Shown here: positions 1-64,000 of the stretch, one piece after another | Layout of the letters: every line of letters begins with the position of its first letter | Numbering within the stretch: the stretch's first letter is position 1 | Assembly: GCA_902620425.1 (NCBI GenBank) | Contig: CACNHX010000001.1 | Span: 93,471-157,470 of the forward strand | DNA: 64,000 bases | Source of the DNA: an uncultured Alphaproteobacteria bacterium | GTDB lineage: Bacteria > Pseudomonadota > Alphaproteobacteria > HIMB59 > GCA-002718135 | Direction of reading: 5' to 3' | Program-made: the position numbers and the translations under genes | The notes under the pieces: generated by a model | What the model saw: only the letters and a program-made list of their open reading frames with translations | What the model was told of the DNA's origin: nothing | Databases searched by the model: none

Positions 1-1
1 A

Positions 2-745
2 ACTGTAGTTTCTGAAAATATATCAGGTAGTGAAAAAGAGTTTGCTAAACTTATGACAAGCTATGCAAAAAATTTAGGTATGAATAATACAACGTTTAAA
101 AATGCATCAGGTCTTCCCAATAGAGCGCAATTAACAACTGCAAGAGATATAGCAAAACTTTCACATGCACTAATTTCAAATTTTCCAGAAGAGTATAAAT
201 TGTTTAGCAAAACAAAATTTACTTATAAGGGTAAGACTTACAAAACGCATAATAAATTAATGTTAAGCTACGATGGTGCTGATGGAATTAAAACTGGATA
301 TATAAAAGCATCTGGTTTTCAATTAGCCTTTTCAGCAGTTAGAGATGATAAGAGATTAATAGGAATTATTTTTGGGGGTGATACGGGAAGTCAACGCAAT
401 CAATCTTTGAAAATAATAATGGATAAAGAATTTGCTGAATTAAATATTAAGACAAAAAGTAGTAATAAAAAAATAGTTAAAAAAGAAGAGACTGCAAAGA
501 AAAAAAATGCTTATTCCATTGTTGTTGGAACATTTAAGTATAGAAATAATGCAGAAAAACAAATCAAATTAATTAAAAGTAAATATCCAGTTTCTACAAA
601 AGATAAAATATCGAACATAGTGCTGATAAAAGTTAGCGGTAAACAACTATATGAATCTAGATTTGAAAATTTTTCTAAAAAAGAAGCGTATACAGCTTGT
701 AAAAGATTGAAAAAATATAATCGTGATTGTTTTGTTAGACTGTAA
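2..745 (+). CDS. D-alanyl-D-alanine carboxypeptidase (low-MW serine PBP), C-terminal part with SPOR-like domain; 5' end lies outside the window
   Basis: The frame of ORF 53..745 stays open back to nt 2 (TVVSENISGSEKEFAKLM...). KTG box DGIKTGYIKASGF. The C-terminal ~70 aa (YSIVVGTFKYRNNAEKQIKLIKSKYP...CKRLKKYNRDCFV) resembles a SPOR peptidoglycan-binding repeat. Confidence 0.8.
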   Translation, partial: TVVSENISGSEKEFAKLMTSYAKNLGMNNTTFKNASGLPNRAQLTTARDIAKLSHALISNFPEEYKLFSKTKFTYKGKTYKTHNKLMLSYDGADGIKTGYIKASGFQLAFSAVRDDKRLIGIIFGGDTGSQRNQSLKIIMDKEFAELNIKTKSSNKKIVKKEETAKKKNAYSIVVGTFKYRNNAEKQIKLIKSKYPVSTKDKISNIVLIKVSGKQLYESRFENFSKKEAYTACKRLKKYNRDCFVRL

Positions 746-2141
746 ACTTATAATTTACACCGCTTTGAGATAACTGATTTTCGATAATTGCTATCAAAGA
801 CTTAAGACCTTCTTGGGAAGTAGACTCCGCTCTACAAGTTAGTTGGTTTTGGGTATTACTAGCTCTCATTAGAAACCATCCATCATCATTTTCAACTCTT
901 ATTCCGTCAATATCTATTATTTTACCTTCTGTATTTTTTATTCTTTCTTTTATTTCTTCTATAATTAAAAATTTTTTTGTTTCATCTACATCAAACCTTG
1001 TTTCAGGAGTTGAATAAGTTTTTGGATATATATTAATTAACTCATTTAAGGATTTTTCTTGATTACATAATATTCGCAATAAGCGTAAAGCAACATACAT
1101 TGCATCATCGTAACCATAAAAATCATCTGCATAACATACATGACCACTCATTTCTCCTGATAAAGGCGATTTTAATTCTTTCATTTTTTCTTTTATTGGA
1201 GAGTGACCAGTTTTAGACATAATAGGATCGCAATTAAGTTTTTTTGCTTCATCAAAAAAAACCTTACTACATTTAACATCCATAATTATTTTTGGGTTAT
1301 CGTATAAGTTAGCAATTTCTGTGCATAATAATAACATGTACTGATCTGCCCAAACTAAATTCCCTAAGTTGTCTACAACACCCAAACGATCTCCATCTCC
1401 ATCAAAGGCTAGACCTATGTCACAACTGTTATCTTTTACTGACTTTATTAATTGCTCCATATTTTTTGGCACAGTTGGATCTGGATGATGATTAGGGAAA
1501 TTTCCATCAACGTCTTCATTAATTAATATGTTTTCAGAATTATTTAAATTATTTGTAACTTCCTTAATGACAGCTCCCATCGCTCCATTACCAATATCCC
1601 AAGCAATTTTTATTTTTTTATTGAGATTAATATTTTGTAATAATCTTTCAGTATAATCTTTTTTAATATCTTTATTAATGATCTCACCATCTTTTAATTT
1701 TAAATCATTTTGATCAATTAATTTTTGAAGGCTTTGAATGTCTTCAGCATAAAAAGAATGCTTATTTAAAACCATTTTAAAGCCATTGTATTCTGAAGGA
1801 TTATGAGAGCCAGTTACCATTATTGCTGCATCTGCATTTAGATGGTAGTGAGCAAAGTAAGTCATCGGCGTAGGACCCATACCAATATTAATTACCTTAG
1901 CGCCTGAATCTTTTAAACCTTCACATAGTGCTTTATGTAAATCTGGTGAAGTTAATCTTCCATCGTAACCTGTAGCAATTATGTTAGATTTTAATCGATT
2001 AATTACCGTGTAGGCAAATGTTCTTCCAATAGTATAGGCGGTGTTTTGATTGATATTGTTACCGACCACTCCTCGGATATCATACTCTCTTAAAACCTCT
2101 TTATCAAAATTTTCAATTTTCAATTTATTTACCTGTTCCAT
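735..2141 (-). CDS. Phosphomannomutase/phosphoglucomutase (alpha-D-phosphohexomutase family)
   Basis: 468 aa. Phosphoserine loop MVTGSHNPSEYNGFK, Mg loop AFDGDGDRLGV, sugar-binding GEMSGH. It overlaps the convergent PBP gene by 11 nt and the upstream ugd gene by 17 nt. Confidence 0.9.
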   Translation of the reverse strand: MEQVNKLKIENFDKEVLREYDIRGVVGNNINQNTAYTIGRTFAYTVINRLKSNIIATGYDGRLTSPDLHKALCEGLKDSGAKVINIGMGPTPMTYFAHYHLNADAAIMVTGSHNPSEYNGFKMVLNKHSFYAEDIQSLQKLIDQNDLKLKDGEIINKDIKKDYTERLLQNINLNKKIKIAWDIGNGAMGAVIKEVTNNLNNSENILINEDVDGNFPNHHPDPTVPKNMEQLIKSVKDNSCDIGLAFDGDGDRLGVVDNLGNLVWADQYMLLLCTEIANLYDNPKIIMDVKCSKVFFDEAKKLNCDPIMSKTGHSPIKEKMKELKSPLSGEMSGHVCYADDFYGYDDAMYVALRLLRILCNQEKSLNELINIYPKTYSTPETRFDVDETKKFLIIEEIKERIKNTEGKIIDIDGIRVENDDGWFLMRASNTQNQLTCRAESTSQEGLKSLIAIIENQLSQSGVNYKFTV

Positions 2142-3423
2142 AGTATTCGTATCCCATTTCTTTTAAATCTTTTGGAATATAAATGTTTCTTAAATCGAAT
2201 ATTATTTTTTCTTTTAATATTTTAGATATTTTCTCAAAATTTAATGCCCTGAATTCGTTCCATTCTGTTCCAATAATGATTGCAGACGATCCTTCACAAG
2301 CTTCGTAAGCAGAATTAAAAAAAACAAGATTAGAATTTTCTTTTTTTGAATTGCTCATTGCCTCAGGATCATAACATTGTACTTTAAATCCTTGATCAAA
2401 AAGATTTGATGCAATTTTCATTGATGTGGAATCTCTCACATCATCTGTGTTAGGTTTAAAACTTAAACCAAGAAAAGTTATAGTAGAATTATTTTTTAAT
2501 TTTGAACTAATTTTATTAGAAATTTTAATTATACGATCTTGATTAGATTTGTTCACTGCATTAATTATAGATAAATCAATATTTTTCTTTTTAGCTGTAG
2601 AAGCAAAAGCTTTAACATCTTTTGGAAAACATGAACCTCCAAATCCAGGTCCCGCATTTAAAAATTTAGAACCAATACGTTTATCTATACCCATTGCATG
2701 CGCTACTTGCTGAACATCAGCTCCTACTACTTCACATAAGTCAGCAACCTCGTTAATAAATGCAATTTTAGTTGCTAGAAAACTATTGGATGCATATTTA
2801 ATTATTTCTGAAGTTTCTATTGATGTAGCCACAATTGGGGTTTCTTTAAGAAATAAAGGTCTATAAAGTTCTTTCATTATATTTTCAGATTTTTTATTAT
2901 CTGTTCCTATTACAACTCTATCTGGTCTAATAAAATCATCAATAGCAGATCCTTCTCGTAAAAATTCTGGATTAGAAACTACATCAAAAAGTTTTTGATC
3001 AACTTTATTTGATATAATTTTTTTTACTTCGCTTGTCGTTCCAACTGGTACGGTGGATTTAGTTACAACTAAACAATATTTTTTAATACTTTCTGAAATT
3101 TCATCTGCAACTTGCCATACAAAACTTAAATCAGCTTCATCTTCTAGCCTTCTTGTAGGAGTTCCAACAGTTATAAAAAAAATATCTGTATTTTCTGAAT
3201 TATTTTTTATGCTTGAAGCAAAAGATAATAATTTTGTTTTATTAATATGCTTATCTAAAAGCTTATCCATTCCAGGTTCAAAAAATGGGCACGTACCTGA
3301 TTTGAGTTTTTCAAGACGCTCCGTATCTTTATCGATACATGTTACAGAATATCCAAATTCAGCAAAGCAAACCCCGGTTACCAAACCAACGTAACCGGTA
3401 CCAACGATTGTAAGATTCATCAT
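2125..3423 (-). CDS. ugd: UDP-glucose 6-dehydrogenase
   Basis: 432 aa. Rossmann motif IVGTGYVGLVTG and catalytic-Cys motif GFGGSCFPKD. Confidence 0.9.
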   Translation of the reverse strand: MMNLTIVGTGYVGLVTGVCFAEFGYSVTCIDKDTERLEKLKSGTCPFFEPGMDKLLDKHINKTKLLSFASSIKNNSENTDIFFITVGTPTRRLEDEADLSFVWQVADEISESIKKYCLVVTKSTVPVGTTSEVKKIISNKVDQKLFDVVSNPEFLREGSAIDDFIRPDRVVIGTDNKKSENIMKELYRPLFLKETPIVATSIETSEIIKYASNSFLATKIAFINEVADLCEVVGADVQQVAHAMGIDKRIGSKFLNAGPGFGGSCFPKDVKAFASTAKKKNIDLSIINAVNKSNQDRIIKISNKISSKLKNNSTITFLGLSFKPNTDDVRDSTSMKIASNLFDQGFKVQCYDPEAMSNSKKENSNLVFFNSAYEACEGSSAIIIGTEWNEFRALNFEKISKILKEKIIFDLRNIYIPKDLKEMGYEYYGTGK

Positions 3424-3540
3424 ATTACAGAATTTATTAAAATTTCTGTCTCAATAAACTAAATATTTATCATTTGTTATAAAATAAATACGAGATTTTT
3501 ACTGGAAAAAATGTAATTTTTTATTATTTATATCGTAATT

Positions 3541-4551
3541 ATGTCAGAAACTAAAAAAGTTCAAACAGGGATAAACAATATATCAGACGAATGGTTTAGG
3601 GCTAATATAGATAGAAAAACTCTAAAAAAACTTTCCAAAAGATCAGATTTTGAGGGGTGGAAACATATTATTATTTATTCACTATCATTAGGAGCTCTAG
3701 GTTTATTATCGATATATACATGGCATAGCTTGTGGTTTATACCTTTATACCTTGCTTATTCTACGATGTGGGGTGGAGCTGATGCTATTTGGCATGAGTG
3801 TGGTCATGGAACTGCTTTCAGAAATAGAAGATTAAATAAATTCTTCTATAACATTGCTAGTTTTATGAATAATTTTGAACCTGTTAGATGGAAGTGGAGT
3901 CACTCTCTTCATCATAGCTATACTGCTTCAGTTGATCCTCATGACTACGAAGTTGATGGTAGTATTTTTGCTAAACATACATTTTTAAGTTTTATTTTAA
4001 ATTTTATTCCTGGAATTGGTTTTTTTACAATTCATAAATCACTTTATGTAGAAATTATTAAACATGCTTTAGGCATTAGGACTGATGTGATGAAAGATTG
4101 CATTCCAGAAGATAAAATTAATGATTGTATAAATAGCTCTAGAATTTTTGTTCTTCTATGGATTACAATAATAGCTGTCTCAATTTACTTTTCTACCTTT
4201 TTGCCAATATTTTTATTTTTAATACCAAAGTTCTTTGGCATTAATGGTATCTGGGGTGTAACACAACATATGGGTCTTAAAGAAAGCGCCAAGGATCACC
4301 GACTATCAACAAGATCAGTTAGACTTAATCCGATTTTTAGTTTTATCTATTGGAAGATGGAATACCATATTGAGCACCATATGTTTCCTATGATACCTTC
4401 ATACAATCTTCCTAAATTATATGAAATAATAAAAGATCAAATGCCAGAACCTCAAACCCTATACCAAGCTTATAAAGAAATTTTACCTGCAGTAATAAAA
4501 AAATCTAAAAACCCTGATTATTTTATACCAGTTCAGCTACCTAACAATTAG
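3541..4551 (+). CDS. Membrane di-iron fatty-acid-desaturase-family protein (paralog 1)
   Basis: 336 aa. Three His boxes (HECGH, HSLHH, HIEHH) and several hydrophobic spans. Roughly half the positions match 17653..18651 by eye. Confidence 0.75.
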   Translation: MSETKKVQTGINNISDEWFRANIDRKTLKKLSKRSDFEGWKHIIIYSLSLGALGLLSIYTWHSLWFIPLYLAYSTMWGGADAIWHECGHGTAFRNRRLNKFFYNIASFMNNFEPVRWKWSHSLHHSYTASVDPHDYEVDGSIFAKHTFLSFILNFIPGIGFFTIHKSLYVEIIKHALGIRTDVMKDCIPEDKINDCINSSRIFVLLWITIIAVSIYFSTFLPIFLFLIPKFFGINGIWGVTQHMGLKESAKDHRLSTRSVRLNPIFSFIYWKMEYHIEHHMFPMIPSYNLPKLYEIIKDQMPEPQTLYQAYKEILPAVIKKSKNPDYFIPVQLPNN

Positions 4552-4564
4552 ATATTAATTTCAT

Positions 4565-5740
4565 TTACTTAGAGCTCAAAAAAGTACCGTAAATAAATTC
4601 ATAAAAATCCACATTTAGTTTTCTATCACCATTTAAAACGTGAGTCATTAATGTAGCAAATAAATTATTTTTTATATCTACCAAAAAATAAGTTGAAGCT
4701 GCTCCAGCCCATCCAAATTCTTCAAATTCTCCAATATTGTTATTTTTTTCTGGAAATAACATTGTCCTAAAACCTAAACCCCAACCATATGGCTCAAGAC
4801 CATTATCACCTTCTTCTGAAAGTCCATCTATCCCTTCTATTTTCATAGGTAAAAGATTTTCTGGTAAAGTATTTTTAATAATTAAATTTAAAGTTTTTTC
4901 ACTAATTATTTGAACTCCAGAATCTGATTTTCCGTTTAAAAGCATCTTACAAAATTTGTTATAATCTTTCATTGTAGAATACAGACCATGGCCTCCTCGC
5001 GCATAGGTTGCACTATTTATAGGATAATCTTGCGGATTTTTTTCTTCAATTAACTTTTTACTTTGTGAATCATATTGATACAATGTCATCAACCTCTGAG
5101 ATTTTTTATCATCTAAAGAAAATCCAGTATCTTGCATATCAAGAGGGTCAAAAATATTATCTTTTAGAATATTTTGAAGTTTCTTATTGAGAACCACCTC
5201 TAATATTCTTGCTAAAACATCTATACAAACAGAATATCGCCATTCTGTCATAGGCTGACTGTACAAAGGAAATTTAGATAATAATTTTATTTCATCAGAT
5301 AATAATCTTTCATTAAATAATTTTTGTTTCGTATACTCAGCAGCAAGCGCATCAGGAAGAAATCCGTAACTAAAGCCCGCAGTATGTTGTAAAAGATTTT
5401 TTATTGTTGGTTTTATTTTTAAGTCTTCAATATCACTTATTGATTCTTTGTTATTTTTCATAACTTTTAGATTTTGAAATTCAGTTAAATATTTATCAAT
5501 TGGATCATCTAAATTTATTAATTTTTTTTCTACAAGTTGCATTGTGACTATTGCTATAATAGGCTTAGTCATAGAAAATATTCTGTAAATAGTATCGTCT
5601 TCTATTTCTTTGAGAGTTTCAATATTTGAAAAACCAAGTTTACCAGATAAGTATTTTCCATCTTTATAAATAGACCACTGTATTCCTGGAAAAGTCTTTT
5701 GGTCTAAATAATGTTGGAAAATTTTATTTAATTCTTCCAT
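4565..5740 (-). CDS. Serine hydrolase of the beta-lactamase/PBP (class C-like) family
   Basis: 391 aa. S-x-x-K nucleophile motif FSMTKP. No obvious signal peptide. Confidence 0.7.
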   Translation of the reverse strand: MEELNKIFQHYLDQKTFPGIQWSIYKDGKYLSGKLGFSNIETLKEIEDDTIYRIFSMTKPIIAIVTMQLVEKKLINLDDPIDKYLTEFQNLKVMKNNKESISDIEDLKIKPTIKNLLQHTAGFSYGFLPDALAAEYTKQKLFNERLLSDEIKLLSKFPLYSQPMTEWRYSVCIDVLARILEVVLNKKLQNILKDNIFDPLDMQDTGFSLDDKKSQRLMTLYQYDSQSKKLIEEKNPQDYPINSATYARGGHGLYSTMKDYNKFCKMLLNGKSDSGVQIISEKTLNLIIKNTLPENLLPMKIEGIDGLSEEGDNGLEPYGWGLGFRTMLFPEKNNNIGEFEEFGWAGAASTYFLVDIKNNLFATLMTHVLNGDRKLNVDFYEFIYGTFLSSK

Positions 5741-5794
5741 ATTTAAAAATTACCACAAAATTAGGACTAATTAAATGTTTAAGTTTAATATTAA

Positions 5795-5842
5795 AAATAC
5801 TTTCCAGACTATTTTATTCCTGTTCAAGTTCCAAATAATTAA
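5795..5842 (+). pseudogene. Relic of the last ~12 codons plus stop of a desaturase-family gene
   Basis: Translates K Y F P D Y F I P V Q V P N N stop. The C-terminus of 3541..4551 is N P D Y F I P V Q L P N N stop. A TAA at 5792-5794 closes the frame upstream. About 11 of the 39 aligned nt differ from the intact copy, mostly at synonymous positions. Confidence 0.8.
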
Positions 5843-5888
5843 ACTATACTTGACACATCTTCAGCTTTAGTTTTATCTATACCTTTAT

Positions 5889-7325
5889 ATGGAGTTAAGA
5901 AATTTTATTGATGGTAAATTCATTGATTCACTCTCAAAGAAAAATATTCCTGTATTAAATCCGGCTAATCAAAAAATTGTTGGTAATATTGATGAAGCTT
6001 TGGATGAAGAAATAGATTTAGCTTTTCAGGCTGCAAAAAAAGCATTCGATAAAAGAATTTTGGTCGATATGGATGCAAAAGATAAATCAAATATGATGAG
6101 AGCCATTGCACAAAAATTAAGAGAAAGAAAAGAAGAAGGTGGTAAACTTTTAAGCCAAGAAAATGGTAAAACGATTAAACAATGTATCGATGAATTCAAA
6201 GGTGCTGCTGATACCTTTGATTTTTATGCAGGATTAACAGACAAGATAGAAAATAAATTAATTCCATCTGGTAAAGATACTTTAAACTATGTTGTTTTGG
6301 AACCCTTTGGAGTTGCGCTTCAAATTGTACCTTGGAATTATCCTGTTTCTATATTTTCTGGAATGGTTGCGCAGAATTGGATAGTAGGAAATACCATAGT
6401 TATAAAACCTCCTGAACTTTGTCCTATATCGTCTAATTTTTATGGTCAAATTTTTGAGGATGTTGGTGTTCCAAAAGGAATTATAAATATTCTTCACGGT
6501 TATGGAGAAACAACTGGTCGAAAATTAGTCCAACATCCAGGAAGTGATTATATTGTATTTACTGGATCACCTGAAGTTGCTTCAGAAATTCTTAAAGAAA
6601 CAGCAGATAGAATTATACCTACTCATTTTGAATTAGGAGGAAAGTCTGCAGCAATAATCTATCCCGATGCTGACATTGATAAAGCTGTAGACAGTACAGT
6701 TAAAGGAATTTTTAAACCAAATGCAGGTCAAATATGTGTAGCAATGTCTAGAGTAATAGTTCATCCAAAAATTAAAGATGAGTATATGACAAAGCTTGTT
6801 GCAAAAACCCAAAAATTAAAAATAGGTGCAGGCGACGAAGATGGAACGGAAGTAACACCTTTAATCTCAACTGATCAAATGCAAAGGGTTTCAAATTATG
6901 TAAAATCTGGTGTACAATCAGGTGCTACATTAACAATAGGCGGGGATAAAGCTGAGAGAGTCGATGGTAATTTTTACCAACCAACTATTTTTGATAATGT
7001 TAAAGTTGATGCAACAATTGCTCAGGAAGAAATATTTGGCCCTGTAACATCAATATTTGATTTTGAAGATGAAGAAGAAGCAATAAGTATAGCTAATTCA
7101 ACAAAATACGGTCTTGCTTCCGGAGTATTTACTTCAGATGAGCAAAAAGCAAAATGGACTGCTGATAGAATTCAGGCTGGGATAATTTGGCAAAACGATT
7201 GGTTTGTTGATGGAAATAATCTTCCAGGTGGTGGTTACAAAAGATCAGGTTATGGAAGAGATGGTGGGGTAGATGGGGTGTATAGTCACGGACAGACTAA
7301 AAGGATTAGTAAAAGACTCTACTAG
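5889..7325 (+). CDS. NAD(P)-dependent aldehyde dehydrogenase
   Basis: 478 aa. Motifs FELGGKSA, catalytic Cys in AGQICVAMSR, and EEIFGPV. Paralog of 55129..56562. Confidence 0.9.
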   Translation: MELRNFIDGKFIDSLSKKNIPVLNPANQKIVGNIDEALDEEIDLAFQAAKKAFDKRILVDMDAKDKSNMMRAIAQKLRERKEEGGKLLSQENGKTIKQCIDEFKGAADTFDFYAGLTDKIENKLIPSGKDTLNYVVLEPFGVALQIVPWNYPVSIFSGMVAQNWIVGNTIVIKPPELCPISSNFYGQIFEDVGVPKGIINILHGYGETTGRKLVQHPGSDYIVFTGSPEVASEILKETADRIIPTHFELGGKSAAIIYPDADIDKAVDSTVKGIFKPNAGQICVAMSRVIVHPKIKDEYMTKLVAKTQKLKIGAGDEDGTEVTPLISTDQMQRVSNYVKSGVQSGATLTIGGDKAERVDGNFYQPTIFDNVKVDATIAQEEIFGPVTSIFDFEDEEEAISIANSTKYGLASGVFTSDEQKAKWTADRIQAGIIWQNDWFVDGNNLPGGGYKRSGYGRDGGVDGVYSHGQTKRISKRLY

Positions 7326-7387
7326 GTTGACATTATTAATTTAATTTTTTAAGCTCATATACATTATATTTATTCAAGGGAGGAATA

Positions 7388-8377
7388 ATGAAAATATTAA
7401 AAATTTTATTATCAACACTCTTCGTTTTTTCTTTCAGTGGTTCAGTTTATGCTATTGATAAAAACTTAGGTGATGGATGGTGTAGTGATGTAAGAATTCA
7501 CTTCTTTGCTGGTGGAGCTGAAGGTGATGGTTTCGCTGGAATAGTTCAAACTGGTGCAGAAAATGCTATTAGAGACACTGGTGCTGATGCAGAAATTCTT
7601 TACTCAGAATGGCAGTCAGATAGAATGATTCAACAACTAAGAGAAGCTATTGGTGCAGGTGTTGACGGTATTGGTATGATGGGTCATCCTGGTGATGATG
7701 CAATTATGCCACTAGCAAAAATGGCTAGTGAAGCTGGTATCTTAATGATGTATCAAAACGTTGATGTTCCTGCAGTAAGAGCTGCTTATGGAGGTGGATA
7801 CGTTGGTGCAAATCTTGCAACTCAAGGTAAAGAATTAGCAAGAGAAGCAATTAGAAGATTTGATCTTAAAGCTGGTGATACAGCTATTGTTATGGTTCCA
7901 ATTGGAGATTATTCAAGAGCTCAAAGAGAAGACGGTGCTAGAATAATTTTTGAAGAACATGGAATGAACGTTGTAGTTCTAGATGGTACTCCAGAACAAG
8001 CAACTGATCCAAATCTTGCAATCCCTGTATTTTCAGCTGCCCTAGCTGCAAATCCTGATACAAAAATTATTGTACATGATGGTGGTCAGAAACTAGGAAA
8101 TGCTGAAGCATATGCTAAAGCTGCTGGATATGGTCCAGGAGAATTATTGCAAATCGGCTTTGATACTAGTCCACAAATCATGACAGCTTTTGAAAATGGT
8201 TATGTTCATTTAACTTCTGATCAGCAACCATTTTTACAAGGCTACCTACCTGTACTTGCTTTATGTCAAATGAAAGTTCTTGGAACTGGAGCATTAAATC
8301 AAGATACTGGTGCAGGATTTGTACATACTGAGAATTACAAATCAGTTATGGAACTTGCTAACGCAGGTTTAAGATAA
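7388..8377 (+). CDS. Periplasmic sugar-binding protein of a CUT2 (ribose/fructose-type) ABC importer
   Basis: 329 aa. Signal peptide MKILKILLSTLFVFSFSGSVYA. Size and adjacency to a CUT2 ATPase and permease support the call. Strong SD (GGAGG, 7379-7383). Visibly GC-richer than its neighbours. Confidence 0.75.
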   Translation: MKILKILLSTLFVFSFSGSVYAIDKNLGDGWCSDVRIHFFAGGAEGDGFAGIVQTGAENAIRDTGADAEILYSEWQSDRMIQQLREAIGAGVDGIGMMGHPGDDAIMPLAKMASEAGILMMYQNVDVPAVRAAYGGGYVGANLATQGKELAREAIRRFDLKAGDTAIVMVPIGDYSRAQREDGARIIFEEHGMNVVVLDGTPEQATDPNLAIPVFSAALAANPDTKIIVHDGGQKLGNAEAYAKAAGYGPGELLQIGFDTSPQIMTAFENGYVHLTSDQQPFLQGYLPVLALCQMKVLGTGALNQDTGAGFVHTENYKSVMELANAGLR

Positions 8378-8390
8378 ATATATCAAACAG

Positions 8391-8417
8391 AGCTGATCTA
8401 CTGTAAGTAGATCAGCT
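8391..8417 (+). promoter_or_regulatory. Intercistronic GC-containing stem-loop between the SBP and ATPase genes
   Basis: Perfect 11-bp stem, agctgatctac (8391-8401) paired with gtagatcagct (8407-8417), and a 5-nt loop. No T-run follows. It ends 6 nt before the ATG at 8424. Confidence 0.6.
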
Positions 8418-8423
8418 ACATAT

Positions 8424-9170
8424 ATGAGCGCAATAATAGAACTTAAAAATGTTTCCAAAAGTTTTGGCGGAATCACAGCATTAAAAAAAGCATCAATAAA
8501 AGTTGATGTTGGAGAAGTTGTTGGACTTATTGGAGATAATGGAGCTGGTAAATCCACCTTAATCAAAACGTTAGTTGGTGTTCATGCTCCTGACGATGGT
8601 CAAATTATAATTAGAGGAAATGAAGTTAAAAATTGGAATGCCTCAAAAGCAAGAGAAGCTGGAATAGAAACTGTTTTTCAAGACAGAGCTTTATGTCCAC
8701 AGCAATCTATAGTGTGGAATATTTTTATGGGTAAAGAATTAAAACATAGATTTGGTTTTATAAGGGAAAAAGAACAAGTAAGAGAAGCAAACAAATTAAT
8801 TAGAGAAATTGGATTTACATCAAAACTTATTGATGCTGAATCACCTGTTGGTAATTTATCGGGTGGTGAAAGACAAGGAGTAGCAATAGCAAGAGCAATT
8901 TATAACAATGCAGAGTTAATTGTATTGGATGAACCAACAACAGCCCTTTCACTCATTGAAACTCAAAAAGTTTTTGATTTTGTAGATAATGTTAAAAAAT
9001 CTGGAAGATCAGTTTTATTTATTGGTCATAATATTTATCATGTCTATGATATCTCTGATAGATTTATTGTTTTAGACAGAGGTGAAGTTGTTCATCAATT
9101 AAATAAAAATGACATTGAGGGGCCTGAAGCACTTATGAAAGTTATGAAGGATGCAGTGAGTAAACATTAA
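8424..9170 (+). CDS. ABC transporter ATP-binding protein (single-NBD, FrcA-like CUT2 ATPase)
   Basis: 248 aa. Walker A GDNGAGKST, signature LSGGERQ, Walker B LIVLDEPT. Confidence 0.9.
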   Translation: MSAIIELKNVSKSFGGITALKKASIKVDVGEVVGLIGDNGAGKSTLIKTLVGVHAPDDGQIIIRGNEVKNWNASKAREAGIETVFQDRALCPQQSIVWNIFMGKELKHRFGFIREKEQVREANKLIREIGFTSKLIDAESPVGNLSGGERQGVAIARAIYNNAELIVLDEPTTALSLIETQKVFDFVDNVKKSGRSVLFIGHNIYHVYDISDRFIVLDRGEVVHQLNKNDIEGPEALMKVMKDAVSKH

Positions 9171-10144
9171 TGAGTACCAAAGAAAATATATTTAAAAATT
9201 TAATTGGAAAAAATGGTAGAGCTTTAGGAAGTTTAGGTTACTTTATAATTTTAATGTTGGTTTTTCTAATTGGGGCTCCAGAAGTAATGATGAGACCAAA
9301 TTTACATCAATCTGTTTTTGTAATGCTTCCAGTAATTATGTTTATGGTTATCCCTCTTGTTTTTTTAGTTACTGCTGGAGAAATAGACTTGTCTTTTGCC
9401 TCTACTTTTGGATTGTCAGCATACATTTTTGCTCTTTTATTAAAGGCAGGACTTGATCCATTATTATGTATTCTTATAGGAATACTCTCTGGTGCAGTAG
9501 TTGGAATACTTATGGGATGTTTAGTTGTTTACGGACGCCTTTCATCGTTGGTTGCTTCTCTTGGAGCATTATTTTTTATAAGAGGATTTTTGTTTGTTGC
9601 TAGTGATAGTAAATCAATTTCTTTTATGGAAATTTCTGATCACTGGATCTACGATGTATTAGTTGGGAAACTTTTTGGAGTTCCAATGCAAGTTTACTGG
9701 GCAGCGTTATTTACAATATTTTCCTATTATCTTTATAGGAAACATGTGTTTGGAATCCATATTCATCATGTTGGAGATAATCCAGACTCAGCTGCACAAA
9801 TGGGAATTAATGTTAATTGGGTAAGAATTAGTGCGTTCATGTATGTTGGTTTAGGTGCGGCACTTGCAGGAATTTTTTCTTGTTTAATTAATTTTACCTG
9901 GTGGCCAACTCAAGGATTTGGCTACTTATTACTTGCTCTAGCTGCTGTCTTTATTGGAGGAACTCCCACATGGGGAGGCGTAGGAACGATTGTAGGAGCT
10001 GTGTTTGGTGTTGGTGTTATTGCATATATGGAAGTTGGAGTTGTGGCAATGGGAATGAGTGGTGTATGGAGGCAATTCTTTAATGGATTGATTATTATAC
10101 TCGCAATTCTTGGTCACAGATTCCACGGAGGGAGAGTGAGGTAG
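9170..10144 (+). CDS. CUT2 sugar ABC transporter permease (RbsC/FrcC-like)
   Basis: 324 aa, hydrophobic throughout with about 9-10 spans. TAATG 1-nt overlap with the ATPase stop. Confidence 0.85.
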   Translation: MSTKENIFKNLIGKNGRALGSLGYFIILMLVFLIGAPEVMMRPNLHQSVFVMLPVIMFMVIPLVFLVTAGEIDLSFASTFGLSAYIFALLLKAGLDPLLCILIGILSGAVVGILMGCLVVYGRLSSLVASLGALFFIRGFLFVASDSKSISFMEISDHWIYDVLVGKLFGVPMQVYWAALFTIFSYYLYRKHVFGIHIHHVGDNPDSAAQMGINVNWVRISAFMYVGLGAALAGIFSCLINFTWWPTQGFGYLLLALAAVFIGGTPTWGGVGTIVGAVFGVGVIAYMEVGVVAMGMSGVWRQFFNGLIIILAILGHRFHGGRVR

Positions 10145-10146
10145 CG

Positions 10147-10932
10147 ATGGTAAACGTAGTTATATGGAATGAATTTGTTCATGAACAAGAGGATGAACAT
10201 GTAAAATCAATTTACCCAAAGGGAATTCACGGTTGTATTAAAGAATTTTTATCTGATGATAAAAGTCTTAATATTAAAACTGCAACATTAGAAGAAGAGG
10301 ATCATGGCTTAAGTGAAGAATTATTAGATAAAACGGATGTGTTAATTTGGTGGGGTCATAAAGCGCATAAGTTGGTTGAAGATAAAATTGTCGATAGAGT
10401 TCAGCAAAGAGTTTTAGAAGGAATGGGTCTTCTAGTATTACATTCAGGACATCATTCTAAAATTTTCAAACGAATGATGGGTACAACTGCAAATATTAGA
10501 TGGGCTGAAAGAGGTGAAATGGAAAGAGTTTGGGTTTGTAACCCAGGTCATCCTATTGCAGAAGGCTTAGGAGAATATTTTGAAATTGAGATGACCGAAA
10601 TGTATGGTGAGCCTTTTCAGGTCCCTGCCCCAGATGAAACAGTTTTTGTGAGTTGGTTTGAAGGCGGAGAGGTATTTAGATCTGGTCTTTGTTACAAAAG
10701 AGGAAATGGAAAAATATTTTATTTCAGACCAGGACATGAATCTTATCCTGTTTATTATAATAAAGATGTTCAAAGAGTAATTAAAAATTCTATTCATTGG
10801 GTTTGTCCTGAAAAAACATCTGGTTTGTGGATAGACAGAATAGCAAAAGGTATTGATAACATGGAAAGAAAAGATCCTGTTCAACCAATTGAAGTAAAAG
10901 GCTATCAAGTAGATCATAATTATAAAAAATGA
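10147..10932 (+). CDS. ThuA-like (trehalose-utilisation / class-I amidotransferase-like fold) protein
   Basis: 261 aa. Strings I associate with ThuA: VLIWWGHKAH, LLVLHSGHHSKIF, FYFRPGHESYP. Confidence 0.7.
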   Translation: MVNVVIWNEFVHEQEDEHVKSIYPKGIHGCIKEFLSDDKSLNIKTATLEEEDHGLSEELLDKTDVLIWWGHKAHKLVEDKIVDRVQQRVLEGMGLLVLHSGHHSKIFKRMMGTTANIRWAERGEMERVWVCNPGHPIAEGLGEYFEIEMTEMYGEPFQVPAPDETVFVSWFEGGEVFRSGLCYKRGNGKIFYFRPGHESYPVYYNKDVQRVIKNSIHWVCPEKTSGLWIDRIAKGIDNMERKDPVQPIEVKGYQVDHNYKK

Positions 10933-11999
10933 TTAAGTTAGGAATTGTTGGTACTGGAGGGATGGCCAATGCCCATGCGACAGCATTTAAAAACATTAAA
11001 GATGTAGAAATAGTTGCAGTTTGTGATGTCATAGAAGAAAGAGTCTTAAATTTTGCTAAAGAATATAATATTGATAAAACGTTCACATCTTTTGATGAAA
11101 TGCTTGATAAGTGTGAACTTGATGCAATAAGCAATGTAACCCCTGATTCATTTCACAAAGAAATTGCGTTAAAATCTTTAAATAAAAATAAGCACATTTT
11201 TTCAGAAAAACCTTTAGCTGAAAACTATCCAGATGCAGAGGAAATGTACAAAGCATCAGCAAATACAAACTGTATTAATATGGTTAACCTGAGTTACAGA
11301 AATTCCTCTGGTTGGCAAAACTTAAGTAAAGTTTTGCATAATAATGAATTAGGTAAAGTCAGACATGTTGATGCTAGTTATTATCAATCTTGGTTAACAT
11401 GTAAGTATTGGGGTGATTGGAAAGAGGAACAAAAATGGTTATGGAGATTATCAGAAAAGCATGGCAGTAAAGGAGTTCTTGGTGATCTTGGTGTTCATAT
11501 ATTTGATTTTGCATCGTATCCAGTTGGTAATATTAAAAAAATAAATTGTCGACTTAAAACCTTTAAAGATAAGGGCGAAAAAATTGATGAATATGTTTTA
11601 GATGCTAATGACTCTTTTATCTCAATGGTAGAATTTGATAATGGTGCCATAGGAACAATAAATTCAACTAGATTTGCAACAGGTAATGTTAATAGATTAG
11701 AGTTAAAGATATATTGTGACAAAGGTGCAGTAGCTATGAAATTTGATGATCCTATAACTCAGGGAAATTACTACTCAATTTGCACTGATATAAATGCCAC
11801 CTCTCCTAATGATGAAAAAAGTTTGGATTGGGAAATTGTAAAAACTGACCCTACTCCCTCTAACTATGAAAGATTTATAACGTCAATTATTTCTGGTAAA
11901 AATGATCAACCTGATTTCAAAAGAGGTGCTGATATTCAAAAAATTTTAGATAGTTGTTTTTTAAGTTCAGAAAAAAATGAATGGATAGATCTAAGTTAA
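10929..11999 (+). CDS. Gfo/Idh/MocA-family NAD(P) oxidoreductase (ThuB-like partner)
   Basis: 356 aa. Rossmann LGIVGTGGMANAH and EKP motif FSEKPLA. ATGA 4-nt overlap with the ThuA-like gene. Confidence 0.8.
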   Translation: MIKLGIVGTGGMANAHATAFKNIKDVEIVAVCDVIEERVLNFAKEYNIDKTFTSFDEMLDKCELDAISNVTPDSFHKEIALKSLNKNKHIFSEKPLAENYPDAEEMYKASANTNCINMVNLSYRNSSGWQNLSKVLHNNELGKVRHVDASYYQSWLTCKYWGDWKEEQKWLWRLSEKHGSKGVLGDLGVHIFDFASYPVGNIKKINCRLKTFKDKGEKIDEYVLDANDSFISMVEFDNGAIGTINSTRFATGNVNRLELKIYCDKGAVAMKFDDPITQGNYYSICTDINATSPNDEKSLDWEIVKTDPTPSNYERFITSIISGKNDQPDFKRGADIQKILDSCFLSSEKNEWIDLS

Positions 12000-12002
12000 A
12001 TA

Positions 12003-13223
12003 CTATCCTTTAATTCCTCCTGCAGTTAAGCCTCCAGTTAAGTATCTTTCAGCCCATAAAAAAACTGCTATTACAGGTACGGTTGCAATAACTGAACCAG
12101 CCATCAAATGCTGTCTTGGCACCTCTGTTCCATCTAATTGTTCTAAACCTCTTGGAAGTGTAAATATAGCTGGAGTATCTAAAAACATATATGCAAATAA
12201 ATATTCATTCCACGCTACCATAAAAATAAATAGAGAAACTGAAGCTATTGCTGGAAGTGATAAAGGTAAAGTAATTTTTAATATAACCCCAGTTCTTGAT
12301 AACCCATCAACTAAACCAGCTTCTTCCAGTTCTTGTGGTATTGTTTGAAAATATCCCTGTAACATATAAATTGCCACGGGAATAGTAACAGCAGGATAAA
12401 CAATTATTAGTCCAAATAAAGAATCTCTTAAGTTTATAAAAGTAAAAAATGAATACAAAGGGATTAACAATGTAATCATAGGAATTAAATAAATTAATAA
12501 TATTGAGTTAATCATTAATAGTTTTCCTGGAAAATTAAATCTTGCAACTGCATAAGCACCCGGTATTGCAAAAATTAAAGCAATAAAAATTGAAGATAAA
12601 GAAACTATTAATGAATTGAGTAAGTAATAACCAAATCCCCAATCAGTAAATAGTTCGATATAGCTTCTAAACATATTTAATCCTCGTGTAATATCAATTG
12701 ATAGATCAAGAGGATTAAGAATTAATAACTGATGAGTTTTTAAGCTCATCAAAATCATTACATAAAATGGAAATAATACAATTGTTAAGAAGAAAGTAAA
12801 ACCAAAACCTTTTAAAACCCTAAGAAATAAAATTTCTAAAAATAATCTATTAAAAGACATTTTATTGATTCCAGATAGACAAATAATATTGCCTATTAAT
12901 ATTATAAATGATTGGATTAATAAAAATAATATCTGCAAAAAACTATTTTCATTTATATTTAAACCATAAGGAGAAAGGCCTGTAAAAATCAAGATCAATA
13001 TAAAAGTTAAAATAAATAAACTAATATAAATTTGTAGGCTTTTTCTATCATAAAAAACAATCAATAATGTGATTATTGAAGATGAAATAATGTAAGAAAA
13101 ATAATTAAATTGAATTGTACTACCAATAAGAAGAATAAAAAATACTCCTAAAACAATATTACTGATTAACCCCCAAAATGAACTAATTATTAAAGAAATT
13201 AAAATTTTTTGACTATTGTTCAT
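12003..13223 (-). CDS. CUT1 sugar ABC permease (MalG-type) with an extra N-terminal multi-helix extension
   Basis: 406 aa. The C-terminal ~280 aa is a standard MalG-type TMD (EAA loop ELEEAGLVDGLSRTGVILKITLP, C-terminus GGLTAGGIKG). The first ~125 aa add about 4 hydrophobic helices. Confidence 0.8.
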   Translation of the reverse strand: MNNSQKILISLIISSFWGLISNIVLGVFFILLIGSTIQFNYFSYIISSSIITLLIVFYDRKSLQIYISLFILTFILILIFTGLSPYGLNINENSFLQILFLLIQSFIILIGNIICLSGINKMSFNRLFLEILFLRVLKGFGFTFFLTIVLFPFYVMILMSLKTHQLLILNPLDLSIDITRGLNMFRSYIELFTDWGFGYYLLNSLIVSLSSIFIALIFAIPGAYAVARFNFPGKLLMINSILLIYLIPMITLLIPLYSFFTFINLRDSLFGLIIVYPAVTIPVAIYMLQGYFQTIPQELEEAGLVDGLSRTGVILKITLPLSLPAIASVSLFIFMVAWNEYLFAYMFLDTPAIFTLPRGLEQLDGTEVPRQHLMAGSVIATVPVIAVFLWAERYLTGGLTAGGIKG

Positions 13224-13225
13224 TC

Positions 13226-14500
13226 TTATTCTTTCGGTGAAAATCTTATTATAAATATTGCAGCAAAAACTAATATTAAGAAAACTAATACTGCATTTGC
13301 CGCTCCAGTTCCTAAATTACCAATATTAAAACCTGTTTCATAAACATCTACAGTTAAAGTTTTAGTTCCAGCGGCACCTCCAGTTAATAAAAAAATGTCA
13401 TCAAATTTATTAAATGTCCAAATAAATCTTAGAAGAAACAAAACAAATAACACTCCTAGAATTAAGGGCCAAGTAATACTTCTAAATTTTTGCAAAGGTG
13501 TAGCACCATCAATTTCAGCAGCTTCAAAAAGTTCTTTTGGAACAGATTGTAATCTTGCTAAGATAAAAATCATCGCTAAAGGAAAATATCTCCAAGACTC
13601 AAATAAAATAACAAATGATAAAGCAACTGGGAAACTAAATTCAAAACCTAGGAAATTAATTGTCATATCTCTTACTTGTAAGAAACTAATAGGTTCATTT
13701 AAAATTTGTAATTGCGTAAGAATTCCATTGATTGTTCCAAAAAAAGGATCAGTTAAAATTTTCCAAGTAATAGTAACGGCTATAATTGGTGCAATATATG
13801 GAAATAAAAAAATACCTCGTATTATACCTCTGCCAATAAAGGTGGTCATAAGTAGTTGTGCAGCTAAAATACCAAGTGTTAACGATCCAATTGCAGAGAA
13901 TAAAGAATACGCAAAACTTATTCTAATTGTTTTCCAAAAGTTTGGTGAAGTAAATATTTCTTCAAAATTTTTTAATTTTAATTCAAGGTTTAATAATCTA
14001 TTTTCTGATTTTCCTTTAACAATTGGTGAAGTATCTTTTGGATTTTCCTGACTAATAAAATAATCATTCTCTGCGATTGTTTCAAATTTTATTTTCTTTT
14101 TTTCTTTTGGTTTAAAATCACCTAATTGACAGTTTATTATATTATCTGAGATAGAACAGTTATTAGGTAATTCTTTAATTACTAAACCTTTAGGTAAAAT
14201 ATCTTTGAAGTTTACATTTTTTATATTTGAACTTTTTGAAAAATTATTAAATCGATACTCTACTTTAGAAATATCTCCTTTTGTTTTTGGTTTTTTTTGA
14301 AATTTTTCGGTTACTTTTATTTCAGCTATTCTTAAATCAGATACAGTAACATCCTTAAAACTTATCCAAAAATTAGCAATAAGTGGAAATAATACAATAG
14401 CCATAACAATGGCCACAGTTGGGACAAGCATTGTATAGGCTTGTACTACTCCTTGTTTTTCAATGGGCCCCATTCTTTTTTTATAAGAACTGGAGCCCAT
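13226..14500 (-). CDS. CUT1 sugar ABC permease (MalF-type) with a ~130-aa hydrophilic insertion after TM1
   Basis: 424 aa. EAA loop ELFEAAEIDGATPLQKFRSITWP. The insertion spans roughly residues 55-185. The start could instead be the second Met (nt 14473). Confidence 0.8.
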   Translation of the reverse strand: MGSSSYKKRMGPIEKQGVVQAYTMLVPTVAIVMAIVLFPLIANFWISFKDVTVSDLRIAEIKVTEKFQKKPKTKGDISKVEYRFNNFSKSSNIKNVNFKDILPKGLVIKELPNNCSISDNIINCQLGDFKPKEKKKIKFETIAENDYFISQENPKDTSPIVKGKSENRLLNLELKLKNFEEIFTSPNFWKTIRISFAYSLFSAIGSLTLGILAAQLLMTTFIGRGIIRGIFLFPYIAPIIAVTITWKILTDPFFGTINGILTQLQILNEPISFLQVRDMTINFLGFEFSFPVALSFVILFESWRYFPLAMIFILARLQSVPKELFEAAEIDGATPLQKFRSITWPLILGVLFVLFLLRFIWTFNKFDDIFLLTGGAAGTKTLTVDVYETGFNIGNLGTGAANAVLVFLILVFAAIFIIRFSPKE

Positions 14501-14519
14501 TAAGATTAATTAATATAAA

Positions 14520-15860
14520 TTACAGTTTTGCTGCTTCTGAATTTAGCATATCAACAGTATCTTCCGCAGAACGATCGCCGTTAATATATTCCATCATCAG
14601 CCTATTCATTAATCCACTATTTACTAACTTAGCCGCAACAGGAAGTTGGCCTTCTTTAGCACCCCATCTTGTACCAACAGCTAATCCATTAATAAGTGAT
14701 TCAATAATTTCTTCTGAATAAATTTGGTTAATTGGAATTTTTCTATCTACTCCAATTGGCAAATTACCCCATTCTTCAATAAAGATTTTTGAACCAGCAT
14801 TAGGCCCTGGTCTAATAGGGAAACTACCTTCAGGAGCCATTCCTAACCAAGTAACATACTCTTCGTTCATAACATATTCAATGAATGCTGCTGCTTCATC
14901 AGTATTTGCATCAACAGTTACACCAAAGTTGTGAACTTCAACCCATGTTCCACCATCTGGATTAGAAGGACCAGCCATTCCTACTATAACATTAGTATCT
15001 TGTGCTAATGCTAGAGATTGTGGATTGTCATCTACCATAATTGGAACATTGTCTCTTGTACCTGCAATATCATCTAAAAGATATGAAGCCCAAAAAGTTA
15101 ATGGAACAACATCACTTGCGTAAAAGTCTCTACCATTTTGCCAGTGATGAATACCCTCAGGTGACATCCCAACTAAAGCTTTGTAAGTTTCTAACATTTC
15201 GATAGTTTTTTTCTTATCAAAGTTAATAGATCCATCTTCCTTTACTGGGTGTAATCCATTAGCAATAGCAAATGTTTCCATCCATTGACTCATAAAACCA
15301 GCTGCAACATCAGTTGGAACAATAGCTCCGTAACGATTTGGTGGATTATGAAGAGCTTTAGCTCCAGCTAAAATATTTGCATAATTAGTTGGTGTAGCTA
15401 AACCATTATCATTATAATAGCTCATACGATAGTAAGTAGCATTTGGCCATGCACCTGAAGGTACAGAAGCATATACTCCTGGCTCAACCTCTGACATAGC
15501 TAATACACCTTTTGCACTATATGTATCAATTCCTAATGAATTAACAATTTCTGTTGCAGCATCTGAATCGAATACTCCTTCATCATAAGCCCAAGCACAA
15601 AAATTAACGCATGCAGCATTAAAAATTACGTCAGGTAAACTGTTAGCAGCAAAAGCAGCAGACGCCTTTTCAATTAATTCGTCTTCTTCCTGAGGAACTA
15701 ATTTAACTTCAATTCCCGTTTTTGCTGTAAATCTTGCAATTAATTCTTCTTGAATTTGCATTCTTCCAGGTTGTGTTTCAGTAGTCCATAATGTCATACT
15801 GAAAACAGAATTAGAAAATAACAAAATAGAAGAAATAAAAGTAAATAGTATTTTTTTCAT
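14520..15860 (-). CDS. Family-1 extracellular solute-binding protein (CUT1 sugar ABC)
   Basis: 446 aa. Signal peptide MKKILFTFISSILLFSNSVFS. AGGAGG SD (complement of 15868-15873) lies 7 nt before the ATG. Confidence 0.8.
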   Translation of the reverse strand: MKKILFTFISSILLFSNSVFSMTLWTTETQPGRMQIQEELIARFTAKTGIEVKLVPQEEDELIEKASAAFAANSLPDVIFNAACVNFCAWAYDEGVFDSDAATEIVNSLGIDTYSAKGVLAMSEVEPGVYASVPSGAWPNATYYRMSYYNDNGLATPTNYANILAGAKALHNPPNRYGAIVPTDVAAGFMSQWMETFAIANGLHPVKEDGSINFDKKKTIEMLETYKALVGMSPEGIHHWQNGRDFYASDVVPLTFWASYLLDDIAGTRDNVPIMVDDNPQSLALAQDTNVIVGMAGPSNPDGGTWVEVHNFGVTVDANTDEAAAFIEYVMNEEYVTWLGMAPEGSFPIRPGPNAGSKIFIEEWGNLPIGVDRKIPINQIYSEEIIESLINGLAVGTRWGAKEGQLPVAAKLVNSGLMNRLMMEYINGDRSAEDTVDMLNSEAAKL

Positions 15861-15941
15861 ACTTAACCCTCCTAAAATAAGGAAAATTAATCACAAAAAA
15901 TACTAAATTAAAATACTAATTTTTAAGGATATTTAATTATA

Positions 15942-16766
15942 TTAAGTAAGTAATTTAGCGCTTTTTTTAAATTTTTGAAGCTCACTATTATTTATCTTTA
16001 CTATATTTCGAGATGTGACAAATTTAGTTGATTTAGCCATTTTATTAAATTTATTCACAGCCTTAACTTTTTCTCTGTAAATCTTGTCTCTTAATTTATA
16101 AATTTTAGCCAAACTAAAAGCGTGTCTTGGTATTTCTTCATTCTCACCACAAATATCATCCATAAACAAATAATTTACATCACCGTAGTTTCCCGATCCT
16201 AAAGATACTGTTATTAAATTCACATTTTCAGAAATAAATTTTAGTGTTTGATCTGCAATCACCTCTGCTTCAACAGCAAATGCTCCAGCACTTTCCATCG
16301 TTTTAAATTCTTCAAATAATTTTAAAGCCTCCGATGCAGTTTTTCCTACTCCTCTAAGTCCGCCAATCCAAATTGATTTTCTTGGCACCAAGCCTAAATG
16401 AGCCATTACTGGAATTGACTCTTTTGATAAATATTCAACTACTCTTGGTGATCTTGCCGTATAGATTGCATCAGCACCATTATTTAGAGCTTCTAAAGAT
16501 GCCTTAAGAATTTCATCATTTGTTTTAAATTCAGTGAATGGTATGGCGACCGTAATAAAATTATTTTTTGCAATTGATCTCACTTTTTTAATCGAAGCAA
16601 GACCTGTAATTAATAAATCGACTTTAGCGTCAACAGCAATATTTGCCTCCTCTTCATTTTTTACATTTATTTGGGAAAGTTTTTTTTTACCTTTATTATC
16701 AAAAAGATCTTTGATGGTATAATTTCTATAACTAAGATTTCCTGCAAAGTTATAAATTTTTTTCAT
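15942..16766 (-). CDS. PanB-like (ketopantoate hydroxymethyltransferase fold) protein, divergent
   Basis: 274 aa. PVMAHLGLVPRKSIWIGGLRGVGK and AGAFAVEAEVI align to the PanB GHLGLTPQS...GGYKVQGR and LECVP regions. The PanB GDSLG, DxPF and KxEGG motifs are not recognisable. Confidence 0.5.
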   Translation of the reverse strand: MKKIYNFAGNLSYRNYTIKDLFDNKGKKKLSQINVKNEEEANIAVDAKVDLLITGLASIKKVRSIAKNNFITVAIPFTEFKTNDEILKASLEALNNGADAIYTARSPRVVEYLSKESIPVMAHLGLVPRKSIWIGGLRGVGKTASEALKLFEEFKTMESAGAFAVEAEVIADQTLKFISENVNLITVSLGSGNYGDVNYLFMDDICGENEEIPRHAFSLAKIYKLRDKIYREKVKAVNKFNKMAKSTKFVTSRNIVKINNSELQKFKKSAKLLT

Positions 16767-16768
16767 CT

Positions 16769-17491
16769 TTACATCAAATATGCTCTTCCTCTTTGAATAC
16801 CATTGAAAGGATCAATGATATTTTCAGAAGAGTATTGAGATAAATATGCTTTGCGATTTTTTTTTGTAATATTGGCACTAGATGAATGAGGCGTTAAGCT
16901 TGAAAAGATTATCAATGTTCCTGCACTAACACAAAGCTGAATTGCATTTTTTTCATTAACTTTTATTCCTAAATCTTTTGATTTATTTTGCCATTTATGT
17001 GATTTTGCATTTTTTGTTTTTTTTAAATTTGTAGGAATAATACTCAAAGCTCCATTTTTTTCATTTGTATCGGTTAGAGCAAGCCAAACAGATATATAAG
17101 GTTTATGTCTGAAATGAATATAACCTGAATCTTGGTGCCAACTGAATGAGCTTGGTGTATTTGGACTCTTATTTACCAGTTGTTCATTAAATAAAAAAAT
17201 TTTTTTTCCTAAAAGCTTTGAGACGATATTTTTTATAAACTTTCCCTTTGCGTATGCATTTATGTGTGGATAATATTCACACTGGTTACCAAAAAATATC
17301 TTTCCATTTTTACTAATATCACCATGCTTTTTTCTTTCATTATTATTTGATTGTTTTCTATTAACACCTTTTTTAAAATCATTTATCATTTGATCTGCAT
17401 TTTTATTAAGTTTAATTAAAGTCGACTTAGGAACAATGTTTGGTAAAACGAGATATCCATTTAGTTCAAAATGTGTTTTATCTATATTCAT
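16769..17491 (-). CDS. PhyH-family Fe(II)/2-oxoglutarate dioxygenase
   Basis: 240 aa. N-terminal FELNGYLVLPN, facial-triad H-x-D in SFSWHQDSGY, distal His in LTPHSSSAN followed by Arg (NRKAY). Confidence 0.7.
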   Translation of the reverse strand: MNIDKTHFELNGYLVLPNIVPKSTLIKLNKNADQMINDFKKGVNRKQSNNNERKKHGDISKNGKIFFGNQCEYYPHINAYAKGKFIKNIVSKLLGKKIFLFNEQLVNKSPNTPSSFSWHQDSGYIHFRHKPYISVWLALTDTNEKNGALSIIPTNLKKTKNAKSHKWQNKSKDLGIKVNEKNAIQLCVSAGTLIIFSSLTPHSSSANITKKNRKAYLSQYSSENIIDPFNGIQRGRAYLM

Positions 17492-17595
17492 AATGGTTTG
17501 TTAATATCGTATCTAAAAAGACAAAAAAATCAATAAATTTGGAAAATTGATATTAGATCTAAAAATTTTATTTTTCATTTAATTTCTTCATTGTG

Positions 17596-17617
17596 ACAAA
17601 AAATAGCTATTTTTTGT
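17596..17617. promoter_or_regulatory. Perfect 22-bp palindrome (candidate operator) in a divergent promoter region
   Basis: acaaaaaatagctattttttgt equals its own reverse complement. It lies 36 nt upstream of the 17653 start and about 105 nt upstream of the divergent 17491 start. Confidence 0.3.
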
Positions 17618-17652
17618 ATTAAAATATTCTCATATTAATAGTATAAATAGGC

Positions 17653-18651
17653 ATGGTGGATAAACTTGATAATGTCGATGACAAGTGGTTTAGGGCTGAA
17701 TTAAGTAAAAAAGATCTAAAACAATTATCAAAAAAAAGTGATTTAAAAGGTTTACAACACGTAAGTCTATATTTCATTCTTTTATTTTTCTTTGGTTACA
17801 TGTCAGTAACAACATGGGGGACTTGGTGGACAGTCTTATGGCTATGGCTTTATGGTGTTCTTTTTTATTCTAGTAATCCAATCTGGCATGAGTGCGGTCA
17901 TAGAACGGCGTTTAAGTCGAAGTATTTAAATGAAATTTTTTACCAAATTGGCTCTTTTATGACTGACTTTGAACCAACAAGGTGGACATGGAGTCATTTC
18001 AGACATCATAGCAATACGTCCTCAGTGAGTGATCCTCATGATTTCGAAGCTGCTTTATTCCATCAATATCCAAGTTTAAGAAGTTTTCTATTTAGCTTTA
18101 TCCCATTCTACGAGTTAATATATTTTAAACATTCATTTAAGTATGAAATAATAAAACATGCATTAGGATTTACAACTCCTGTAATGAGAGATTGTATACC
18201 TCAAAATGAAATAGCAAAATGCCGTCTCATTTCTAGAATACATGTATTATTGTGGGTTTCATCTTTTGCTTTATCTTTCTATCTAATGAATCCTCTTCCT
18301 GCACTATTAATTTTCTTCCCTAGATACTGGGGTAACATCATTAATATATTTAATATGACGCAGCACTTAGGACTTCCAGAAGATGTAAAGGATCATAGAT
18401 ACACAACAAGATCAGTACGATTTAATCCTATATTTAGCTTTTTGTATTGGCATATGGAATATCACGTTGAACATCATATGTTCCCTTCTGTTCCCTCTTA
18501 TAATTTACCAAAACTAAGTAATTTAATAAAAGATCAACTACCTAAAGCTAACACTAGCTTATATGATGCTTATAAAGAAATAATTCCTGCCATAATTAAA
18601 CAACATAAAGATAATAATTACTTTATTCAAAAAGAAGTACCAAATACATAA
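17653..18651 (+). CDS. Membrane di-iron fatty-acid-desaturase-family protein (paralog 2)
   Basis: 332 aa. His boxes HECGH, HFRHH and HVEHH. Shares the N-terminal WFRA..L..LSK.SD motif with paralog 1. Confidence 0.75.
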   Translation: MVDKLDNVDDKWFRAELSKKDLKQLSKKSDLKGLQHVSLYFILLFFFGYMSVTTWGTWWTVLWLWLYGVLFYSSNPIWHECGHRTAFKSKYLNEIFYQIGSFMTDFEPTRWTWSHFRHHSNTSSVSDPHDFEAALFHQYPSLRSFLFSFIPFYELIYFKHSFKYEIIKHALGFTTPVMRDCIPQNEIAKCRLISRIHVLLWVSSFALSFYLMNPLPALLIFFPRYWGNIINIFNMTQHLGLPEDVKDHRYTTRSVRFNPIFSFLYWHMEYHVEHHMFPSVPSYNLPKLSNLIKDQLPKANTSLYDAYKEIIPAIIKQHKDNNYFIQKEVPNT

Positions 18652-18701
18652 TTTTTTTTTTACTTTTTTATTTATTCATTTTTTTTTTGAGTTTATAAAA
18701 A

Positions 18702-19901
18702 ATGATGTCATTGAAAATTGGTATAATTGGTGTTGGAGTAAGAGGTGCAAGTCTTTCTTTTCTTATTAATAAGTATTTCAAAAAACAATTAAAGATAGTC
18801 GCTTTGTGTGATTTAATTGAAGAAAAAAGCAACAAAGTAAAAAAAGAAATTAATGATATAAAAATAAATATTTATAAAAATGCAAAAAGTTTAGTTAATA
18901 ATGAAAAATTGGATGGCTTAATAATTACTTCTCATACAGATCAACATTACAAACATGCAAAACTTGCAGCAGAAAAAAAAATTAAATCTATTTTAGATAA
19001 GCCAATATCTGTAAGTTTAAAACATGCTAAAGAAATAGTAGAGCTTGAAAAAAGAAATAAATTTCAATTTTTAATGTCATTCACTAGAAGATATGAAGCT
19101 TCATGGATTAAAGCTTGGGATTTAATTTACAATAAAAAACTAATTGGAGATGTGTATTTAGTACAACTTAATTCTATAGTTCCCTATACAAGATATTTTC
19201 AGACTTGGCACAGATACAATAAGTATTCAGGTGGTGGCATAAATGATAAATGCTCTCATCATGTTGATGTTTTAAGATGGTTTGCAAATTCAGAAGTTTT
19301 ATCTCTTTCAAGTTTTGGAAGTAGGCATTCACATTTTACCTCAAAAAAAAATAAAAATATTAGATGCAAAGATTGTGATGAAAAATGTAGCTATCGAAGA
19401 TATGAAGCATTGGGTGATTCTAGAGAAAACTTAAAAAAATTTAAAAATAAGTATTCATCATTAAATGATGAAAGACAAATAGATGATCAATGTGTGTGGG
19501 CTGAGGGAAGTGATATTCTTTCTCATTTTTCTTGTAATATTAATTTTGAAAATGAGGTTATTGGAAATATAAATTTTTCCTGTTTTGGTCCAGCAGCTGA
19601 AGATCAAGAAACACTAGAAGTTGTTGGTATAAAAGGTAAATTAAAACTTATCAGATCAACAGGTATAATTGAAATAACATATGATAATGGAAAAAAATTT
19701 AAACGTATTGATGCGAAAGATAATTATCATAATACGTCACATTATGGTGCAGATATAAGACTACTGAAAAGTTATACAAACTATTTAAAAAAAGGGAAAT
19801 CAGAAGTTTCAGCTGAAAATGGAATTAAATCTTTAAAAATAATAGATATGATAAATAAATCGATAGTAAAAAAAGGAAAATTAATTGAAAACAAAATCTA
19901 A
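18702..19901 (+). CDS. Gfo/Idh/MocA-family oxidoreductase with a Cys-rich insertion
   Basis: 399 aa. Rossmann LKIGIIGVGVRGAS and a DKP variant of the EKP motif (ILDKPIS). It is homologous to 40540..41685 on both sides of an insertion containing RCKDCDEKC. Confidence 0.7.
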   Translation: MMSLKIGIIGVGVRGASLSFLINKYFKKQLKIVALCDLIEEKSNKVKKEINDIKINIYKNAKSLVNNEKLDGLIITSHTDQHYKHAKLAAEKKIKSILDKPISVSLKHAKEIVELEKRNKFQFLMSFTRRYEASWIKAWDLIYNKKLIGDVYLVQLNSIVPYTRYFQTWHRYNKYSGGGINDKCSHHVDVLRWFANSEVLSLSSFGSRHSHFTSKKNKNIRCKDCDEKCSYRRYEALGDSRENLKKFKNKYSSLNDERQIDDQCVWAEGSDILSHFSCNINFENEVIGNINFSCFGPAAEDQETLEVVGIKGKLKLIRSTGIIEITYDNGKKFKRIDAKDNYHNTSHYGADIRLLKSYTNYLKKGKSEVSAENGIKSLKIIDMINKSIVKKGKLIENKI

Positions 19902-21384
19902 AAAGACCGAAGTAATTCTTTTTGGCGATTTACATAATCATTGTAATATCTCTTATGCTCATGGTAGTTTAGAAAGGGCAATTGCATTTTCAAAATTATC
20001 CCTAGATTTTGTTTCAATTACAGGTCATGCTGGTTGGCCTGATATGAATACTAAAGATCCTTCAATAAAACATATCATTGATTTTCATAAAGTTGGTTTT
20101 AAAAAACTCAAAAAAAATTGGAATAAAATTTTAGAAACAATCAAAAAAGAAAAGGGAATTATTATATATCCAGGATATGAAGTGCATTCAAATAAATATG
20201 GTGATCAAACAATTGTATATAAGGATATAAAAAAACATGAACTGCTAGTTGATCAAATTGATATTTTAAAAAAGAAATTTAAAAAAAATAAAATAAAAAA
20301 TTATATTTTTATGCCGCATCATCTATCCTATAAACAAGGACGACGAGGAGTTAACTGGGATATTTTTGAAGAAGGTGTATCACCAGTTGTTGAACTATAT
20401 TCTATGCATGGCTGTTCTGAAAATGATCAAGCAGAATATCCTTTTTTGCATTCCATGGGACCTAGAAATTATGAAAATACAATTAAATTTGCTTTAGAGA
20501 AAAAAATTAAACTAGGATTTATCGCTAATACCGATCATCATAGTGCTTCTCCGGGAAGTTACGGTCATGGAAGGTTTGGGGTTTTAGTTAAATCTAAGAA
20601 TAGAAACTCAATATTTAAATCAATAAATGAAAGAAGAACTTTTGCATTAACCGGAGATAAAATTATTCCACATGTATATTTAAATAAAAAAACTATAGGT
20701 TCTAATGTTAAGACTCAAAAAAATAATTTACTAGATATAAATGTAGAAGGTAGATTTCCAATAGAATACATCGATATAATAAAAAATACAAATTTATTTA
20801 AAAGATTAAATTGTAAAGATCAAAAAAATATTAAAAATGAAAAAAATATATCAATTATAAATATAGATTTTGGTTGGGGAGAAAGAAATAAAGAATTTCT
20901 TTGGAAAGGAGAAATTCAATTTAAAAATATTGATATAATTACAATTGAAAATAAATTTAGAGGACCAGAAATCGTTTCTCCTTTAGATAAAAAAAGTAAG
21001 TATTCTTTTTTCATTCCAGAAGTAAAGAAATTTAAAAATAAAATTAAATTTAAATTTTTAACATCTGGAAATAGTAATAATTATACTAATGAAACAAGCG
21101 GATTTACAATTTTAGCAAAATTAAAAAAAAATTCAAAAATAACAACCATAACAAATAATAAAAAATTTGAAATTTTAACAAAAGATTTATCCAAAGGATC
21201 AGTTTCTTTTAATTTAGGAGAAATAGATACGCCAGCAATTTTATTTAACAAAATTCCTAATTTCAAAGAATGGAATTTTCAAAAAAAAATTACACTACCA
21301 TTAAAAAAAGATGATAATGTTTATATAAAAATAAAGCAAAAAAATAATCAAATATGTTGGACCTCACCCTTTTTTATTAGATGA
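19885..21384 (+). CDS. PHP/DUF3604-like metal-dependent hydrolase domain protein with an uncharacterised C-terminal half
   Basis: 499 aa. His-rich motifs FGDLHNHCNISYAHGS, ITGHAGW, MPHHLSY and NTDHHSASPGSYGHG. TTG start at 19885 (no in-frame ATG nearby) overlaps the upstream gene by 17 nt. No signal peptide. Confidence 0.45.
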   Translation: MKTKSKKTEVILFGDLHNHCNISYAHGSLERAIAFSKLSLDFVSITGHAGWPDMNTKDPSIKHIIDFHKVGFKKLKKNWNKILETIKKEKGIIIYPGYEVHSNKYGDQTIVYKDIKKHELLVDQIDILKKKFKKNKIKNYIFMPHHLSYKQGRRGVNWDIFEEGVSPVVELYSMHGCSENDQAEYPFLHSMGPRNYENTIKFALEKKIKLGFIANTDHHSASPGSYGHGRFGVLVKSKNRNSIFKSINERRTFALTGDKIIPHVYLNKKTIGSNVKTQKNNLLDINVEGRFPIEYIDIIKNTNLFKRLNCKDQKNIKNEKNISIINIDFGWGERNKEFLWKGEIQFKNIDIITIENKFRGPEIVSPLDKKSKYSFFIPEVKKFKNKIKFKFLTSGNSNNYTNETSGFTILAKLKKNSKITTITNNKKFEILTKDLSKGSVSFNLGEIDTPAILFNKIPNFKEWNFQKKITLPLKKDDNVYIKIKQKNNQICWTSPFFIR

Positions 21385-22685
21385 AGAACATAAATATAGT
21401 TTTAATACATACACATGATACTGGAAGATATATTTCTCCATATGGATACAACGCTAAAACAAATAATATTCAAAGAATAGCAAATAAGGGTAGCGTATAT
21501 AGAAATTTTTTTACTGCTGCACCCACTTGCTCACCAAGCAGAAGTTCGTTAATGACAGGTTTATATCCTCATCAAAATGGGATGTATGGTTTGGCTCATA
21601 GAGGTAGTAAATTACATGATTACAGTCTACACTTATCAAATTATTTAAAAAATATAGATTTTGAAACAGCTTTATTTGGTATTCAACATGAAATAGATAA
21701 AAAAAAAGTAAATGAACTTGGATATAATAAAACATTTTGTACAACTACAACTGACTCAATCAAGATATCTTCAACTGCTTCAAAGTGGATTAAAAAATAT
21801 AACTCTAAAAAGCCATTTTTTATTTCAATAGGATATTTTGATACTCACAGGGAGTATGTAAAAAAAATATCTGAAAATTTTAATCCTAATTGGATTAGAC
21901 CGCCTGAACTTTTTTTAGATAATAAACAAATGAGAGAAGATATGGCAAAATTTTATTCTTCTTTAGAGAAAATAGATAAAGGTATAGGAAAAATATATGA
22001 TACTCTCAAAGAAAAGAGAAAGTTAAATAATACACTAATACTTTTAACGACCGATCATGGTATTGCTTGGCCAGGAATGAAATGTAATTTAAACGATCAT
22101 GGAACTGGAATATTTCTTATAGCATATCTTAAAAATGTATTTGAAGGCGGTGTTGTCTATGATGATTTAACTTCTAATATAGATATTTTTCCAACAATAT
22201 GTAAAATTTTAGAAATTAAAAAACCAAAATATTTAAACCCATACATTCTACCTAATAAAAAATATAAAACAAAAAAAAGAAAATATGTTTATTCTGAAGT
22301 TAATATTCATACATCAGTAGAGCCTTGTAGAAGTATAAGATCAAAAAGATTTAGATTATTAAAAAGATTAAATAATAGGAAAAAACTAAATCTGTCTAAT
22401 ATTGATGAAAGTGTATCCAAAAGTTTTTTATTAAAACATGGTTTGAAAAAAATGAGAAAAAATAAAGAGGAATTTTTTGATTTATTTCTAGATCCATTGG
22501 AAAGAAACCCAATTAAAGATTATAAAAAATTAAAAAGCTATAAAGAACTGAATAAAAATCTAAAAAAATTTATGGAAAACACAAATGATCCATTATTAAA
22601 AAAGAATTTTAAATGGCCAAAAGAAATTCAATTAACACCAGAAAACGCAGAAAACCCGGAAATTATTATAAACTGTCAGGATTAA
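21381..22685 (+). CDS. Cys-type sulfatase (formylglycine-dependent), cytoplasmic
   Basis: 434 aa. FGly motif CSPSRSSLMTG (Cys codon at 21528-21530) and TTDHG. ATGA overlap with the upstream gene. No signal peptide. Confidence 0.85.
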   Translation: MKNINIVLIHTHDTGRYISPYGYNAKTNNIQRIANKGSVYRNFFTAAPTCSPSRSSLMTGLYPHQNGMYGLAHRGSKLHDYSLHLSNYLKNIDFETALFGIQHEIDKKKVNELGYNKTFCTTTTDSIKISSTASKWIKKYNSKKPFFISIGYFDTHREYVKKISENFNPNWIRPPELFLDNKQMREDMAKFYSSLEKIDKGIGKIYDTLKEKRKLNNTLILLTTDHGIAWPGMKCNLNDHGTGIFLIAYLKNVFEGGVVYDDLTSNIDIFPTICKILEIKKPKYLNPYILPNKKYKTKKRKYVYSEVNIHTSVEPCRSIRSKRFRLLKRLNNRKKLNLSNIDESVSKSFLLKHGLKKMRKNKEEFFDLFLDPLERNPIKDYKKLKSYKELNKNLKKFMENTNDPLLKKNFKWPKEIQLTPENAENPEIIINCQD

Positions 22686-22788
22686 ATAGTAATATTTGTT
22701 AAATTTTAATAATTATTTCTTGATTATTTTTTGTTTCGAAATTACCGTTTTTTTATATTTGAAATATCAAATTTAGGAGGAAAACATT

Positions 22789-24045
22789 ATGAAAAATATA
22801 GTATTATCCTTATTTGCTTCGTTAGCTTTTCTTTTTTCATTAAACGCTACTGCGATTGAATTAAACTTCGCTCAAGGTGGTGGTTCGCAAGGACAAATGA
22901 CAATGGAGTTAACAGCTGAATGGGAAAAAAAGACAGGACATAAAGTTAATTTTTTAGAAATGCCTGCTAGTACTTCTGATCAATATGTACAATATAAAAC
23001 TTGGTTATCAGCACAAAATAGTGATGTTGATATATATAAGGTTGATAATGTATGGGCTGGAGAGTTTGGTACACAGCTAATTGATCTAAAACCATATTTA
23101 GATGAACAATTAGAAATAATGCCTAATGTTCTTTCAGCATACACTACAGCTAAGGGTGAAATAATTGGTTTACCTTATAGTGTAGGTATACCAATGTTAT
23201 ACTACAGAACTGATCTGTTAGAAAAATATAATAGAGATGTTCCTGAAACTTGGGATGAAATGACTGAAACAGCTCAATTTATTCAAGATAAAGAAAGAGC
23301 TGCTGGAAATGACAAAATGTGGGGTTTTGTATGGCAAGGTAATGCCTATGAAGGTCTAACATGTGATGCATTAGAGTGGGTTGCGAGTCATGGCGGTGGA
23401 ATGATTGTTGAGAAAGATGGAACAATCTCTATTAACAATCCTAACGCTGCTGCAGCTTTAGATATGGCTGCTAAATGGGTAGGAACAATTTCTCCAGAAG
23501 GTGTTATTGGTTATAAAGAAGAAGATGCAAGAGGTATCTGGGACCAAGGTAATGCTGTTTTCATGAGAAATTGGCCTTATGCATGGAGCTTAAGTAACAA
23601 AGATGAGTCATCTGTAAAAGGTAAATTTGATGTTGTCCAACTACCTAGAGGACCAAATGGTAAATCTACAAGTACTATGGGTGGCTGGGGTTATGCAGTG
23701 TCAAAATATTCTGAAAAACAAGAAGTTGCTATTGATCTTGTTAAATTTCTATCAAATAGAGATGCGCAGCATGCAACTATTGCAGAATATTCAATGCCTC
23801 CAGTATATATAGAGATTTATGACAACAAAGAGCATGCTGAAACGTATACTCTTTTACCTCTTCTAAAGGGTCCGTCTCAAGCTCTATTACCTAGACCATC
23901 AGCACAAACTTCAGGTAAATGGCCTCAAGTAACAGTAGCATTTTATACTGCTGCACATGAAGTTATTACTGGTAAAAAAGATGGTACTACAGCTGTTGCT
24001 GAGCTAGAAAAAGCTTTGAAAAAAATTAAAGGCAAAGGCTGGTAG
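22789..24045 (+). CDS. Family-1 extracellular solute-binding protein (CUT1; ThuE/trehalose-maltose-like)
   Basis: 418 aa. Signal peptide MKNIVLSLFASLAFLFSLNATA. AGGAGG SD at 22775-22780. Confidence 0.8.
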   Translation: MKNIVLSLFASLAFLFSLNATAIELNFAQGGGSQGQMTMELTAEWEKKTGHKVNFLEMPASTSDQYVQYKTWLSAQNSDVDIYKVDNVWAGEFGTQLIDLKPYLDEQLEIMPNVLSAYTTAKGEIIGLPYSVGIPMLYYRTDLLEKYNRDVPETWDEMTETAQFIQDKERAAGNDKMWGFVWQGNAYEGLTCDALEWVASHGGGMIVEKDGTISINNPNAAAALDMAAKWVGTISPEGVIGYKEEDARGIWDQGNAVFMRNWPYAWSLSNKDESSVKGKFDVVQLPRGPNGKSTSTMGGWGYAVSKYSEKQEVAIDLVKFLSNRDAQHATIAEYSMPPVYIEIYDNKEHAETYTLLPLLKGPSQALLPRPSAQTSGKWPQVTVAFYTAAHEVITGKKDGTTAVAELEKALKKIKGKGW

Positions 24046-24064
24046 TAATTATATATAAAAAAAT

Positions 24065-24091
24065 AAGGGGATTTTATATCCCCTTTTTTTT
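24065..24091 (+). terminator. Rho-independent terminator/attenuator between the SBP and permease genes
   Basis: Stem aagggga (24065-24071) paired with tcccctt (24079-24085), a 7-nt loop, then a T-run to 24091. The next ATG is at 24103. Confidence 0.7.
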
Positions 24092-24102
24092 AATTTTGAA
24101 GT

Positions 24103-25017
24103 ATGAAATCAGTTAGTCAATTAAGAAAAAGAACAGCATTAATTTTTTTAATACCTGTAACAATAGTATTATTATCTTCTGCTTTATATCCATTAATTAG
24201 TACGCTTTATTTAAGCCTTACTGATGCAGAGTTAGAAAATTTTCTAGATCCAAATTATGTTGGCTTCATAAACTATTTAGAAAACTATGAGGGTATGTGG
24301 TACGGGGTTCTCGCAGACAGTTTATTTTGGAACTCTGTAAGAAACACAATAGTTTTCAGTGTTTTTTCAGTAAGTCTAGAAGTTATTTTAGGAATTAGCT
24401 TTGCACTTATTATGCTAATTGAAAATAAATTAAAATGGTTTGTTAGAGCGGCAGTTTTAATACCGTGGGCAATACCAACAATAGTTAGTGCAAGAATGTT
24501 TGAATGGATGTTGCAAGATCAGTTTGGTATATTTAATTATATTCTTATTGGAATGGGCATTATTGAACAGGGTAAAGCTTGGACAACTGATCCCCAAACA
24601 TCCATGATTGTTATTATCATTATTGATGCATGGAAAACATCTCCATTTGTTGCAATTTTAGTTTATGCTGGACTAAAAGCACTTCCAAACGAAGTATTAG
24701 AGGCAGGAAAAGTTGACGGAACTAATGGCATTACACAATTTTACTATATAATTTTTCCTTTAATACTTCCTGCTATTGCAGTTGCTATAGTATTTAGAGG
24801 ACTGGATGCATTACGAGTATTTGATTTAATCTACTTAATTAATGCTGGCAGCAAAGATATTATGTCAATGACAGTATACGCAAGAAGAGAAATGTTTGAA
24901 TATTCTCATTTTGGATTTGGTGCAGCCGCCTCTACTATGTTGACACTAATTATAGGCGTAATAGCAGTTATATTTATACAAAGAACAAGATTACATAAAT
25001 TGGATGAAATGGAATAA
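24103..25017 (+). CDS. CUT1 sugar ABC permease (MalF/ThuF-type)
   Basis: 304 aa. EAA loop VLEAGKVDGTNGITQFYYIIFP. Confidence 0.85.
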   Translation: MKSVSQLRKRTALIFLIPVTIVLLSSALYPLISTLYLSLTDAELENFLDPNYVGFINYLENYEGMWYGVLADSLFWNSVRNTIVFSVFSVSLEVILGISFALIMLIENKLKWFVRAAVLIPWAIPTIVSARMFEWMLQDQFGIFNYILIGMGIIEQGKAWTTDPQTSMIVIIIIDAWKTSPFVAILVYAGLKALPNEVLEAGKVDGTNGITQFYYIIFPLILPAIAVAIVFRGLDALRVFDLIYLINAGSKDIMSMTVYARREMFEYSHFGFGAAASTMLTLIIGVIAVIFIQRTRLHKLDEME

Positions 25018-25880
25018 TGAATAAAGTTTACGATAAAATATTTAAATACAGTCTTCAAATAATAGTAATTATATTTTGTGTTTTTCCATTTTATTACTCT
25101 GTAATGACATCATTAGAGGGAAGTTCAGCAGTTTTTGAACCAAATTTCTTCCCTACAGAAATAAATCCAAAAAATTATAATTATCTTTTATTTGAGCATA
25201 ATTTCCCTCAGACAATTCTAAATTCATTATTTGTTGCAACTGTTACTGTTTCAATCTCAATTACAATTTCTTATTTTGCTGCTTGGTCATTAAGTAGGGT
25301 AAATTTTAAAGGCAGAAGCATGTTTTTATTTGTAATTCTAGCTATTTCAATGTTTCCACAAATAGCTGTTCTAACAGGCATGTATCAGTTATTTTTAAAT
25401 TTTAAAGATTTCTATTTTAATATTTTTGATCTAAGAGTTAAGGGTGTGACTTCTCTGTTATGGTTATGTTTTACATATACTATGTTTAATATACCTTTTA
25501 CAGTATGGGTGTTAACTACTTTTATGAAAGGAGTCCCTAAGGAAATTGAAGAGGCAGCTATTGTAGATGGTGCATCTTCGTTTCTTATATTAAGAAAAAT
25601 ATTTCTCCCAATTATGACCCCAGCGATCTTTACTACAGCAATTATGGCAATGATTGCAGTGTGGAATGAATTTCTTTTTGCCCTTACCTTTACCGCTACA
25701 AATAGTGATAGAACTATTACTGTCGGTATAGCTCTTATCAATGGAACTATAGAGTATGAGGTGCCATGGGGAAGTATTATGGCTGCTTCGGTTATAGTTA
25801 CGGTTCCTTTGGTAATAATTACCCTTCTTTTACAAGGTAGAATTATGTCTGGATTAACAGCTGGTAGTATAAAAGGTTAA
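25017..25880 (+). CDS. CUT1 sugar ABC permease (MalG/ThuG-type)
   Basis: 287 aa. EAA loop EIEEAAIVDGASSFLILRKIFLP and C-terminus GLTAGSIKG. TAATG overlap with the upstream gene. Confidence 0.85.
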   Translation: MNKVYDKIFKYSLQIIVIIFCVFPFYYSVMTSLEGSSAVFEPNFFPTEINPKNYNYLLFEHNFPQTILNSLFVATVTVSISITISYFAAWSLSRVNFKGRSMFLFVILAISMFPQIAVLTGMYQLFLNFKDFYFNIFDLRVKGVTSLLWLCFTYTMFNIPFTVWVLTTFMKGVPKEIEEAAIVDGASSFLILRKIFLPIMTPAIFTTAIMAMIAVWNEFLFALTFTATNSDRTITVGIALINGTIEYEVPWGSIMAASVIVTVPLVIITLLLQGRIMSGLTAGSIKG

Positions 25881-25971
25881 ATTTTTTATAGATTTAAAAT
25901 TTAATTTATTCTAAGATATATTAAGATTATAGTGATCTTAGCACTTGAAAAATCGCTCAAAGGAGGATGAA

Positions 25972-27051
25972 GTGGCAGATATAAATATAAATACTGTAAA
26001 TAAATATTTTGGAGACGTCCATGTAATCAAAGACGTATCTCTAGACATCAAAAGTCAATCGTTCACAGTTCTAGTCGGACCTAGTGGTTGTGGTAAATCA
26101 ACTATGTTAAGAATGATAGCAGGACTTGAAGATATAAATTCAGGTACAATTTCAATTGATGGTCAGGTAGTTAATGATTTACCACCAAAGCAAAGAAATA
26201 TTGCAATGGTGTTTCAATCTTATGCATTATACCCTCATATGACTGTATTTGATAATATGGCTTTTGGTTTAAAATTAGAAAAAAGATCAAAAGATGAGAT
26301 TAATGAAAGAGTTAATGAGGCAGCAAGAATTCTTCAAATAGAAGATTATCTTCAGAGAAAACCAAAACAACTTTCAGGTGGTCAAAGACAACGTGTTGCT
26401 ATTGGAAGAGCAATTACAAGAAAGCCAAAAGTTTTCTTATTTGATGAACCACTTTCAAACCTTGATGCTGCATTAAGGGTTCAAATGAGAGTTGAGTTAG
26501 CAAAACTTCATAATGAACTAGAAGCAACAATGATCTACGTTACACACGATCAGACAGAAGCAATGACACTTGCTGATGATATTGTTGTACTTGATACCGG
26601 TATCGTTTCACAAAAAGGATCCCCATTAGAACTTTATGATAGACCAAATAATATGTTCGTAGGTGGATTTATTGGTTCACCAAAAATGAACTTTATTTCA
26701 AGTAAGATATTAAGCAAAAGTTCTGATGCTACAGAAGTTGATATTATGGGAATGTCAAAAATATCAGTCTCTAAAATGTCAGCATCCTCCTCAGAGGGTG
26801 ATTCAGTAACTCTAGGTATTAGACCTGAACACTTAATAGTAAATGGTGATGCTGATGGATCTTGGGAGAGTAAAGTGTTTGTTGTTGAAAAACTTGGTGA
26901 CGTTACTTACCTTTACCTTGAAAAAGATGGAGAGCCATTAGTTGCTGAAACTGAAGGACATTCAGAAATTAAAGTTGGTGACACTGTAAAAGTTGGTTTT
27001 CCTGCTGGAAGATGCCAGTTATTTGACAGTTCAGGACAAGCATTTAAATAA
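25972..27051 (+). CDS. MalK/UgpC/ThuK-type sugar ABC ATP-binding protein
   Basis: Walker A GPSGCGKST, signature LSGGQRQRV, Walker B FLFDEPLSNLD, and a C-terminal regulatory/TOBE-like domain. I prefer the GTG at 25972 (AGGAGG at 25961-25966, 5-nt spacer, product MADININTVNKYFG...) over the TTG at 25945 used in the ORF track. Confidence 0.85.
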   Translation: MADININTVNKYFGDVHVIKDVSLDIKSQSFTVLVGPSGCGKSTMLRMIAGLEDINSGTISIDGQVVNDLPPKQRNIAMVFQSYALYPHMTVFDNMAFGLKLEKRSKDEINERVNEAARILQIEDYLQRKPKQLSGGQRQRVAIGRAITRKPKVFLFDEPLSNLDAALRVQMRVELAKLHNELEATMIYVTHDQTEAMTLADDIVVLDTGIVSQKGSPLELYDRPNNMFVGGFIGSPKMNFISSKILSKSSDATEVDIMGMSKISVSKMSASSSEGDSVTLGIRPEHLIVNGDADGSWESKVFVVEKLGDVTYLYLEKDGEPLVAETEGHSEIKVGDTVKVGFPAGRCQLFDSSGQAFK

Positions 27052-27066
27052 TAGAATCGTATTGAA

Positions 27067-27104
27067 TATTGCCCCTAATATAAGGGGCAATACATCCCTT
27101 TTTT
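27067..27104 (+). terminator. Rho-independent terminator after the MalK-type gene
   Basis: 10-bp stem tattgcccct (27067-27076) paired with aggggcaata (27083-27092), loop aatata, T6 run at 27099-27104. Confidence 0.75.
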
Positions 27105-27145
27105 AAAAATTTTCAATAAATATCATAAATTTAAACTAAAATAAT

Positions 27146-27214
27146 GATGGGCAGAGGGTTCATATTATTTCCTCCTATAAGAAGTATTCCTCTTATAAAA
27201 CTTTTCTGCCCACC
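27146..27214 (-). other. Structured 3' region downstream of glpD containing an orphan SD plus a 10-codon sORF
   Basis: On the minus-strand RNA there is a 10-bp outer stem (27205-27214 with 27146-27155, one G-U pair) and a 7-bp inner hairpin (27191-27197 with 27176-27182). AGGAGG (complement of 27171-27176) and an ATG (27163..27161) sit in the loop. A U-rich tail follows. Confidence 0.4.
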
Positions 27215-27246
27215 AAATTTGAAAAGTTATTTAAGAGGGATACCAA

Positions 27247-28398
27247 TTATAGTTTTTGTTTAGCAGTCCAAGTATTTTCCTTATTTATTGGAATGTGTTT
27301 ATTAAGAGTTAAAAGAACATTTTCAGCTAATTTTCTATACGTCGTTAATTTTCCTCCATAGATGTTTAATAATGGTGCCTGTGAACCATCCTCATTTAAG
27401 TCGAATATATAGTCTCTAGTAACTTTTGATGCTTCTTTGAAATCTTCAATAAGTGGTCTAATTCCAGAATAAGAATTTACAATATCATCTCTCGATACTT
27501 GTTTAATGAAATATTTATTTACTGAATTTAATAAATAATCAATTTCACTTTCATCAATTTTTGGATTTTCTGGTGAAACAACTTCTGTTTCGGTAGTGCC
27601 AATAAGAGAATATTCATCTTTATAAGGTATGACAAAAATTATTCTGTTATCTTCATTTTGTAAAGTGAAAGCTTTTTTCTGACTATATAGACTTTTAGTT
27701 ATTATGTGACTACCTTTTACAAGTCGAATTGATTTTTTTGAATTTAATTTAATGACATTGCTTAAGACTTCATTTATCCAAGGCCCGGCAGCATTTATAA
27801 GTATTTTAGATTGAAGTATAGTATTATCATCTAAAGTTATATCCCAAGTATTTTTATTTCGTTTTGCGTCTATTACTTTTCTATTTTGAATAATAATAGC
27901 ACCTTTTTTCTTTGCATCTTCAACATTTAACTGAACAAGTTTTTTATCATCAACTTGTAAATCATAATATTGGAAACCAATTTTAAATTGATCTTTTAAA
28001 ATATTTGGCATTTCCTTTTTAATATTTACAGTTGAAGATTTTGGTATAGTTATTTTACCACCAATATTATCGTATAAAAATAATCCTAATTTAATCAACC
28101 ATTTAGGTCTTAAAGATTTTTGATAAGGTATAATAAAAGGTAATGGTGTTGTTATATTACTGGCAATTTTTTTAATTACTTCTCTTTCCTTGAGAGATTC
28201 ACGCACAAGGCGAAATTCATAATTCTCAAGATATCTTAATCCACCATGTATTAATTTTGTAGACCAGGACGAGGTTGCTGAACCAACTTTGTTTTTTTCA
28301 ACTAAACAAACTTTTAAATTTCTGCCTGATGCATCTCTAACAATTCCAGCACCATTAATCCCTCCACCAATAACTAAAATATCAAAAGTTTCATTCAT
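27247..28398 (-). CDS. glpD: FAD-dependent glycerol-3-phosphate dehydrogenase (GlpD-like) lacking the C-terminal helical domain
   Basis: 383 aa. DILVIGGGINGAGI and KLIHGGLRYLENYEFRLV, colinear with my recollection of E. coli GlpD up to GGKLTTYRKLAE...WT and then a stop. E. coli GlpD is about 500 aa. Confidence 0.75.
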   Translation of the reverse strand: MNETFDILVIGGGINGAGIVRDASGRNLKVCLVEKNKVGSATSSWSTKLIHGGLRYLENYEFRLVRESLKEREVIKKIASNITTPLPFIIPYQKSLRPKWLIKLGLFLYDNIGGKITIPKSSTVNIKKEMPNILKDQFKIGFQYYDLQVDDKKLVQLNVEDAKKKGAIIIQNRKVIDAKRNKNTWDITLDDNTILQSKILINAAGPWINEVLSNVIKLNSKKSIRLVKGSHIITKSLYSQKKAFTLQNEDNRIIFVIPYKDEYSLIGTTETEVVSPENPKIDESEIDYLLNSVNKYFIKQVSRDDIVNSYSGIRPLIEDFKEASKVTRDYIFDLNEDGSQAPLLNIYGGKLTTYRKLAENVLLTLNKHIPINKENTWTAKQKL

Positions 28399-28405
28399 GC
28401 TTAAA

Positions 28406-28996
28406 TTAAATAAATCTATTAATTTCGTGGATTATTATTTCAGGGTCAGTTAAATGTATAGTTAAAAAACCAAGTTTCTTTGCGGCCTCAATATTCTCTT
28501 TTTTATCATCAATAAACACAGTTCCCTCTGGAATTAGATTAAAACGACTTTTAGCTAATTTATATATTTTAGCATTAGGTTTAACCAATTTTTCTTTTCC
28601 AGATATTATTAGGCCATCAAATTTATTTAAGAATGGATATTTTTTATCCATATCTTGAAATGTTTCCCAAGACCAGTTTGACAAAACATAACACTCATAT
28701 TTTTTATTTTTTAAATCATCTAAAACATCAACTGAATACTGAAAGATTTTTCTAAACATTTTATGATGATTTTTATAATATAATTTAATTTTATCTTCAT
28801 AATCAGGATAATTTTTTATTAGATCAGTTTCTGCATCTTTTATAAGTCTTCCAGCATCTTGCTGGATATTCCATTCATCATTGCAAATATTATTGAGAAA
28901 ATAGTCTCTTTCTTCTTTGTCTTCAATTACATCTTTATAAAAATAATGAGGGTCCCAATCAAAAAAAACGCCACCTAAATCAAAAAGAAATTTCAT
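28406..28996 (-). CDS. HAD-superfamily phosphatase (YihX-like, D-x-G variant of motif I)
   Basis: 196 aa. N-terminal FLFDLGGVFFDW and a late FIDD motif. Confidence 0.65.
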   Translation of the reverse strand: MKFLFDLGGVFFDWDPHYFYKDVIEDKEERDYFLNNICNDEWNIQQDAGRLIKDAETDLIKNYPDYEDKIKLYYKNHHKMFRKIFQYSVDVLDDLKNKKYECYVLSNWSWETFQDMDKKYPFLNKFDGLIISGKEKLVKPNAKIYKLAKSRFNLIPEGTVFIDDKKENIEAAKKLGFLTIHLTDPEIIIHEINRFI

Positions 28997-29028
28997 GTAT
29001 AAGTATTTTGTTTATAAATAAATATTAA

Positions 29029-29889
29029 ATGAGTGCATTAATAGACTATATTCAAATAGAAATACACAAAACATATAATAAAAAATATTCCAAAAAGTAC
29101 ATAGAAGATAAATTAATTCCAATCATAAATTATATTTGCTCTAGTAAATCAAATAAATTCCTATTTGGAGGCTCTCAGGGTATTGGAAAGTCATCATTTA
29201 TTAATATTATCTCTAAAACTATAGAAAAATTTTATAATAAGAAAATTCTTTTGCTTAGTTTAGATAATTATTATTTATCAAGAAAACAACGATTACAATT
29301 ATCAAAAAAAATACATCAATTGTTAAAAACTCGAGGTGTTCCTGGAACACATGATGTTGAAAAATTATTTAAAAATATAAAACAATTCAATAAAAGTAAA
29401 TACCCTATCACAACCCCTCTATTTGATAAGTTGATTGATGATACGACTAAATCAACTAAAATAACTAAAACTAAATGTGATATTCTTTTCTTAGAAGGTT
29501 GGTGTTGTGGAAGTTCAGAAATTCCAAAAAAAATTCTTCATAAAAATATAAATAATTTAGAAAAAATTAAAGATCCAAAATATCAATGGAGAAATTTCTA
29601 TAATAATAAATTAAAATTAGAATACAAAAAATTATTTAAATTATTTGATGAACTTATTTTTTTGAAAACATCCTCTTTTGATAATGTTTTCAAATGGCGA
29701 TTAAAGCAGGAAAAAACTAATCAATCAAAAAACAAAAAATCAAAAAGAATGAATTCAAATGAAATTAAATATTTTGTTCAACATTATGAGAAGATAACTA
29801 AATGGATGATGAAGGATCTAAATAAAAAAGCTCAGATTGTTATTAAATTTGAGAAAAATCATAAAATTTCTTCAATAAATTTTAACTAG
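29029..29889 (+). CDS. P-loop kinase of the D-glycerate 3-kinase (GLYK) type
   Basis: 286 aa. P-loop GGSQGIGKSS, plus LSLDNYYLS, RGVPGTHDV, ILFLEGWCCG and VFKWRLKQE, in the same order as the plant/fungal GLYK motifs I recall. Confidence 0.6.
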   Translation: MSALIDYIQIEIHKTYNKKYSKKYIEDKLIPIINYICSSKSNKFLFGGSQGIGKSSFINIISKTIEKFYNKKILLLSLDNYYLSRKQRLQLSKKIHQLLKTRGVPGTHDVEKLFKNIKQFNKSKYPITTPLFDKLIDDTTKSTKITKTKCDILFLEGWCCGSSEIPKKILHKNINNLEKIKDPKYQWRNFYNNKLKLEYKKLFKLFDELIFLKTSSFDNVFKWRLKQEKTNQSKNKKSKRMNSNEIKYFVQHYEKITKWMMKDLNKKAQIVIKFEKNHKISSINFN

Positions 29890-30344
29890 AAAAAAATCCA
29901 TCTTTTAACTGAATTACAATATCTTTCAAATTCATCACCAAATTTATCTTTTAAATATTTTTCCTCTTCATATATTACAAAATTATTTAACCAAAAAAAT
30001 AATCCTATAGAACAAATAAAATACATAATGTTTTCAAAAGTAAGAAACATACCAAAATGAAATAAAACAAAACATAGATAAATTGGATTTCTAGAGTAAG
30101 CATAAATTCCAGTTTTTATAATTCTATTTGTTTCAGTTTGAGGAGGTAATTTTTCTTCATGTGCATTAAATGCATTTCTTGAGGAAAAAAATACAATTGG
30201 CATTAAAATTATAATTAATAATCCTAAAAGATTAAGAATATATAGCAGTGGGTATTTAGGAAAAATAAATTCACCTAAAATATAGGAGGCTATTAAAAGA
30301 TAGACTGAAATATAAAGTGGATTTCCTTTTACATCTGGCCCCAT
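29886..30344 (-). CDS. Small membrane methyltransferase-family protein (ICMT/PEMT-like)
   Basis: 152 aa with 4 hydrophobic spans. YAYSRNPIYLCF motif. Confidence 0.55.
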   Translation of the reverse strand: MGPDVKGNPLYISVYLLIASYILGEFIFPKYPLLYILNLLGLLIIILMPIVFFSSRNAFNAHEEKLPPQTETNRIIKTGIYAYSRNPIYLCFVLFHFGMFLTFENIMYFICSIGLFFWLNNFVIYEEEKYLKDKFGDEFERYCNSVKRWIFF

Positions 30345-31004
30345 TTAAAGCTCCTCTATTGCCTTACCTAAACTTTCATAATCACTAAATACATTCAAAG
30401 CTCCATTGTCAAATAATTCATTTGCATCTCTATCTGAATGCCAATGTTTTCCTGCAGTAAGACCAAATACCCTTACTCCTGCTGCAGTAGCTGCTTTAAC
30501 ACCTACTCCACTATCTTCGATAATGACTGACTCTTCTCTATTAAGTGAATTATCATTTAAAACTTTTAAGTATATATCTGGATCAGGTTTTGGTCTTTTA
30601 ACCATATCGAATGAGTAAACCTGATCTCTTAAAAAAAATTTATCTAACCCAACAAGCTTCAATCCATCAAGAATTCTATCCTTATTACTGTTGGATCCAA
30701 TAAAGTGATTTCTATCTGATTTACTAATATAATTTTTTGCTCCATCAACTAGTTTTAAATCCTTGGAATAAACTTCTGAAACAATATCAAATATTTCATT
30801 TGTAAATTTTTCTTTATTTTCAATTTTATATTTAGAAGATAATAAATCTATTACTTCAACAGTTTTTTTTCCAGCATATTTATAAAATTGCTCCTCTTTT
30901 ATAGTTTTATCAAATTTACTAAAATATTTAGAGAATGCTTTAGAGGCTAGCACTTCACTATCAACAACTACTCCATCAAAATCAAAAATTATATTTTTAA
31001 TCAT
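30345..31004 (-). CDS. HAD-superfamily hydrolase (beta-phosphoglucomutase/phosphatase-like)
   Basis: 219 aa. Motif I IIFDFDGVVVDSE and late motif IIEDSGVGVKAA. Confidence 0.8.
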   Translation of the reverse strand: MIKNIIFDFDGVVVDSEVLASKAFSKYFSKFDKTIKEEQFYKYAGKKTVEVIDLLSSKYKIENKEKFTNEIFDIVSEVYSKDLKLVDGAKNYISKSDRNHFIGSNSNKDRILDGLKLVGLDKFFLRDQVYSFDMVKRPKPDPDIYLKVLNDNSLNREESVIIEDSGVGVKAATAAGVRVFGLTAGKHWHSDRDANELFDNGALNVFSDYESLGKAIEEL

Positions 31005-31008
31005 TATT

Positions 31009-32109
31009 TTAAATTTCTGTCTTTCTATATTCTGATTTCTCTAACCAATGAGGATTAATCTCGATACCCCAACCAGGAGTATCTTCAATTTTAACCATTC
31101 CATTAGATATTTTAAAAGGATCACCTAAAAATAAATTCTGTTGCCATGGATAATAATCTTTACCTTCAATTGAAAATTCAAGATAGGGACCTGAATTATT
31201 TATTGCTTTTAAAAAATGCATTGTACAAATTGTTACTAAAGATAAATTAGCTGTATGTGGAGTACATATAAAACCACCTTTTTCAATAATTTTCGCAACC
31301 TTCAAAGCTTTTGTTAATCCTCCCATGTACATAACATCTGGCTGAAAAATATTTACAATTTTTCTGTTAACCATATCTCTCCAAATTCTCAGATCACAAT
31401 CTTGTTCTCCCCCAGTAACATCTATCTTCAAACTATCAGTAACTTTCTTAGTTTCTTCTGGTTTCCAGTAAGGACAAGGTTCTTCAAAATGAGTAACATC
31501 ATTATCTTCTAAAAGTTTCCCAATTTCTATTGCCTGAAAAGAGTTATAACAACTGTTTGCGTCGACCATCTTAATTACACTTTTATCTAGAGTCGAATTT
31601 ATTGTTTTTACTATACTAGGCGTTCTTCCTTCCCATTCATCAACTCCCCTTCCACATTCAGAGCCAACTCTAAATTTGAATGCATCAACACCCTTTTCAT
31701 CAAAGAGTTTTTTAAATCTATTTGCTTCATCATCTGGTGAAATATCTCTTTTCATCGATGATCCATAAATTCTTAAATTTCCTGGGGATCCTCCTATCAA
31801 TGAAACTACCGGCTTACTTTCAATTTTACCTTTCAAATCCCATAATGCCGTATCTAAACCAGCAATTGCACGTAAAAGATATGACCCTGGAAATTTATGT
31901 TCTCTTTCAAAGATAAAATCTTCTAAATCATCGAAATCAAAATACTCTTTTCCTAAAACCCAGGGCGCTACTTGTTTATGAAAAATTTGTGCTGTAATAT
32001 CTGCATGATATGTTGACATTTGCCCATAACCAATTGAACCATCCTCAACTGTTATTTTTACAAAACTTACATAAGGTTTTGTGAATGTTTCAAGTTTAAC
32101 TATTTTCAT
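31009..32109 (-). CDS. Enolase-superfamily enzyme (mandelate racemase/muconate-lactonising family, sugar-acid dehydratase-like)
   Basis: 366 aa. Metal-ligand motifs in canonical order: KMVDANSCY, HFEEPC, VTGGEQD. Confidence 0.75.
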   Translation of the reverse strand: MKIVKLETFTKPYVSFVKITVEDGSIGYGQMSTYHADITAQIFHKQVAPWVLGKEYFDFDDLEDFIFEREHKFPGSYLLRAIAGLDTALWDLKGKIESKPVVSLIGGSPGNLRIYGSSMKRDISPDDEANRFKKLFDEKGVDAFKFRVGSECGRGVDEWEGRTPSIVKTINSTLDKSVIKMVDANSCYNSFQAIEIGKLLEDNDVTHFEEPCPYWKPEETKKVTDSLKIDVTGGEQDCDLRIWRDMVNRKIVNIFQPDVMYMGGLTKALKVAKIIEKGGFICTPHTANLSLVTICTMHFLKAINNSGPYLEFSIEGKDYYPWQQNLFLGDPFKISNGMVKIEDTPGWGIEINPHWLEKSEYRKTEI

Positions 32110-32112
32110 AAA

Positions 32113-33726
32113 TTAAATCTTATTTAAATCCTCAATAATAAATTTACTTCCAAGATTAGCAAGCATCATTACAGGGGCATTTATATTGCCAGAAGTAATA
32201 TTTGGAAAAACAGATGCATCAGCAATCCAAAGATTCTCCATTCCATGAACTTTTAATCTTTCAGAAACAACTCCTTTTTTAGGATCTTCATCCATTTTAC
32301 AAGTACCACAAGGGTGATATATAGAAACTGCATTAGATTTAAAGTGATCAATCATTTCTTCTTCAGTAGCATTTAAAAGATCATGCGTAACACTTTCATT
32401 TCTTATTTTTTTTATACTATTTGTATTCGCCAAAACTTGAGAAAAATTAATTGCGCATTTCACATCATATATATCTTCTTCATGTGATAGAAAATTTGGA
32501 TCAATCAATGGAGCATCTTCAAAATTAGGAGAGTTCAATGCAACTCTACCCAAACTTTTTGGTCGACAAGAATTATAACCAATAATAAAACCATTAAATT
32601 TGTCAGTTTTTAGAAGAGGTCTTTTATTTTTATGAGTGATAGAATAAGTCAACGGATTGAAATATATCTGCAAGTTGGGATAATGATGTTTTGAATTCCA
32701 ATTTACATATCCCCCAGACTGATTAATACTTAGTGATAATGGTCCTTTCCTATTATAAATATATTTTAATACAGAAGTAATTCTGCCTGGCCAAGTTCCT
32801 AACGATTTATTTAGTGAATGATGATGAGTTTTAAATAAATAATCTAACCCAAGATGATCCTGAAGATTTCTTCCAACATTAGAATTATCAATTATTATTT
32901 CTTTATCAAATTTTTTTAAATGTTCTTTATCTCCAATACCAGAATGCATTAACAAATAAGGTGTCATTATAGAACCAGAACATAAAATTGCTCCATGAGA
33001 TAATTGTATGATTTGTTCTATTGATTTATTTTGAATTTTAATACCAGTAATTTTTTTATCTTTAATTATTAAATTTTTAACTTGAGTATTGTCTAATATT
33101 GTAAGTCTTGGATTTTTTAATACAGGCTTTAAAAATACTTTTGATGATGAATGCCTAGTACCATTGTAAGTATTAATATTATAATGACCTACTTGATTTT
33201 CGACTGATGTAGTTAAATTTGTATTTTTTTTAATACCAATTTCATTACTAGCATTAAAAAAATATTCTAAAATTGGATGATGATGCTTACTTACATTATT
33301 TACTGGAATCTTTTCTTTTGTTAGAAATTCTTTATCATGATTTATTTGTTGCTCCATAGAACTGTATACTTTTTTTATATTTTCAAAACTCCATTCCTTA
33401 TTGCTACCCCAATTTTCATAATCTGTTTCTAATCCTCTTGCATAGACCATTGCATTTATTGAGCCAGAGCCACCTAAAACTTTACCTCTCGGATAATATA
33501 TTTGCCTATTGAATAAATTATCTTGTTTTTCTGAATAGAAGTTCCAATTAATTTTTTTATTATAAAATGTCATTCCATAACCAAGAGGAACGTCAATAAT
33601 AGGATTGTTATCTTTAGGCCCAGCCTCAATAAGGGCTATATTAAAATTAGTTTTAGTCAGAAGTTTATTTGCTATTATACTTCCTGCAGAACCTGCTCCA
33701 ATAATTGCTATATCAATATTATTCAA
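32113..33726 (-). CDS. GMC-family FAD oxidoreductase (choline/sugar dehydrogenase-like)
   Basis: 537 aa. IAIIGAGSAGSIIANKL, GGSGSINAMVYARG and C-terminal IYHPCGTCKM. TTG start 1 nt after the upstream stop. Confidence 0.85.
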   Translation of the reverse strand: MNNIDIAIIGAGSAGSIIANKLLTKTNFNIALIEAGPKDNNPIIDVPLGYGMTFYNKKINWNFYSEKQDNLFNRQIYYPRGKVLGGSGSINAMVYARGLETDYENWGSNKEWSFENIKKVYSSMEQQINHDKEFLTKEKIPVNNVSKHHHPILEYFFNASNEIGIKKNTNLTTSVENQVGHYNINTYNGTRHSSSKVFLKPVLKNPRLTILDNTQVKNLIIKDKKITGIKIQNKSIEQIIQLSHGAILCSGSIMTPYLLMHSGIGDKEHLKKFDKEIIIDNSNVGRNLQDHLGLDYLFKTHHHSLNKSLGTWPGRITSVLKYIYNRKGPLSLSINQSGGYVNWNSKHHYPNLQIYFNPLTYSITHKNKRPLLKTDKFNGFIIGYNSCRPKSLGRVALNSPNFEDAPLIDPNFLSHEEDIYDVKCAINFSQVLANTNSIKKIRNESVTHDLLNATEEEMIDHFKSNAVSIYHPCGTCKMDEDPKKGVVSERLKVHGMENLWIADASVFPNITSGNINAPVMMLANLGSKFIIEDLNKI

Positions 33727-33727
33727 A

Positions 33728-34750
33728 TTAGAATGTTTGTGTTACTTTAGTTAAATATCTAGGATTGTCTGGATCTAATCCCTTTTCAAAAGAGTAATTA
33801 ACTATCCATGGATAAAATTTTGATAGAACTATAATTGGATCTAACTCTATCATATCATTAGGGCTATATCTAAGTTTAGTGTTAGAGTTTATATCATAGG
33901 TTATTTCATAGTGAAGATTAGTTAATGAAATAATTTGACTAGCATCTTTTGTTACTATCTTCCCACTTTTGTCTCTAAGTGAGATTGTAAATAATTTGAA
34001 TGAGTTTTGTATCAAGCTTTTTGGCCCATGCATTACTTCAGCACTACTGAAAGGTTCTATCATTTCTTGACATAACTCTTTAAACTTTAAAGATATTTCA
34101 TTAGAAATTGCATATCCAACACCTCTACTAATTATGTATCCATTACTTATGGTTTTATCTAATATATTTGGATTCCATTGATTTTGATTATCTAAAATTA
34201 AATGATCACTTAACTTTTCAATTTGTTTATTAATATCTTTTTTATTAAGAGTATTAAAAACAAGCTTTAAAATTATCAATAAAGACAAAACAAATGTTTT
34301 TGTCGCAGCAACACTTTTTTCTTCTCCAGCATTTATATCAAAAAAATAATTGGATGTGTTTGCAATTGGGCTATTTAAGTTATTACTTATTAAAATAGTC
34401 TTTGCTCTCATTTTTTGTACCATTTTATGACATTCAACCAAATCTTCACTTTTTCCTGATTGAGAAATAATGAAAACTAATGCTCTCGAAAAATTAAATT
34501 TTGATTCTTCTAAAGTTATTATAGATGGAGGCATGCTGTATGTTGGTAGACCAAGATATTTTGCAAACATATAAGATAAATACAAAGCAGCACAATCTGA
34601 AGTACCTCTTGCTACAGTAACAACATAATCAATTTTTTTTTCTGATATTAAACTTGATATTTCCTGGTAATTATTTTTATCATTTAAGATAAAATGATTA
34701 ATTTTATTTGGAATTGAGAGTGCTTCCGATAAAACTTTAGAACTAGACAT
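33728..34750 (-). CDS. Double-SIS-domain sugar-phosphate deaminase/isomerase (NagB-II / AgaS-like)
   Basis: 340 aa with two SIS-like halves (VARGTSDCAA..., IISQSGKSEDL). It overlaps nagA by 8 nt. Confidence 0.7.
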   Translation of the reverse strand: MSSSKVLSEALSIPNKINHFILNDKNNYQEISSLISEKKIDYVVTVARGTSDCAALYLSYMFAKYLGLPTYSMPPSIITLEESKFNFSRALVFIISQSGKSEDLVECHKMVQKMRAKTILISNNLNSPIANTSNYFFDINAGEEKSVAATKTFVLSLLIILKLVFNTLNKKDINKQIEKLSDHLILDNQNQWNPNILDKTISNGYIISRGVGYAISNEISLKFKELCQEMIEPFSSAEVMHGPKSLIQNSFKLFTISLRDKSGKIVTKDASQIISLTNLHYEITYDINSNTKLRYSPNDMIELDPIIVLSKFYPWIVNYSFEKGLDPDNPRYLTKVTQTF

Positions 34751-35837
34751 TAATTTTCTTTCCTCTTAAATAAACTTCTTTAAGATTAAATTCTTTATCT
34801 AAAATAAGAAAATTACTTAAAAAATTTTTTTGAATTACACCGACATTGTCTAGATTCATATATTTAGAAGCATTATAACTAGTTAAAGCGACTGCTTCTT
34901 CTAATGAAAAATTCATTGATATTAAATTTTTAAAAGTTTGATCCATAGTAACAATACTTCCTGCTAAAGTACCTTCAGACTTAATTTTTACTGAATGATT
35001 TTCTTTTTTTATATTATTTTTTGCAAAAATATATTCTCCATCATTCATTCCGCTAGCGTTAATAGAATCTGTTATCGCATAAAGACCAGGAATACATTTT
35101 TTTGCAATTTTTATTGCTTCTTTACTAACATGAATATTATCGCAAATTATTTCAGCATATTTTCCTTTTGAAAGAGCAGCTGATAAAACTCCTGGGGATC
35201 TATGATCATTACCAGACATAGCATTATACAAATGTGTAAAACCAATTTCATGATCTGTCATAATTTTTTCACAGCAATCAAAGTCTGCCAAAGTGTGGCC
35301 AAATTGAATCTTAATATTTAGCTCCACTAAATCATTTATAAATTCTTGCATTCCATCAATTTCTGGGGCTAAGGTAATGATTTTTACATCGGCAATTTCA
35401 AGAATTTTTTTTATAAACTCTAAAGATGGTTTCTCAGTTAAATTTGGTTGAGCGCCAAGTTTATTAGGATTAATAAAAGGTCCTTCTAAATGAACTCCAA
35501 GGATATTATTACCATTATCTTTCTTTATTTCATTAAATCCTTTTAACGCTGAAATAGTATTTTCTAAGGTATTGGTCCAAGTAGTTGGCATTATTGAAGT
35601 GGTACCATGTCGTAAATGATACTTAGACATTTCAATAATTGATTGTGAGCCCTCCATTACATCAAAACCATTACCACCATGACAATGGAGATCAATAAAA
35701 CCAGGAATTATAATATTATTATAATTATCAGAGTCCTTAATTTTTAAGTCACTAATTTTTTCACTAAAATATACATCACCAATATAGGAAGAATTATAAT
35801 TAATAATTTTTCCACTAACTTTATTTTGATCAGTCAT
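34743..35837 (-). CDS. nagA: N-acetylglucosamine-6-phosphate deacetylase
   Basis: 364 aa. PGFIDLHCHGGNGFD and HLEGPFINP. Confidence 0.85.
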   Translation of the reverse strand: MTDQNKVSGKIINYNSSYIGDVYFSEKISDLKIKDSDNYNNIIIPGFIDLHCHGGNGFDVMEGSQSIIEMSKYHLRHGTTSIMPTTWTNTLENTISALKGFNEIKKDNGNNILGVHLEGPFINPNKLGAQPNLTEKPSLEFIKKILEIADVKIITLAPEIDGMQEFINDLVELNIKIQFGHTLADFDCCEKIMTDHEIGFTHLYNAMSGNDHRSPGVLSAALSKGKYAEIICDNIHVSKEAIKIAKKCIPGLYAITDSINASGMNDGEYIFAKNNIKKENHSVKIKSEGTLAGSIVTMDQTFKNLISMNFSLEEAVALTSYNASKYMNLDNVGVIQKNFLSNFLILDKEFNLKEVYLRGKKINV

Positions 35838-35892
35838 CTAAACTTATTATCTTATATAGTAATTTGTTGATTTTTAAAAAAATTAAAAAAAC

Positions 35893-36621
35893 TTATAAAT
35901 GAGGATTAATCTTACTAAATTTTTTCTCTAATTTGTCATTATTTCTTTTAGCATTTGGCATATTTACACTGATATAGAATGGAAACAATTTTTCATTTTT
36001 TAAGATATTTGCAACTTCAATTAAAATTGAATTTAAAATAAAAGATCCTGTAATTGTTGAAGCTGGTCCAACCATGTTATCTTTAATATTTATAATTGCA
36101 TCACCAGGTGGAATCTTATTATCGATGAATATATCCGTTATTTCAAATAATCTTTTATTCAATTTAGATAGAGGAGCTTGTTTTGAGTATTTTACAGATG
36201 TTAGTGAAATAGTTTTTATTTTCTTTTTCTTAGCAATCAAAGCTGCTTCAACTGGAGCGTGATTGACACCTGAATTAGATACAATCATCAATATATCTTT
36301 GCTAGTAATTTTATATTTAGCTAGAGCTTTTTTTGCAATATTTGGAGTTCTTTCTAAAGCAGTGGCCTTTCTTGCTCCTTTTTTAAAACTGAGATCATCA
36401 TCTCTTATTGGACATGCGGCAGCAAAACCACCTGCTCTATGAAATGATTCTTCTCCGAGTAATCTAGAGTGTCCAGTTCCAAAAATATATAACTGCCCAC
36501 CTTTTTTATATGATTTACTAATTAACTTAGCACACTGTAAGAATTTTTTTTCTTCTTCTTTTAATATCTTCTTTAAAATTGAATTAATTTTTGATGAATA
36601 GGATCTCGTTAATTTACTCAT
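35893..36621 (-). CDS. Single-SIS-domain protein (UPF0309-like), no HTH
   Basis: LYIFGTGHSRLLGEE and MIVSNSGVNHAPVE. The ORF track starts at a TTG (36636). I prefer the ATG at 36621 (MSKLTRSY...). Confidence 0.6.
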   Translation of the reverse strand: MSKLTRSYSSKINSILKKILKEEEKKFLQCAKLISKSYKKGGQLYIFGTGHSRLLGEESFHRAGGFAAACPIRDDDLSFKKGARKATALERTPNIAKKALAKYKITSKDILMIVSNSGVNHAPVEAALIAKKKKIKTISLTSVKYSKQAPLSKLNKRLFEITDIFIDNKIPPGDAIINIKDNMVGPASTITGSFILNSILIEVANILKNEKLFPFYISVNMPNAKRNNDKLEKKFSKINPHL

Positions 36622-36639
36622 TTGAATTTTATACAAGAT

Positions 36640-36662
36640 GCTAGGGCAAATATTGCCCTAGC
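36640..36662 (-). promoter_or_regulatory. Intercistronic GC-rich stem-loop just downstream of the SBP gene
   Basis: gctagggcaa (36640-36649) paired with ttgccctagc (36653-36662), a near-perfect palindrome with no clear U-tail. It sits between the SBP stop (36675) and the next start. Confidence 0.6.
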
Positions 36663-36674
36663 AAAATAATATAA

Positions 36675-37886
36675 TTATTTGTATTCTTCTAACTCTTCAG
36701 CTGCTTCAGCTACTAGATCTGCAGCATCTCCTTCACCAAGAATTGCACCTTGGATCATAGAGTTCATAACAGTTTGAAAAGCTTTGTAGTCTACAAATAG
36801 TGGCTCTGGTCCACCATCGCCAATTGCATCAATAAACATCATCCAATAATCTTCATTGTATGGGGCTTCATTCCCAATTTGAGGATATTGCATAATTGGT
36901 GTTAGACCCCAATCAGTATCTAGACTGTATTGAGAGTCACCTGATGTAATTATACTAGCTAATTCCATTGCTTCTTTTTCAACACCTGTGTTTGAGAAAA
37001 CTGCAACACTATCAGTGATTAAAAGCGTACCCTGACTTCCTTGTGGTCCAGCTGGAATTCTAACTGTTTTAACATCTAGACCTTCCTTATGCTGACCTCT
37101 ACCCCAAGGTCCATTAATATACATAGCAATTTTTTCGTCATTAAATAGTTCTGTTAACTGAGATCTCTCCCAAGCTAAAGGACCTTCTTGAGCAACGTTT
37201 GCTAACTTTCCATAAAATTCTAATGTTTCAACAGTATTAGATGAATTCAAAGTTATTTCATTTGTCATTGGATCAATAACTTGTCCTCCATTACTGTATA
37301 AGTAGTTTAAGAATTGGTGCATAGTATTATCAAAATCTTTACCAGCTAGTCCAATTCCTGCTGCTCCATCAACATTTTTTGTTACAGCTTCAGCCATTGA
37401 ATATAATTCATCCCAAGTTTGAGGACCTTCACATGCAACACCTGCTTTTTCTAAAAGACCACAATTCATGAAAAGTGCTTTAGTTGAAAACGCATGAGGG
37501 AAACCCCAAGTTTTACCCATGTGTGTAACTGTGTTTAGGATACCCGGTTGATACATTGCTTTTTGAGAAGCAGGTATATTTGTTTCTAAAATATGTCCGT
37601 TTTCTGCAAGACCTTTTAGAGTTCTTGATCCAACATATGAAAATGCAACAGGATCACCTGCAATAGCAAGATTGATTACTTTATCTTGACATGTTCCCCA
37701 AGGAACAGCCTCTAGAGTTACAGTAACTCCAGGATTGTCTTCCATGTACTTATCAGCTATTTCAACATAATTAGGTCGAAGCTCACCGCCACAAAATACT
37801 CCGTGTACTTCAGCAGCATAAGTTTTGAAACCAACTAGTGAAAGTATAGCTATTGTAAGAAATGAAGATAGTTTTTTGAAATTCAT
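36675..37886 (-). CDS. Family-1 extracellular solute-binding protein (CUT1; probable chitobiose/GlcNAc-type by context)
   Basis: 403 aa. Signal peptide MNFKKLSSFLTIAILSLVGFKTYA. GGAGG SD (complement of 37891-37895). Confidence 0.8.
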   Translation of the reverse strand: MNFKKLSSFLTIAILSLVGFKTYAAEVHGVFCGGELRPNYVEIADKYMEDNPGVTVTLEAVPWGTCQDKVINLAIAGDPVAFSYVGSRTLKGLAENGHILETNIPASQKAMYQPGILNTVTHMGKTWGFPHAFSTKALFMNCGLLEKAGVACEGPQTWDELYSMAEAVTKNVDGAAGIGLAGKDFDNTMHQFLNYLYSNGGQVIDPMTNEITLNSSNTVETLEFYGKLANVAQEGPLAWERSQLTELFNDEKIAMYINGPWGRGQHKEGLDVKTVRIPAGPQGSQGTLLITDSVAVFSNTGVEKEAMELASIITSGDSQYSLDTDWGLTPIMQYPQIGNEAPYNEDYWMMFIDAIGDGGPEPLFVDYKAFQTVMNSMIQGAILGEGDAADLVAEAAEELEEYK

Positions 37887-37961
37887 AATTCCTCCATTTA
37901 AATATAAAAAAGAGATAACATTAACTGGCTCTATGAAGCAAGTTAGTTTTTGGGTATTTTT

Positions 37962-38801
37962 CTAGTTTTTTACCGCCCCAGAAGTAAGTCCAGCAACAAT
38001 ATATTTCTGTAGAAAAAGGAAAATTATTAAGACAGGGGCAATCCCAACAAGAGAGGCTGCCATCATTTCATTCCATTTGACTGTTGTGTAACCAATAAAT
38101 TCATACAGCCCTGAAGGGATAGGCATATATTCTTTTTTCTGATTAAATGTAATCGCAAATAAGAATTGTTGAGCATAAGATCCTATAAAAGCGTATATCC
38201 CAACAACTACCAGACCAGGTGTACTAAGAGGTGCGATTATGTGTCTGAGTATTTGTACTCTTGAAGCCCCATCTACAAAAGCTGCCTCTTCTAAATCTAT
38301 TGGTATTTTCTCAAAGTAAGACTTTAGCAACCAAATTGCAGTTGGAATTAAAAAAGCCACACCGGGAACAATCATAGCTTGATATGTATTTAGCAAACCA
38401 AATGTTCTTAATACTTTATAGAGAGGAATTAATAAAACTGCCCCTGAAAACATATTAATTGCTAATAAAATATAGAGTGAAGAATTTTTAAAAGGAAATT
38501 TAAAACGTGCATAAGAGTAAGCTGCAGGAATTACAAAAAGCAAAGTAATAATAGAAGTAACTGAGGCAAGAAAAAAACTATTAAAAATATATCGTGGAAG
38601 CATTGGTACTGTATTCCACATTTCTCGATAAGCCCAAAAAGATAAATCATCTGAATAAAATTGGTATGGCGAACGAAATAAATGATCTAAAGGTCGAAGC
38701 GATGCATAAAACATTTCGACAAAAGGCAAAAGAATAAAAATCATAAAGATTAATATTCCTAAATATAATAATATCTTTTCGTATATATTATATTTATCCA
38801 A
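37962..38801 (-). CDS. CUT1 sugar ABC permease, MalG-type, tandem copy A
   Basis: 279 aa. EAA loop DLEEAAFVDGASRVQILRHIIAPLS. TTG start (38801) 1 nt after the stop of copy B. Confidence 0.8.
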   Translation of the reverse strand: MDKYNIYEKILLYLGILIFMIFILLPFVEMFYASLRPLDHLFRSPYQFYSDDLSFWAYREMWNTVPMLPRYIFNSFFLASVTSIITLLFVIPAAYSYARFKFPFKNSSLYILLAINMFSGAVLLIPLYKVLRTFGLLNTYQAMIVPGVAFLIPTAIWLLKSYFEKIPIDLEEAAFVDGASRVQILRHIIAPLSTPGLVVVGIYAFIGSYAQQFLFAITFNQKKEYMPIPSGLYEFIGYTTVKWNEMMAASLVGIAPVLIIFLFLQKYIVAGLTSGAVKN

Positions 38802-38802
38802 T

Positions 38803-39642
38803 TTAGTTTTTTACCGCACCTGCGGTAAGTCCCTCAACTATATACTTTTGTAAAAATACAAATAATAATAAAACAGGCAACATTCCTACTAAAGCAGCTG
38901 CCATCATCTCATTCCATTTAACACTTTGATATCCTATAAATTCATATAACCCTGTTGGAATTGGCATATATTCTTTTTTCTGATTAAATGTAATCGCAAA
39001 TAAGAATTGTTGAGCATATGCACCTATAAATGCATAAATACCAACTACAACTAATCCAGGTGTACTTAAAGGAGCTATGATGTGTCTGAGTATTTGTACT
39101 CTTGAAGCCCCATCTACAAAAGCTGCCTCTTCTAAATCTATTGGTATTTTCTCAAAGTAAGACTTTAGCAACCAAATTGCAGTTGGAATTAAAAAAGCCA
39201 CACCAGGAATTATCATAGATTGATAACTATTTAATAAACCTAAAGTCCTTAAAAGTTTGTATAAAGGTATTAAAATTACTGCTCCTGAAAACATATTAAT
39301 TGCTAGGAGAACGTATAAGCTCGTATTCTTAGCTGGAAATTTAAAACGTGCGTATGCGTAGGCTGCAGGAATAACAAATATAAGAGTTAGTATAGCAACG
39401 CAGGAAGCCAGAAAAAAACTATTAAAAATATATCGTGGAAGCATTGGTACTGTATTCCACATTTCTCGATAAGCCCAAAAAGATAAATCATCTGAATAAA
39501 ATTGGTATGGTGAGCGAAATAAATGATCTAAGGGACGAAGCGATGCATAAAACATTTCAATAAAAGGCAAAAGAATAAAAGTCATGAAGACAAAGATGCC
39601 AAAATAGATCAATATTTTTTCAAAAGGATTATATTTATTCAT
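38803..39642 (-). CDS. CUT1 sugar ABC permease, MalG-type, tandem copy B
   Basis: The ORF track starts at a TTG (39669). The ATG at 39642 (MNKYNPFEK...) gives 279 aa, the same length and register as copy A, with an 8-nt overlap on the upstream gene. Confidence 0.8.
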   Translation of the reverse strand: MNKYNPFEKILIYFGIFVFMTFILLPFIEMFYASLRPLDHLFRSPYQFYSDDLSFWAYREMWNTVPMLPRYIFNSFFLASCVAILTLIFVIPAAYAYARFKFPAKNTSLYVLLAINMFSGAVILIPLYKLLRTLGLLNSYQSMIIPGVAFLIPTAIWLLKSYFEKIPIDLEEAAFVDGASRVQILRHIIAPLSTPGLVVVGIYAFIGAYAQQFLFAITFNQKKEYMPIPTGLYEFIGYQSVKWNEMMAAALVGMLPVLLLFVFLQKYIVEGLTAGAVKN

Positions 39643-40534
39643 GAGAAATTTTCTTATTAATTCTAGCAAGTAAAGCTAAGTAAAATCCTGCAAATAACAT
39701 TAGTAAAATCATTACGACTACGGCTCTAGCAGCACCTCTTCCAAATTTATAATTTCCTAATGCTTGTTTATAGGTGTCGATAATTAATGTAGTTGTTGAA
39801 CCTCTTGGCCCACCTTCAGTCAATATCCAAATTATTTCAAATGAGTTGAATGTCCAAATAGCAGATAGTAATGACATTGTAATAATGACAGGAGTGATTT
39901 GAGGTAATGTGATTTTAAAAAATCTATCCCATCTTGAAGCGCCATCACAATAAGCAGCTTCATATAAATCTCTTGGCACACCCTGCATTGCAGCTAGAAA
40001 GAAAACGGTTACCATTGGTGTTCCAACCCAAACATCGGCAATGATTGTAGAAATAAAGGCACTTTGTTTGTAAGCAAGAAATCCAAAAGGACCGTCCAAA
40101 ATACCAGTTCGCATACCTACACCTGCGATAATTCCAAAATACCCGTTATATAACCATAACCAGCCAAGCATACCAATTGCAATTGGAACTACCCATGGCG
40201 GCATTACAAGCACTCTGAAAATTGATCTTCCTTTTAAATTAGCATTAAGTAAAACAGCTCCAATTAAACCAATGATAAGTTTTAAAGAGACTGAAAAAAA
40301 CATCCAAACAAATGTTCTGGTCACTATTCCATTAAATTTTTTACTAGAAAACATTTTTTGATAATTTTCTAAGCCAACATAATCTTCTCCTGCTAAACTA
40401 GAATTTGTAAAAGATAATCTAATTGTTTCTAATAATGGCCAAGCAACAATAAGAATTATATAAATAGCAGCAGGAGCAATTAGTGCATATGCTATATATG
40501 TTTGGGCGGTATATGATTTTAATTTTTGATTCAT
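39635..40534 (-). CDS. CUT1 sugar ABC permease (MalF-type)
   Basis: 299 aa. EAA loop DLYEAAYCDGASRWDRFFKITLP. Confidence 0.85.
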   Translation of the reverse strand: MNQKLKSYTAQTYIAYALIAPAAIYIILIVAWPLLETIRLSFTNSSLAGEDYVGLENYQKMFSSKKFNGIVTRTFVWMFFSVSLKLIIGLIGAVLLNANLKGRSIFRVLVMPPWVVPIAIGMLGWLWLYNGYFGIIAGVGMRTGILDGPFGFLAYKQSAFISTIIADVWVGTPMVTVFFLAAMQGVPRDLYEAAYCDGASRWDRFFKITLPQITPVIITMSLLSAIWTFNSFEIIWILTEGGPRGSTTTLIIDTYKQALGNYKFGRGAARAVVVMILLMLFAGFYLALLARINKKISHE

Positions 40535-40539
40535 AATTA

Positions 40540-41685
40540 CTAATTTAATAGGGAGTCGAATTTATCCCAAGTGCTTGTTAAGTCAATTACTTTACCAGTA
40601 TTTCTAGCTTCATCAATTTTCATAGCAACAATTCCTGCCTCCATACATTCTATTACACCAACTGGTAATTCTTTATTATTTTTTAATAAATAATTGTTAA
40701 TGTCTTGAGCCATCATGCTATCTGCGCCATAATGACCTTTAATTTCTTTTCCAAAAGCTGCTCCATAATCTTCATCAATAAGTAAATTATTATTTTCATC
40801 ATGAGCTTTCATAAATCCTTTAACAAAATCTCCCTCAATCATTCCCGCAGATCCTATGACTGCAAATCTTCGAAATTCGTCTGGAACTTTCATATTAGTA
40901 TGAAAAGATAGTACTGCTTTATTTGCATATTCTATTATTGCTACTTGATGATCGACGATATCAGCATCACTATCAAAAACATTTGATTTTGACTCCCAAC
41001 CTTTTAGCCTGTCTTTTGTATATTGTTCATGAGAACCCTCTGGAAGATTTTCGGGTATAAAAGATCTTCTTGAACCAAAACTAGCAACTTTAATAGGTCT
41101 GCTCTTCGTAATCATTGAATAAAAGTCAATGTCATGACAACATTTTTCCAGCATAAAACCTCCAGAATATTTTTGTTTTCTTCTCCAGTTTCTCATAAAA
41201 AAAGCACCGTGCGAAGGTACGATATGTTCTGAAGCTTCAATCGATATTATATTTCCAATAGCATTTTGATCTAATAATTTTCTCACAGATCTTGCTTGCT
41301 GTGAATATCTTAAAACTAAGCCAACAATAATTCTTTCTTTGCCATATTCTTTTATTAATTTTGCTAACTCAAAAGTTTCTTGTTCGCTTATTACTATAGG
41401 TTTCTCAGCAAATATTTGTAATCCTGCTCTTAATCCAAGCTTAATATGATCTAAATGTAAATGATTGGGGGACCCAATCATTAACATATCTAGTTTCTCT
41501 CGATCCAACATTTCGTTTAAACTTGAATATGATTTATTTGGAAAAAAATTATTTTTCTCAGCAAAATCTTTACCTATTGGCTGAGGATCTACATAAGCAA
41601 CCATTTCAAAATTTGGATTAACTTTTGAAAATTCATTATAAACACCTGCTGTCCTACTCCCAAAACCGACTGCGCCTATTTTCAT
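40540..41685 (-). CDS. Gfo/Idh/MocA-family oxidoreductase
   Basis: 381 aa. MKIGAVGFGSRTAG and FAEKPIV. Same subfamily as 18702..19901 (shared WR..QKYSGG, SFGSR and HYGAD strings). Confidence 0.8.
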   Translation of the reverse strand: MKIGAVGFGSRTAGVYNEFSKVNPNFEMVAYVDPQPIGKDFAEKNNFFPNKSYSSLNEMLDREKLDMLMIGSPNHLHLDHIKLGLRAGLQIFAEKPIVISEQETFELAKLIKEYGKERIIVGLVLRYSQQARSVRKLLDQNAIGNIISIEASEHIVPSHGAFFMRNWRRKQKYSGGFMLEKCCHDIDFYSMITKSRPIKVASFGSRRSFIPENLPEGSHEQYTKDRLKGWESKSNVFDSDADIVDHQVAIIEYANKAVLSFHTNMKVPDEFRRFAVIGSAGMIEGDFVKGFMKAHDENNNLLIDEDYGAAFGKEIKGHYGADSMMAQDINNYLLKNNKELPVGVIECMEAGIVAMKIDEARNTGKVIDLTSTWDKFDSLLN

Positions 41686-41703
41686 ATTTATTTTACTTTA
41701 ACA

Positions 41704-43566
41704 TTAAAAATTGTGATATCGCCAGCCTAATTTTTTTAAAAAATCCATAGAATGTAGAAGTGCTGAACGAAATTCTATCCATTTTCTTGAAATTTTTCCT
41801 TTCCATGCAACTTCTGATAAAGTTGCTAATCTTGGATTGATCATTTGATCAAAAAATTTTTTATCTGTAATTGTCTCTGACCACAGTTGACCTTGTAACC
41901 CTTTTATCAATTCTGATTTATTTAAATCTTTTATTGGGTCCCATTCATAAATATCTTTTACCTCTATAGTTGCAGCCCAACAAATACCTCTTTCTTCAGT
42001 TGAATTATTATAAGCCATATCAAAATATGTTTTTTGACCGGGACAAAGTATTGTTTCAAATCCCTTATTTGTAGTTTCTTTTGCAACATCTGAATGCTCC
42101 CATGAAAAGATCAAACATGATTTATCAATTTTTCCAGCACTTCCACCCACACCATGATCGATATGAGGAGACACTGCCGCCTCATTCCATGCAGCTGTTC
42201 TTTTATTTTTTGATTTTAGAAAATCTATTAAAAAATTCATATAGTAATCTTGATATTCCTCTTGTGATTTAATATTATTTTTTTTCATAAACTCGATAAT
42301 TGCTGGAGAACCTTCCCAGGCATTACTTGGTCTTTCATCAACGCCAACATGAATTACATCATATGAGAAAATATCACTTACTTCATTCAACATATCTTTT
42401 AAAAAAGTTATAGTTTTTTCTAAGGAAGGATTTATTGTATTATTCTTATACGAACCAACATCTTCACTAACTATATTTGAAGACTGTTCCCTAAGGTCTG
42501 GCATAATTTCTAGTAATGCCCAAGAATGTGCTGGTAAATCAATTTCAGGCATAATTTCGATATTTAATTTTTTTGCATATATAATTAAATCTTTGATATC
42601 TTCCTGTGAGTAATATCCGCCGTATTTATCATAACCACTTCCGTACAATGGTGGTATTTTAAAATTATATCCTCTGTATCCCCCATTTAATGCTAGATCT
42701 GGATATTTTCTAATTTCAATTCTCCACGCTTCGTTATCTGTTAAATGCCAATGAAATCTATTAAGCTTAAATAATGCCATGTAATTAAATAAACGTTTGA
42801 TTTCATTAATAGTATAGAATTGTCTTGCACAATCGAGATGCATTCCTCTCCATTGATATTTTGGATTATCGTGAATTGTACAAATTGGAAGCTTTGTTTG
42901 ATAGAAATCAATTAAATGAACTAAAGATATAAGACCATATAGCTTTCCACCATAAGTATTGAATTTAATCTCAATATTATCTTTTGTTATATGCATAAAA
43001 TATTGATCGTTTAATAACTGATCATCTTTTTCAAAAAAAATTGGAAATCCTTTTTCAGAAGTAAAATTAATATCCAATTTGTAAATAACATTTTGCAAAT
43101 TAGAAATAATTTCAATTTCCGTATTTAGATTAAATGTTTTATTTTCAATATTTACAAATTCATTTTGTAAATAAATTTTTTCTGGCTCAGGAATAATAGG
43201 TATAAAATTTTTTGTTTTTAAATCTTCATAAGTTTTCTTTTTAATTGGTTTTTCAAATATCAAATCTGAAACATTTATATTTAATTTACTATTGTTTAAT
43301 GTATCAATAATGAAAATACCTTCCGGACCACACGAAAGGTTGAAGTTACCAATTTTAGGAATTTGTAAATCTAATAAAATTGTATTTTTTTTTATAGATA
43401 ACTCGTAATAACGTCCAATTTGTTTTGTTATTTCACCTCCTGATATAGATTTTATTGAATAAACTAATGAGAAACACAGTTTCAAATTTGAAACTACTAA
43501 TTTATCATCAAGAATAATTTTTAATTTATTTTCATTTGTAAAAGATATATTAATTTGATTAGTCAT
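41704..43566 (-). CDS. GH20 beta-N-acetylhexosaminidase (cytoplasmic chitobiase-like)
   Basis: 620 aa. GMHLDCARQF, FHWHLTDNEAWR, and the catalytic D-E pair in IHVGVDE. No signal peptide. Confidence 0.85.
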   Translation of the reverse strand: MTNQINISFTNENKLKIILDDKLVVSNLKLCFSLVYSIKSISGGEITKQIGRYYELSIKKNTILLDLQIPKIGNFNLSCGPEGIFIIDTLNNSKLNINVSDLIFEKPIKKKTYEDLKTKNFIPIIPEPEKIYLQNEFVNIENKTFNLNTEIEIISNLQNVIYKLDINFTSEKGFPIFFEKDDQLLNDQYFMHITKDNIEIKFNTYGGKLYGLISLVHLIDFYQTKLPICTIHDNPKYQWRGMHLDCARQFYTINEIKRLFNYMALFKLNRFHWHLTDNEAWRIEIRKYPDLALNGGYRGYNFKIPPLYGSGYDKYGGYYSQEDIKDLIIYAKKLNIEIMPEIDLPAHSWALLEIMPDLREQSSNIVSEDVGSYKNNTINPSLEKTITFLKDMLNEVSDIFSYDVIHVGVDERPSNAWEGSPAIIEFMKKNNIKSQEEYQDYYMNFLIDFLKSKNKRTAAWNEAAVSPHIDHGVGGSAGKIDKSCLIFSWEHSDVAKETTNKGFETILCPGQKTYFDMAYNNSTEERGICWAATIEVKDIYEWDPIKDLNKSELIKGLQGQLWSETITDKKFFDQMINPRLATLSEVAWKGKISRKWIEFRSALLHSMDFLKKLGWRYHNF

Positions 43567-43579
43567 AACTAGTAATTAT

Positions 43580-44647
43580 ATGAGTTTTAAAGATATATTT
43601 AATATAGACGCAGAAGTAAAGGAAAGTGCTCATGCAAGAGTAAATTTAATTGGTGAACATACCGATTATACTGGTGGATATGTCATGCCTACACTTTTAT
43701 CTTTTAAAAATACCATTGAGATATCTCAAAATAATTCTAATGAATTCACAGTTTATTCTCAACATTTTAAAGAAAAAAAAACATTCAATGATTTCAAAAA
43801 ATCAATAAACAATGAGTGGGTTGATTATATAAAAGGTTGTTTGCATATTTTTTTTGATGAAAATAAGATTTCATCTAGATTTTTAAACATTTTTATTTCA
43901 TCTGATATACCTTTAGAAAGAGGTATTTCATCATCTTCAGCATTGTGTGTTGCTACACTAAAAGCACTTAATACTTTTTTTGAAACAAAAATCAAAGATC
44001 CAGAAATTGCAAAATTAGCAAAGAAAGTAGAATTCAACTATATAGGTGTTTCTGGTGGAATAATGGATCAAATGGTCTCTTCTATTGGTATTCATGGCAA
44101 AGCATTTTTTATGAATTGTAAGAATTTAGAATACGAACTTATTAATTTTCCAGAAAATTGGAAATTTTGTTTGATTGACTCTGAAGTACAACGAAATTTA
44201 AGAGATAGCTCTTATAATGAAAGATTTGCTGAACTCCAAGAGGCTGAAAAAAAACTTGGTGTAGAATATTTAGGTGAAGTTAAAAAAGAAAATTTTCAAA
44301 CAAATAAATTTGAAAATAATACTATAGCAAAAAGAGCAAAGCATGTAGTTTTTGAAAATGATAGAGTGATTAATGCGAAAAAAAATTTAATAGAAAATAA
44401 TATTCAGGAGTTTGGAAAATTAATGAATGAAAGTCACGTATCATATTCTAAAGATTTTGAAGCATCTACTTTAGATGTTGATTTAATTGTTCAGAGATCG
44501 GTTGCATGTGGTGCTCTTGGCGCCAGATTGACTGGTGGTGGATTTGGTGGTTTTACAGTTTCATTAATTGAAAGAAATAATTATAGTAATTGGTATAGTA
44601 AAATATTAAATTTTTATCCTGCTGAAAAGATCTTCGAAGTCAATTAG
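43580..44647 (+). CDS. galK: Galactokinase-family GHMP sugar kinase
   Basis: 355 aa. Galactokinase signature ARVNLIGEHTDYTGGYVMP and GHMP ATP loop PLERGISSSSAL. Confidence 0.75.
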   Translation: MSFKDIFNIDAEVKESAHARVNLIGEHTDYTGGYVMPTLLSFKNTIEISQNNSNEFTVYSQHFKEKKTFNDFKKSINNEWVDYIKGCLHIFFDENKISSRFLNIFISSDIPLERGISSSSALCVATLKALNTFFETKIKDPEIAKLAKKVEFNYIGVSGGIMDQMVSSIGIHGKAFFMNCKNLEYELINFPENWKFCLIDSEVQRNLRDSSYNERFAELQEAEKKLGVEYLGEVKKENFQTNKFENNTIAKRAKHVVFENDRVINAKKNLIENNIQEFGKLMNESHVSYSKDFEASTLDVDLIVQRSVACGALGARLTGGGFGGFTVSLIERNNYSNWYSKILNFYPAEKIFEVN

Positions 44648-45720
44648 GGTTTTAGTAATCTTCTAAGCTTACCCTCAGTGACATCATGATCAATATAACA
44701 TCCTTGTAGATGTCTAAAACCAGTATTTGGATCAAATTTAGTTCTTCCATGTAATAATCTCAGGTTATCAAACATTGCAATCATTCCTCTAGATAATCTA
44801 AATTTAATTTTGAAATCATCAGAGTTACAAAGTTTGAACATATATTTTCTAGCATTATAAAAGAGATCAAGATTGTTTTCCTCTAATAATGGAACATAAT
44901 CAAGTCTTCCACTAAATCGTATTTGTCTAAAGTTATTATTATGGTCTAGTTCAATTAATTTTGCTTCATCAACTAAAATAGTATCAATATCTGTAAATTT
45001 AAAAGTAACATTAGTTTCAGTTAATACTTTATAAAATTCAGGTTGGTTATGTTTTAAAAAATTTGCAACACTAAAACCATCAACTAAACTTGAGTCTCCT
45101 CCTGTAGATTCATTAGCAATACAATGAAGTAATTGAATTCCGGGAACAGGCTTTCTATATGGGTTATCAGAATGCGAAGTTAACTCTAATGCAGTATAGG
45201 CAAGGTCATTTGGATTTGGTTTTGAGACAACGTTAAATAATTTTCCAAAATTTGTTGCTCGAACTGGGCCTAATTTTTCAGCAAAATTTATAACTTCATC
45301 TTCTTCTGCTTTTGTATTTTCAATTATTACATAACCATATTGATAAAATACTTTAAGCATATTGATAAGTTCCTTTTTATTCTCAAAGATTTTATTATTA
45401 TCAAAAATCTCCAAATTTTGTTCACTGACATTCCATATTTTTTTTTCAGGTATGACATCAATATTATTGATTTCATTATAAAGATCATCAATATTAAAAG
45501 ATCCTTTTGCTCCATCACTAAATTCAACATTTAATATATTTTCGTTAACATGATGAGAATTTATAAATAGATTATCATCTAAAAGGCTTGGTTCATATAA
45601 ACGTTGTAAATTATTTTGGTCTACAAATTCACTCCCATTTAATCTTTCACGAAGCCAAATGCTATGAAGTTTAAACTCTGATAATTTTCCTTCATTAATA
45701 GAAATTATTTTTTTTCCCAT
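44644..45720 (-). CDS. Gamma-butyrobetaine/trimethyllysine dioxygenase-family Fe(II)/2OG oxygenase
   Basis: 358 aa. LTSHSDNPY (H-x-D), IQLLHCIANESTGGDSSLVDGF and FDNLRLLHGR closely parallel my recollection of animal BBOX1. The N-terminal DUF971-like domain lacks the C-x-C-x2-C zinc triad. Confidence 0.8.
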   Translation of the reverse strand: MGKKIISINEGKLSEFKLHSIWLRERLNGSEFVDQNNLQRLYEPSLLDDNLFINSHHVNENILNVEFSDGAKGSFNIDDLYNEINNIDVIPEKKIWNVSEQNLEIFDNNKIFENKKELINMLKVFYQYGYVIIENTKAEEDEVINFAEKLGPVRATNFGKLFNVVSKPNPNDLAYTALELTSHSDNPYRKPVPGIQLLHCIANESTGGDSSLVDGFSVANFLKHNQPEFYKVLTETNVTFKFTDIDTILVDEAKLIELDHNNNFRQIRFSGRLDYVPLLEENNLDLFYNARKYMFKLCNSDDFKIKFRLSRGMIAMFDNLRLLHGRTKFDPNTGFRHLQGCYIDHDVTEGKLRRLLKP

Positions 45721-45806
45721 TTTTAGTTTATTAATTAATATTTAAATTTGTGTAAATTATAAATTATAGTTAAAAATTAAAAAATGGTTGAGAAATAAGT
45801 GATTAA

Positions 45807-46637
45807 TTATTCTCCTAGTAGAGAATCATCCAAAACTCTAGTTTCATATGCTGAGTAAGAGTGCCAGCCATGTACTGTTTGATCAAAATCAATTACACTA
45901 CCTGTCATTAATCCAGATTCTTCTGAGCACATAAAAGCTAATCCCTTTGCTACATCGATAGGCTTAATCAATCTGTTAAAAGGAACTTTTTTTTCTTCAT
46001 CTTGCAACCAATTAGGATTTTTTTTATGAACTCTTGTTTGAATATCATGTTCAGCAGGAGTGTCTGTCCATCCAATATTTAAGGCATTTACTCTTATTTG
46101 ATAACTAGCGACAGAATTTGCAATATTTTTTGTCATTGTAGCTAAAGCAGCTTTTGAACCACTATAAGCAACAATAAATGGCATACCACTATACATTGCC
46201 ATAGATAATACATTTGCAATTGTTCCTTTGTTCTTATCTCTAATCATTATTTTAATTGTCTCTTGCATTAATATGAAAGGTGCACGGGTATTAATATTAT
46301 AATTATTTTCATAATTTTCTAGAGTAGCACTTAGAATTGTTCCTCTTTCTGTGTATCCTGCAACATTAATTAAAGAATTTATTGTTCCAAATTTTTTATC
46401 AGTCTCTAAAATAATTTTTTTGCAATCATCAACATTTTTAAGGTCTGCTTTTATATACAAACACTCAGTGCCTAATTTTTCAATCTGATTTTTAACTTCT
46501 AGACCTTTATTTTCTTGTCTCCCACAAATTGTAATTGCTTTAGCACCTCTGCTAGCTAATAATCTCGCTGTTTCAGCACCACTACCTTGTGTACTACCTG
46601 TAACTATAATGACCTTATCTTTAAATTGTTCATTCAT
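45807..46637 (-). CDS. Short-chain dehydrogenase/reductase (SDR)
   Basis: 276 aa. TGSTQGSGAETA and catalytic YSGSKAA. Confidence 0.85.
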   Translation of the reverse strand: MNEQFKDKVIIVTGSTQGSGAETARLLASRGAKAITICGRQENKGLEVKNQIEKLGTECLYIKADLKNVDDCKKIILETDKKFGTINSLINVAGYTERGTILSATLENYENNYNINTRAPFILMQETIKIMIRDKNKGTIANVLSMAMYSGMPFIVAYSGSKAALATMTKNIANSVASYQIRVNALNIGWTDTPAEHDIQTRVHKKNPNWLQDEEKKVPFNRLIKPIDVAKGLAFMCSEESGLMTGSVIDFDQTVHGWHSYSAYETRVLDDSLLGE

Positions 46638-46652
46638 AGAATTTATCTATAA

Positions 46653-47654
46653 CTAAAATTTTGGTTTTACAACTTTATTTAATTTTGCTGATTTAGTAGC
46701 TGAATTAGCAAGAATTAAAGCATTCTTTCCATCCTCAAAAGTGACTGATATATTTTTTTTATTTTTTATTGATTTAATAAATTGATCTAATTGTATTTGA
46801 TAAGCATCTTTGTATCTTTCAATAAAAAAATTTTTAATAGGTTTTTTTGCAAATGATAAATTTTGATTATAGTAATTGATATCATTATTTGGAACATTAT
46901 CAGAAATTAACATTCCATTACTTCCAAATACTTCGAGTCTTTGATCATAACCATAGACAGCTCTTCTTGAATTATTTATATGAACTAAAACACCTTTTTT
47001 TGATTTCATAAAACACATAGTTGTGTCATAATCATTGGTAACCTTAAAATCATTTGAGACATTTACAGAACCTTGTGCAAAAACTTCTACAATTGGATCA
47101 TTATTAAGAATAAATCGTGCCAAATCAAAATCATGAATTGAACAATCTCTAAAAATTCCACCCGATTGTTTTAAATAATCAATACCAGGTGGAGAAGGAT
47201 CTCTACTTGTGATTACAATCATTTCAATTTTACCAATCTTTCCTGATAGAACCTCACTTTGTACTTTATTATGATTAGGATCAAATCTACGATTAAAACC
47301 AATTTGTATAGTTGGTTTATATTTTTTAATTTTTTGCCAACATTTATTTACTTTATTTATATCTAAATCAATTGGCTTTTCACATAATATAGCTTTATTA
47401 CATTCTGCTCCTAGAGAAATATAATCTGTATGAGTCGGTGTGGCAGAAGCAATTAAAATAGCATTTATTTGATCTGAAGAAATTGCTTCTTTTGCAGTCT
47501 TTGCAATTTCACAACTATATTTTTTTGCAATTTTTTTAGCAGAGCTTGTATCAATGTCATAAACATATTTGAGGCTCGCTTCTGGATGATCATTTATGAT
47601 TGACGCATGTAATTTCCCAATTCTTCCTGTTCCTAATAAGGTAAAATTAATCAT
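46653..47654 (-). CDS. Gfo/Idh/MocA oxidoreductase (inositol 2-dehydrogenase-like)
   Basis: 333 aa. LLGTGRIGKLH and CEKPID. Confidence 0.7.
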   Translation of the reverse strand: MINFTLLGTGRIGKLHASIINDHPEASLKYVYDIDTSSAKKIAKKYSCEIAKTAKEAISSDQINAILIASATPTHTDYISLGAECNKAILCEKPIDLDINKVNKCWQKIKKYKPTIQIGFNRRFDPNHNKVQSEVLSGKIGKIEMIVITSRDPSPPGIDYLKQSGGIFRDCSIHDFDLARFILNNDPIVEVFAQGSVNVSNDFKVTNDYDTTMCFMKSKKGVLVHINNSRRAVYGYDQRLEVFGSNGMLISDNVPNNDINYYNQNLSFAKKPIKNFFIERYKDAYQIQLDQFIKSIKNKKNISVTFEDGKNALILANSATKSAKLNKVVKPKF

Positions 47655-47655
47655 T

Positions 47656-48843
47656 TTAGATTTTTATCCACTTTGAATTTAAATTAGAAGATTTTTTTGC
47701 TGCATAAATAAATTTAATACCAGCGACACCATCATCAATTGTTGGAAATGAATATTTTTTATTTTTATTATGAATCTGATCAGCAAATTCTGAATAAATA
47801 TTTGCAAAAGCTTCAAAGAAACCTTCTGGGTGACCAGCAGCAATTCTTGAAGATGAGAGTGAAAATTTAGATACTAATTTACTTGCTCTTGTTATAACTT
47901 TCATTGGTTTATCTAGTTCTGTAAACTTTAGATTATTTGGATCATCCTGTAACCATTCTATTGAACCTTTTGTTCCATACACTCTAATTTTTAGACCATT
48001 TTCTCCACCAGTAGCAGCAGACGATACCCAGATTATACCTCTTGCCTTATTTCGCATTCTTAATAATACAAAAGCATTATCATCAACTGAAATTTCTGAG
48101 GATAATGAATTTACTTCTGCTGATATTTCATTTGCTTCTAATCCAGTCACATATCTCAACAAATGATACGCGTGAGTTCCAATTTCAGATAATATCATTG
48201 AGGGCCCAGATTGTTTTTTATCTAGTCTCCATTTTAAAGTTCTTTTTTCATCTTTCTTTTTTACTCCGACTGTATAACCTTGGGGGTACTCAACATTTAT
48301 TAAATTGATTTTTCCTAATTTATGATTTGAAATAATATTTTTTGCCTCTCGTAGCATTGGATAGCTTGAGTAATTGTGTGTTAATGCAAATACAATTTTA
48401 TTTTTTAAAATTACTTTTTTTAATTTAACAGCATCCTCAACCGTTGCGGTTAAAGGTTTGTCACAAATAATATGTATGCCTTTTTCAATAAATACTTTTG
48501 CTATCTTATAATGATCACCCGATGGAGTCATTATTCCAAGCGCTTGAATACCATCATTTCTTTTTGACTCAGCGGATGCCATAGACTTATAATCACTGTA
48601 ACAACGATCATCAGCTAATCCTAATGAAGAACCAAAAGATTTAGATTTTTTTTTATCTTTTGAAAATATTCCAGCAACAAATTCAAATTTATTATCAAAT
48701 CTTGCTGATAACCTATGAGTGTATCCAATAAATGAATTAGGACCTCCACCAATAAAACCAATTCTAATTTTATTTTTATTATTTAAAGTATCATTTCTAA
48801 GTAAGTCTAATCTACCAAAAGCAATTTTGGATTTTTTTTTCAT
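47656..48843 (-). CDS. Gfo/Idh/MocA-family oxidoreductase
   Basis: 395 aa. IGFIGGGPNSFIG and CDKPLT. The ATG overlaps the upstream stop by 1 nt. Confidence 0.75.
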   Translation of the reverse strand: MKKKSKIAFGRLDLLRNDTLNNKNKIRIGFIGGGPNSFIGYTHRLSARFDNKFEFVAGIFSKDKKKSKSFGSSLGLADDRCYSDYKSMASAESKRNDGIQALGIMTPSGDHYKIAKVFIEKGIHIICDKPLTATVEDAVKLKKVILKNKIVFALTHNYSSYPMLREAKNIISNHKLGKINLINVEYPQGYTVGVKKKDEKRTLKWRLDKKQSGPSMILSEIGTHAYHLLRYVTGLEANEISAEVNSLSSEISVDDNAFVLLRMRNKARGIIWVSSAATGGENGLKIRVYGTKGSIEWLQDDPNNLKFTELDKPMKVITRASKLVSKFSLSSSRIAAGHPEGFFEAFANIYSEFADQIHNKNKKYSFPTIDDGVAGIKFIYAAKKSSNLNSKWIKI

Positions 48844-49613
48844 TAATTAACTATGCCGCCATCAATTACATAATTTTGTGCGGTACAACCAGAACTTTGA
48901 TCAGATGCAAAAAACAAAACTGGCTTTGATATATCTTCAGGCATAAGCATTCTCTTAATACATTGTCTCTCAAGTTGAGTTTTTTTGATTTCTGGAGTAA
49001 GCCATAATTTTTTTTGCCTCTCCGTAATGATCCAACCAGGAACAATACAATTTACTCTAATGTTATAGACACCTAAATCTCTTGCTAAAGTTCTTGTTAA
49101 TCCCATAATAGCAGATTTTGCAGTGGTATATCCAGGCATACCGCCTTGAGAAATCATCCATGAAAAACTACCTATATTTACAACAGAACCTTTACCTAAA
49201 TCTTTCATGTCTTTATAGACAGCTTGGGTTGCAAAAAAATAATGTCTTAAATTAATATTCATTCTATCATCCCAATATTCAGGGGTGACACTATCTAGAT
49301 CATGTCTCTCATCATTTGCTGCATTATTTACCAGAATTGAAATTGGCCCAATTTCTTTTTTTACTTTCTCTAATGAACTTTTAAGTTGTTCTATATTTTT
49401 TAAATCACATTTTACAAATAGACTGTCAATATCATATTTGTTTTTAATTTTTTTTGATAATTCGTTACCTAACTCATCATTTATATCTAAAAATGCAACT
49501 TTTGATTTTTGAGAAGCAAATTGTTCGACAATACTTTCCCCAATTCCTGAGGCACCTCCTGTAATAAGCACTACTCTATCTTTTAGTGAAGGATAAGTTG
49601 CGATTTCGTTCAT
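48843..49613 (-). CDS. Short-chain dehydrogenase/reductase (SDR)
   Basis: 256 aa. ITGGASGIGESI and catalytic YTTAKSA. Confidence 0.85.
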   Translation of the reverse strand: MNEIATYPSLKDRVVLITGGASGIGESIVEQFASQKSKVAFLDINDELGNELSKKIKNKYDIDSLFVKCDLKNIEQLKSSLEKVKKEIGPISILVNNAANDERHDLDSVTPEYWDDRMNINLRHYFFATQAVYKDMKDLGKGSVVNIGSFSWMISQGGMPGYTTAKSAIMGLTRTLARDLGVYNIRVNCIVPGWIITERQKKLWLTPEIKKTQLERQCIKRMLMPEDISKPVLFFASDQSSGCTAQNYVIDGGIVN

Positions 49614-49641
49614 GATTATTTATGATATATTAATCTAAGTT

Positions 49642-51144
49642 ATGTTTAACATAATCAAATTAAATGAAAAAGATAATATTGGAATTGCTCCAATGGATAT
49701 TCCTCAGAATATTAATATAAATTATGGAATTAAATCTATAAATAATATTCCTTATGGCCATAAAATTTCTTTAAAAAAAATTAAAAGTGGTGATTTTATT
49801 TTTAAGTATGGTCAGATAATAGGAATCTCAAATAAAAATATAGAACCTGGTGAACATGTACATTCCCATAATATGGGATATAGTGAATTCAAAAGAGAAT
49901 ATATCCGTAAAGATATTAGAAATGATATTAATAAAAGTGAAAAAACAGAATACTTTAAGGGTTTCAAAAGAAATAATGGATCATCAGGTACTAGGAATTA
50001 TATAGGTTTAATTAGTACAGTTAATTGTTCGGCAACAGTTGTTAAAAAAATATCTGATAAAATAAATAATTATTTAAAAGATAATAATTTTGATAACATT
50101 GATGGGGCAGTTTGTTTAAAACATTCATCAGGTTGTGGGATGAATACTTCTGGATATGCCATGAATGTATTTAACAGAACTATTGAAGGTTTTAAAATTC
50201 ATCCTAATTTTGGAAAAGTTTTTGTTATTGGACTTGGATGCGAATGTGCCCAAATAAGTTTGTACAACAATGATCAGGAAAAAAGAAATATTGAATATTT
50301 GAATATTCAAGACGAAGGTGGAACAAATGAAATAATAACGAAAGTAACTTCAAACATTTTTAATCAACTAAATGAAATCAATAGTATTTCTAGGACAAAT
50401 ATTCCTGTTTCAGAACTAACAGTTGCTTTGCAATGTGGTGGTTCAGATTCGTATTCTGGGATAACTGCAAATCCTGCACTAGGCTTTGCTTCAGATATGA
50501 TTATTGATCATGGCGGAACAACATTACTATCAGAGACTCCAGAAATATATGGAGCCGAACATTTATTATTTGAAAAATCATTAAACGAAAAAAATATAGA
50601 AAAACTAAATAAACAAATTGAATGGTGGAAAAAATATGTTGCTAGCAACGATAGCACATTAGATAATAATCCAAGTCCTGGTAATAAAAAAGGAGGTTTA
50701 ACTACAATTCTGGAAAAGTCATTAGGTGCAGTATCCAAAGCTGGAAATAGAAATATGGTTGATGTTCTCGATTATGCTGAACAGGTAAAAACCAAAGGTT
50801 TTAACTTTATGAATTCTCCAGGTTATGATCCTGTATCTGTAACTGGTCAAGTTGCTTCTGGCGCTAATGTTATTTGTTTTACTACTGGTCGAGGTTCGTG
50901 CTTTGGATTTAAACCCACTCCGAGTATTAAAATAGCAACAAATACAAATATGTATAATAAACTTAGTGAAGATATGGACATCAATGCTGGTACTATTATG
51001 GATAATGTTGCAAGCGTTAATGAAGTTGGCAAAGAAATATTTGATAAAATAATTTCAGTTGCATCGGGTGAAAAATCAAAGAGTGAAATAAATGATTATG
51101 GTGACGATGAATTTAATCCTTGGATAATTGGAGCAACGCTATAA
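49642..51144 (+). CDS. UxaA/GarD-family sugar-acid dehydratase (altronate/galactarate dehydratase-like)
   Basis: 500 aa. N-terminal SAF-like segment, GLGCECAQ, and LQCGGSDSYSGITANP. Confidence 0.75.
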   Translation: MFNIIKLNEKDNIGIAPMDIPQNININYGIKSINNIPYGHKISLKKIKSGDFIFKYGQIIGISNKNIEPGEHVHSHNMGYSEFKREYIRKDIRNDINKSEKTEYFKGFKRNNGSSGTRNYIGLISTVNCSATVVKKISDKINNYLKDNNFDNIDGAVCLKHSSGCGMNTSGYAMNVFNRTIEGFKIHPNFGKVFVIGLGCECAQISLYNNDQEKRNIEYLNIQDEGGTNEIITKVTSNIFNQLNEINSISRTNIPVSELTVALQCGGSDSYSGITANPALGFASDMIIDHGGTTLLSETPEIYGAEHLLFEKSLNEKNIEKLNKQIEWWKKYVASNDSTLDNNPSPGNKKGGLTTILEKSLGAVSKAGNRNMVDVLDYAEQVKTKGFNFMNSPGYDPVSVTGQVASGANVICFTTGRGSCFGFKPTPSIKIATNTNMYNKLSEDMDINAGTIMDNVASVNEVGKEIFDKIISVASGEKSKSEINDYGDDEFNPWIIGATL

Positions 51145-51146
51145 AT

Positions 51147-52295
51147 TTATAAATCACCTTTAAAGGCGTTTATATACATTTTTAAAAAATCTTCTGCGTT
51201 AACTGGTATAGGATTTGTACTTGTTGATGGATCATTAAAAGCCATTAAACTCATTTTTTCTAAATTTTTGTCATCATCAATTATTTCACTTAAAGTATGA
51301 GGAATATTTAAATTAGATCTAAGCTCTAAAATCCAATCCATAAAATTATTAAATGTTGCTGATTTTAAATTTATATATCTTGAAATATCAATAATTTTTT
51401 CTTCAATTCCTTTTTTATTATATTGTAAAACATATGGCATAAATACTGCATTGGTTAATCCATGATGTGTATTATAAATTGCACCAACAGGATGACTTAA
51501 AGAATGGATAGCACCTAAACCCTTTTGAAAAGCTATTGAGCCCATAGATGAAGATGCTAGCATATGCGATCTAGCTTCTAGATTTGATCCATCATTAAAA
51601 GCAAGAACAAGATTATTTTTTACTAATCTAATGCCCTCTAATGCAATACCTTGAGAATAAGGATGAAAAATATTCGACAAATATGCTTCTAAGCAATGAG
51701 CTAGTGCATCCATTCCTGTAAAGGCTGTCAAATTTGCAGGAAGTGGAATTGTCAAATTTGGATCAAGAATAACAATTGATGGAAGCATTTTTGGATGGAA
51801 AATTATTTTTTTTTCTTGTGTTTTTTCATTTGTAAAAACTGAAGCTCTTCCAGTTTCAGAACCTGTTCCAGCTGTAGTAGGTAGAGCAATTATAGGAAAA
51901 ATTGAATCTGCATTAGCTCTAGTCCACCAGTCACCAATATCTTCAAAATCCCAGATTGGTCTTTCTTGCTTGGCCATGAATGCAATTGCCTTTCCTGTAT
52001 CCATACCCGATCCTCCACCAACAGCTATTACTCCATCATGTTTATTTTCATTAAATGCTTTAACACCATCTTCAACATTCTTACCTGTAGGATTTGATTT
52101 AACATCACTATAAACAATTGCCTGTTTATCTAAACAATCATTTAACTTATTAATAATGTTTGTTTTTAAAATTCCATTATCAGTAACAATTAATGGTTTT
52201 TGAATATTTAATTCTTCACAGGCTTTTTGTATTTCTTTTATTCTATCAACACCAAACCAGATTGTAGTAGGATAATTCCAATTAATATTTTCCAT
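51147..52295 (-). CDS. Iron-containing (group III) alcohol dehydrogenase
   Basis: 382 aa. VGGGSGMDTGKAIA and a His cluster (HCLEAY..., HSLSHP). Confidence 0.85.
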   Translation of the reverse strand: MENINWNYPTTIWFGVDRIKEIQKACEELNIQKPLIVTDNGILKTNIINKLNDCLDKQAIVYSDVKSNPTGKNVEDGVKAFNENKHDGVIAVGGGSGMDTGKAIAFMAKQERPIWDFEDIGDWWTRANADSIFPIIALPTTAGTGSETGRASVFTNEKTQEKKIIFHPKMLPSIVILDPNLTIPLPANLTAFTGMDALAHCLEAYLSNIFHPYSQGIALEGIRLVKNNLVLAFNDGSNLEARSHMLASSSMGSIAFQKGLGAIHSLSHPVGAIYNTHHGLTNAVFMPYVLQYNKKGIEEKIIDISRYINLKSATFNNFMDWILELRSNLNIPHTLSEIIDDDKNLEKMSLMAFNDPSTSTNPIPVNAEDFLKMYINAFKGDL

Positions 52296-52299
52296 AATC

Positions 52300-53676
52300 T
52301 TAAATATTTCTTATATGATAGCTTTTTGCTCTTGTTAAATGATCAAATCCTAGAACAGATAAAGTAACGCCAATTCCAGTATCTTTTACACCGGTCCATG
52401 CTAAGCCAGGATCTAAGTAATCACATCTATTCATAAAAAAAGTTCCTGTCTCAACATTTTTTCCAAAATTTTCTGCAAAAGACTTATCATTTGTCCAAAT
52501 ACTTGCTGTTAACCCATAAGAACTATCATTCATTAGAGATAAAGCTTCATTTTCATTTTCTACTTTCATTATTCCAACTGAAGGACCGAATATTTCTTCC
52601 ATCATATATTTCATCGAATGATCGACATTAATGAGTGCACTTGGGCTTACATAACAATTATTACCATCATCTAAATTAAATTTTTTGTTATCTATAATAT
52701 TCTTTCCACCTTGACTAATTGCGTTGTTAACTTCAGATCTAATATAATTTGCAGCAGATTGCTTCACTACTGGACCTAAATTTGTCTCCATCTCTAGTGG
52801 ATTTCCTAAAATATATTTCTCAGTTACATCTTTAAATTTTTCTACAAATGTATTGTATATTTTTTTATCAACATAAATTCTTTCGATACCACAACAAGAT
52901 TGACCAGAATTGAAGTATGATCCATCAACTAAATTTTCAACAGCATGATCTAAGTCACAATCAGCTCTAACATAAGCTGGATCTTTTCCACCTAACTCTA
53001 GACCGGCTCCAATAAATCTAGTGCCTATAGATTTTTTTATTTTTTTTCCGCCACTTACAGAACCTGTAAATAAAACATGATTAATTCTTGAATCTGAAAT
53101 TATTCTTGATGTTTGATCATGATCTAAATGTAAATACTGAAAAATATTTTTTGGTAATGAAGATTGTTTAGCTGCCTCATATAATTCTTCAGCACAAAGT
53201 GGAGTTTGAGAAGAATGTTTTAATATAACTGCATTACCTGCAAGTAAACTTGGTACAATTGAATTAACAGAAGTGTTGAAAGGGTAATTCCATGGTGCAA
53301 TTACAAATATAGTCCCTAGTGGTTCTTTGTTTATATAATTATCAAATTCATCATTTTTAATTGAAACAACTCTAGATAATGCTCTATCAGCATTTTCAAT
53401 CATATAACGAGCTCTTTCTTCAAAACCTCGCATCTCTCCTGGGCACTGTGCTATAGGTCTACCTATTTGCTTACATAAATTACTAGAAACATCTTTATTC
53501 TTTAAAAAAATTTCTACAAAATTTAAAACTGACTTTTTTCTCTCTTCTAGAGATATATTTTTCCAATGTTGTCTTACAGAATAGGAATTACTGAGACTTG
53601 TTTCAATATCTTCTTCTGTTGCATATTCTCTTTTAAGTAAGACGGAGTTGTCTATTGGAGTAATAGTCTCAAACAT
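52300..53676 (-). CDS. Aldehyde dehydrogenase family protein
   Basis: 458 aa. LELGGKDP, catalytic Cys in GQSCCGIERIY, and EEIFGPS. Confidence 0.85.
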   Translation of the reverse strand: MFETITPIDNSVLLKREYATEEDIETSLSNSYSVRQHWKNISLEERKKSVLNFVEIFLKNKDVSSNLCKQIGRPIAQCPGEMRGFEERARYMIENADRALSRVVSIKNDEFDNYINKEPLGTIFVIAPWNYPFNTSVNSIVPSLLAGNAVILKHSSQTPLCAEELYEAAKQSSLPKNIFQYLHLDHDQTSRIISDSRINHVLFTGSVSGGKKIKKSIGTRFIGAGLELGGKDPAYVRADCDLDHAVENLVDGSYFNSGQSCCGIERIYVDKKIYNTFVEKFKDVTEKYILGNPLEMETNLGPVVKQSAANYIRSEVNNAISQGGKNIIDNKKFNLDDGNNCYVSPSALINVDHSMKYMMEEIFGPSVGIMKVENENEALSLMNDSSYGLTASIWTNDKSFAENFGKNVETGTFFMNRCDYLDPGLAWTGVKDTGIGVTLSVLGFDHLTRAKSYHIRNI

Positions 53677-53685
53677 TTAGTAATA

Positions 53686-55044
53686 TTAGCCTCGTTCGAA
53701 GTATCTTCGTAACTGCCAATCATTAACTGAACCATCATAATCTTTTTGTTCCCATTCAGCAGCATGGATATAATGATCTAGTACATCTTGTGGAAATATC
53801 TCTTTTAAAAAATTAGATTTTTTAGCAAGTTGAATTGCTTCGTTAAGTGTTTTAGGAACTTCATTTACTTTTTTCTCATAAATATTCCCTGAATAAGGTT
53901 TATCTAATTTAAGTTTGTTTTTAATACCGTATAAACCAGCACCAACTAAAGCAGCAAAAGAAAGATAAGGATTAACATCAGCTCCTGGGACTCGACATTC
54001 AATTCTTATGGATGATCCATGACCAGCTAGTCTAAACCCAGCAGTACGATTATCAATACCCCAAACAGATTTTGTAGGAGCAAATGATCCATCTTGAAAT
54101 CTTTTATAAGAATTAATATTTGGTGCTAAAAAAATTGATATATCTGGCAATAATTTAATTTGTCCTGCAAGATAACTTTTAAAAATATCAGACATGCCAT
54201 ATTTATCCTTAGGGTTATAAAAAATATTTTTCTTTGTTTTCTTATCGAATAAAGAGTTATGAATATGACATGAACTTCCACAAACATCTTTGTTATATTT
54301 AGCCATAAAGGTGACAGCTTTGTTATGTTTATAAGCAATTTCTTTTGTCGCATTTTTAATTAAAATATGATTGTCAGCCATGTTTAATGCATCAGAAAAA
54401 ACAACATTGATTTCTTCTTGTCCTGGAGCTGCTTCACCCTTTGAACATTCTACATAAATCCCACTATCTAGAAGAGAATTTCTTAATTCCTGCATCACAT
54501 CCTCTTCTTTCGTAGTTTGGAAAATCATATAATCTTCAATATACCAAGAAGACTCTTTAAGTTTTGTATAATTATTATTATGAATTTCTTCATAAGTTTG
54601 ATTAAAAAGAAAAAATTCTAATTCTGAGCCAACCATAGATTGAAATCCCATTTTGTCTGCCTTAGCTAAAACATCTTTTAATATCTGTCTTGTTGAATGA
54701 ATAAGTGGTTTTTTTCCTGAATGGTCTAAACAATCACATATTACTATAGCTGTTTTATTTAACCAATTTGCTACCTTTATCGTTTTGAGATCTGGAATTA
54801 CAGTCATATCACCATAACCCGTTTCCCATGAAGAAGATTTATATCCGGGTACAGTAAACATATCCATATCGACGGTATAAAGATAATCGCACATATGCGT
54901 TTCTTTATAGACATAATCAATAAAAGCTTTTCCAGTAACTCTTTTACCATTTAGTCTACCTTGCATATCTGATACGCAAACTAAAACTGTATCTATTTCT
55001 TTTTTTGTTATTAGTTTTTTTAACTGATTAAATGTAATACTCAT
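53686..55044 (-). CDS. Glutamine-synthetase-family glutamate--amine ligase (PuuA-like)
   Basis: 452 aa. GSELEFFLF, KGEAAPGQEEINV and NSYKRF. Confidence 0.8.
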   Translation of the reverse strand: MSITFNQLKKLITKKEIDTVLVCVSDMQGRLNGKRVTGKAFIDYVYKETHMCDYLYTVDMDMFTVPGYKSSSWETGYGDMTVIPDLKTIKVANWLNKTAIVICDCLDHSGKKPLIHSTRQILKDVLAKADKMGFQSMVGSELEFFLFNQTYEEIHNNNYTKLKESSWYIEDYMIFQTTKEEDVMQELRNSLLDSGIYVECSKGEAAPGQEEINVVFSDALNMADNHILIKNATKEIAYKHNKAVTFMAKYNKDVCGSSCHIHNSLFDKKTKKNIFYNPKDKYGMSDIFKSYLAGQIKLLPDISIFLAPNINSYKRFQDGSFAPTKSVWGIDNRTAGFRLAGHGSSIRIECRVPGADVNPYLSFAALVGAGLYGIKNKLKLDKPYSGNIYEKKVNEVPKTLNEAIQLAKKSNFLKEIFPQDVLDHYIHAAEWEQKDYDGSVNDWQLRRYFERG

Positions 55045-55128
55045 GTTTCTTAAAATTAAATTTGTATCATTTTCATATCCTAAATGATAAAGAATGAAAC
55101 AAAAATAATTGATTAAAAAACGCAGAAA

Positions 55129-56562
55129 ATGGAAAAATATAAGAATTTTATAAATAATAAATGGATTGAAAGTGAGTCCAAAGAAACAATAAAGGTTGAT
55201 GATCCTTCAAATGGTAAAATCATTGGCGAAATTTCATGTGCAAAAAAAAATGAAGTTGATCTTGCGGTTGAAGCAGCTAAAAATTCTTATAACAGCAGAG
55301 TACTTGTTGATATGCCTTTACTTTCAAGAGCGAAACTAATGAGAAAAATTGCAGAAGAGACAAGAAAGGTTTCAAAAGAAGGTGGTGAGCTTCTTTGTTA
55401 TGAAAATGGAAAAAATATTGCTTCAGCAATTAAAGAATTCAATGATGTAGCAGATATGTTTGATTATTATGCAGGCTTAACAGATAAACTTGAAGGTAAA
55501 ACAATACCTGTTGCAAAAAATGTTTTTGATTACACAGTTTTAGAACCATTTGGTGTATCAGCACATGTTGTGCCATGGAATTTTCCATTATCAATGATTG
55601 GAAGATCACTGTCATGTTCTTTTGCTACAGGAAATTCAACAATTATTAAAACTGCAGAATTAACCCCCTTGTCAGCAACAGTTTTTGCTAAAGCAATACA
55701 AAATGCTGGAGTACCTGAAGGATTAATAAACATAATTTGTGGATATGGGAATGAGGCAGGATCTTATCTTGTATCTCATGAAGATGTAAATCACGTAGTA
55801 TTTACAGGTTCAGTCGCAACTGGAAAAAAGATACTTCATGCTTGTGCTGACAAAGCTATACCTGCTGTAGTTGAATTAGGTGGTAAGTCAGCTGGTATAG
55901 TGTACCCTGACGCAGATCTAAATGAAGTTTTAGAGAGTGCACGTTCAGGAATATTTAGTGTTGCAGGACAAATTTGTACAGCGATGTCTAGATTGGTAGT
56001 TCATAAATCAATCAAAGATGAATTAGTTGATAAGCTTGTTGATATGAGTAAAACTTTAAAAATTGGACCTGGTATAGAAAAAGATACAGACCTAACTCCG
56101 GTTATATCTGAAAATCAGCTTCAAAAAGTTGAAGGTTATGCAAGATCAGGAATCCAAGAAGGAGCAGAAGCAGCGTATGGTGGAAAAAGATTAGAACGTG
56201 AAGGATATTTTATGGAACCAACAGTTCTAAACAATGTTAAACAAAGTATGACTGTAGCCAGAGAAGAAATTTTTGGTCCAGTACTATCAGTTCTTGAATA
56301 TGAAGATCAAGAAGAGGCAATTGATATTGCTAATGATACTGAGTATGGTTTAGGTGCTGGAGTGTTTACAAAAGATCTTAAAAAAGCATCTTGGACTGCA
56401 AGCAAATTAGAAGCTGGTCAAGTATATGTAAATAAATGGTTTACTGGAAATCATGCAACTCCTTTTGGAGGTTATAAACAATCAGGATATAGCCGTGAAA
56501 AAGGAGTAGATGGACTTAAATCTTATCTTCAAGTCAAAAATGTTGGAATTAGTTTAGGTTAA
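55129..56562 (+). CDS. NAD(P)-dependent aldehyde dehydrogenase (PuuC-like by context)
   Basis: 477 aa. VELGGKSAG, AGQICTAMSR and EEIFGPV. Confidence 0.9.
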   Translation: MEKYKNFINNKWIESESKETIKVDDPSNGKIIGEISCAKKNEVDLAVEAAKNSYNSRVLVDMPLLSRAKLMRKIAEETRKVSKEGGELLCYENGKNIASAIKEFNDVADMFDYYAGLTDKLEGKTIPVAKNVFDYTVLEPFGVSAHVVPWNFPLSMIGRSLSCSFATGNSTIIKTAELTPLSATVFAKAIQNAGVPEGLINIICGYGNEAGSYLVSHEDVNHVVFTGSVATGKKILHACADKAIPAVVELGGKSAGIVYPDADLNEVLESARSGIFSVAGQICTAMSRLVVHKSIKDELVDKLVDMSKTLKIGPGIEKDTDLTPVISENQLQKVEGYARSGIQEGAEAAYGGKRLEREGYFMEPTVLNNVKQSMTVAREEIFGPVLSVLEYEDQEEAIDIANDTEYGLGAGVFTKDLKKASWTASKLEAGQVYVNKWFTGNHATPFGGYKQSGYSREKGVDGLKSYLQVKNVGISLG

Positions 56563-57788
56563 AATCGGTTAGGAGAATAAGCGCTGATATCTATATTTGG
56601 CAATTGATCTTTTGATAAACTATCAATAATTTTTCCCGTAACAGCTCCTAAAGTCCAGCCAATATGTTGATGTCCAAATGCATAAATGACATTATTATTT
56701 TTGCGAGACTTTCCAATAACAGGTAATGAGTCTGGTAAAGTAGGCCTTCTACCCATCCATGTTGATCTTACTTCTTTCAATTGAGGTAAAACCTTTCTTG
56801 ATTGTCTTTCTATCATTTCAAGACGTTTTTTATTAGGTGGTTTATTTAAACCTGCTATTTCAACTGTACCAGCAGCTCTTATACCATTATGAATTTGTAT
56901 TAAATAAAATCCAGACTCAGACCAAGCAACGGGACGATTTATTAATTTCTCATCAGTTTCAAATAAAAGGTGATATCCTCTTTCGGTGTCAAGAGGGAAT
57001 TTATCTCCAAGCTTGTTTGCAATTTCATTGGACCAAGCACCAGCACTTACAATTATTTTATCAAAATAAAGTTTTTTATTTTCTAAAAATAATTCAATAT
57101 TTTTTTCTTTCTGCGTTAAATTTTTTATATTTTGATTTATATAAATACCACCTAATTCTAAAAACTTTTCAAAAATTTTAGTACTTATTGCTAATGGATT
57201 TGTTGTGTGTCTCGATCCAGTAAAGACTTGCCCAGAATAATAAACATCAGCTAAATTTGGTTCTAATTCTTTAACTTCATCTTTATTTAAATTTCTTACT
57301 TTAACGTTATTATTTTTTCTAATAATGTTTGCGTATTCATAATTTTCATAAGATTTTTTTGAATCAAAAAGATAAAGATTTTCTTCATGACTAATATATT
57401 CTTTTACATTTACATCTTGAAAAATTTCATCGTAAGATATTTGTGAGTGTTTTAATAGGTTGGTAAGAGAGTTTGCTATTTCATTAACTTTTTCTTTTTT
57501 ACAGTTTTTTAAAAAACTTATTGCCCAAGGCAAGTTCTTTAAAATATAAAAAAAATCAACTGCCAAAGGTCCATCTTTTCTTAAGAGCATTGATGGTATA
57601 TCCCAAATCAATCCAGGATAATTTACAGGAACATTTGCATAGTCTGCAAAAGTACAAGCATGACCAAAACTTGTCATTGAACCAGGCTGCTCCCTGTCAA
57701 TTAAAGTTACATTAAATCCAGATTTTTTTAAAAAATATGCGCTACATATACCAACTATGCCAGCACCAATAACAGCAATGTTCTTCAC
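56559..57788 (-). CDS. FAD-dependent oxidoreductase of the DAO/DadA family (PuuB-like by context)
   Basis: KNIAVIGAGIVGICSAYFL. The ORF track starts at a TTG (57845), which overlaps the upstream permease by 53 nt. The in-frame GTG at 57788 lies 4 nt after that stop and directly precedes the Rossmann motif. Confidence 0.8.
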   Translation of the reverse strand: MKNIAVIGAGIVGICSAYFLKKSGFNVTLIDREQPGSMTSFGHACTFADYANVPVNYPGLIWDIPSMLLRKDGPLAVDFFYILKNLPWAISFLKNCKKEKVNEIANSLTNLLKHSQISYDEIFQDVNVKEYISHEENLYLFDSKKSYENYEYANIIRKNNNVKVRNLNKDEVKELEPNLADVYYSGQVFTGSRHTTNPLAISTKIFEKFLELGGIYINQNIKNLTQKEKNIELFLENKKLYFDKIIVSAGAWSNEIANKLGDKFPLDTERGYHLLFETDEKLINRPVAWSESGFYLIQIHNGIRAAGTVEIAGLNKPPNKKRLEMIERQSRKVLPQLKEVRSTWMGRRPTLPDSLPVIGKSRKNNNVIYAFGHQHIGWTLGAVTGKIIDSLSKDQLPNIDISAYSPNRF

Positions 57789-57792
57789 TGTT

Positions 57793-58689
57793 CTATCGAG
57801 CTTTAATACCTCTGAGTTTTTCAGACCTTCTTCTAAGTAGCTCAACTGTAGTTAATAAAAATATAGAAAGAAGCACTAAACAAGTAGCCATACATAAAAT
57901 AACAGGGCTAATTTCTTGTCGTATCCCGGCCCACATTTGTTTTGGAATAGTTAACTGATCAATACTAGCCATAAACATAACTATAACAACTTCATCAAAT
58001 GATGTAATAAACGCAAATAAAGCTCCTGATATAATACCTGGTAAAATCAATGGCATAATGACTTTAAAAAATGTTCTCATTGGTTTAGCACCTAAGCTTT
58101 GAGCTGCTTTTACCATATTCATATCAAAACCAACTAATGTTGCCGTTACAGTGATTACTACAAAAGGTGTAGCAAGAGCAACATGTGCAAGAATTACACC
58201 TGTGAAAGTATAAACAAGATTTATTCTTGCATAGAAGAAGAACATTCCTGCAGCTGTTATAATTAATGGAACAATCATTGGTGAAATTAATATTGCCATT
58301 ATCAAACCTTTATATGGCATATGTGGTCTACTTAAACCAAGAGCTGCCAGTGTTCCTAAAGCTGTAGCAATAACAGTTGCAATAATACCTATATAAAAAC
58401 TATTTACTGTACCAACCATCCACTTTGTTGAACATGGGACTGTAGATGAAACGACGTCAGCACTACAATCACCAATCATATTTTTATACCATCGTATCGA
58501 CCAAGCTTCAGGATCAGGGGGCCAAGCCAGCATTCCTTCTGTAAAAACCATAAAAGGTGAAACGCTGAAAGATATTGGAATAATTGCAAATAGTGGTGCT
58601 ATTAAAAAGAAGAAAACTACAGTGCAAAAAAATAAATAAAAGTAATAGTATGTTCTTTGAACTGGTGATGCGTAACTTGGGAGAGCCAT
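57793..58689 (-). CDS. Polyamine-type ABC permease (PotC/PotI-like)
   Basis: 298 aa. Loop AAQSLGAKPMRTFFKVIMPLILPG. Confidence 0.8.
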   Translation of the reverse strand: MALPSYASPVQRTYYYFYLFFCTVVFFFLIAPLFAIIPISFSVSPFMVFTEGMLAWPPDPEAWSIRWYKNMIGDCSADVVSSTVPCSTKWMVGTVNSFYIGIIATVIATALGTLAALGLSRPHMPYKGLIMAILISPMIVPLIITAAGMFFFYARINLVYTFTGVILAHVALATPFVVITVTATLVGFDMNMVKAAQSLGAKPMRTFFKVIMPLILPGIISGALFAFITSFDEVVIVMFMASIDQLTIPKQMWAGIRQEISPVILCMATCLVLLSIFLLTTVELLRRRSEKLRGIKAR

Positions 58690-58693
58690 ATTA

Positions 58694-59971
58694 TTATCCT
58701 AACTTTATGTTGTCTATTCCAACAATTTTATTGTAAAGCCAATAGAAGATCAGCATTATACCAAGAAGTATACCTCCAAGAGCAGCACACAATCCCCAAT
58801 TGAGTGTAGTTTTTAAATGGTATGCTATCCAACTTCCAATTAATTTACCATCTTTTCCTCCAACTAATTCAGGGGTTATAAAATATCCAATTGCAAGGAC
58901 AAATACTAATAAACCTCCAGCACTTATTCCAGGAATAGTCTGTGGCAAGTAAACACGCCAAAATGCCATTGCAGGTTTAGCGCCTAAGTTTTGAGCTGCT
59001 CTCATATGACTTTTAGGAATTACTCTCATTACGCTATACAAAGGTAAAATCATAAATGGTAATAAAATTTGAGTCATAGCAATTAAAGTTCCAGCCTCAT
59101 TGTAAACCATTTGAATACGACCATCATCGCTTATAACACCTAACCAAACTAAAATTCCATTGATAACGCCATTTTGTTGAAGCATTACAATCCATGCTGT
59201 TGTTCTCACAAGTAAGGAAGTCCAAAAGGGTAATAGTACAAAAATCATTAAAAGATTACTGTATCTAAGAGGTAGATTAGCTAATAGATGAGCAACCGGA
59301 AAACCAAGAATTAAGCAAAAAATTGTAACATATACACTTACCTTAAAAGTTCTAAGCCAAGTTTTTATATACATTCTTCTTTTTTCATCTTGTAGAACAA
59401 CATCTCCATCTTCATCAAATGTTCTATCAAGTGCGTTCCAATAATAAATTGAAGATCTATCATTTACCATTTGGTTAAAAGAGTACCAGTAAGTTGGATC
59501 ACCCCAAAACTTATTTATTTTTATAAATGTATCTTTGTACGAAACAGGCTCTTCGCCCTTTTTTACAATTTTTTTTATTTCTCTAGTGGTTTTTTTTATT
59601 AAACTTTTCCAGCCAGATTTAGCATAATTCATTCTTGTTAAAGCTTTACCTATCTGCCTTTTGTCTCCATTGGCTAGTTCGAAAAAAAGACTTTTATATA
59701 CTTCTTCTGGAGGTAGTTCGTCTGCTCCTTTATCCCAGTTTTTATATTCTTCAAAAGTTTTGGGAAAAACTGAATTAATTTGGCTATCGTCAACACTCCT
59801 GAGAAGCATATCTCCGATTGGCATTACAAAAGTAACAATAATAAAAAGAAGTAAAGGAAAAACTAGAAGAAAAGCTCGAAGTTTATTTCTTCTTTCAGCT
59901 TTGCGAAGACTTTGTTTAAGTGGGATACCGTCAGTAGTTAATAATTCAGCTGTAGAAATAGTAACCTCCAA
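58694..59971 (-). CDS. Polyamine-type ABC permease (PotB/PotH-like) with a ~150-aa insertion after TM1
   Basis: 425 aa. Loop AAQNLGAKPAMAFWRVYLPQTIPG. The start is uncertain: the track uses a TTG at 59971, and a GGAGG sits just inside the ORF. Confidence 0.75.
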   Translation of the reverse strand: MEVTISTAELLTTDGIPLKQSLRKAERRNKLRAFLLVFPLLLFIIVTFVMPIGDMLLRSVDDSQINSVFPKTFEEYKNWDKGADELPPEEVYKSLFFELANGDKRQIGKALTRMNYAKSGWKSLIKKTTREIKKIVKKGEEPVSYKDTFIKINKFWGDPTYWYSFNQMVNDRSSIYYWNALDRTFDEDGDVVLQDEKRRMYIKTWLRTFKVSVYVTIFCLILGFPVAHLLANLPLRYSNLLMIFVLLPFWTSLLVRTTAWIVMLQQNGVINGILVWLGVISDDGRIQMVYNEAGTLIAMTQILLPFMILPLYSVMRVIPKSHMRAAQNLGAKPAMAFWRVYLPQTIPGISAGGLLVFVLAIGYFITPELVGGKDGKLIGSWIAYHLKTTLNWGLCAALGGILLGIMLIFYWLYNKIVGIDNIKLG

Positions 59972-59975
59972 ATAA

Positions 59976-59999
59976 AAAGGCGAGATAATTCTCGCCTTT
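59976..59999 (-). terminator. Rho-independent terminator/attenuator between the SBP and permease genes
   Basis: Arms aaaggcgaga (59976-59985) and tctcgccttt (59990-59999) with a 4-nt loop. On the minus strand it is followed by TTTTTATTT. Confidence 0.7.
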
Positions 60000-60030
60000 A
60001 GATTAAATTACAAATTTTAATTTATCAAGC

Positions 60031-61134
60031 TTAGTTACCCATCCATGCAGCATAACGCTCGTTAATTTCTGCACCGTAATCTGACCACCATTGTGGATCA
60101 CTCACGATTGAAACTTTTAAACGTTCTGGTGTGTTGGGCATATGAGGCATAATATCAACACCTCCTGGTCCCCAAGGCTCATTGTTTTCAATGATTGGAA
60201 TACCAGATGCTCTCATTGGTCCATATGTAATATATTTAGCTTGTTCAGCTTGTGCTTCAGGAGTTGAAGCATGCATCATAAAGTCAATAGCTGCATCTCT
60301 ATTAGGAGCTCCAGCAGTTAGACAAAGATACTCTTGGTCTAAAACCTGACCTTCCCAAATATACTCAAAGTTTTCACCTTCAGCTAAGTTTGCTGCACCT
60401 ACACGACCGTTATATGCAATAGCCATAATAACTTCACCACTTTTTACTAACTCAAGTGGTTGTGAACCAGCAGACCAGAAAACAACATCGTCCTTAATTC
60501 TGTCCATAACTTCAAATGCTCTATCAATAGCACCTGTTTGGTTAGCTAAAACTGTAGGAACTGCATTTGGACTTACTCCATCTGCTACCATAGCTTTTTC
60601 GATTACACCTGTAGCCCAAGTATGAATACCTCTTTTACCAGGAAATTTTTCTGTATCAAAAAAGTCTGCCATACTGTCTGGTTTCTCTCCAGGGAATGCA
60701 TCTGGGTCATAAAATACAACGTATGTCCAAAAGATTTGTGGTACACAACAGTCCCAACCAGAGTGGTATTCAAGACCATTATTTTCCATATCTTCTAACA
60801 TTGATTCACCATCAGGGCCTGGAGTTGATAATTCAGCAATTTCAGAAGAAATATCTTCAAATAGACCTTCATCACAACCTGTGATTGCATCAGATGGTAA
60901 TACATCTACTAAATCCCAAGTAACACTTCCACTTTCTACTTGAGCTCTTACTTCACCTAAACCTCCATTGTAGTTTTCAAAGACAATTGAGCTAGGATCA
61001 GAATATGTATCAGCATAAGCTTTTTGTTGACTTTCTGTATAAGCACCACCCCATGAAGCAACTGTTACAGCGCTAGCTGCAAAAGGAGCAAATACAAGTG
61101 ACACAAATAAGAAGGCTTTTAAAAATTTAGACAT
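60031..61134 (-). CDS. Periplasmic polyamine-type solute-binding protein (PotD/PotF family)
   Basis: 367 aa. Signal peptide MSKFLKAFLFVSLVFAPFAASA. AGGAGG SD (complement of 61141-61146). Confidence 0.8.
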   Translation of the reverse strand: MSKFLKAFLFVSLVFAPFAASAVTVASWGGAYTESQQKAYADTYSDPSSIVFENYNGGLGEVRAQVESGSVTWDLVDVLPSDAITGCDEGLFEDISSEIAELSTPGPDGESMLEDMENNGLEYHSGWDCCVPQIFWTYVVFYDPDAFPGEKPDSMADFFDTEKFPGKRGIHTWATGVIEKAMVADGVSPNAVPTVLANQTGAIDRAFEVMDRIKDDVVFWSAGSQPLELVKSGEVIMAIAYNGRVGAANLAEGENFEYIWEGQVLDQEYLCLTAGAPNRDAAIDFMMHASTPEAQAEQAKYITYGPMRASGIPIIENNEPWGPGGVDIMPHMPNTPERLKVSIVSDPQWWSDYGAEINERYAAWMGN

Positions 61135-61265
61135 ATATATCCTCCTATTTTTAATTATTTAATCTTAAGATTATGTCTGTAATGCTCGTGTAATAACATG
61201 TCGTTAAATGAAAAAAAAGGGGTAAAAGTAAAAAATTTTGGCTAAATATAAAGAAAAAAGTATAA

Positions 61266-62354
61266 TTATAGATCTAATGCTCGAACATCTTCAGAATTCC
61301 AGCTTAATTTAAGTTCATCACCCTCTTTATGATTAAAACTTCCTTCATTTGGAACCTTGACTATAAACTCATTATTACCACAAACATCAAGCCTAGCTCT
61401 GATGTGATCTCCTAGGTAAATTAGTTCTTCAATTTTACCTGAAAAATTGTTGGAGTCAGATGTTGTTTTATCAATTGAAACACGTTCTGGTCTTATAGAT
61501 AGTTGGGTTTTTTCTCCAACTTCATTCACATTAATTTTTAATGCTTTCACCGTTCCAAAACCACCATCCAATTCAACAGTACATGATGATCCATTCAATT
61601 CCCTAACAACACCATTAAGTGTATTATTTTCACCTATAAATTTTGCAACAAAAGAATTTTCAGGTTTTTCATACAAGATATCAGGTGTAGACAATTGTTG
61701 TACAATTCCATCATTGAATACTGCAATTCTATTGGACATTGTTAATGCTTCACTTTGGTCATGAGTAACATACACAACTGTTATGCCAATTCTATCATGA
61801 ATATGTTTTATTTCGTATTGCATCTGTTCACGTAAATTCTTATCGAGTGCACCTAAAGGTTCGTCCATTAATACTAGGCGAGGTTCAAATACAAGCGCTC
61901 TTGCCAAAGCAACTCTTTGTTGTTGTCCACCAGATAATTGAGCAGGAAATCTAGTACCAAAATTACCTAACTCTACCATATCAAGAGCTTTCTGCACTTT
62001 TTCTTTAATATCTGGTTTTGAAATTTTTCTCACTTCTAGAGGGAATGATAAATTTTCCGCAACAGTCATATGGGGAAATAAAGCATAGTTTTGAAATACC
62101 ATTCCAATTTCTCTTTCATAAGGAGGTATTTTACTTATTGGTTTAGTATCCAAAAATATTTCACCATTTGTAGGAGTTTCAAAACCAGCTAACATCATCA
62201 AAGTTGTTGTTTTACCTGACCCTGATGGACCTAACATTGTTACAAATTCACCCTTAGCAATGTCCAAGTTTAAGTTTTTTACTACTAGTACTTCTCCATC
62301 ATAACTTTTATCTATCTTTTCAAATTTAACGAAACTTTGAGATGTGTCATTCAT
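61266..62354 (-). CDS. PotA-like ABC ATP-binding protein
   Basis: Walker A GPSGSGKTT, signature LSGGQQQRVALARAL, and a C-terminal TOBE-like domain. The track starts at a TTG (62396). I prefer the ATG at 62354 (MNDTSQSFVKFEKIDKSY). Confidence 0.85.
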   Translation of the reverse strand: MNDTSQSFVKFEKIDKSYDGEVLVVKNLNLDIAKGEFVTMLGPSGSGKTTTLMMLAGFETPTNGEIFLDTKPISKIPPYEREIGMVFQNYALFPHMTVAENLSFPLEVRKISKPDIKEKVQKALDMVELGNFGTRFPAQLSGGQQQRVALARALVFEPRLVLMDEPLGALDKNLREQMQYEIKHIHDRIGITVVYVTHDQSEALTMSNRIAVFNDGIVQQLSTPDILYEKPENSFVAKFIGENNTLNGVVRELNGSSCTVELDGGFGTVKALKINVNEVGEKTQLSIRPERVSIDKTTSDSNNFSGKIEELIYLGDHIRARLDVCGNNEFIVKVPNEGSFNHKEGDELKLSWNSEDVRALDL

Positions 62355-62420
62355 AATATATTTTGTAATGAAGCTTGAATAACTGCATGAAAACAAATAG
62401 TCAAAAGTTAATTTAAAAAA

Positions 62421-63284
62421 ATGTTCATATTTGGAGTTATTTTTGCTTTAGTTGCTGGAATTTTGTTTGGCTTAATTGGCCCTACTACAAAAATAGCATA
62501 TAATTCAGGAGCCTCTGTAGCATTAACTATTTTTTTACGTTACGCAGTTGCTTCGATAATTATAGTACCTTTTATCCCATATCAAAAGAATCTATTAGAA
62601 ATTTTTAAAAAGAACCTCAAATACTTTTTATCTATATCAGCGGGTTCAATATTATTAACGCTTGGATTATTGACTTCAGTTATATTTATTGAAGTTAGTT
62701 TAACAATTCTTATTTTTTGCCTCTATCCAATATATGTTCTTCTATTTTCTATTATTGTCGATAAAGAAAAAATTTCATTAACTGTAAAGATTCTCTTTTT
62801 TGTAACATTTTTAGGAATTGTTTTAGTTATAGGACCATCTTTTAAAGTCATAAATATAGTAGGTATTCTTTTAGCTTTTCTTGCATCACTTGGGTCAACT
62901 AGTATGATTATAGTAAATCAAAAAATGTCTTTTAAAGGTATTTCACCAATACCAATTAATATCTTTATAAATTTTTTTAATACTTTTTTCTTCTTTGTAA
63001 TATTAAAAATATTTTTTTCTTTAAATTTTAATTTTGATATCAATATTTATCTTTTAATTTTGATTCCTTCGGTGTGTTATAGCTTTGCACTTTTATCACA
63101 ATTAATTGCTATCCCAAAGATTGGACAATCATATACCGCTTTATTTTTGTATTTAGAACCAGTGGTCGGTGTTCTTGGAGCTGTTTTTTTATTAAAAGAA
63201 AATTTAGAAATTTATCAAATGATTGGTGCTTCGATTGTAATAATAAGTTTGCTATCAGCTTCTTTTATTAGTCGTAGAAACTAA
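62421..63284 (+). CDS. EamA/DMT-superfamily transporter
   Basis: 287 aa with about 10 hydrophobic spans in two similar halves. Confidence 0.6.
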   Translation: MFIFGVIFALVAGILFGLIGPTTKIAYNSGASVALTIFLRYAVASIIIVPFIPYQKNLLEIFKKNLKYFLSISAGSILLTLGLLTSVIFIEVSLTILIFCLYPIYVLLFSIIVDKEKISLTVKILFFVTFLGIVLVIGPSFKVINIVGILLAFLASLGSTSMIIVNQKMSFKGISPIPINIFINFFNTFFFFVILKIFFSLNFNFDINIYLLILIPSVCYSFALLSQLIAIPKIGQSYTALFLYLEPVVGVLGAVFLLKENLEIYQMIGASIVIISLLSASFISRRN

Positions 63285-64000
63285 AATTGATTTTTCATGA
63301 AGTTAAACCAATTCTGACCTATTATTTTTGTAGAAACTTTTTCTGGAATATTATTTTCACACATTAAATAAAATAAATTATTTAAGTCACTTGGTTGCTT
63401 ATACCAACTTGGTAACTTAGGCCATTTTGGATTTTTATCTTTAGATTCTCCATAGTCGATATTTTTGGTCCACTTTCCATTTCTCATCCACATAACTACA
63501 TCATCAGGCCAATTTAAACAAAGATCAGAGCCTATTCCAATATTGTCTTCACCAATTAGGTTTACTAGCTCCTTAACCATTTCACAAAAATCTTCTATAG
63601 TACAATCACCTAAATTTTTAAGATGGTAAGGATATAAACTTAACCCAATAAAACCATTTTTTTTAACAAGTTTTTGTAAAATATCAGTATCAATGTTTCT
63701 TTTAGATTTATGAAAGAAATTTGGATTAGCATGAGAAATTGCCACAGGTTTATTTGAGACTTCAATAGCATCAAGACAAGTTTGCTTTCCTGCATGACTT
63801 AAATCTATAATCATGCCAAGTCTATTCATTTCTTCAATAACAGCTTTTCCAAATCGTGAAACACCTGAGTCTTTAGGTTCAAAACATCCTCCAGCAAGTG
63901 GGGTTTGATTATTATAGGTGAGTTGCATAAATCTTACACCTGCTTCAAAAAATTTTTCAATTAAAAATATATCATTCGCAATAGGAGCAGAATTTTGAAA
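63281..64000 (-). CDS. Membrane (renal-type, M19) dipeptidase; N-terminus lies outside the window
   Basis: VAISHANPNFFHKSKRNIDTD and NIGIGSDLC. The frame stays open upstream of the Met at 63928 to the window end (FQNSAPIANDIFLIEKFFEAGVRFMQLTYN...). Confidence 0.75.
   Translation of the reverse strand, partial: FQNSAPIANDIFLIEKFFEAGVRFMQLTYNNQTPLAGGCFEPKDSGVSRFGKAVIEEMNRLGMIIDLSHAGKQTCLDAIEVSNKPVAISHANPNFFHKSKRNIDTDILQKLVKKNGFIGLSLYPYHLKNLGDCTIEDFCEMVKELVNLIGEDNIGIGSDLCLNWPDDVVMWMRNGKWTKNIDYGESKDKNPKWPKLPSWYKQPSDLNNLFYLMCENNIPEKVSTKIIGQNWFNFMKNQF

What the first reader, a model, noticed from the sequence alone, without database searches (positions are those of the whole stretch)
3541..18701. 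Recurring desaturase-first architecture in front of sugar-transport/oxidoreductase operons
Paralog 2 (17653..18651) lies 50 nt upstream of, and co-oriented with, the Gfo/Idh/MocA-PHP-sulfatase-CUT1 array. The relic at 5795-5842 shows that another family member once lay 47 nt upstream of, and co-oriented with, the ALDH-CUT2-ThuA-Gfo/Idh/MocA array. Paralog 1 is now displaced by one inserted gene. A membrane di-iron His-box enzyme is not an expected first gene of soluble sugar catabolic operons, and here it occurs twice. The three same-orientation copies also bracket a 13-kb block and could act as recombination anchors for cassette exchange. Possible roles include oxidation or cleavage of a lipid-linked or ether-linked glycoside before import, or membrane remodelling coupled to transporter expression. 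Both are speculative.
Basis: partly seen in the sequence, partly recalled or inferred. Interest (0 to 1): 0.55.

Follow-up and report, generated by a model that had tools for sequence, protein, structure and literature searches.

The report
MocD-type membrane oxygenases bracketing sugar operons
The two "fatty acid desaturases" are most likely not lipid enzymes but relatives of MocD, the membrane iron oxygenase that rhizobia use to break down a methylated sugar-like compound, and here they flank a conserved sugar uptake and oxidation unit in a swap-prone region of an abundant ocean bacterium.

Summary
Two paralogs (3541-4551 and 17653-18651, 51% identical) and a 13-codon relic (5804-5842) are present. 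In 33 of 34 related HIMB59-order genomes, paralog 1 sits 43-46 nt in front of the ALDH-CUT2-ThuA-Gfo/Idh/MocA array. The window alone carries an inserted beta-lactamase-fold gene there.

The interpretation needs correcting. The proteins align end to end (37-38% identity, E about 1e-75) with MocD, the oxygenase of the rhizopine catabolic mocDEF system. That system is encoded beside the founding MocA dehydrogenase and a sugar-binding protein, so the architecture has a precedent from 1998.

Relatives elsewhere sit next to, or are fused to, Rieske ferredoxins and reductases. They recur beside CUT2 transporters, ALDH, a PanB-like enzyme and sugar oxidoreductases.

Paralog 2 is "first gene" in only 9 of 47 genomes. 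In 34 it follows the Gfo gene by about 60 nt, between two flexible cassette slots.

The paralogs are too diverged to recombine with each other (longest exact match 15 nt). Cassette exchange fits allelic recombination in conserved flanks.

The most likely role is cytoplasmic hydroxylation or O-demethylation of an imported methylated sugar or cyclitol. The substrate is unknown. Interest is moderate.

The parts
3541..4551 (+). Paralog 1 (DES1): a MocD-family membrane di-iron oxygenase. Its last 13 codons or so (4513-4551) differ from all relatives.
   Evidence: Pfam FA_desaturase 6e-36. 37% identity and E 4e-74 to MocD of a canonical moc locus. Orthologs are present in the 33 related genomes that carry this junction. 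dN/dS 0.064 over the 31 full-length DES1 sequences analysed, the window's included. The 3' tail is atypical.
4565..5740 (-). Inserted beta-lactamase-fold serine hydrolase gene. It is tail to tail with DES1, separated by 13 nt.
   Evidence: Pfam Beta-lactamase 5e-50. The NCBIfam hit to the AcmB-like esterase model is below cut-off. Absent from all 46 related genomes. The synteny break lies at W4550|W5803. Found with the relic on Tara scaffolds L089, L090 and L097.
5804..5842 (+). Relic: the native last 12 codons plus stop of DES1, left behind by the insertion.
   Evidence: 12 of 13 match to the DES1 C-terminus. Nearly identical to the DES1 3' ends of L030, L032, L045 and L046.
5843..5888 (+). 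Conserved DES1-ALDH spacer containing CTTGACAC (5849-5856).
   Evidence: A TTGAC core of this motif is kept in all 34 related genomes; the full CTTGACAC in 33, and L026 has CTTGACCA. No promoter or terminator call rose above the shuffled controls.
5889..7325 (+). Aldehyde dehydrogenase, the first gene after DES1.
   Evidence: Pfam Aldedh 1e-147. The same DES-then-ALDH adjacency occurs in unrelated contig L088.
7388..10144 (+). CUT2 ABC transporter: SBP 7388-8377, ATPase 8424-9170, permease 9170-10144.
   Evidence: Peripla_BP_4 5e-26. The weak NCBIfam match to the rhizopine SBP model (3e-21) is far below cut-off. PDB relatives are monosaccharide-binding proteins.
10147..11999 (+). ThuA-like protein (10147-10932) and Gfo/Idh/MocA dehydrogenase (10929-11999).
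   Evidence: Pfam. The nearest solved relatives are levoglucosan dehydrogenase, DgpA and scyllo-inositol dehydrogenase.
12003..17491 (-). Upstream flexible slot cassette: two CUT1 permeases, SBP (14520-15860), PanB-like (15942-16766) and PhyH dioxygenase (16769-17491).
   Evidence: The full cassette is present in 7 of 47 genomes, PhyH alone in 5, and the slot is empty in 34. The PanB-like protein is 35% identical (E 1e-56) to the PanB-like gene that follows rhizobial mocDEF-like genes.
17596..17617 (.). Perfect 22-bp palindrome ACAAAAAATAGCTATTTTTTGT, 35 nt upstream of DES2. It is a candidate operator.
   Evidence: The corresponding position in many relatives holds AGACAAA-N10-TTTGTCT.
17653..18651 (+). 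Paralog 2 (DES2): a MocD-family oxygenase and a conserved island between two flexible slots.
   Evidence: Pfam 4e-32. 38% identity and E 2e-76 to MocD. 46 orthologs at 81-97% identity. Homology to genomes with other cassettes covers only about W17593-18653. dN/dS 0.045.
18702..27051 (+). Downstream flexible slot cassette: Gfo/Idh/MocA, a possible PHP-like metallohydrolase, sulfatase, CUT1 SBP, two permeases and an ATPase.
   Evidence: Pfam and NCBIfam. This variant occurs in 9 of 47 genomes. Three other cassette variants occupy the same slot.
27247..28398 (-). FAD-dependent (DAO family) oxidoreductase: the conserved right flank of the downstream slot.
   Evidence: Pfam DAO 2e-51. Present after the slot in every related genome whose contig reaches that far.

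Best explanation
DES1 and DES2 are old, selectively maintained paralogs of the MocD family. This family consists of membrane-embedded di-iron (His-box) oxygenases within the fatty-acid-desaturase superfamily.

Inferred mechanism. Electrons pass from NAD(P)H through a flavoprotein reductase and a small iron-sulfur protein (a Rieske-type MocE, a 2Fe-2S ferredoxin or a rubredoxin) to the di-iron centre on the cytoplasmic face. There O2 is activated and a C-H bond of a polar, imported substrate is hydroxylated.

Precedent. In rhizobia the MocDEF system is assigned the conversion of 3-O-methyl-scyllo-inosamine to scyllo-inosamine, an oxidative O-demethylation.

Proposed role here (inferred). In this HIMB59-order genome the two paralogs bracket a conserved unit: DES1, ALDH, CUT2 transporter, ThuA, Gfo/Idh/MocA, DES2. 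I propose that they unblock a methylated or otherwise C-H-protected sugar or cyclitol brought in by the adjacent transporter. The NAD-dependent sugar oxidoreductases can then act on it. The released or resulting aldehyde would be handled by the ALDH and, where present, the PanB-like enzyme. No redox partner is encoded in the 64 kb window, so it must be supplied in trans.

Appearance of 'desaturase-first'. The placement of DES2 in front of the sulfatase/CUT1 array is a by-product of cassette replacement on both sides of DES2, in a flexible genomic island. The relic at 5804-5842 marks the insertion of a hydrolase gene. That gene arrived carrying the 3' end of a foreign DES1 allele.

What is shown: family membership, conservation, the partner genes and the island structure. 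What is inferred: the substrate class, the reaction and co-transcription.
For: Family.
- DES1 as a tblastn query hits 279 rhizobial plasmid records at 36-39% identity over 95-100% of its length, with E 1e-55 to 1e-62. One hit is annotated 'hydrocarbon oxygenase MocD-like'.
- Locus L082 carries MocR (NF052281, 632 bits), MocE (TIGR02377, 178 bits, above cut-off), iolE, Gfo/Idh/MocA and a sugar SBP around the matching gene. It is therefore a canonical moc locus. That MocD is 38% identical to DES2 (E 2e-76) and 37% identical to DES1 (E 4e-74).
- The alignment is collinear, with shared His boxes and a shared N-terminal W...K.L..RSD motif.
- Against NCBIfam, bona fide MocD gives the same weak DesB/GntB pattern as the window proteins. 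No closer curated family exists.

Redox partners.
- A Pelagibacter single-cell genome (L056) has the homolog next to a Rieske protein 53% identical to MocE and a reductase 32% identical to MocF.
- 27 Pelagibacteraceae species carry homolog, then Fer2 ferredoxin, then a TrxB/FNR-like reductase.
- Natural fusions exist of the family to Rieske, to Rieske plus NAD_binding_1, and to rubredoxin plus rubredoxin reductase.

Recurring catabolic context in independent lineages.
- Rieske, DES, PanB-like, CUT2, GH4.
- DES, DES, ALDH, PanB-like, CUT2.
- SDR, Gfo, DES, PanB-like, glyoxalase, xylose-isomerase-like TIM barrel.
- HpcH aldolase, DES, PanB-like; and DES, DES beside CUT1 permeases.
- In rhizobia: LacI, MocD-like, MocE, reductase, PanB-like.

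Functional constraint. dN/dS is 0.05-0.06 for both paralogs.

Island structure. See, and the flexible-island concept for HIMB59 in PMC10734472.

Literature on MocD. PMC2593844 states the conversion of 3-O-MSI to SI. PMC10107442 reports that the mocD promoter is induced 93-fold by scyllo-inosamine. PMC5132102 is also relevant.
Against: - No MocE, MocF, ferredoxin or reductase homolog lies in the 64 kb window (tblastn E < 1e-3).
- The window's SBP and dehydrogenases are not orthologs of MocB and MocA. There is no blastp hit to MocB, and only 22-25% identity to MocA. This is not a rhizopine locus, and the substrate cannot be read from homology.
- MocD's reaction rests on genetics and a model (Bahar et al. 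1998). To my knowledge it has not been tested on purified enzyme.
- The commonest Pelagibacteraceae context (proteorhodopsin, homolog, ferredoxin, reductase, GST) is not a sugar context.
- The whole window is dense in sugar genes, so adjacency within this genome alone proves little.
- Co-transcription is untested. The conserved TTGAC-core motif (CTTGACAC in 33 of 34 relatives) in the DES1-ALDH spacer and the palindrome before DES2 suggest separate promoters.
- The tree that pairs DES1 and DES2 with the tandem copies of L088 is neighbour-joining without support values.
Confidence: 0.6

Rival explanations
1. The proteins are true acyl-lipid desaturases or hydroxylases with a housekeeping or membrane-remodelling role. 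Their position next to sugar operons would be incidental.
For: They match Pfam FA_desaturase, and public annotations call relatives 'fatty acid desaturase' or 'stearoyl-CoA 9-desaturase'. There are weak NCBIfam matches to DesA and DesB. In Pelagibacteraceae the homolog lies in a conserved, non-catabolic setting with a ferredoxin and a reductase, which is also how cyanobacterial lipid desaturases are supplied with electrons (my own knowledge).
Against: The matches to DesA and DesB score 28-49 bits against cut-offs of 500, while identity to MocD is 37-38% across the whole length. Linkage to a Rieske MocE, a PanB-like enzyme, CUT2 transporters, ALDH and Gfo/Idh/MocA recurs in unrelated lineages. 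A single locus can hold two to three copies (L056 two, L063 three), which is atypical of a housekeeping desaturase. The mocD promoter responds to scyllo-inosamine (PMC10107442).
Confidence: 0.12
2. There is no functional link. DES1 and DES2 are simply conserved core genes that happen to flank flexible genomic islands, so neighbouring cassettes change around them by allelic recombination.
For: Homology breaks fall at the borders of DES2, with three upstream and four downstream cassette states that assort largely independently. DES2 is often followed by a convergent LacI gene or a gap of about 150 nt. The entire window is sugar-related. HIMB59 is known to keep flexible islands at fixed positions (PMC10734472).
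Against: The DES1-then-ALDH-CUT2 adjacency is fixed at 43-46 nt in 33 of 34 genomes, and it reappears in unrelated contigs (L088, L084) with different gene partners. The tandem pair in L088 contains a sister of each paralog in front of one operon. The PanB-like partner is shared with rhizobia.
Confidence: 0.15
3. One reading: the enzyme oxidises or cleaves a lipid-linked or long-chain ether-linked glycoside at the membrane before import. Alternatively it is an AlkB-like hydrocarbon hydroxylase.
For: The superfamily includes AlkB and XylM. Distant members are fused to rubredoxin and rubredoxin reductase, as in alkane hydroxylase systems. The only PDB sequence match is AlkB. MocD was originally named 'hydrocarbon oxygenase'.
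Against: The AlkB match has E = 0.066 over 80 residues. Redox partners, including fused ones, are cytoplasmic, which places catalysis after uptake (inference). The one member with a genetic assignment acts on a small polar cyclitol (PMC2593844). No lipid or alkane genes lie nearby.
Confidence: 0.08

Closest known systems
MocD of the mocDEF rhizopine (3-O-methyl-scyllo-inosamine) catabolic oxygenase system of Sinorhizobium meliloti L5-30 and Rhizobium leguminosarum bv. viciae
   Same: Full-length collinear homology at 37-38% identity (E about 1e-75). The His boxes and the N-terminal motif are shared. The genomic company is similar: Gfo/Idh/MocA dehydrogenases, a periplasmic sugar-binding protein and an ABC transporter. 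SAR11 relatives sit beside MocE-like Rieske and MocF-like reductase genes.
   Different: The window holds no MocE, MocF or MocR. Its SBP and dehydrogenases are not orthologs of MocB and MocA. There are two paralogs bracketing the unit, plus added ALDH and ThuA genes. The organism is a marine oligotroph for which rhizopine is not an expected substrate, so the substrate is probably different.
Rhizobial 'MocD-like' clusters of unknown function (LacI, MocD-like, MocE, FAD reductase, PanB-like) on pSymB and Rhizobium chromids
   Same: The same oxygenase family, and the same PanB-like partner: 35% identity and E 1e-56 to window gene 15942-16766. A LacI-type regulator and a xylose-isomerase-like TIM-barrel protein lie nearby.
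   Different: The rhizobial clusters encode the redox partners in cis and no transporter in the operon. In the window the PanB-like gene lies in an optional cassette on the opposite strand.
GntB, the transmembrane L-arginine gamma-hydroxylase of guanitoxin biosynthesis
   Same: A membrane His-box enzyme of the same superfamily that acts on a small polar molecule rather than a lipid. It is the best or second-best NCBIfam match for DES1, DES2 and MocD itself (bioRxiv 10.1101/2023.03.21.533663).
   Different: The similarity is only at superfamily level (33-51 bits against a cut-off of 380). GntB is biosynthetic rather than catabolic.
Cytochrome P450, ferredoxin and ferredoxin reductase system that demethylates 6-O-methyl-D-galactose in marine Flavobacteriia
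   Same: A functional analogy for the proposed role: a three-component oxygenase that removes a methyl ether from an algal sugar inside a sugar-utilisation locus. It releases formaldehyde, which needs downstream handling (PMC9400963, PMC10033563).
   Different: The catalyst is unrelated: a soluble haem P450 rather than a membrane di-iron enzyme. There is no sequence relationship.
Flexible genomic islands of HIMB59 and other streamlined marine bacteria
   Same: Alternative cassettes of equivalent function (here sugar ABC transporters) occupy the same chromosomal position between conserved flanks, and their distribution does not track phylogeny (PMC10734472).
   Different: The islands described for HIMB59 concern phosphate and phosphonate. 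This sugar-transporter island with a single conserved gene between two slots is not described in that paper.

Membership tests
Fatty-acid-desaturase superfamily (Pfam PF00487, membrane di-iron His-box enzymes) | A match to the family profile above the curated threshold | tested here: met
   125 and 112.5 bits against a cut-off of 29.7.
Fatty-acid-desaturase superfamily (Pfam PF00487, membrane di-iron His-box enzymes) | Three conserved histidine boxes | tested here: met
   HECGH, H(S/F)xHH and H(I/V)EHH, plus a conserved QH and DHR. All are invariant in alignments A1 and A2.
MocD family (oxygenase component of MocDEF) | Full-length homology to MocD from a locus that also carries MocR, MocE and MocF | tested here: met
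   38% and 37% identity over 324 aa, with E 2e-76 and 4e-74, to the gene in L082. That locus has MocR (632 bits) and MocE (178 bits, above cut-off).
MocD family (oxygenase component of MocDEF) | Clear separation from other desaturase subfamilies | tested here: met
   MocD-type plasmid hits give 31-39% identity with E < 1e-45. The next desaturase class gives 24.5% identity with E 3e-9. Scores against the DesA, DesB, CrtW and CrtR models are far below cut-off.
MocD family (oxygenase component of MocDEF) | An adjacent Rieske ferredoxin (MocE) and FAD reductase (MocF) | tested here: not met
   None in the 64 kb window. The feature is met in related loci L056, L084 and L081-L083, and through gene fusions.
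MocD family (oxygenase component of MocDEF) | Conversion of 3-O-methyl-scyllo-inosamine to scyllo-inosamine, or another O-demethylation | not testable with these tools
   Needs enzymology or genetics.
Rhizopine catabolism (moc) locus | Orthologs of MocA, MocB, MocC and MocR alongside MocDEF | tested here: not met
   The L082 SBP taken as MocB has no blastp hit in the window. MocA shows only family-level similarity (22-25% identity). The window SBP scores 76 bits against the rhizopine SBP model, whose cut-off is 420. MocC and MocR homologs were not searched for: L082 iolE (MocC) returned no blastp hit against any locus or the window at E 1e-5, and MocR was never used as a query.
Acyl-lipid desaturases (DesA/DesB type) | A score above the curated equivalog cut-off | tested here: not met
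   28-49 bits against a cut-off of 500.
AlkB-type alkane hydroxylases | Sequence or fold similarity to solved AlkB | tested here: not met
   A profile search of the PDB gives 8f6t at E = 0.066 over about 80 residues. Foldseek on an AF2 model (pLDDT 75) gave no AlkB match.
Flexible genomic island (replacement type) | Different cassettes at the same position between conserved flanks in related genomes | tested here: met
   Three states upstream and four downstream of DES2 in 47 genomes, with homology breaks at the DES2 borders.

The most novel reading that the evidence does not exclude
MocD-like oxygenases, together with the divergent PanB-like (ketopantoate-hydroxymethyltransferase-fold) enzyme that accompanies them from rhizobia to SAR11 and HIMB59, form an undescribed two-enzyme system for removing C1 groups. 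The membrane oxygenase would hydroxylate an O- or C-methyl group of a methylated sugar or cyclitol. The PanB-like enzyme, or the ALDH, would then pass the resulting one-carbon unit to tetrahydrofolate or oxidise it. This would give the most abundant ocean oligotrophs access to methylated carbohydrates, using a catalyst unrelated to the flavobacterial P450 demethylase.
Probability: 0.2. Interest if true: 0.7.

Novelty: new variant of a known kind. Interest (0 to 1): 0.42.

Why it matters
These genes are annotated everywhere as 'fatty acid desaturase', which hides a likely catabolic oxygenase. The lineages concerned, HIMB59/AEGEAN-169 and SAR11, dominate ocean surface waters.

If the enzymes unblock methylated or otherwise protected sugars or cyclitols, they define a route into a pool of marine dissolved organic carbon. 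They would also give the long-known but biochemically uncharacterised MocD family a wider role.

The locus is also a clean natural example of how streamlined genomes exchange transporter cassettes around a fixed gene. The relic shows how an insertion can leave a datable scar.

None of this overturns current understanding. It is a re-annotation with a testable hypothesis.

Tried and rejected
- Sequence search of the PDB with a family profile. Only AlkB came up, at E 0.066.
- AlphaFold2 model (pLDDT 75) searched with Foldseek against the PDB. The best matches (TM 0.56) were chains of chloroplast Ycf2-FtsHi complexes. There was nothing informative about substrate.
- NCBIfam. No curated model exists for MocD. 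Only weak DesA, DesB, GntB, CrtW and CrtR matches appeared.
- Promoter and terminator scans around both paralogs. Counts did not exceed the shuffled controls, so co-transcription could not be judged.
- Search of the window for ferredoxin, Rieske or reductase partners. None found.
- Test of whether the palindrome before DES2 or the CTTGACAC motif marks a regulon in the window. Neither was enriched.
- Recombination between the paralogs themselves. Rejected, because the longest exact match is 15 nt.
- Literature searches for SAR11 or HIMB59 desaturases linked to sugar use, and for pinitol demethylation by MocD-like genes. Nothing relevant was found. The pinitol paper implicates fungal P450s and no bacterial demethylase.
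- Search for a donor arrangement of the inserted hydrolase. Only short Tara contigs exist. One diverged contig (L096) has the hydrolase next to ALDH without the relic, but it ends before DES1.

Full report
OBSERVATION

The window has about 29% G+C. It holds two co-oriented ORFs, 3541-4551 (336 aa) and 17653-18651 (332 aa). Both match Pfam FA_desaturase (E 6e-36 and 4e-32), and they are 51% identical to each other.

A third piece at 5804-5842 reads PDYFIPVQVPNN*. The C-terminus of paralog 1 reads PDYFIPVQLPNN*. Twelve of 13 positions match, while the next best of about 128,000 six-frame 13-mers in the window matches 6. Only 29 of 39 nucleotides are identical, so the piece comes from a different allele that had been under protein-level constraint.

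Paralog 2 ends 50 nt before a co-oriented Gfo/Idh/MocA gene. The relic ends 46 nt before the ALDH gene. The 'PHP' ORF has no Pfam hit and only a weak CehA/McbA-type metallohydrolase match.

LINEAGE AND CONSERVED MAP

A scan of one genome per species found 560 loci encoding relatives, of which the best 80 were kept. Forty-six of them (81-97% identical to paralog 2) are single-cell genomes. The supplement of PMC10734472 places four of these (AG-909-O11, AG-891-K05, AG-894-N13 and AG-337-I02) in order HIMB59, family GCA-002718135, genus AG-337-I02; the placement is extended to the others by similarity. I called ORFs on all loci and clustered them. The map is:

Ugd (reverse), DES1, ALDH, CUT2 SBP, ATPase, permease, ThuA, Gfo/Idh/MocA, [upstream slot], DES2, [downstream slot], DAO-family oxidoreductase (reverse), HAD hydrolase (reverse).

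- DES1 precedes ALDH by 43-46 nt in 33 of 34 genomes.
- The upstream slot is empty in 34 of 47 genomes, and Gfo-to-DES2 is then 58-64 nt.
- The upstream slot holds a PhyH gene in 5 genomes. It holds a reverse-strand CUT1 transporter with PanB-like and PhyH genes in 7, the window included.
- The downstream slot holds one of four cassettes. The Gfo2, PHP-like, sulfatase, CUT1 version seen in the window occurs in 9 genomes.
- Elsewhere DES2 is followed by a convergent LacI gene (6-17 nt) or by a 119-161 nt gap before a binding-protein gene.
- DNA homology between the window and genomes with other cassettes covers only about 17593-18653, that is DES2 and 60 nt upstream.
- Both paralogs are under strong purifying selection (median dN/dS 0.064 and 0.045).

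THE RELIC

- In relatives, the window aligns up to 4550 and resumes at 5803. Positions 5803-5842 align to the same last 40 nt of DES1.
- The relic and the following spacer are almost base-for-base the native sequence of L030, L032, L045 and L046. The present 3' end of DES1 (…CAGCTACCTAACAATTAG) differs from all 34 relatives.
- The hydrolase gene 4565-5740 therefore arrived together with the terminal codons of a foreign DES1 allele, and it displaced the native end.
- The likely route is one crossover within DES1 and one illegitimate join. This is an inference.
- The hydrolase is absent from all 46 relatives.
- Three Tara scaffolds from different samples carry the same arrangement at 98-99.5% identity.
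- A more diverged scaffold (84% identity) has the hydrolase next to ALDH without the relic. The scar is therefore being lost, or it formed only once in one branch.
- The flanks are mosaic. The Ugd-DES1 segment is closest to L034, L037 and L038 (93%). The ALDH segment is closest to L004 and L027 (93%).

WHAT THE PROTEINS ARE

NCBIfam gives only weak matches: GntB 1e-13 and DesB 7e-13, both far below cut-off.

A translated search of plasmids was decisive. It returned 279 records, nearly all Rhizobium or Sinorhizobium, at 36-39% identity over 95-100% of the protein, with E 1e-55 to 1e-62.
- One hit is annotated 'hydrocarbon oxygenase MocD-like'. It is followed by a Rieske 'MocE-like' gene, an FAD reductase and a PanB-like gene.
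- A second lies in a canonical rhizopine locus. That locus has a regulator scoring 632 bits on the MocR model, the oxygenase, a MocE ferredoxin above its cut-off, a reductase, iolE, Gfo/Idh/MocA genes and a sugar-binding protein.
- That MocD is 38% identical to DES2 (E 2e-76) and 37% identical to DES1 (E 4e-74).
- It aligns without rearrangement and shares all His boxes.
- MocD itself gives the same weak NCBIfam pattern.

The literature assigns MocD the conversion of 3-O-methyl-scyllo-inosamine to scyllo-inosamine (PMC2593844, citing Bahar et al. 1998). It also shows that the mocD promoter is induced 93-fold by scyllo-inosamine (PMC10107442). No member has a solved structure.

ELECTRON SUPPLY AND TOPOLOGY

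- No partner gene lies in the window.
- In a Pelagibacter genome (L056) a homolog is followed by a reductase 32% identical to MocF and a Rieske protein 53% identical to MocE.
- In 27 Pelagibacteraceae species the order is proteorhodopsin, homolog, 2Fe-2S ferredoxin, TrxB/FNR-like reductase, GST.
- An exhaustive search found 92 cluster representatives at E ≤ 1e-30.
- Several of these are natural fusions: to a Rieske domain, to Rieske plus an NAD-binding reductase domain, or to rubredoxin plus rubredoxin reductase.
- These soluble cytoplasmic partners place catalysis on the cytoplasmic side, after uptake of the substrate. This is an inference.

DOES THE CONTEXT RECUR ELSEWHERE?

It does. The contexts found are:
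- Rieske (reverse), DES, PanB-like, CUT2 transporter, GH4.
- DES, DES, ALDH, PanB-like, CUT2.
- SDR, Gfo/Idh/MocA, DES, PanB-like (reverse), glyoxalase, xylose-isomerase-like TIM barrel.
- CUT2 (reverse), DES, reductase (L056, L061).
- Three copies among Gfo, CUT2, PanB-like and FA_hydroxylase genes (L063).
- HpcH/HpaI aldolase, DES, PanB-like; and DES, DES next to CUT1 permeases.

The most constant partner is the divergent PanB-like protein. The window's copy (15942-16766) is 35% identical (E 1e-56) to the one that follows rhizobial MocD-like genes. It scores well below the true PanB cut-offs.

A neighbour-joining tree without support values places DES1 with the second copy of the L088 tandem and DES2 with the first copy. 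This suggests an old tandem pair working in one pathway. The one clearly non-catabolic context is the Pelagibacteraceae proteorhodopsin neighbourhood.

INTERPRETATION

1. A membrane His-box enzyme in a sugar or cyclitol locus is not new. It is the MocD situation.
2. Only DES1 is robustly 'first'. DES2 is better described as the last member of the conserved unit, or as a separately regulated gene. A perfect 22-bp palindrome lies 35 nt upstream of it, at 17596-17617. DES2 happens to sit between two replaceable cassettes.
3. The copies cannot serve as recombination partners for each other. They are 65-67% identical, and the longest exact match is 15 nt. Exchange is allelic, between genomes, as described for HIMB59 flexible islands (PMC10734472).
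4. The most likely chemistry is hydroxylation or O-demethylation of an imported polar substrate. This would feed the neighbouring NAD-dependent sugar oxidoreductases. Their nearest solved relatives are levoglucosan, C-glycoside and scyllo-inositol dehydrogenases. The ALDH or the PanB-like enzyme would deal with the aldehyde or C1 product. The flavobacterial P450 system for 6-O-methyl-galactose is a functional analogue (PMC9400963).

The substrate is unknown, and the reaction is inferred from one genetically characterised relative.

CAVEATS

- Only the best 80 of 560 genome hits were examined, and they are biased towards close relatives.
- ORFs were called with a simple rule.
- The metagenome contigs lack taxonomy.
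- The whole window is a sugar-utilisation region with five Gfo/Idh/MocA genes, a GH20, sulfatase, TauD, dehydratases and several ABC systems. Adjacency within this genome alone is therefore weak evidence.

VERDICT

This is a new variant of a known kind: a MocD-type oxygenase locus in a marine oligotroph, with two paralogs, no redox partners in cis, and a position inside a flexible island. Interest is moderate. It would rise if the MocD-like and PanB-like pair proves to be a demethylation system for marine methylated carbohydrates.

Noticed in passing
window 17596-17617: A perfect 22-bp palindrome, ACAAAAAATAGCTATTTTTTGT, lies 35 nt upstream of DES2. Relatives with a different upstream neighbour carry an analogous inverted repeat (AGACAAA-N10-TTTGTCT) at the same place. 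This could be an operator, which would mean DES2 is regulated on its own.
   Followed up: partly
window 5849-5856 (spacer 5843-5888): A TTGAC core of CTTGACAC in the DES1-ALDH spacer is kept in all 34 related genomes (full CTTGACAC in 33; L026 has CTTGACCA), although synonymous sites nearby vary. It may be the -35 element or an operator of the ALDH operon. It is not enriched elsewhere in the window.
   Followed up: partly
L050-L080, e.g. L057 7127-11021: In 27 Pelagibacteraceae species-level genomes a MocD-family gene sits between the proteorhodopsin gene and a module of 2Fe-2S ferredoxin, TrxB/FNR-like reductase and GST. This is a conserved, non-sugar context of unknown meaning.
   Followed up: partly
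proteins P0125, P0130, P0132, P0147, P0155, P0224, P0238, P0241: Natural fusions of MocD-family domains to Rieske, to Rieske plus an NAD-binding reductase, or to rubredoxin plus rubredoxin reductase. These are self-sufficient single-chain versions of the three-component system.
   Followed up: partly
window 15942-16766; L081 11649-12458; L083 10958-11758; L084 6593-7390; L088 3565-4368: A divergent PanB-like (Pantoate_transf) protein, well below the true PanB thresholds, is the most constant neighbour of MocD-family genes from rhizobia to SAR11 and HIMB59. Its function is unknown.
   Followed up: partly
L096 (Tara scaffold, 1592 nt): A hydrolase 88% identical in protein (84% in DNA) to the inserted gene lies directly next to ALDH, with the 35-nt relic precisely missing. 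Either the scar was deleted in that lineage or it formed only in the window's branch.
   Followed up: partly
window 16769-17491 with 18702-22685; loci L001, L002, L011, L029-L031, L043: In every genome where the upstream side is visible (8 of 8), the PhyH dioxygenase gene accompanies the Gfo2, PHP-like, sulfatase cassette on the other side of DES2. The homology block is continuous from PhyH through DES2 into the cassette, so this set may move as one piece.
   Followed up: partly
window 2762-7500: The similarity is mosaic. The Ugd-DES1 segment is closest to L034, L037 and L038 (93%). The ALDH segment is closest to L004 and L027 (93%). This points to recombination among co-occurring lineages.
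   Followed up: no
window 28000-64000: The rest of the window is one long carbohydrate and amine utilisation region. It holds an enolase-superfamily dehydratase, a GMC oxidoreductase, SIS and NagA-like genes, GH20, galactokinase, TauD, three further Gfo/Idh/MocA genes (five in the whole window), SDRs, an altronate/galactarate dehydratase, an Fe-ADH, two more ALDHs, a glutamine-synthetase-like gene and further ABC systems.
   Followed up: partly
L087 (metagenome scaffold): The contig is a mirror image of itself: Rieske, DES, PanB-like, SBP, ATPase, then the same genes inverted. This is probably an assembly artefact.
   Followed up: no

Follow-up and report, generated by a model that had tools for sequence, protein, structure and literature searches.

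Some integrative elements target the 3′ end of a gene, carry a replacement end, and give rise to attL/attR duplications at tRNA or protein genes. SAR11 genomes contain almost no mobile elements, and their populations differ at dozens of small regions in fixed positions; the entry of genes into these variable positions is usually inferred and not observed. SAR11 islands of one or two genes are exchanged by homologous recombination without mobile elements (PMC11796062), and in that work the footprints left by cassette insertion are partial repeats of tRNAs, with no mention of remnants or illegitimate joints. Homology-facilitated illegitimate recombination (HFIR) is documented in S. pneumoniae, Acinetobacter baylyi, Pseudomonas stutzeri and E. 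coli conjugation (PMC3240628). Typical events involve 3–10 bp of microhomology, a recipient deletion of similar size and inserts that average ~1 kb, and three of four E. coli events also had no homology at the joint (PMC3240628). In Rhs, CDI and T6SS effector loci, displacement of C-terminal coding sequence leaves orphaned 3′ ends, and an illegitimate route has been proposed (PMC5361080). The locus described here keeps a displaced desaturase gene end as a short relic; it adds one more case to a type of scar already known and does not represent a novel class of element.

The desaturase relic and its source

The window, by which we mean the whole 64-kb stretch of DNA that was analyzed, is AT-rich (~30% G+C), ORFs of at least 120 codons cover ~97% of it, and scans along its whole length found neither a tRNA gene nor any Rfam family that reached the gathering threshold. 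Its closest relatives are single-cell genomes of marine Pelagibacterales (SAR11). The genes of interest follow the order phosphoglucomutase (−), UDP-glucose dehydrogenase (−), desaturase (+), a beta-lactamase-family serine hydrolase that we call BLA for short (−), aldehyde dehydrogenase (ALDH, +) and a sugar ABC transporter operon (Table 1). Amino-acid identity of ALDH across relatives is 94–100%. The best NCBIfam match of BLA is the methyl acetate hydrolase AcmB, far below that model's cut-off; its close relatives (≥88% identity) fall into three small clusters, with 224, 1 and 11 members, and the next homologues are ~55% identical. A scan of a genome collection with the desaturase, with genes mapped by tblastn, gave 80 loci, and BLA lies between desaturase and ALDH in 4 of them (L001–L004). 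BLA is an accessory gene that most relatives do not carry.

Table 1. Features of the desaturase–ALDH locus, in window coordinates
Feature	Position	Strand	Remarks
Desaturase nt 1–971, resident-type part	3541..4511	+	PF00487 match; mismatches to L005 given in the text
Substitute desaturase 3′ end, nt 972–1011, NPDYFIPVQLPNN, TAG stop	4512..4551	+	Foreign-type; travels with BLA
13-nt spacer between the convergent desaturase and BLA stops	4552..4564	.	Within the inserted block; every window-type and tandem-type locus has it
Beta-lactamase-family serine hydrolase (BLA), 391 aa, PF00144	4565..5740	−	Pfam E = 5e-50
63-nt BLA upstream region, ends ...AAAAATACTTT	5741..5803	−	Closes the inserted block on the right; conserved wherever BLA is present
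Relic: displaced last 12 codons and TAA stop, resident desaturase nt 973–1011	5804..5842	+	Non-coding here
Native desaturase–ALDH spacer, 46 nt	5843..5888	+	1 mismatch to L005
Aldehyde dehydrogenase, first gene of the ALDH–sugar ABC transporter operon	5889..7325	+	Pfam; right homologous flank

The intact desaturase (3541..4551, 336 aa, PF00487) has the C-terminal end ...SKNPDYFIPVQLPNN*. In the 148-nt gap between BLA and ALDH, positions 5795..5842 translate as KYFPDYFIPVQVPNN*, of which the relic proper encodes PDYFIPVQVPNN and the stop. Anchored on the stop codons, the relic and 4513..4551 are identical at 29 of 39 nt and match at 11 of 12 residues plus the stop. The first-pass annotation had reported this C-terminal homology, and it is real; the annotation's estimate of about 11 nucleotide differences in 39 comes to 10 by our count (11 of 40 if nt 972 of the gene is included), and its 47-nt gap to ALDH measures 46 nt from relic to ATG. 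Nine of the ten differences fall at codon position 3, and the tenth is the first base of a Leu/Val codon. A repeat search of the window pairs relic and gene end as direct repeat D2, 1291 nt apart; the longest identical run within both copies is 8 nt, TATTTTAT, in AT-rich DNA. The best 13-residue match scores 12 of 13, and none of 300 shuffled versions of the 148-nt gap scored above 8; when all 58 window proteins were compared by tblastn with all intergenic DNA, the relic was the sole strong match (E = 1.7e-5). No convincing homology extends upstream of 5803, where all that the two sequences have in common is an AT-rich TAAAAAT 7-mer offset by 4 nt; a crossover or deletion at this 7-mer would remove ACTT, which is present. 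The relic does not qualify as an ORF: it lacks a start codon, and an in-frame stop lies two codons ahead of the F. Rfam, tRNA, promoter and terminator scans in and around the relic returned nothing. It is not expected to have a function of its own or any physiological consequence.

The gap that holds the relic is the third-longest intergenic region of the window. The longest, 27052..27246 (195 nt), has a weak translated similarity to the protein of 53686..55044 (−) that is probably noise (45% over 20 residues, E = 0.003). Just downstream of the locus, 12003..17491 forms a second presence/absence polymorphism. In most relatives a Gfo/Idh/MocA gene leads directly to a paralogous desaturase (17665..18648 in the window); the window has between them a minus-strand block of ~5.5 kb with two ABC permeases, a binding protein and two more genes. 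The first gene of this block after the Gfo/Idh/MocA gene is present in the window, L005, L007, L010, L014 and L018, and L006, L012 and L017 have only a homologue of 16769..17491 there. Conversion from this paralogue was considered as an origin of the repeat and rejected: the second desaturase is 51% identical to the first, ends in KDNNYFIQKEVPNT*, and is the source of neither gene end.

Relatives without BLA identify the relic. In 45 single-cell genomes (L005–L050, leaving out L028, whose ALDH start was not matched), the desaturase stop is followed after 43–47 nt by the ALDH ATG, an arrangement that we call R-type (45 genomes or more). The relic and its 46-nt spacer differ from the true gene end and spacer of L005 at 2 of 85 nt, and because of this near-identity the relic is the resident desaturase gene end, still in its native place before the ALDH spacer. 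The first-pass annotation had proposed that a resident desaturase once ended just before the ALDH operon and left its last codons there, and had suggested looking among relatives for BLA-less loci in which the desaturase abuts ALDH. The 45 genomes supply that arrangement, and the match to L005 assigns the codons to a resident allele. The relic behaves as a gene remnant in each respect, with an intact gene at the same position in relatives, significant homology, and a sequence that cannot be translated in its present context. Within the spacer, a motif CTTGACA...CTTTAGTTTTAT is almost invariant across the 45 genomes (L005–L050) while flanking bases vary; it is probably the promoter of the ALDH/ABC operon together with a regulator site, and a simple sigma-70 promoter scan made no call there.

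The intact gene is a mosaic. Its end, ...CAG CTA CCT AAC AAT TAG, occurs in BLA-bearing loci only (L001–L004, L086–88, L109–118, L120–125) and in none of the BLA-less relatives, and it resembles the gene ends of a diverged BLA-bearing lineage, termed D-type below, with which it has CAG CTA CC in common. Compared with L005, nt 1–971 have 34 mismatches (3.5%), none of them in nt 908–971, and nt 972–1011 have 11 in 40 (27.5%); the jump falls exactly at nt 972 (Fisher p = 3e-7). Compared with the D-type allele of L081, nt 972–1011 have 6 mismatches in 40, and nt 1–971 differ from full-length BLA-lineage alleles at 107–159 of 971 positions (11–20%). Diagnostic sites change type between nt 964 and 996, and the relic starts at nt 972/973. 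To judge from these comparisons, only the last 40 nt of the intact desaturase are of foreign type and nt 1–971 are of resident type. The differences between the substitute end and the relic, being mostly at third positions, indicate that the substitute end evolved in another lineage, where it closed a real gene. With respect to the BLA-less allele, the window carries a clean insertion of 1,291–1,292 nt (4512..5802/5803) that consists of the substitute gene end, the 13-nt spacer, BLA and 63 nt of BLA upstream DNA, within which the BLA promoter presumably lies.

These results uphold the core of the earlier reading, that BLA arrived by recombination and that the relic is the resident end, and the confinement of the TAG-type end to BLA-bearing loci, together with its likeness to the BLA lineage, agrees with the suggestion that BLA and the present desaturase end arrived together. 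The further claim that the incoming allele replaced most of the resident gene is not supported by the mismatch values for nt 1–971. The history is further constrained by relic-free and tandem-desaturase loci, described next, to which the first-pass annotation had no access.

Coexisting configurations and the polarity of the joint

Further BLA loci were collected by a metagenome scan with BLA (5 loci) and by exact-protein look-ups of BLA cluster members, and were sorted by junction. All 47 loci with a close BLA carry it between desaturase and ALDH, and none was found elsewhere. In the 23 D-type loci (L081, L082, L089–L108 and L119) the desaturase is diverged over its full length and has its own end, such as NPDYFIPVQLPNN; BLA is 88–95% identical to that of the window, the ALDH allele is diverged, and there is no relic. 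Their junction (carets mark junctions here and below) is ...AAAAATACTTT^TTAAACTTAGCTTGACAG..., and all 23 conform to ACTT[T/A]T[T/A]AAACTTA[G/A]CTTGACAG. The 12 window-type loci (the window, L001, L003, L004, L086–88, L120, L121 and L123–125) consist of a desaturase with the substitute end, DES_a, followed by BLA, ...ACTTT^CCAGAC of the relic, the spacer and ALDH. Their joint, ...AAAAATACTTT^CCNGAYTAYTTT, recurs in 12 independent loci, namely the window, 3 single-cell genomes and 8 metagenome contigs. After ACTTT, D-type loci continue with TTAAACT... and window-type loci with CCAGAC....

The fourth configuration, the tandem type, is represented by 10 metagenome contigs (L109–L118; the arrangement occupies 21..4279 of L109, reverse-complemented). 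Here DES_a and a 98% identical BLA are followed by a second complete desaturase, DES_b, an L005-like spacer and ALDH. DES_b has 337 aa and is 82% identical to the first desaturase, and ALDH shows 100% amino-acid identity. Between BLA and the DES_b leader 23 nt of the D-type spacer are kept, and the joint, ...ACTTT TTAAACTTAGCTTGACAGATTTT^GTTTTTATTAATTATAAAAAAAT-ATG (in full, GATTTTGTTTTTATTAATT), runs from the D-type ALDH spacer (+23) to position −28 of the desaturase leader; it is a separate illegitimate joint. These contigs are not considered chimeric assemblies, because they come from several samples and two assembly sources and have one identical joint, and the two desaturases are a natural gene duplication by recombination between alleles. 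A Campbell-type event would predict DES_b to be a gene of the donor lineage, but its nearest relatives are the BLA-less L026–L028 (3.9–4.6% mismatch) and not D-type. Nor does the tandem joint lie on a border where homology collapses, as both upstream regions stay alignable across −28.

Two smaller sets of observations concern the flanks of BLA. In L081 (reverse-complemented, ~2695..2720 and 3950..3960) a 5-nt direct repeat, TTAAA, brackets the whole BLA block in the contexts AAT-TAA-A^... and ...ACTTT-TTAAA^CT, with equivalent sites in L082 and L119; this older lineage also retains the former desaturase stop codon on the right of the block. The repeat could be a trace left by the first insertion event, or a coincidence in an AT-rich sequence. 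The relic itself is polymorphic among window-type loci, with CCA, CCG or CCT at the Pro codon and one GTT/ATT site, and the same sites vary in functional gene ends; this suggests that the relic–ALDH flank is still recombining with BLA-less alleles.

Neighbor-joining trees of BLA were built from nucleotides, with midpoint rooting, and from proteins, with an outgroup root. In both, L082, L119, L099 and the L081 group, all of them D-type, branch at the base as a paraphyletic assemblage, and window-type, tandem-type and L002 sequences form one tight derived clade of 98–100% identity, with the tandem type nested inside the window types. Because the D-type lineages are basal, BLA-bearing loci ancestrally had the junction without a relic, and the joint that bears one is a young derivative. 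Two loci, L002 and L122, combine DES_a with a D-type junction. The BLA of L002 (8034..9200) is a mosaic, L081-like from nt 1 to ~650 and window-like from ~680 to 1176, and the BLAs of L120 and L121 have D-like tracts around nt 380–640. Homologous recombination inside BLA is frequent, which makes gene trees within that clade unreliable.

Because the tandem type carries DES_a, BLA and the D-type spacer, a BLA-plus parent with DES_a, a window-like BLA and the D-type spacer must once have existed. L002 was considered as this direct parent and rejected, its mosaic BLA marking it as a secondary recombinant, and L122 has the same outer structure. The direct parent is not sampled intact, and its look-alikes L002 and L122 are themselves recombinant, BLA in both being L081-like over its 5′ half.

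The joint is best seen by dividing the locus into segments: L (desaturase nt 1–971), H1 (substitute end, BLA and 63 nt upstream of BLA), H2 (the resident end, starting at nt 972) and Rr (the spacer beginning TTAAACT, and ALDH). The BLA-plus parent is L-H1-Rr, the BLA-less parent L-H2-Rr, and the window L-H1-H2-Rr, in which the L–H1 and H2–Rr junctions are parental and H1–H2, between 5802/5803 and 5804, is the sole new one. Within ~1 nt it connects the last BLA-specific base (...ACTTT), defined by the point at which homology between D-type and R-type resumes with TTAAACT, to the first base that differs between DES_a and the L005-like allele. This border-to-border position presumes a recipient that is L005-like at nt 972–978; some BLA-less alleles have CCT or GAT there, which widens the interval for the left crossover to nt 964–996. 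Microhomology at the joint is at most 1 nt (a single T at 5803), and no resident base was lost, nt 1–971 and nt 972–1011 both being present. A clean product, with the D-type junction on a BLA-less-type spacer, would read ...ACTTT^TTAAACTATACTTGACAC.

Proposed history and alternatives

We consider it moderately probable that the resident gene end was displaced by a block carried in by recombination, with an illegitimate join of borders on one side. The starting point would be a D-type locus, with BLA between a diverged desaturase and ALDH and no relic. BLA-less alleles would then have replaced the D-type desaturase up to ~nt 971 by homologous recombination, and the last 40 nt, at the edge of homology beside BLA, would have stayed linked to BLA, giving the hybrid DES_a; retention of that end is easily accounted for as an edge effect, since homologous tracts from BLA-less donors can reach only to the diverged stretch beside BLA. 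In a later recombination between BLA-plus and BLA-less alleles, both unlike segments would have been retained in tandem and neither replaced, through one homologous crossover and one illegitimate join at the heterology borders. The product would be desaturase nt 1–971, the foreign end with BLA and its 63-nt upstream region, the resident end, the spacer and ALDH. The comparisons above establish what the relic is and where it came from, the four configurations, the ancestral state of the relic-free junction and the place of the joint; the order of these events and the molecular mechanism of the join are what we infer.

The window type could instead have arisen from the tandem form by one internal deletion of ~1.02 kb. 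Such a deletion would remove the spacer fragment, the DES_b leader and DES_b nt 1–971 in a single event, loss of a redundant copy would be favored in a streamlined genome, and the precursor is a form that exists, in 10 contigs from several samples and assemblers. Tandem and window have in common DES_a (16 mismatches in 1011 nt) and BLA (98%); both have the TTACCAC variant in the BLA upstream region, and in both the gene end, spacer and ALDH are L005-like. A deletion would, however, have to place both of its ends on heterology borders within ~1 nt, for which we roughly estimate a chance of at most 1e-3, and no relic of intermediate length was seen in the 47 BLA-bearing loci. The allele of the right flank is uninformative as a discriminating test and not diagnostic, because L005 (25 mismatches in 976 nt to the window) is as close to the window as the tandem form (24). 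Overall we regard this origin as unlikely, though less so than the explanations that follow.

A second alternative invokes a 1.29-kb circle, made up of the substitute end, BLA and the BLA promoter, that integrated by a single crossover at the 40-bp desaturase end, either Campbell-type or through a recombinase acting in trans, so that the two gene ends would be attL and attR. It accounts well for an insert between direct repeats with no target DNA lost and the gene restored, both repeats contain an identical 8-nt stretch, TATTTTAT, as a possible core, and single crossovers of re-circularized DNA give such duplications in E. coli (PMC3240628). Against it, the block contains no recombinase gene and no terminal inverted repeats, BLA occupies this very site in the older lineage with no repeat beside it, close BLA homologues occur at this locus only, the third-position differences are those of a real gene end and not of an attachment-site mimic, and 40 bp at 74% identity is a poor RecA substrate. 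In a scan of viral contigs neither the circle junction ...ACTTT^CCCTGATTATTTTATACC (ACTTT^CCCTGAT) nor the window joint was found. We judge an origin from a circle very unlikely.

We are strongly inclined to doubt that the joint ACTTT^CCAGAC dates from the original BLA insertion. Under such an ancient duplication the D-type would later have lost a 35-nt relic, and the relic of the window would look young since BLA-less alleles keep overwriting it. The D-type does keep T-TAA-ACT, the old stop codon, straight after ACTTT, a 2-nt TT microhomology could explain deletion of the relic, and the relic variants (CCA/CCG/CCT, GTT/ATT) mirror functional ends, which fits import from BLA-less alleles. Yet all deep BLA branches (L082, L119, L099 and the L081 group) are without the relic, which is confined to one BLA clade of 98–100% identity, and several identical deletions, or one deletion followed by spread, would be needed.

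That the relic only resembles the desaturase end by chance, or that it has a function, whether as a small ORF, a regulatory RNA, a terminator or a site for a regulator, is scarcely credible: it lies at ~−47 to −85 from the ALDH start beside TTGACA and could add promoter context, but shuffles and tblastn exclude chance, and function is opposed by the missing start codon, the in-frame stops, the lack of any Rfam, terminator or promoter call, the D-type loci that run the same operon without a relic, and the identity of its sequence as a BLA-less gene end. A transposon or IS finds no footing either, as there is no transposase, the block ends have no inverted repeats beyond AT-rich chance pairs, and the repeat, 39 nt long and 26% diverged, is not the short identical target duplication of such elements. 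As for a site-specific element, no recombinase lies in or next to the block, whose neighbors are UDP-glucose dehydrogenase, desaturase and ALDH.

Comparison with known systems

The displacement that we favor leaves a locus in which four states coexist: empty, with a clean insert of old date, with an insert plus a 39-nt relic, and with an insert plus a complete second desaturase. Two different illegitimate joints are preserved in it, which makes it a datable example. Homologous recombination appears to shuttle a one-gene island, to which occasional illegitimate joins may add DNA, even a gene duplication, and the last 40 nt of a core gene remain linked to the island as the rest is homogenized. 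Three findings give the locus some value for SAR11 population genomics, namely an older lineage free of the relic, a form with tandem desaturases and a joint that runs from border to border. The end of a flanking gene, repeated on the far side of an accessory gene, is a search image for which pangenomes can be scanned.

Two wider readings are quite unlikely. The block may be a minimal mobile cassette that passes from one SAR11 genome to another, either circular or as a fragment, and inserts through the 40-bp homology of the gene end, in which case partial repeats of gene ends would be a general and hitherto unnoticed signature of gene gain in streamlined genomes without mobile elements and mismatch repair. 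Alternatively, border joining, with both alleles kept in tandem, may be a recurrent pathway that seeds the small islands of SAR11 and paralogue pairs such as the tandem desaturases.

Among described processes, the window joint resembles HFIR. In both there is a homologous anchor, one invisible and one new joint, and an insert of comparable scale (~1.3 kb here), and the locus has one homologous junction on the left (nt 964–996) and one non-homologous junction on the right (ACTTT^CCAGAC). In contrast to typical HFIR, nothing was deleted, microhomology is at most 1 nt, the joint lies on heterology borders, and the donor would be a diverged allele of the same locus and not unrelated DNA. The likeness to integrative elements lies in a gene end directly repeated on both sides with the gene left intact, but here an integrase is missing, no identical stretch exceeds 8 nt, and an older lineage has the same cargo at the same site without repeats.

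As in the SAR11 islands, the variable region consists of one gene in a fixed position between core genes, alternatives coexist, and mobile genes are absent; the footprint differs in that it is a partial repeat of the end of a protein-coding gene. With the Rhs, CDI and T6SS loci it has in common that an incoming module brings a new 3′ end and the old end persists downstream. Those systems, however, diversify toxin tips with immunity genes under selection, whereas here the two ends encode nearly the same 12 residues, the relic is only 39 nt long with no selection expected on it, and the cargo is a metabolic accessory gene.

Follow-up and report, generated by a model that had tools for sequence, protein, structure and literature searches.

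A thirteen-gene array of AEGEAN-169 bacteria looks like a fusion of known modules rather than a new oxidative amino-sugar pathway

Does a compact run of amino-sugar genes in a marine bacterium encode a single pathway with a new oxidative branch, or have several known modules been joined? The question is raised by 13 ORFs on the minus strand (29886–43566) of a 64-kb window, the whole stretch of AEGEAN-169 DNA analyzed here. The AEGEAN-169 host is an abundant, streamlined marine bacterium. From the ORF coordinates we reproduced the arrangement given in the original prediction, namely thirteen minus-strand genes over the same interval with gaps of 75 nt or less, and Pfam and NCBIfam returned every one of its family calls. 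Comparison of neighborhoods across genomes, which had been proposed as a check, revealed that the array is syntenic throughout the HIMB59/AEGEAN-169 lineage: the order is found in more than 60 genomes, to ~52–66% protein identity, and is kept in every sufficiently long locus (69 species-representative genomes). Given this synteny, the gene order is not random. However, more divergent genomes (L063-type) have three opposite-strand genes between the enolase-superfamily MR/MLE gene and the final HAD-PEMT pair. Thus, the gene string is real, but the 13-gene operon proposed originally is not universal.

Overall, the array is probably a lineage-specific super-operon of HIMB59/AEGEAN-169 in which at least four modules, each found on its own elsewhere, were joined without regulators. 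The sets found separately in other organisms are the Gfo and CUT1 ABC genes, UPF0309-NagA-NagB-II, and GMC with MR/MLE; GH20 (with a divergent galactokinase) and HAD with PEMT are also counted as modules that occur separately.

The array begins with a predicted cytoplasmic GH20 β-N-acetylhexosaminidase (41704–43566, on the minus strand like all coordinates below unless noted; PF00728, 3.4e-97), which carries the catalytic D-E pair (GVDE) at residue 408 and has the Vibrio β-N-acetylglucosaminidase Nag2 as its best PDB match (6ezr, 3.8e-87). Inspection of the protein found no signal sequence at its N-terminus, in agreement with the earlier call of a cytoplasmic enzyme. After 18 nt, a Gfo/Idh/MocA oxidoreductase identified by Pfam (40540–41685) heads the ABC cassette; its PDB and NCBIfam matches are generic only (inositol dehydrogenase, 8qc2, YjhC, levoglucosan dehydrogenase). 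A MalF/UgpA-type permease (39635–40534; NCBIfam UgpA 116.9 bits, MalF 100.6 bits) follows after 5 nt and overlaps the first of two MalG-type permeases (38803–39669; NCBIfam MalG 124 bits). Alignment with the second, tandem copy (37962–38801; NCBIfam), which lies 1 nt away and is 87% identical, suggests that the first probably starts at Met10 (39642). Only a single MalG is present at four clade loci (L036, L069, L071, and L074) and in Rhizobium, and the pair is recognizable as a polymorphic tandem duplication, overlooked in the first reading. The cassette closes, 75 nt further on, with a CUT1-family SBP (36675–37886; SBP_bac_1 1.8e-29) that is predicted to be secreted based on a signal peptide. 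Its best PDB match is weak (3e-21), and the assembly collection lists an identical protein in 537 blocks.

None of the 13 genes encodes an ABC ATPase. We therefore infer that the importer shares the MalK/UgpC-type ATPase of a neighboring operon (25945–27051, plus strand; ABC_tran, OB_MalK, and TOBE_2 domains), which shares 55% identity with UgpC, the last gene of the orthologous Rhizobium cassette. That cassette, on pRL11, shares 50% (Gfo), 55% (MalF), 56% (MalG), and 40% (SBP) identity with the array. The order Gfo-MalF-MalG-SBP is common to the Rhizobiaceae/Paracoccus cassettes (R. johnstonii pRL11, S. meliloti pSymB, P. saliphilus p242883), at 44–52% identity for Gfo, 55–56% for the permeases, and 40% for the SBP. 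Unlike the array, these have one MalG, their own UgpC ATPase, and often a GNAT gene, and the Paracoccus and Duffyella cassettes also have a neighboring ROK or BadF kinase. In Paracoccus the cassette lies beside DeoR-isomerase-ROK kinase-AgaZ-NagA and NagB, in Duffyella beside a BadF kinase and a ROK regulator, and in Sinorhizobium and Agrobacterium beside GNAT. Gfo orthologs (44–52% identity) are always adjacent to the same ABC cassette or to ROK/BadF/GNAT genes. No biochemical characterization of the Rhizobiaceae/Paracoccus cassette was found in the literature searched. Within the clade, comparison of loci showed that the transporter cassette has recombined separately from the genes on either side.

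The SBP and permeases would import a di- or oligosaccharide of β-linked N-acetylhexosamine, with chitobiose the likeliest candidate. Uptake would probably be powered by the nearby MalK-type ATPase, after which the cytoplasmic GH20 would free HexNAc. The Gfo protein is a fixed companion of the transporter and would act somehow on the imported amino sugar. This first module, from GH20 to SBP, ends at a GC-rich hairpin directly 3′ of the SBP stop codon (36639–36663, minus strand; 11-bp stem, z = -5.7). All 54 distinct intergenic variants retain the hairpin, and compensatory changes are seen among them; it had no Rfam family match. Each of the window's five SBP genes is followed by such a hairpin, and internal non-SBP genes have none. 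The element after this SBP gene probably acts in transcript stability or attenuation, and it divides the array into two halves, one for transport and one of enzymes.

The first gene of the enzyme half, 38–53 nt from the SBP gene (in L059, GlmS sits inserted between the two), encodes a UPF0309 SIS_2 phosphosugar protein (35893–36621; PRK02947 232.9 bits, cut-off 135). All homologs start at the position of the internal Met, which is most likely the start here too (36621, 242 aa). PDB matches include 3cvj (6e-40) and NagS (9eol, 6e-20). At 29.5% identity, H51/R62/E90/D174 align with the essential H53/R64/E94/D179 of NagS and the phosphate-binding serines are conserved, which identifies the protein, on alignment, as a distant NagS homolog, a relationship overlooked originally. 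NagS (SCO4393) is a GlcNAc-6-P dehydratase of Streptomycetaceae, and homologs of ~30% identity from outside that family were inactive on GlcNAc-6-P (PMC12680351). Like NagS, the UPF0309 gene is associated with NagA; unlike NagS, it has no dmdR1 linkage and is co-operonic with nagA/nagB here, in Bacillales, and in Rhizobium.

NagA (N-acetylglucosamine-6-phosphate deacetylase, 34743–35837; TIGR00221 251.6 bits, cut-off 225.65) follows after 55 nt, has the HCHGG and HLEGPF motifs, and overlaps by 8 nt a NagB-II-type, GlmS-isomerase-like protein (33728–34750). The latter is a probable GlcN-6-P deaminase, scoring 229.6 bits against NF046059 (below the cut-off of 430) and matching 3fj1 (8e-50) and 8eol (deposited as glucosamine-6-phosphate deaminase, 1.6e-42). 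Rhizobium, Planococcus, and Priestia likewise have UPF0309-NagA-NagB-II as an operon. As a second module, these enzymes would deacetylate and deaminate GlcNAc-6-P to fructose-6-P and ammonia, with UPF0309, a relative of NagS and MurQ, potentially acting as an accessory enzyme on phospho-amino sugars. The earlier reading of the first half as HexNAc import followed by GlcNAc-6-P catabolism agrees well with these results: GH20 is nearest to Vibrio Nag2, NagA scores above its cut-off, the closest matches of the SIS protein are a Ruegeria phosphosugar isomerase and 8eol (2e-42), and the Gfo-ABC cassette occurs within the Paracoccus and Duffyella amino-sugar clusters.

Proteobacterial GlcNAc/chitobiose loci of the Shewanella type contain NagA, NagB-II, and GH20 (an NCBIfam model is named NagB_SO3506). 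Like these, the array encodes a cytoplasmic GH20, NagA, a GlmS-like NagB-II, and a dedicated transporter. Unlike these, it lacks NagK, a PTS, and any NagR/NagC/NagQ regulator, its importer is a CUT1 ABC system in which MalG is doubled and a dedicated ATPase is missing, and it has extra Gfo and UPF0309 genes and is fused to unrelated downstream genes.

The same modular architecture could instead serve the import of peptidoglycan fragments (GlcNAc-MurNAc or GlcNAc-1,6-anhydroMurNAc), which we consider unlikely. UPF0309 would then be a MurQ-type etherase/eliminase on a 6-phospho-amino sugar, and the role of Gfo would be to open or otherwise process a modified amino sugar, such as an anhydro form. 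The NagS family has indeed been placed beside MurQ (PMC12680351), but Firmicutes UPF0309 genes are found in plain GlcNAc-PTS operons. The longest-coverage NCBIfam match of Gfo is levoglucosan (1,6-anhydroglucose) dehydrogenase, and YjhC is among its PDB matches; however, these similarities are weak (E between 1e-7 and 1e-11), and the best match of GH20 is a chitooligosaccharide-active enzyme. On S. meliloti pSymB, Gfo-ABC-GNAT lies ~5 kb from RidA-MurR/RpiR-SDR-GH20-M81 peptidase-MFS, and Gfo and GH20 are 10–20 kb apart on many Rhizobiaceae replicons, whereas the window contains no AnmK, MurK, or AmgK-type kinase and no peptidase.

Returning to chitobiose import, the missing step is phosphorylation. 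The lack of a ROK or BadF NagK or a PTS, noted originally, holds across the whole 64-kb window, where no GlcNAc kinase was found, and the canonical pathway is incomplete as encoded there. The kinase forming GlcNAc-6-P would be encoded at another site in the genome; a less likely source of this step is a galactokinase-family GHMP kinase (43580–44647, plus strand; TIGR00131 269.9 bits, cut-off 226.65) with RVNLIGEHTDY and GGIMDQ motifs. This gene, missed in the first reading, and GH20 diverge from start codons 13 nt apart. The GHMP kinase might be a working part of the system, either through cleavage of a HexNAc-β-Gal glycan to HexNAc and galactose (Leloir) or through hexosamine C1 phosphorylation and a mutase; we regard this as rather improbable. 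The divergent pair is kept in all relatives down to 61% identity (11–31 nt spacer), but adjacency is weak evidence in a streamlined genome. The clade is reported to carry galKMT (PMC10308909) and the window encodes a PGM/PMM-family mutase (735–2141), but neither galT nor galM is at the locus. Further, the kinase has the score of an ordinary galactokinase and carries the canonical signature motif, and it is far nearer to GalK structures (1pie, 6e-58; 2cz9, 2.5e-56) than to human GalNAc kinase (1e-29).

One nucleotide beyond NagB-II lies a choline-dehydrogenase-like GMC flavoprotein oxidoreductase (32113–33726; PF00732, PF05199; PRK02106 391 bits, below the cut-off of 605), followed after 3 nt by the MR/MLE enzyme (31009–32109; PDB 3t8q, 1.3e-157; also 3u4f, 3t9p, and 3tcs). 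By sequence comparison, the latter belongs to a tightly conserved orthologous family, with orthologs of 53–59% identity in roseobacters and Shinella, where GMC is immediately upstream (structural-genomics structures 3T8Q, 3U4F, 3T9P, and 3TCS). In a metagenome scan anchored on MR/MLE, GMC adjoined the orthologs in many unrelated lineages, and the two make up a portable, widespread two-enzyme module. The roseobacter and Shinella pairs have no nag genes and are instead partnered by amine or amino-alcohol catabolic genes. Outside AEGEAN-169, partners include betaine-aldehyde/PuuC-like ALDHs, pipecolate-oxidase-like flavoenzymes, LysR/MocR regulators, and assorted transporters (PotD-type ABC or MFS in the roseobacter/Shinella module), whereas the array has the pair fused behind NagB-II with neither ALDH nor regulator. 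Among 80 metagenomic loci, the NagB-II|GMC junction occurs only in AEGEAN-169-type sequences and upstream nag genes only at MR/MLE identities of 73% or more. The junction (1–36 nt) is kept within the clade across family-level divergence; co-transcription across it is therefore likely, and the two sides may be coupled in function.

The original prediction proposed a branch in which GMC and MR/MLE would oxidize amino sugars at C1 and dehydrate the product, and which would also handle LPMO-derived C1-oxidized products. All 13 genes would then serve one substrate class alongside the NagA/NagB-II route, with GMC oxidizing GlcNAc, GlcN, chitobiose, or LPMO-type products at C1 and MR/MLE dehydrating or deaminating the amino-sugar acid. 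Tight same-strand linkage throughout the clade would suit such a pathway, but orthologous GMC-MR/MLE pairs in many lineages are never with nag genes. The top NCBIfam matches of MR/MLE are acid-sugar dehydratases (gluconate/galactonate dehydratase, 131 bits), and its candidate metal-ligand and acid/base motifs (VDANS 182, FEEPC 208, GGEQD 233, FQPDV 255, TPHTAN 283) are retained in columns invariant across orthologs. A D-glycerate 3-kinase-family gene abutting the 3′ end of the array would also fit a non-phosphorylative sugar-acid route. However, KDG kinase, KDPG aldolase, Ong-type enzymes, and a deacetylase for unphosphorylated N-acetyl-glucosaminate are all missing from the window. The Pseudoalteromonas Ong pathway, which shares the marine setting and amino-sugar catabolism and whose theme the prediction invoked, relies on other enzymes: OngB deacetylase, OngC deaminase, and KdgK act on GlcNAc1A (PMC9537276). 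GMC and MR/MLE are not part of it, and the window lacks a PfkB kinase, an aldolase, and a second amidohydrolase. Because of the scattered partners of GMC-MR/MLE and the missing KDG kinase and KDPG aldolase, the oxidative branch is unsupported, and we judge the integrated pathway very unlikely. As a joined module, the pair would oxidize an alcohol or aldose and then carry out α-proton chemistry on the acid so formed. The compound it acts on is probably something other than an amino sugar, and the pair has simply become fused downstream.

The remaining two genes form a separable pair that would be a fourth module. A HAD-IA sugar-phosphatase-like hydrolase (30345–31004; HAD_2 3.4e-28), 4 nt from MR/MLE, has 6-phosphogluconate phosphatase as its best NCBIfam match (102.5 bits, below the cut-off of 211), and a PEMT/ICMT-family membrane methyltransferase (29886–30344; PF04191, 9.2e-13) follows with a gap of 0 nt. 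HAD is always paired with PEMT, including in the L063-type genomes.

All thirteen minus-strand ORFs of the array (29886-43566) were recovered at the coordinates of the original prediction, with spacing that ranges from overlap to 75 nt, and Pfam and NCBIfam likewise recovered each of the families to which they had been assigned. These comprise a GH20, a Gfo/Idh/MocA protein (Gfo), one MalF/UgpA-type permease, two MalG-type permeases, an SBP_bac_1 protein (SBP), a SIS_2 protein (PRK02947/UPF0309), NagA, a NagB-II-like SIS protein, a choline-dehydrogenase-like GMC, an MR/MLE enzyme, a HAD-IA hydrolase and a PEMT/ICMT-type membrane methyltransferase. A signal peptide is present in the SBP and absent from the GH20. 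The UPF0309 protein starts at an internal Met, which gives a length of 242 aa matching all homologues, and the first MalG probably starts at Met10.

An SBP with exactly the same sequence is encoded in long-read assemblies from reef water and in a single NCBI assembly; within the assembly collection it is listed in 537 blocks. Among species-representative genomes, relatives were found in GORG single-cell genomes (labelled Alphaproteobacteria or Pelagibacteraceae) and in the MAG HIMB59-LRMED-199. Together with a G+C content of ~30%, these relatives assign the window to the HIMB59/AEGEAN-169 lineage. When 21 proteins of the window were mapped by tblastn onto 69 loci, the order and orientation of the block from PEMT to GH20, together with the divergent galactokinase-family gene, proved constant in every sufficiently long locus, and synteny was retained down to 52-66% enzyme identity. 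Thus, the arrangement is real and conserved rather than a chance run of same-strand ORFs. The thirteen genes are co-directional, closely spaced and syntenic in relatives and may form a single operon, although a hairpin follows the SBP gene (see below) and in L063-type genomes the HAD-PEMT pair is cut off by three opposite-strand genes. These genes, which encode an alpha/beta-hydrolase, a ThDP-dependent enzyme and a luciferase-like monooxygenase, lie between MR/MLE and HAD in a divergent subclade (L063 15567-19242; also L066, L069, L070 and L078), and HAD and PEMT stay together even where they are parted from MR/MLE. In the long-read reef assemblies (L001-L010), GH20, Gfo, NagA, GMC, MR/MLE and the galactokinase are among the genes called as two fragments, all of which are intact in the window and in the NCBI assembly. 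Because the split positions are inconsistent, this suggests long-read frameshift errors and not pseudogenes.

The array is also structured internally. Directly 3' of the SBP stop codon is a GC-rich hairpin with an 11-bp stem, which is found in 54/54 distinct intergenic variants, with compensatory changes in the stem, and which separates a transport half of the array from an enzyme half. The hairpin has no T-tract, so its sequence fits an element that stabilises or attenuates the transcript better than it fits a full terminator. All five SBP genes in the window (7388-8377, 14520-15860, 22789-24045, 36675-37886 and 60031-61134) are followed by such a hairpin, whose z values lie between -2.5 and -6.7 although the genome has only ~30% G+C, whereas the internal non-SBP genes of the array are not. 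A hairpin after the SBP looks like a convention used throughout the genome to express the genes of ABC operons at different levels. An Rfam scan of the window gave no match, and a sigma-70 promoter scan was uninformative, as its hits were fewer than in shuffled sequences.

The transporter cassette (within 36675-41685) recombines independently of its flanks, as seen in loci L036, L063, L066 and L075. Between the 3' part of Gfo and the end of the SBP, nucleotide identity to the distant genome L063 is 86-96%, whereas the flanking enzymes share 55-75%; against the close L036-type genomes the same stretch is ~70% identical and the flanks are 91-98% identical. Breakpoints fall inside Gfo and at the post-SBP hairpin. 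Within the cassette, the MalG pair (37962-39669) is a tandem duplication (87% identical) that is polymorphic in the clade, with a single copy in L036, L069, L071 and L074, and the orthologous Rhizobium cassette lacks the duplication.

The array encodes a CUT1 ABC system whose SBP has a best PDB match of only 3e-21. There is no ABC ATPase in the array, and the nearest MalK-type ATPase (25945-27051) is the last gene of a neighbouring sulfatase-containing sugar operon. That operon (18702-27051, plus strand) encodes a Gfo/Idh/MocA protein, a 499-aa ORF with no Pfam match (19885-21384), the sulfatase, an SBP, two permeases and the ATPase, and may be a sulfated-sugar utilisation system. Gfo and the ABC genes form a conserved cassette that occurs independently elsewhere. 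For example, Rhizobium johnstonii pRL11 carries the order Gfo-permease-permease-SBP-UgpC (50% identity for Gfo, 55% for MalF, 56% for MalG and 40% for the SBP), and its UgpC is 55% identical to the orphan MalK-type ATPase of the window. In S. meliloti a GNAT gene directly follows the cassette, and in Duffyella Gfo faces a BadF-type kinase and a ROK regulator. In Paracoccus saliphilus the order CutC-Gfo-permeases-SBP-UgpC-NagB is divergent from DeoR-phosphosugar isomerase-ROK kinase-AgaZ-like-NagA. By analogy with these neighbourhoods, the Gfo-ABC cassette is linked to amino sugars, although the ROK or BadF kinase that stands beside it in Paracoccus and Duffyella is missing from the window. The S. 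meliloti neighbourhood also contains MurR, a GH20 and M81 peptidases, which would fit import of peptidoglycan-derived disaccharides; we regard this as an unlikely substrate. The galactosamine-induced cluster SMb21216-21221 of S. meliloti was also considered and set aside, since it encodes a PfkB kinase together with a SIS isomerase and is another system.

At the start of the enzyme half, the UPF0309 protein matches the structure that has been solved for SCO4393. This protein is NagS, which dehydrates GlcNAc-6-P and is reported to be limited to Streptomycetaceae (PMC12680351). The UPF0309 protein and NagS share 29.5% identity over 200 aligned residues. The essential residues H53, R64, E94 and D179 of NagS correspond to H51, R62, E90 and D174, all four invariant among clade homologues (alignment A1), and the phosphate-binding serines are also conserved; S91 is replaced by T87, and N228 lies beyond the aligned region. 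Orthologues of the NagS clade in Streptomycetaceae have at least 58.7% identity and are linked to dmdR1 (PMC12680351), whereas here identity is too low and the genomic context differs. Since homologues ~30% identical to NagS are inactive on GlcNAc-6-P (PMC12680351), we suggest from its sequence that the UPF0309 protein should not be filed as NagS.

In distant phyla, UPF0309 repeatedly accompanies nagA/nagB as the fourth gene of their operons (L086, L094 and L095, on Rhizobium, Planococcus and Priestia plasmids), in the order GntR-NagB-II-like-NagA-UPF0309 in Rhizobium sp. NLR16a and nagE(PTS)-nagA-nagB-GntR-UPF0309 in Planococcus and Priestia. Such placement in nag operons, seen in three phyla, argues by analogy for action on a phospho-amino sugar. 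In one related locus (L059 1490-3298) a full-length GlmS (602 aa) lies between the SBP and UPF0309 genes, tying this segment to the GlcN-6-P/Fru-6-P node; this is a biosynthetic amino-sugar gene within a catabolic array. A literature search on "UPF0309" returned nothing relevant.

NagA scores 251.6 bits against TIGR00221, over the cut-off of 225.65. The NagB-II-like protein reaches 229.6 bits against NF046059, below the cut-off of 430; in the PDB it is best matched by 3fj1 and by 8eol, whose deposited name is glucosamine-6-phosphate deaminase. In Pfam scans of ORFs of at least 120 aa across the 64-kb window (minus one embedded overlapping frame), no ROK/BadF-type kinase or PTS was found, in agreement with the original prediction, and neither was a PfkB/KDG kinase or a KDPG aldolase. 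Domain scans also identified no transcriptional regulator in or beside the array, whereas orthologous modules elsewhere have GntR, DeoR or ROK regulators. A P-loop kinase encoded at 29029-29889 (plus strand, convergent with PEMT) was considered as the missing GlcNAc kinase. It has no Pfam match and its PHROGs scan was empty; structural matches (1odf, 6ckg, 7xpc) place it in the D-glycerate 3-kinase family, and it is thus no candidate. No other plus-strand gene lies between the array and a HAD-GlpD unit, and the adjacency of this kinase is kept in several relatives.

The other kinase close to the array is of the GHMP family (43580-44647, plus strand) and starts 13 nt upstream of GH20 on the opposite strand. 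It is a galactokinase (GalK), based on TIGR00131 (269.9 bits, over the cut-off of 226.65), PF10509 and the galactose-binding signature RVNLIGEHTDY, and its nearest structures are bacterial and archaeal GalK and not GalNAc kinase. Its conserved divergent position would be consistent with HexNAc-Gal glycans as the substrate, or with a GHMP kinase that phosphorylates a hexosamine at C1, followed by a mutase step, and we give this pair of explanations a low probability. It is quite improbable that GalK and the thirteen genes constitute an undescribed amino-sugar route without a ROK/BadF kinase or PTS, in which Gfo, the NagS/MurQ-like UPF0309 protein and the GHMP kinase replace canonical steps. Such a route would involve, for example, anomeric phosphorylation and then a mutase step, or redox-assisted opening or elimination on an anhydro- or 3-O-substituted HexNAc, and GMC and MR/MLE would process a second product. 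In L063-type genomes an aldehyde dehydrogenase gene follows GalK (L063 481-1953); as a possible orthologue of the aldehyde dehydrogenase found with MR/MLE in roseobacters it was rejected, with only 32-36% identity, which is not diagnostic.

The original prediction had further proposed that GMC oxidises the amino sugar at C1 and that MR/MLE dehydrates the resulting amino-sugar acid. The tight linkage of these genes within the clade favors this branch, as does the fact that the nearest, sub-threshold HMMs of MR/MLE are acid-sugar dehydratases, although those NCBIfam matches are far below their cut-offs (best 131 bits vs 750). Candidate metal-ligand and acid/base motifs are present. MR/MLE is no generic dehydratase, however: with E values of 1e-148 to 1e-157 it matches four structural-genomics structures that have no assigned function. 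What speaks most strongly against the branch is the distribution of the pair. Orthologues of MR/MLE (53-59%) occur on roseobacter, Shinella and Paraburkholderia replicons, with GMC immediately upstream in Roseovarius, Pseudosulfitobacter and Phaeobacter and nearby in Shinella and Ruegeria, and none of these replicons has nag genes beside them. Other neighbours include aldehyde dehydrogenases, PotD-type ABC or MFS transporters, FAD oxidoreductases and LysR/MocR regulators, and NCBIfam places the partners near choline dehydrogenase, betaine-aldehyde/PuuC-type dehydrogenases and L-pipecolate oxidase. By these family matches, the partners are predicted to serve amine or amino-alcohol catabolism. 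In Haladaptatus, MR/MLE is an isolated gene with no informative context.

A metagenome scan with a diverse MR/MLE alignment as query yielded 80 loci, in which identity ranges from 97% to 57%. Only in loci of the AEGEAN-169 type, with an MR/MLE identity of at least 73%, is GMC preceded by NagB-II/NagA. The neighbouring GMC persists at 63% identity, where ABC permeases lie upstream and an MFS transporter downstream. Among the loci with 57-62% identity, which come from soil, lake and marine samples, at least 13 have GMC next to MR/MLE; the partners there are LysR, ALDH, an SBP_bac_5 ABC system or other genes, and no nag, GH20, Gfo or UPF0309 genes were found in these loci. Because nag genes are confined to AEGEAN-169-type loci, the NagB-II/GMC junction is a lineage-specific fusion, and GMC plus MR/MLE is an independent, widespread module. 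The enzymes needed downstream also argue against the branch: the oxidative chitin (Ong) pathway of Pseudoalteromonas requires a GlcNAc1A deacetylase, a GlcN1A deaminase and a KDG kinase/aldolase, whereas the domain inventory of the window contains NagA as its single amidohydrolase and neither a PfkB kinase nor a KDPG aldolase; on this domain content the window lacks Ong-type enzymes. We therefore consider C1 oxidation and dehydration of amino sugars by GMC and MR/MLE very doubtful. Literature searches on PDB 3T8Q, 3U4F, 3T9P and 3TCS and on the R. pomeroyi MR/MLE locus returned nothing relevant.

Overall, this is most likely a composite amino-sugar locus lacking both regulator and kinase, and not a new pathway; its modules (Gfo with the ABC genes, UPF0309-NagA-NagB, GMC with MR/MLE, and HAD-PEMT) each occur separately elsewhere. 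In the proposed scheme, the secreted CUT1 SBP and the permeases would import a beta-linked HexNAc di- or oligosaccharide, probably energised by the neighbouring MalK-type ATPase. We tentatively take chitobiose as the substrate, given that a Vibrio enzyme active on chitooligosaccharides is the nearest match of the GH20. The GH20 would free HexNAc, a kinase encoded outside the array would form the 6-phosphate, and NagA and NagB-II would yield fructose-6-P and ammonia. Gfo and UPF0309 may have accessory roles, and GMC and MR/MLE would act separately on a different substrate.

AEGEAN-169/HIMB59 is an abundant surface-ocean lineage, and a clade-wide, regulator-free locus for HexNAc import and catabolism would extend the dissolved carbon and nitrogen sources scavenged by this group to amino sugars. 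The published AEGEAN-169 metabolic reconstruction does not mention GlcNAc, chitin or hexosaminidase, and our literature search found no paper linking HIMB59 to chitin or GlcNAc. Three enzymes are flagged by clear genomic handles, namely the Gfo that accompanies the transporter, UPF0309, which recurs as the fourth gene beside nag genes, and the GMC and MR/MLE pair, where the relatives of MR/MLE include four orphan crystal structures. The locus also illustrates that streamlining can fuse unrelated modules into one array, and cautions against reading pathway logic from adjacency.

Elsewhere in the window, a four-domain PGM/PMM-family phosphohexomutase (735-2141, minus strand) adjoins a UDP-glucose dehydrogenase, whereas the AEGEAN-169 paper reported the clade to be without phosphoglucomutase. 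Upstream of GalK, a minus-strand cluster (44644-49613) encodes a TmpA/gamma-butyrobetaine-dioxygenase-like TauD enzyme, an SDR, IolG (above cut-off), a Gfo protein and another SDR, and looks like an inositol or quaternary-amine catabolic cluster.
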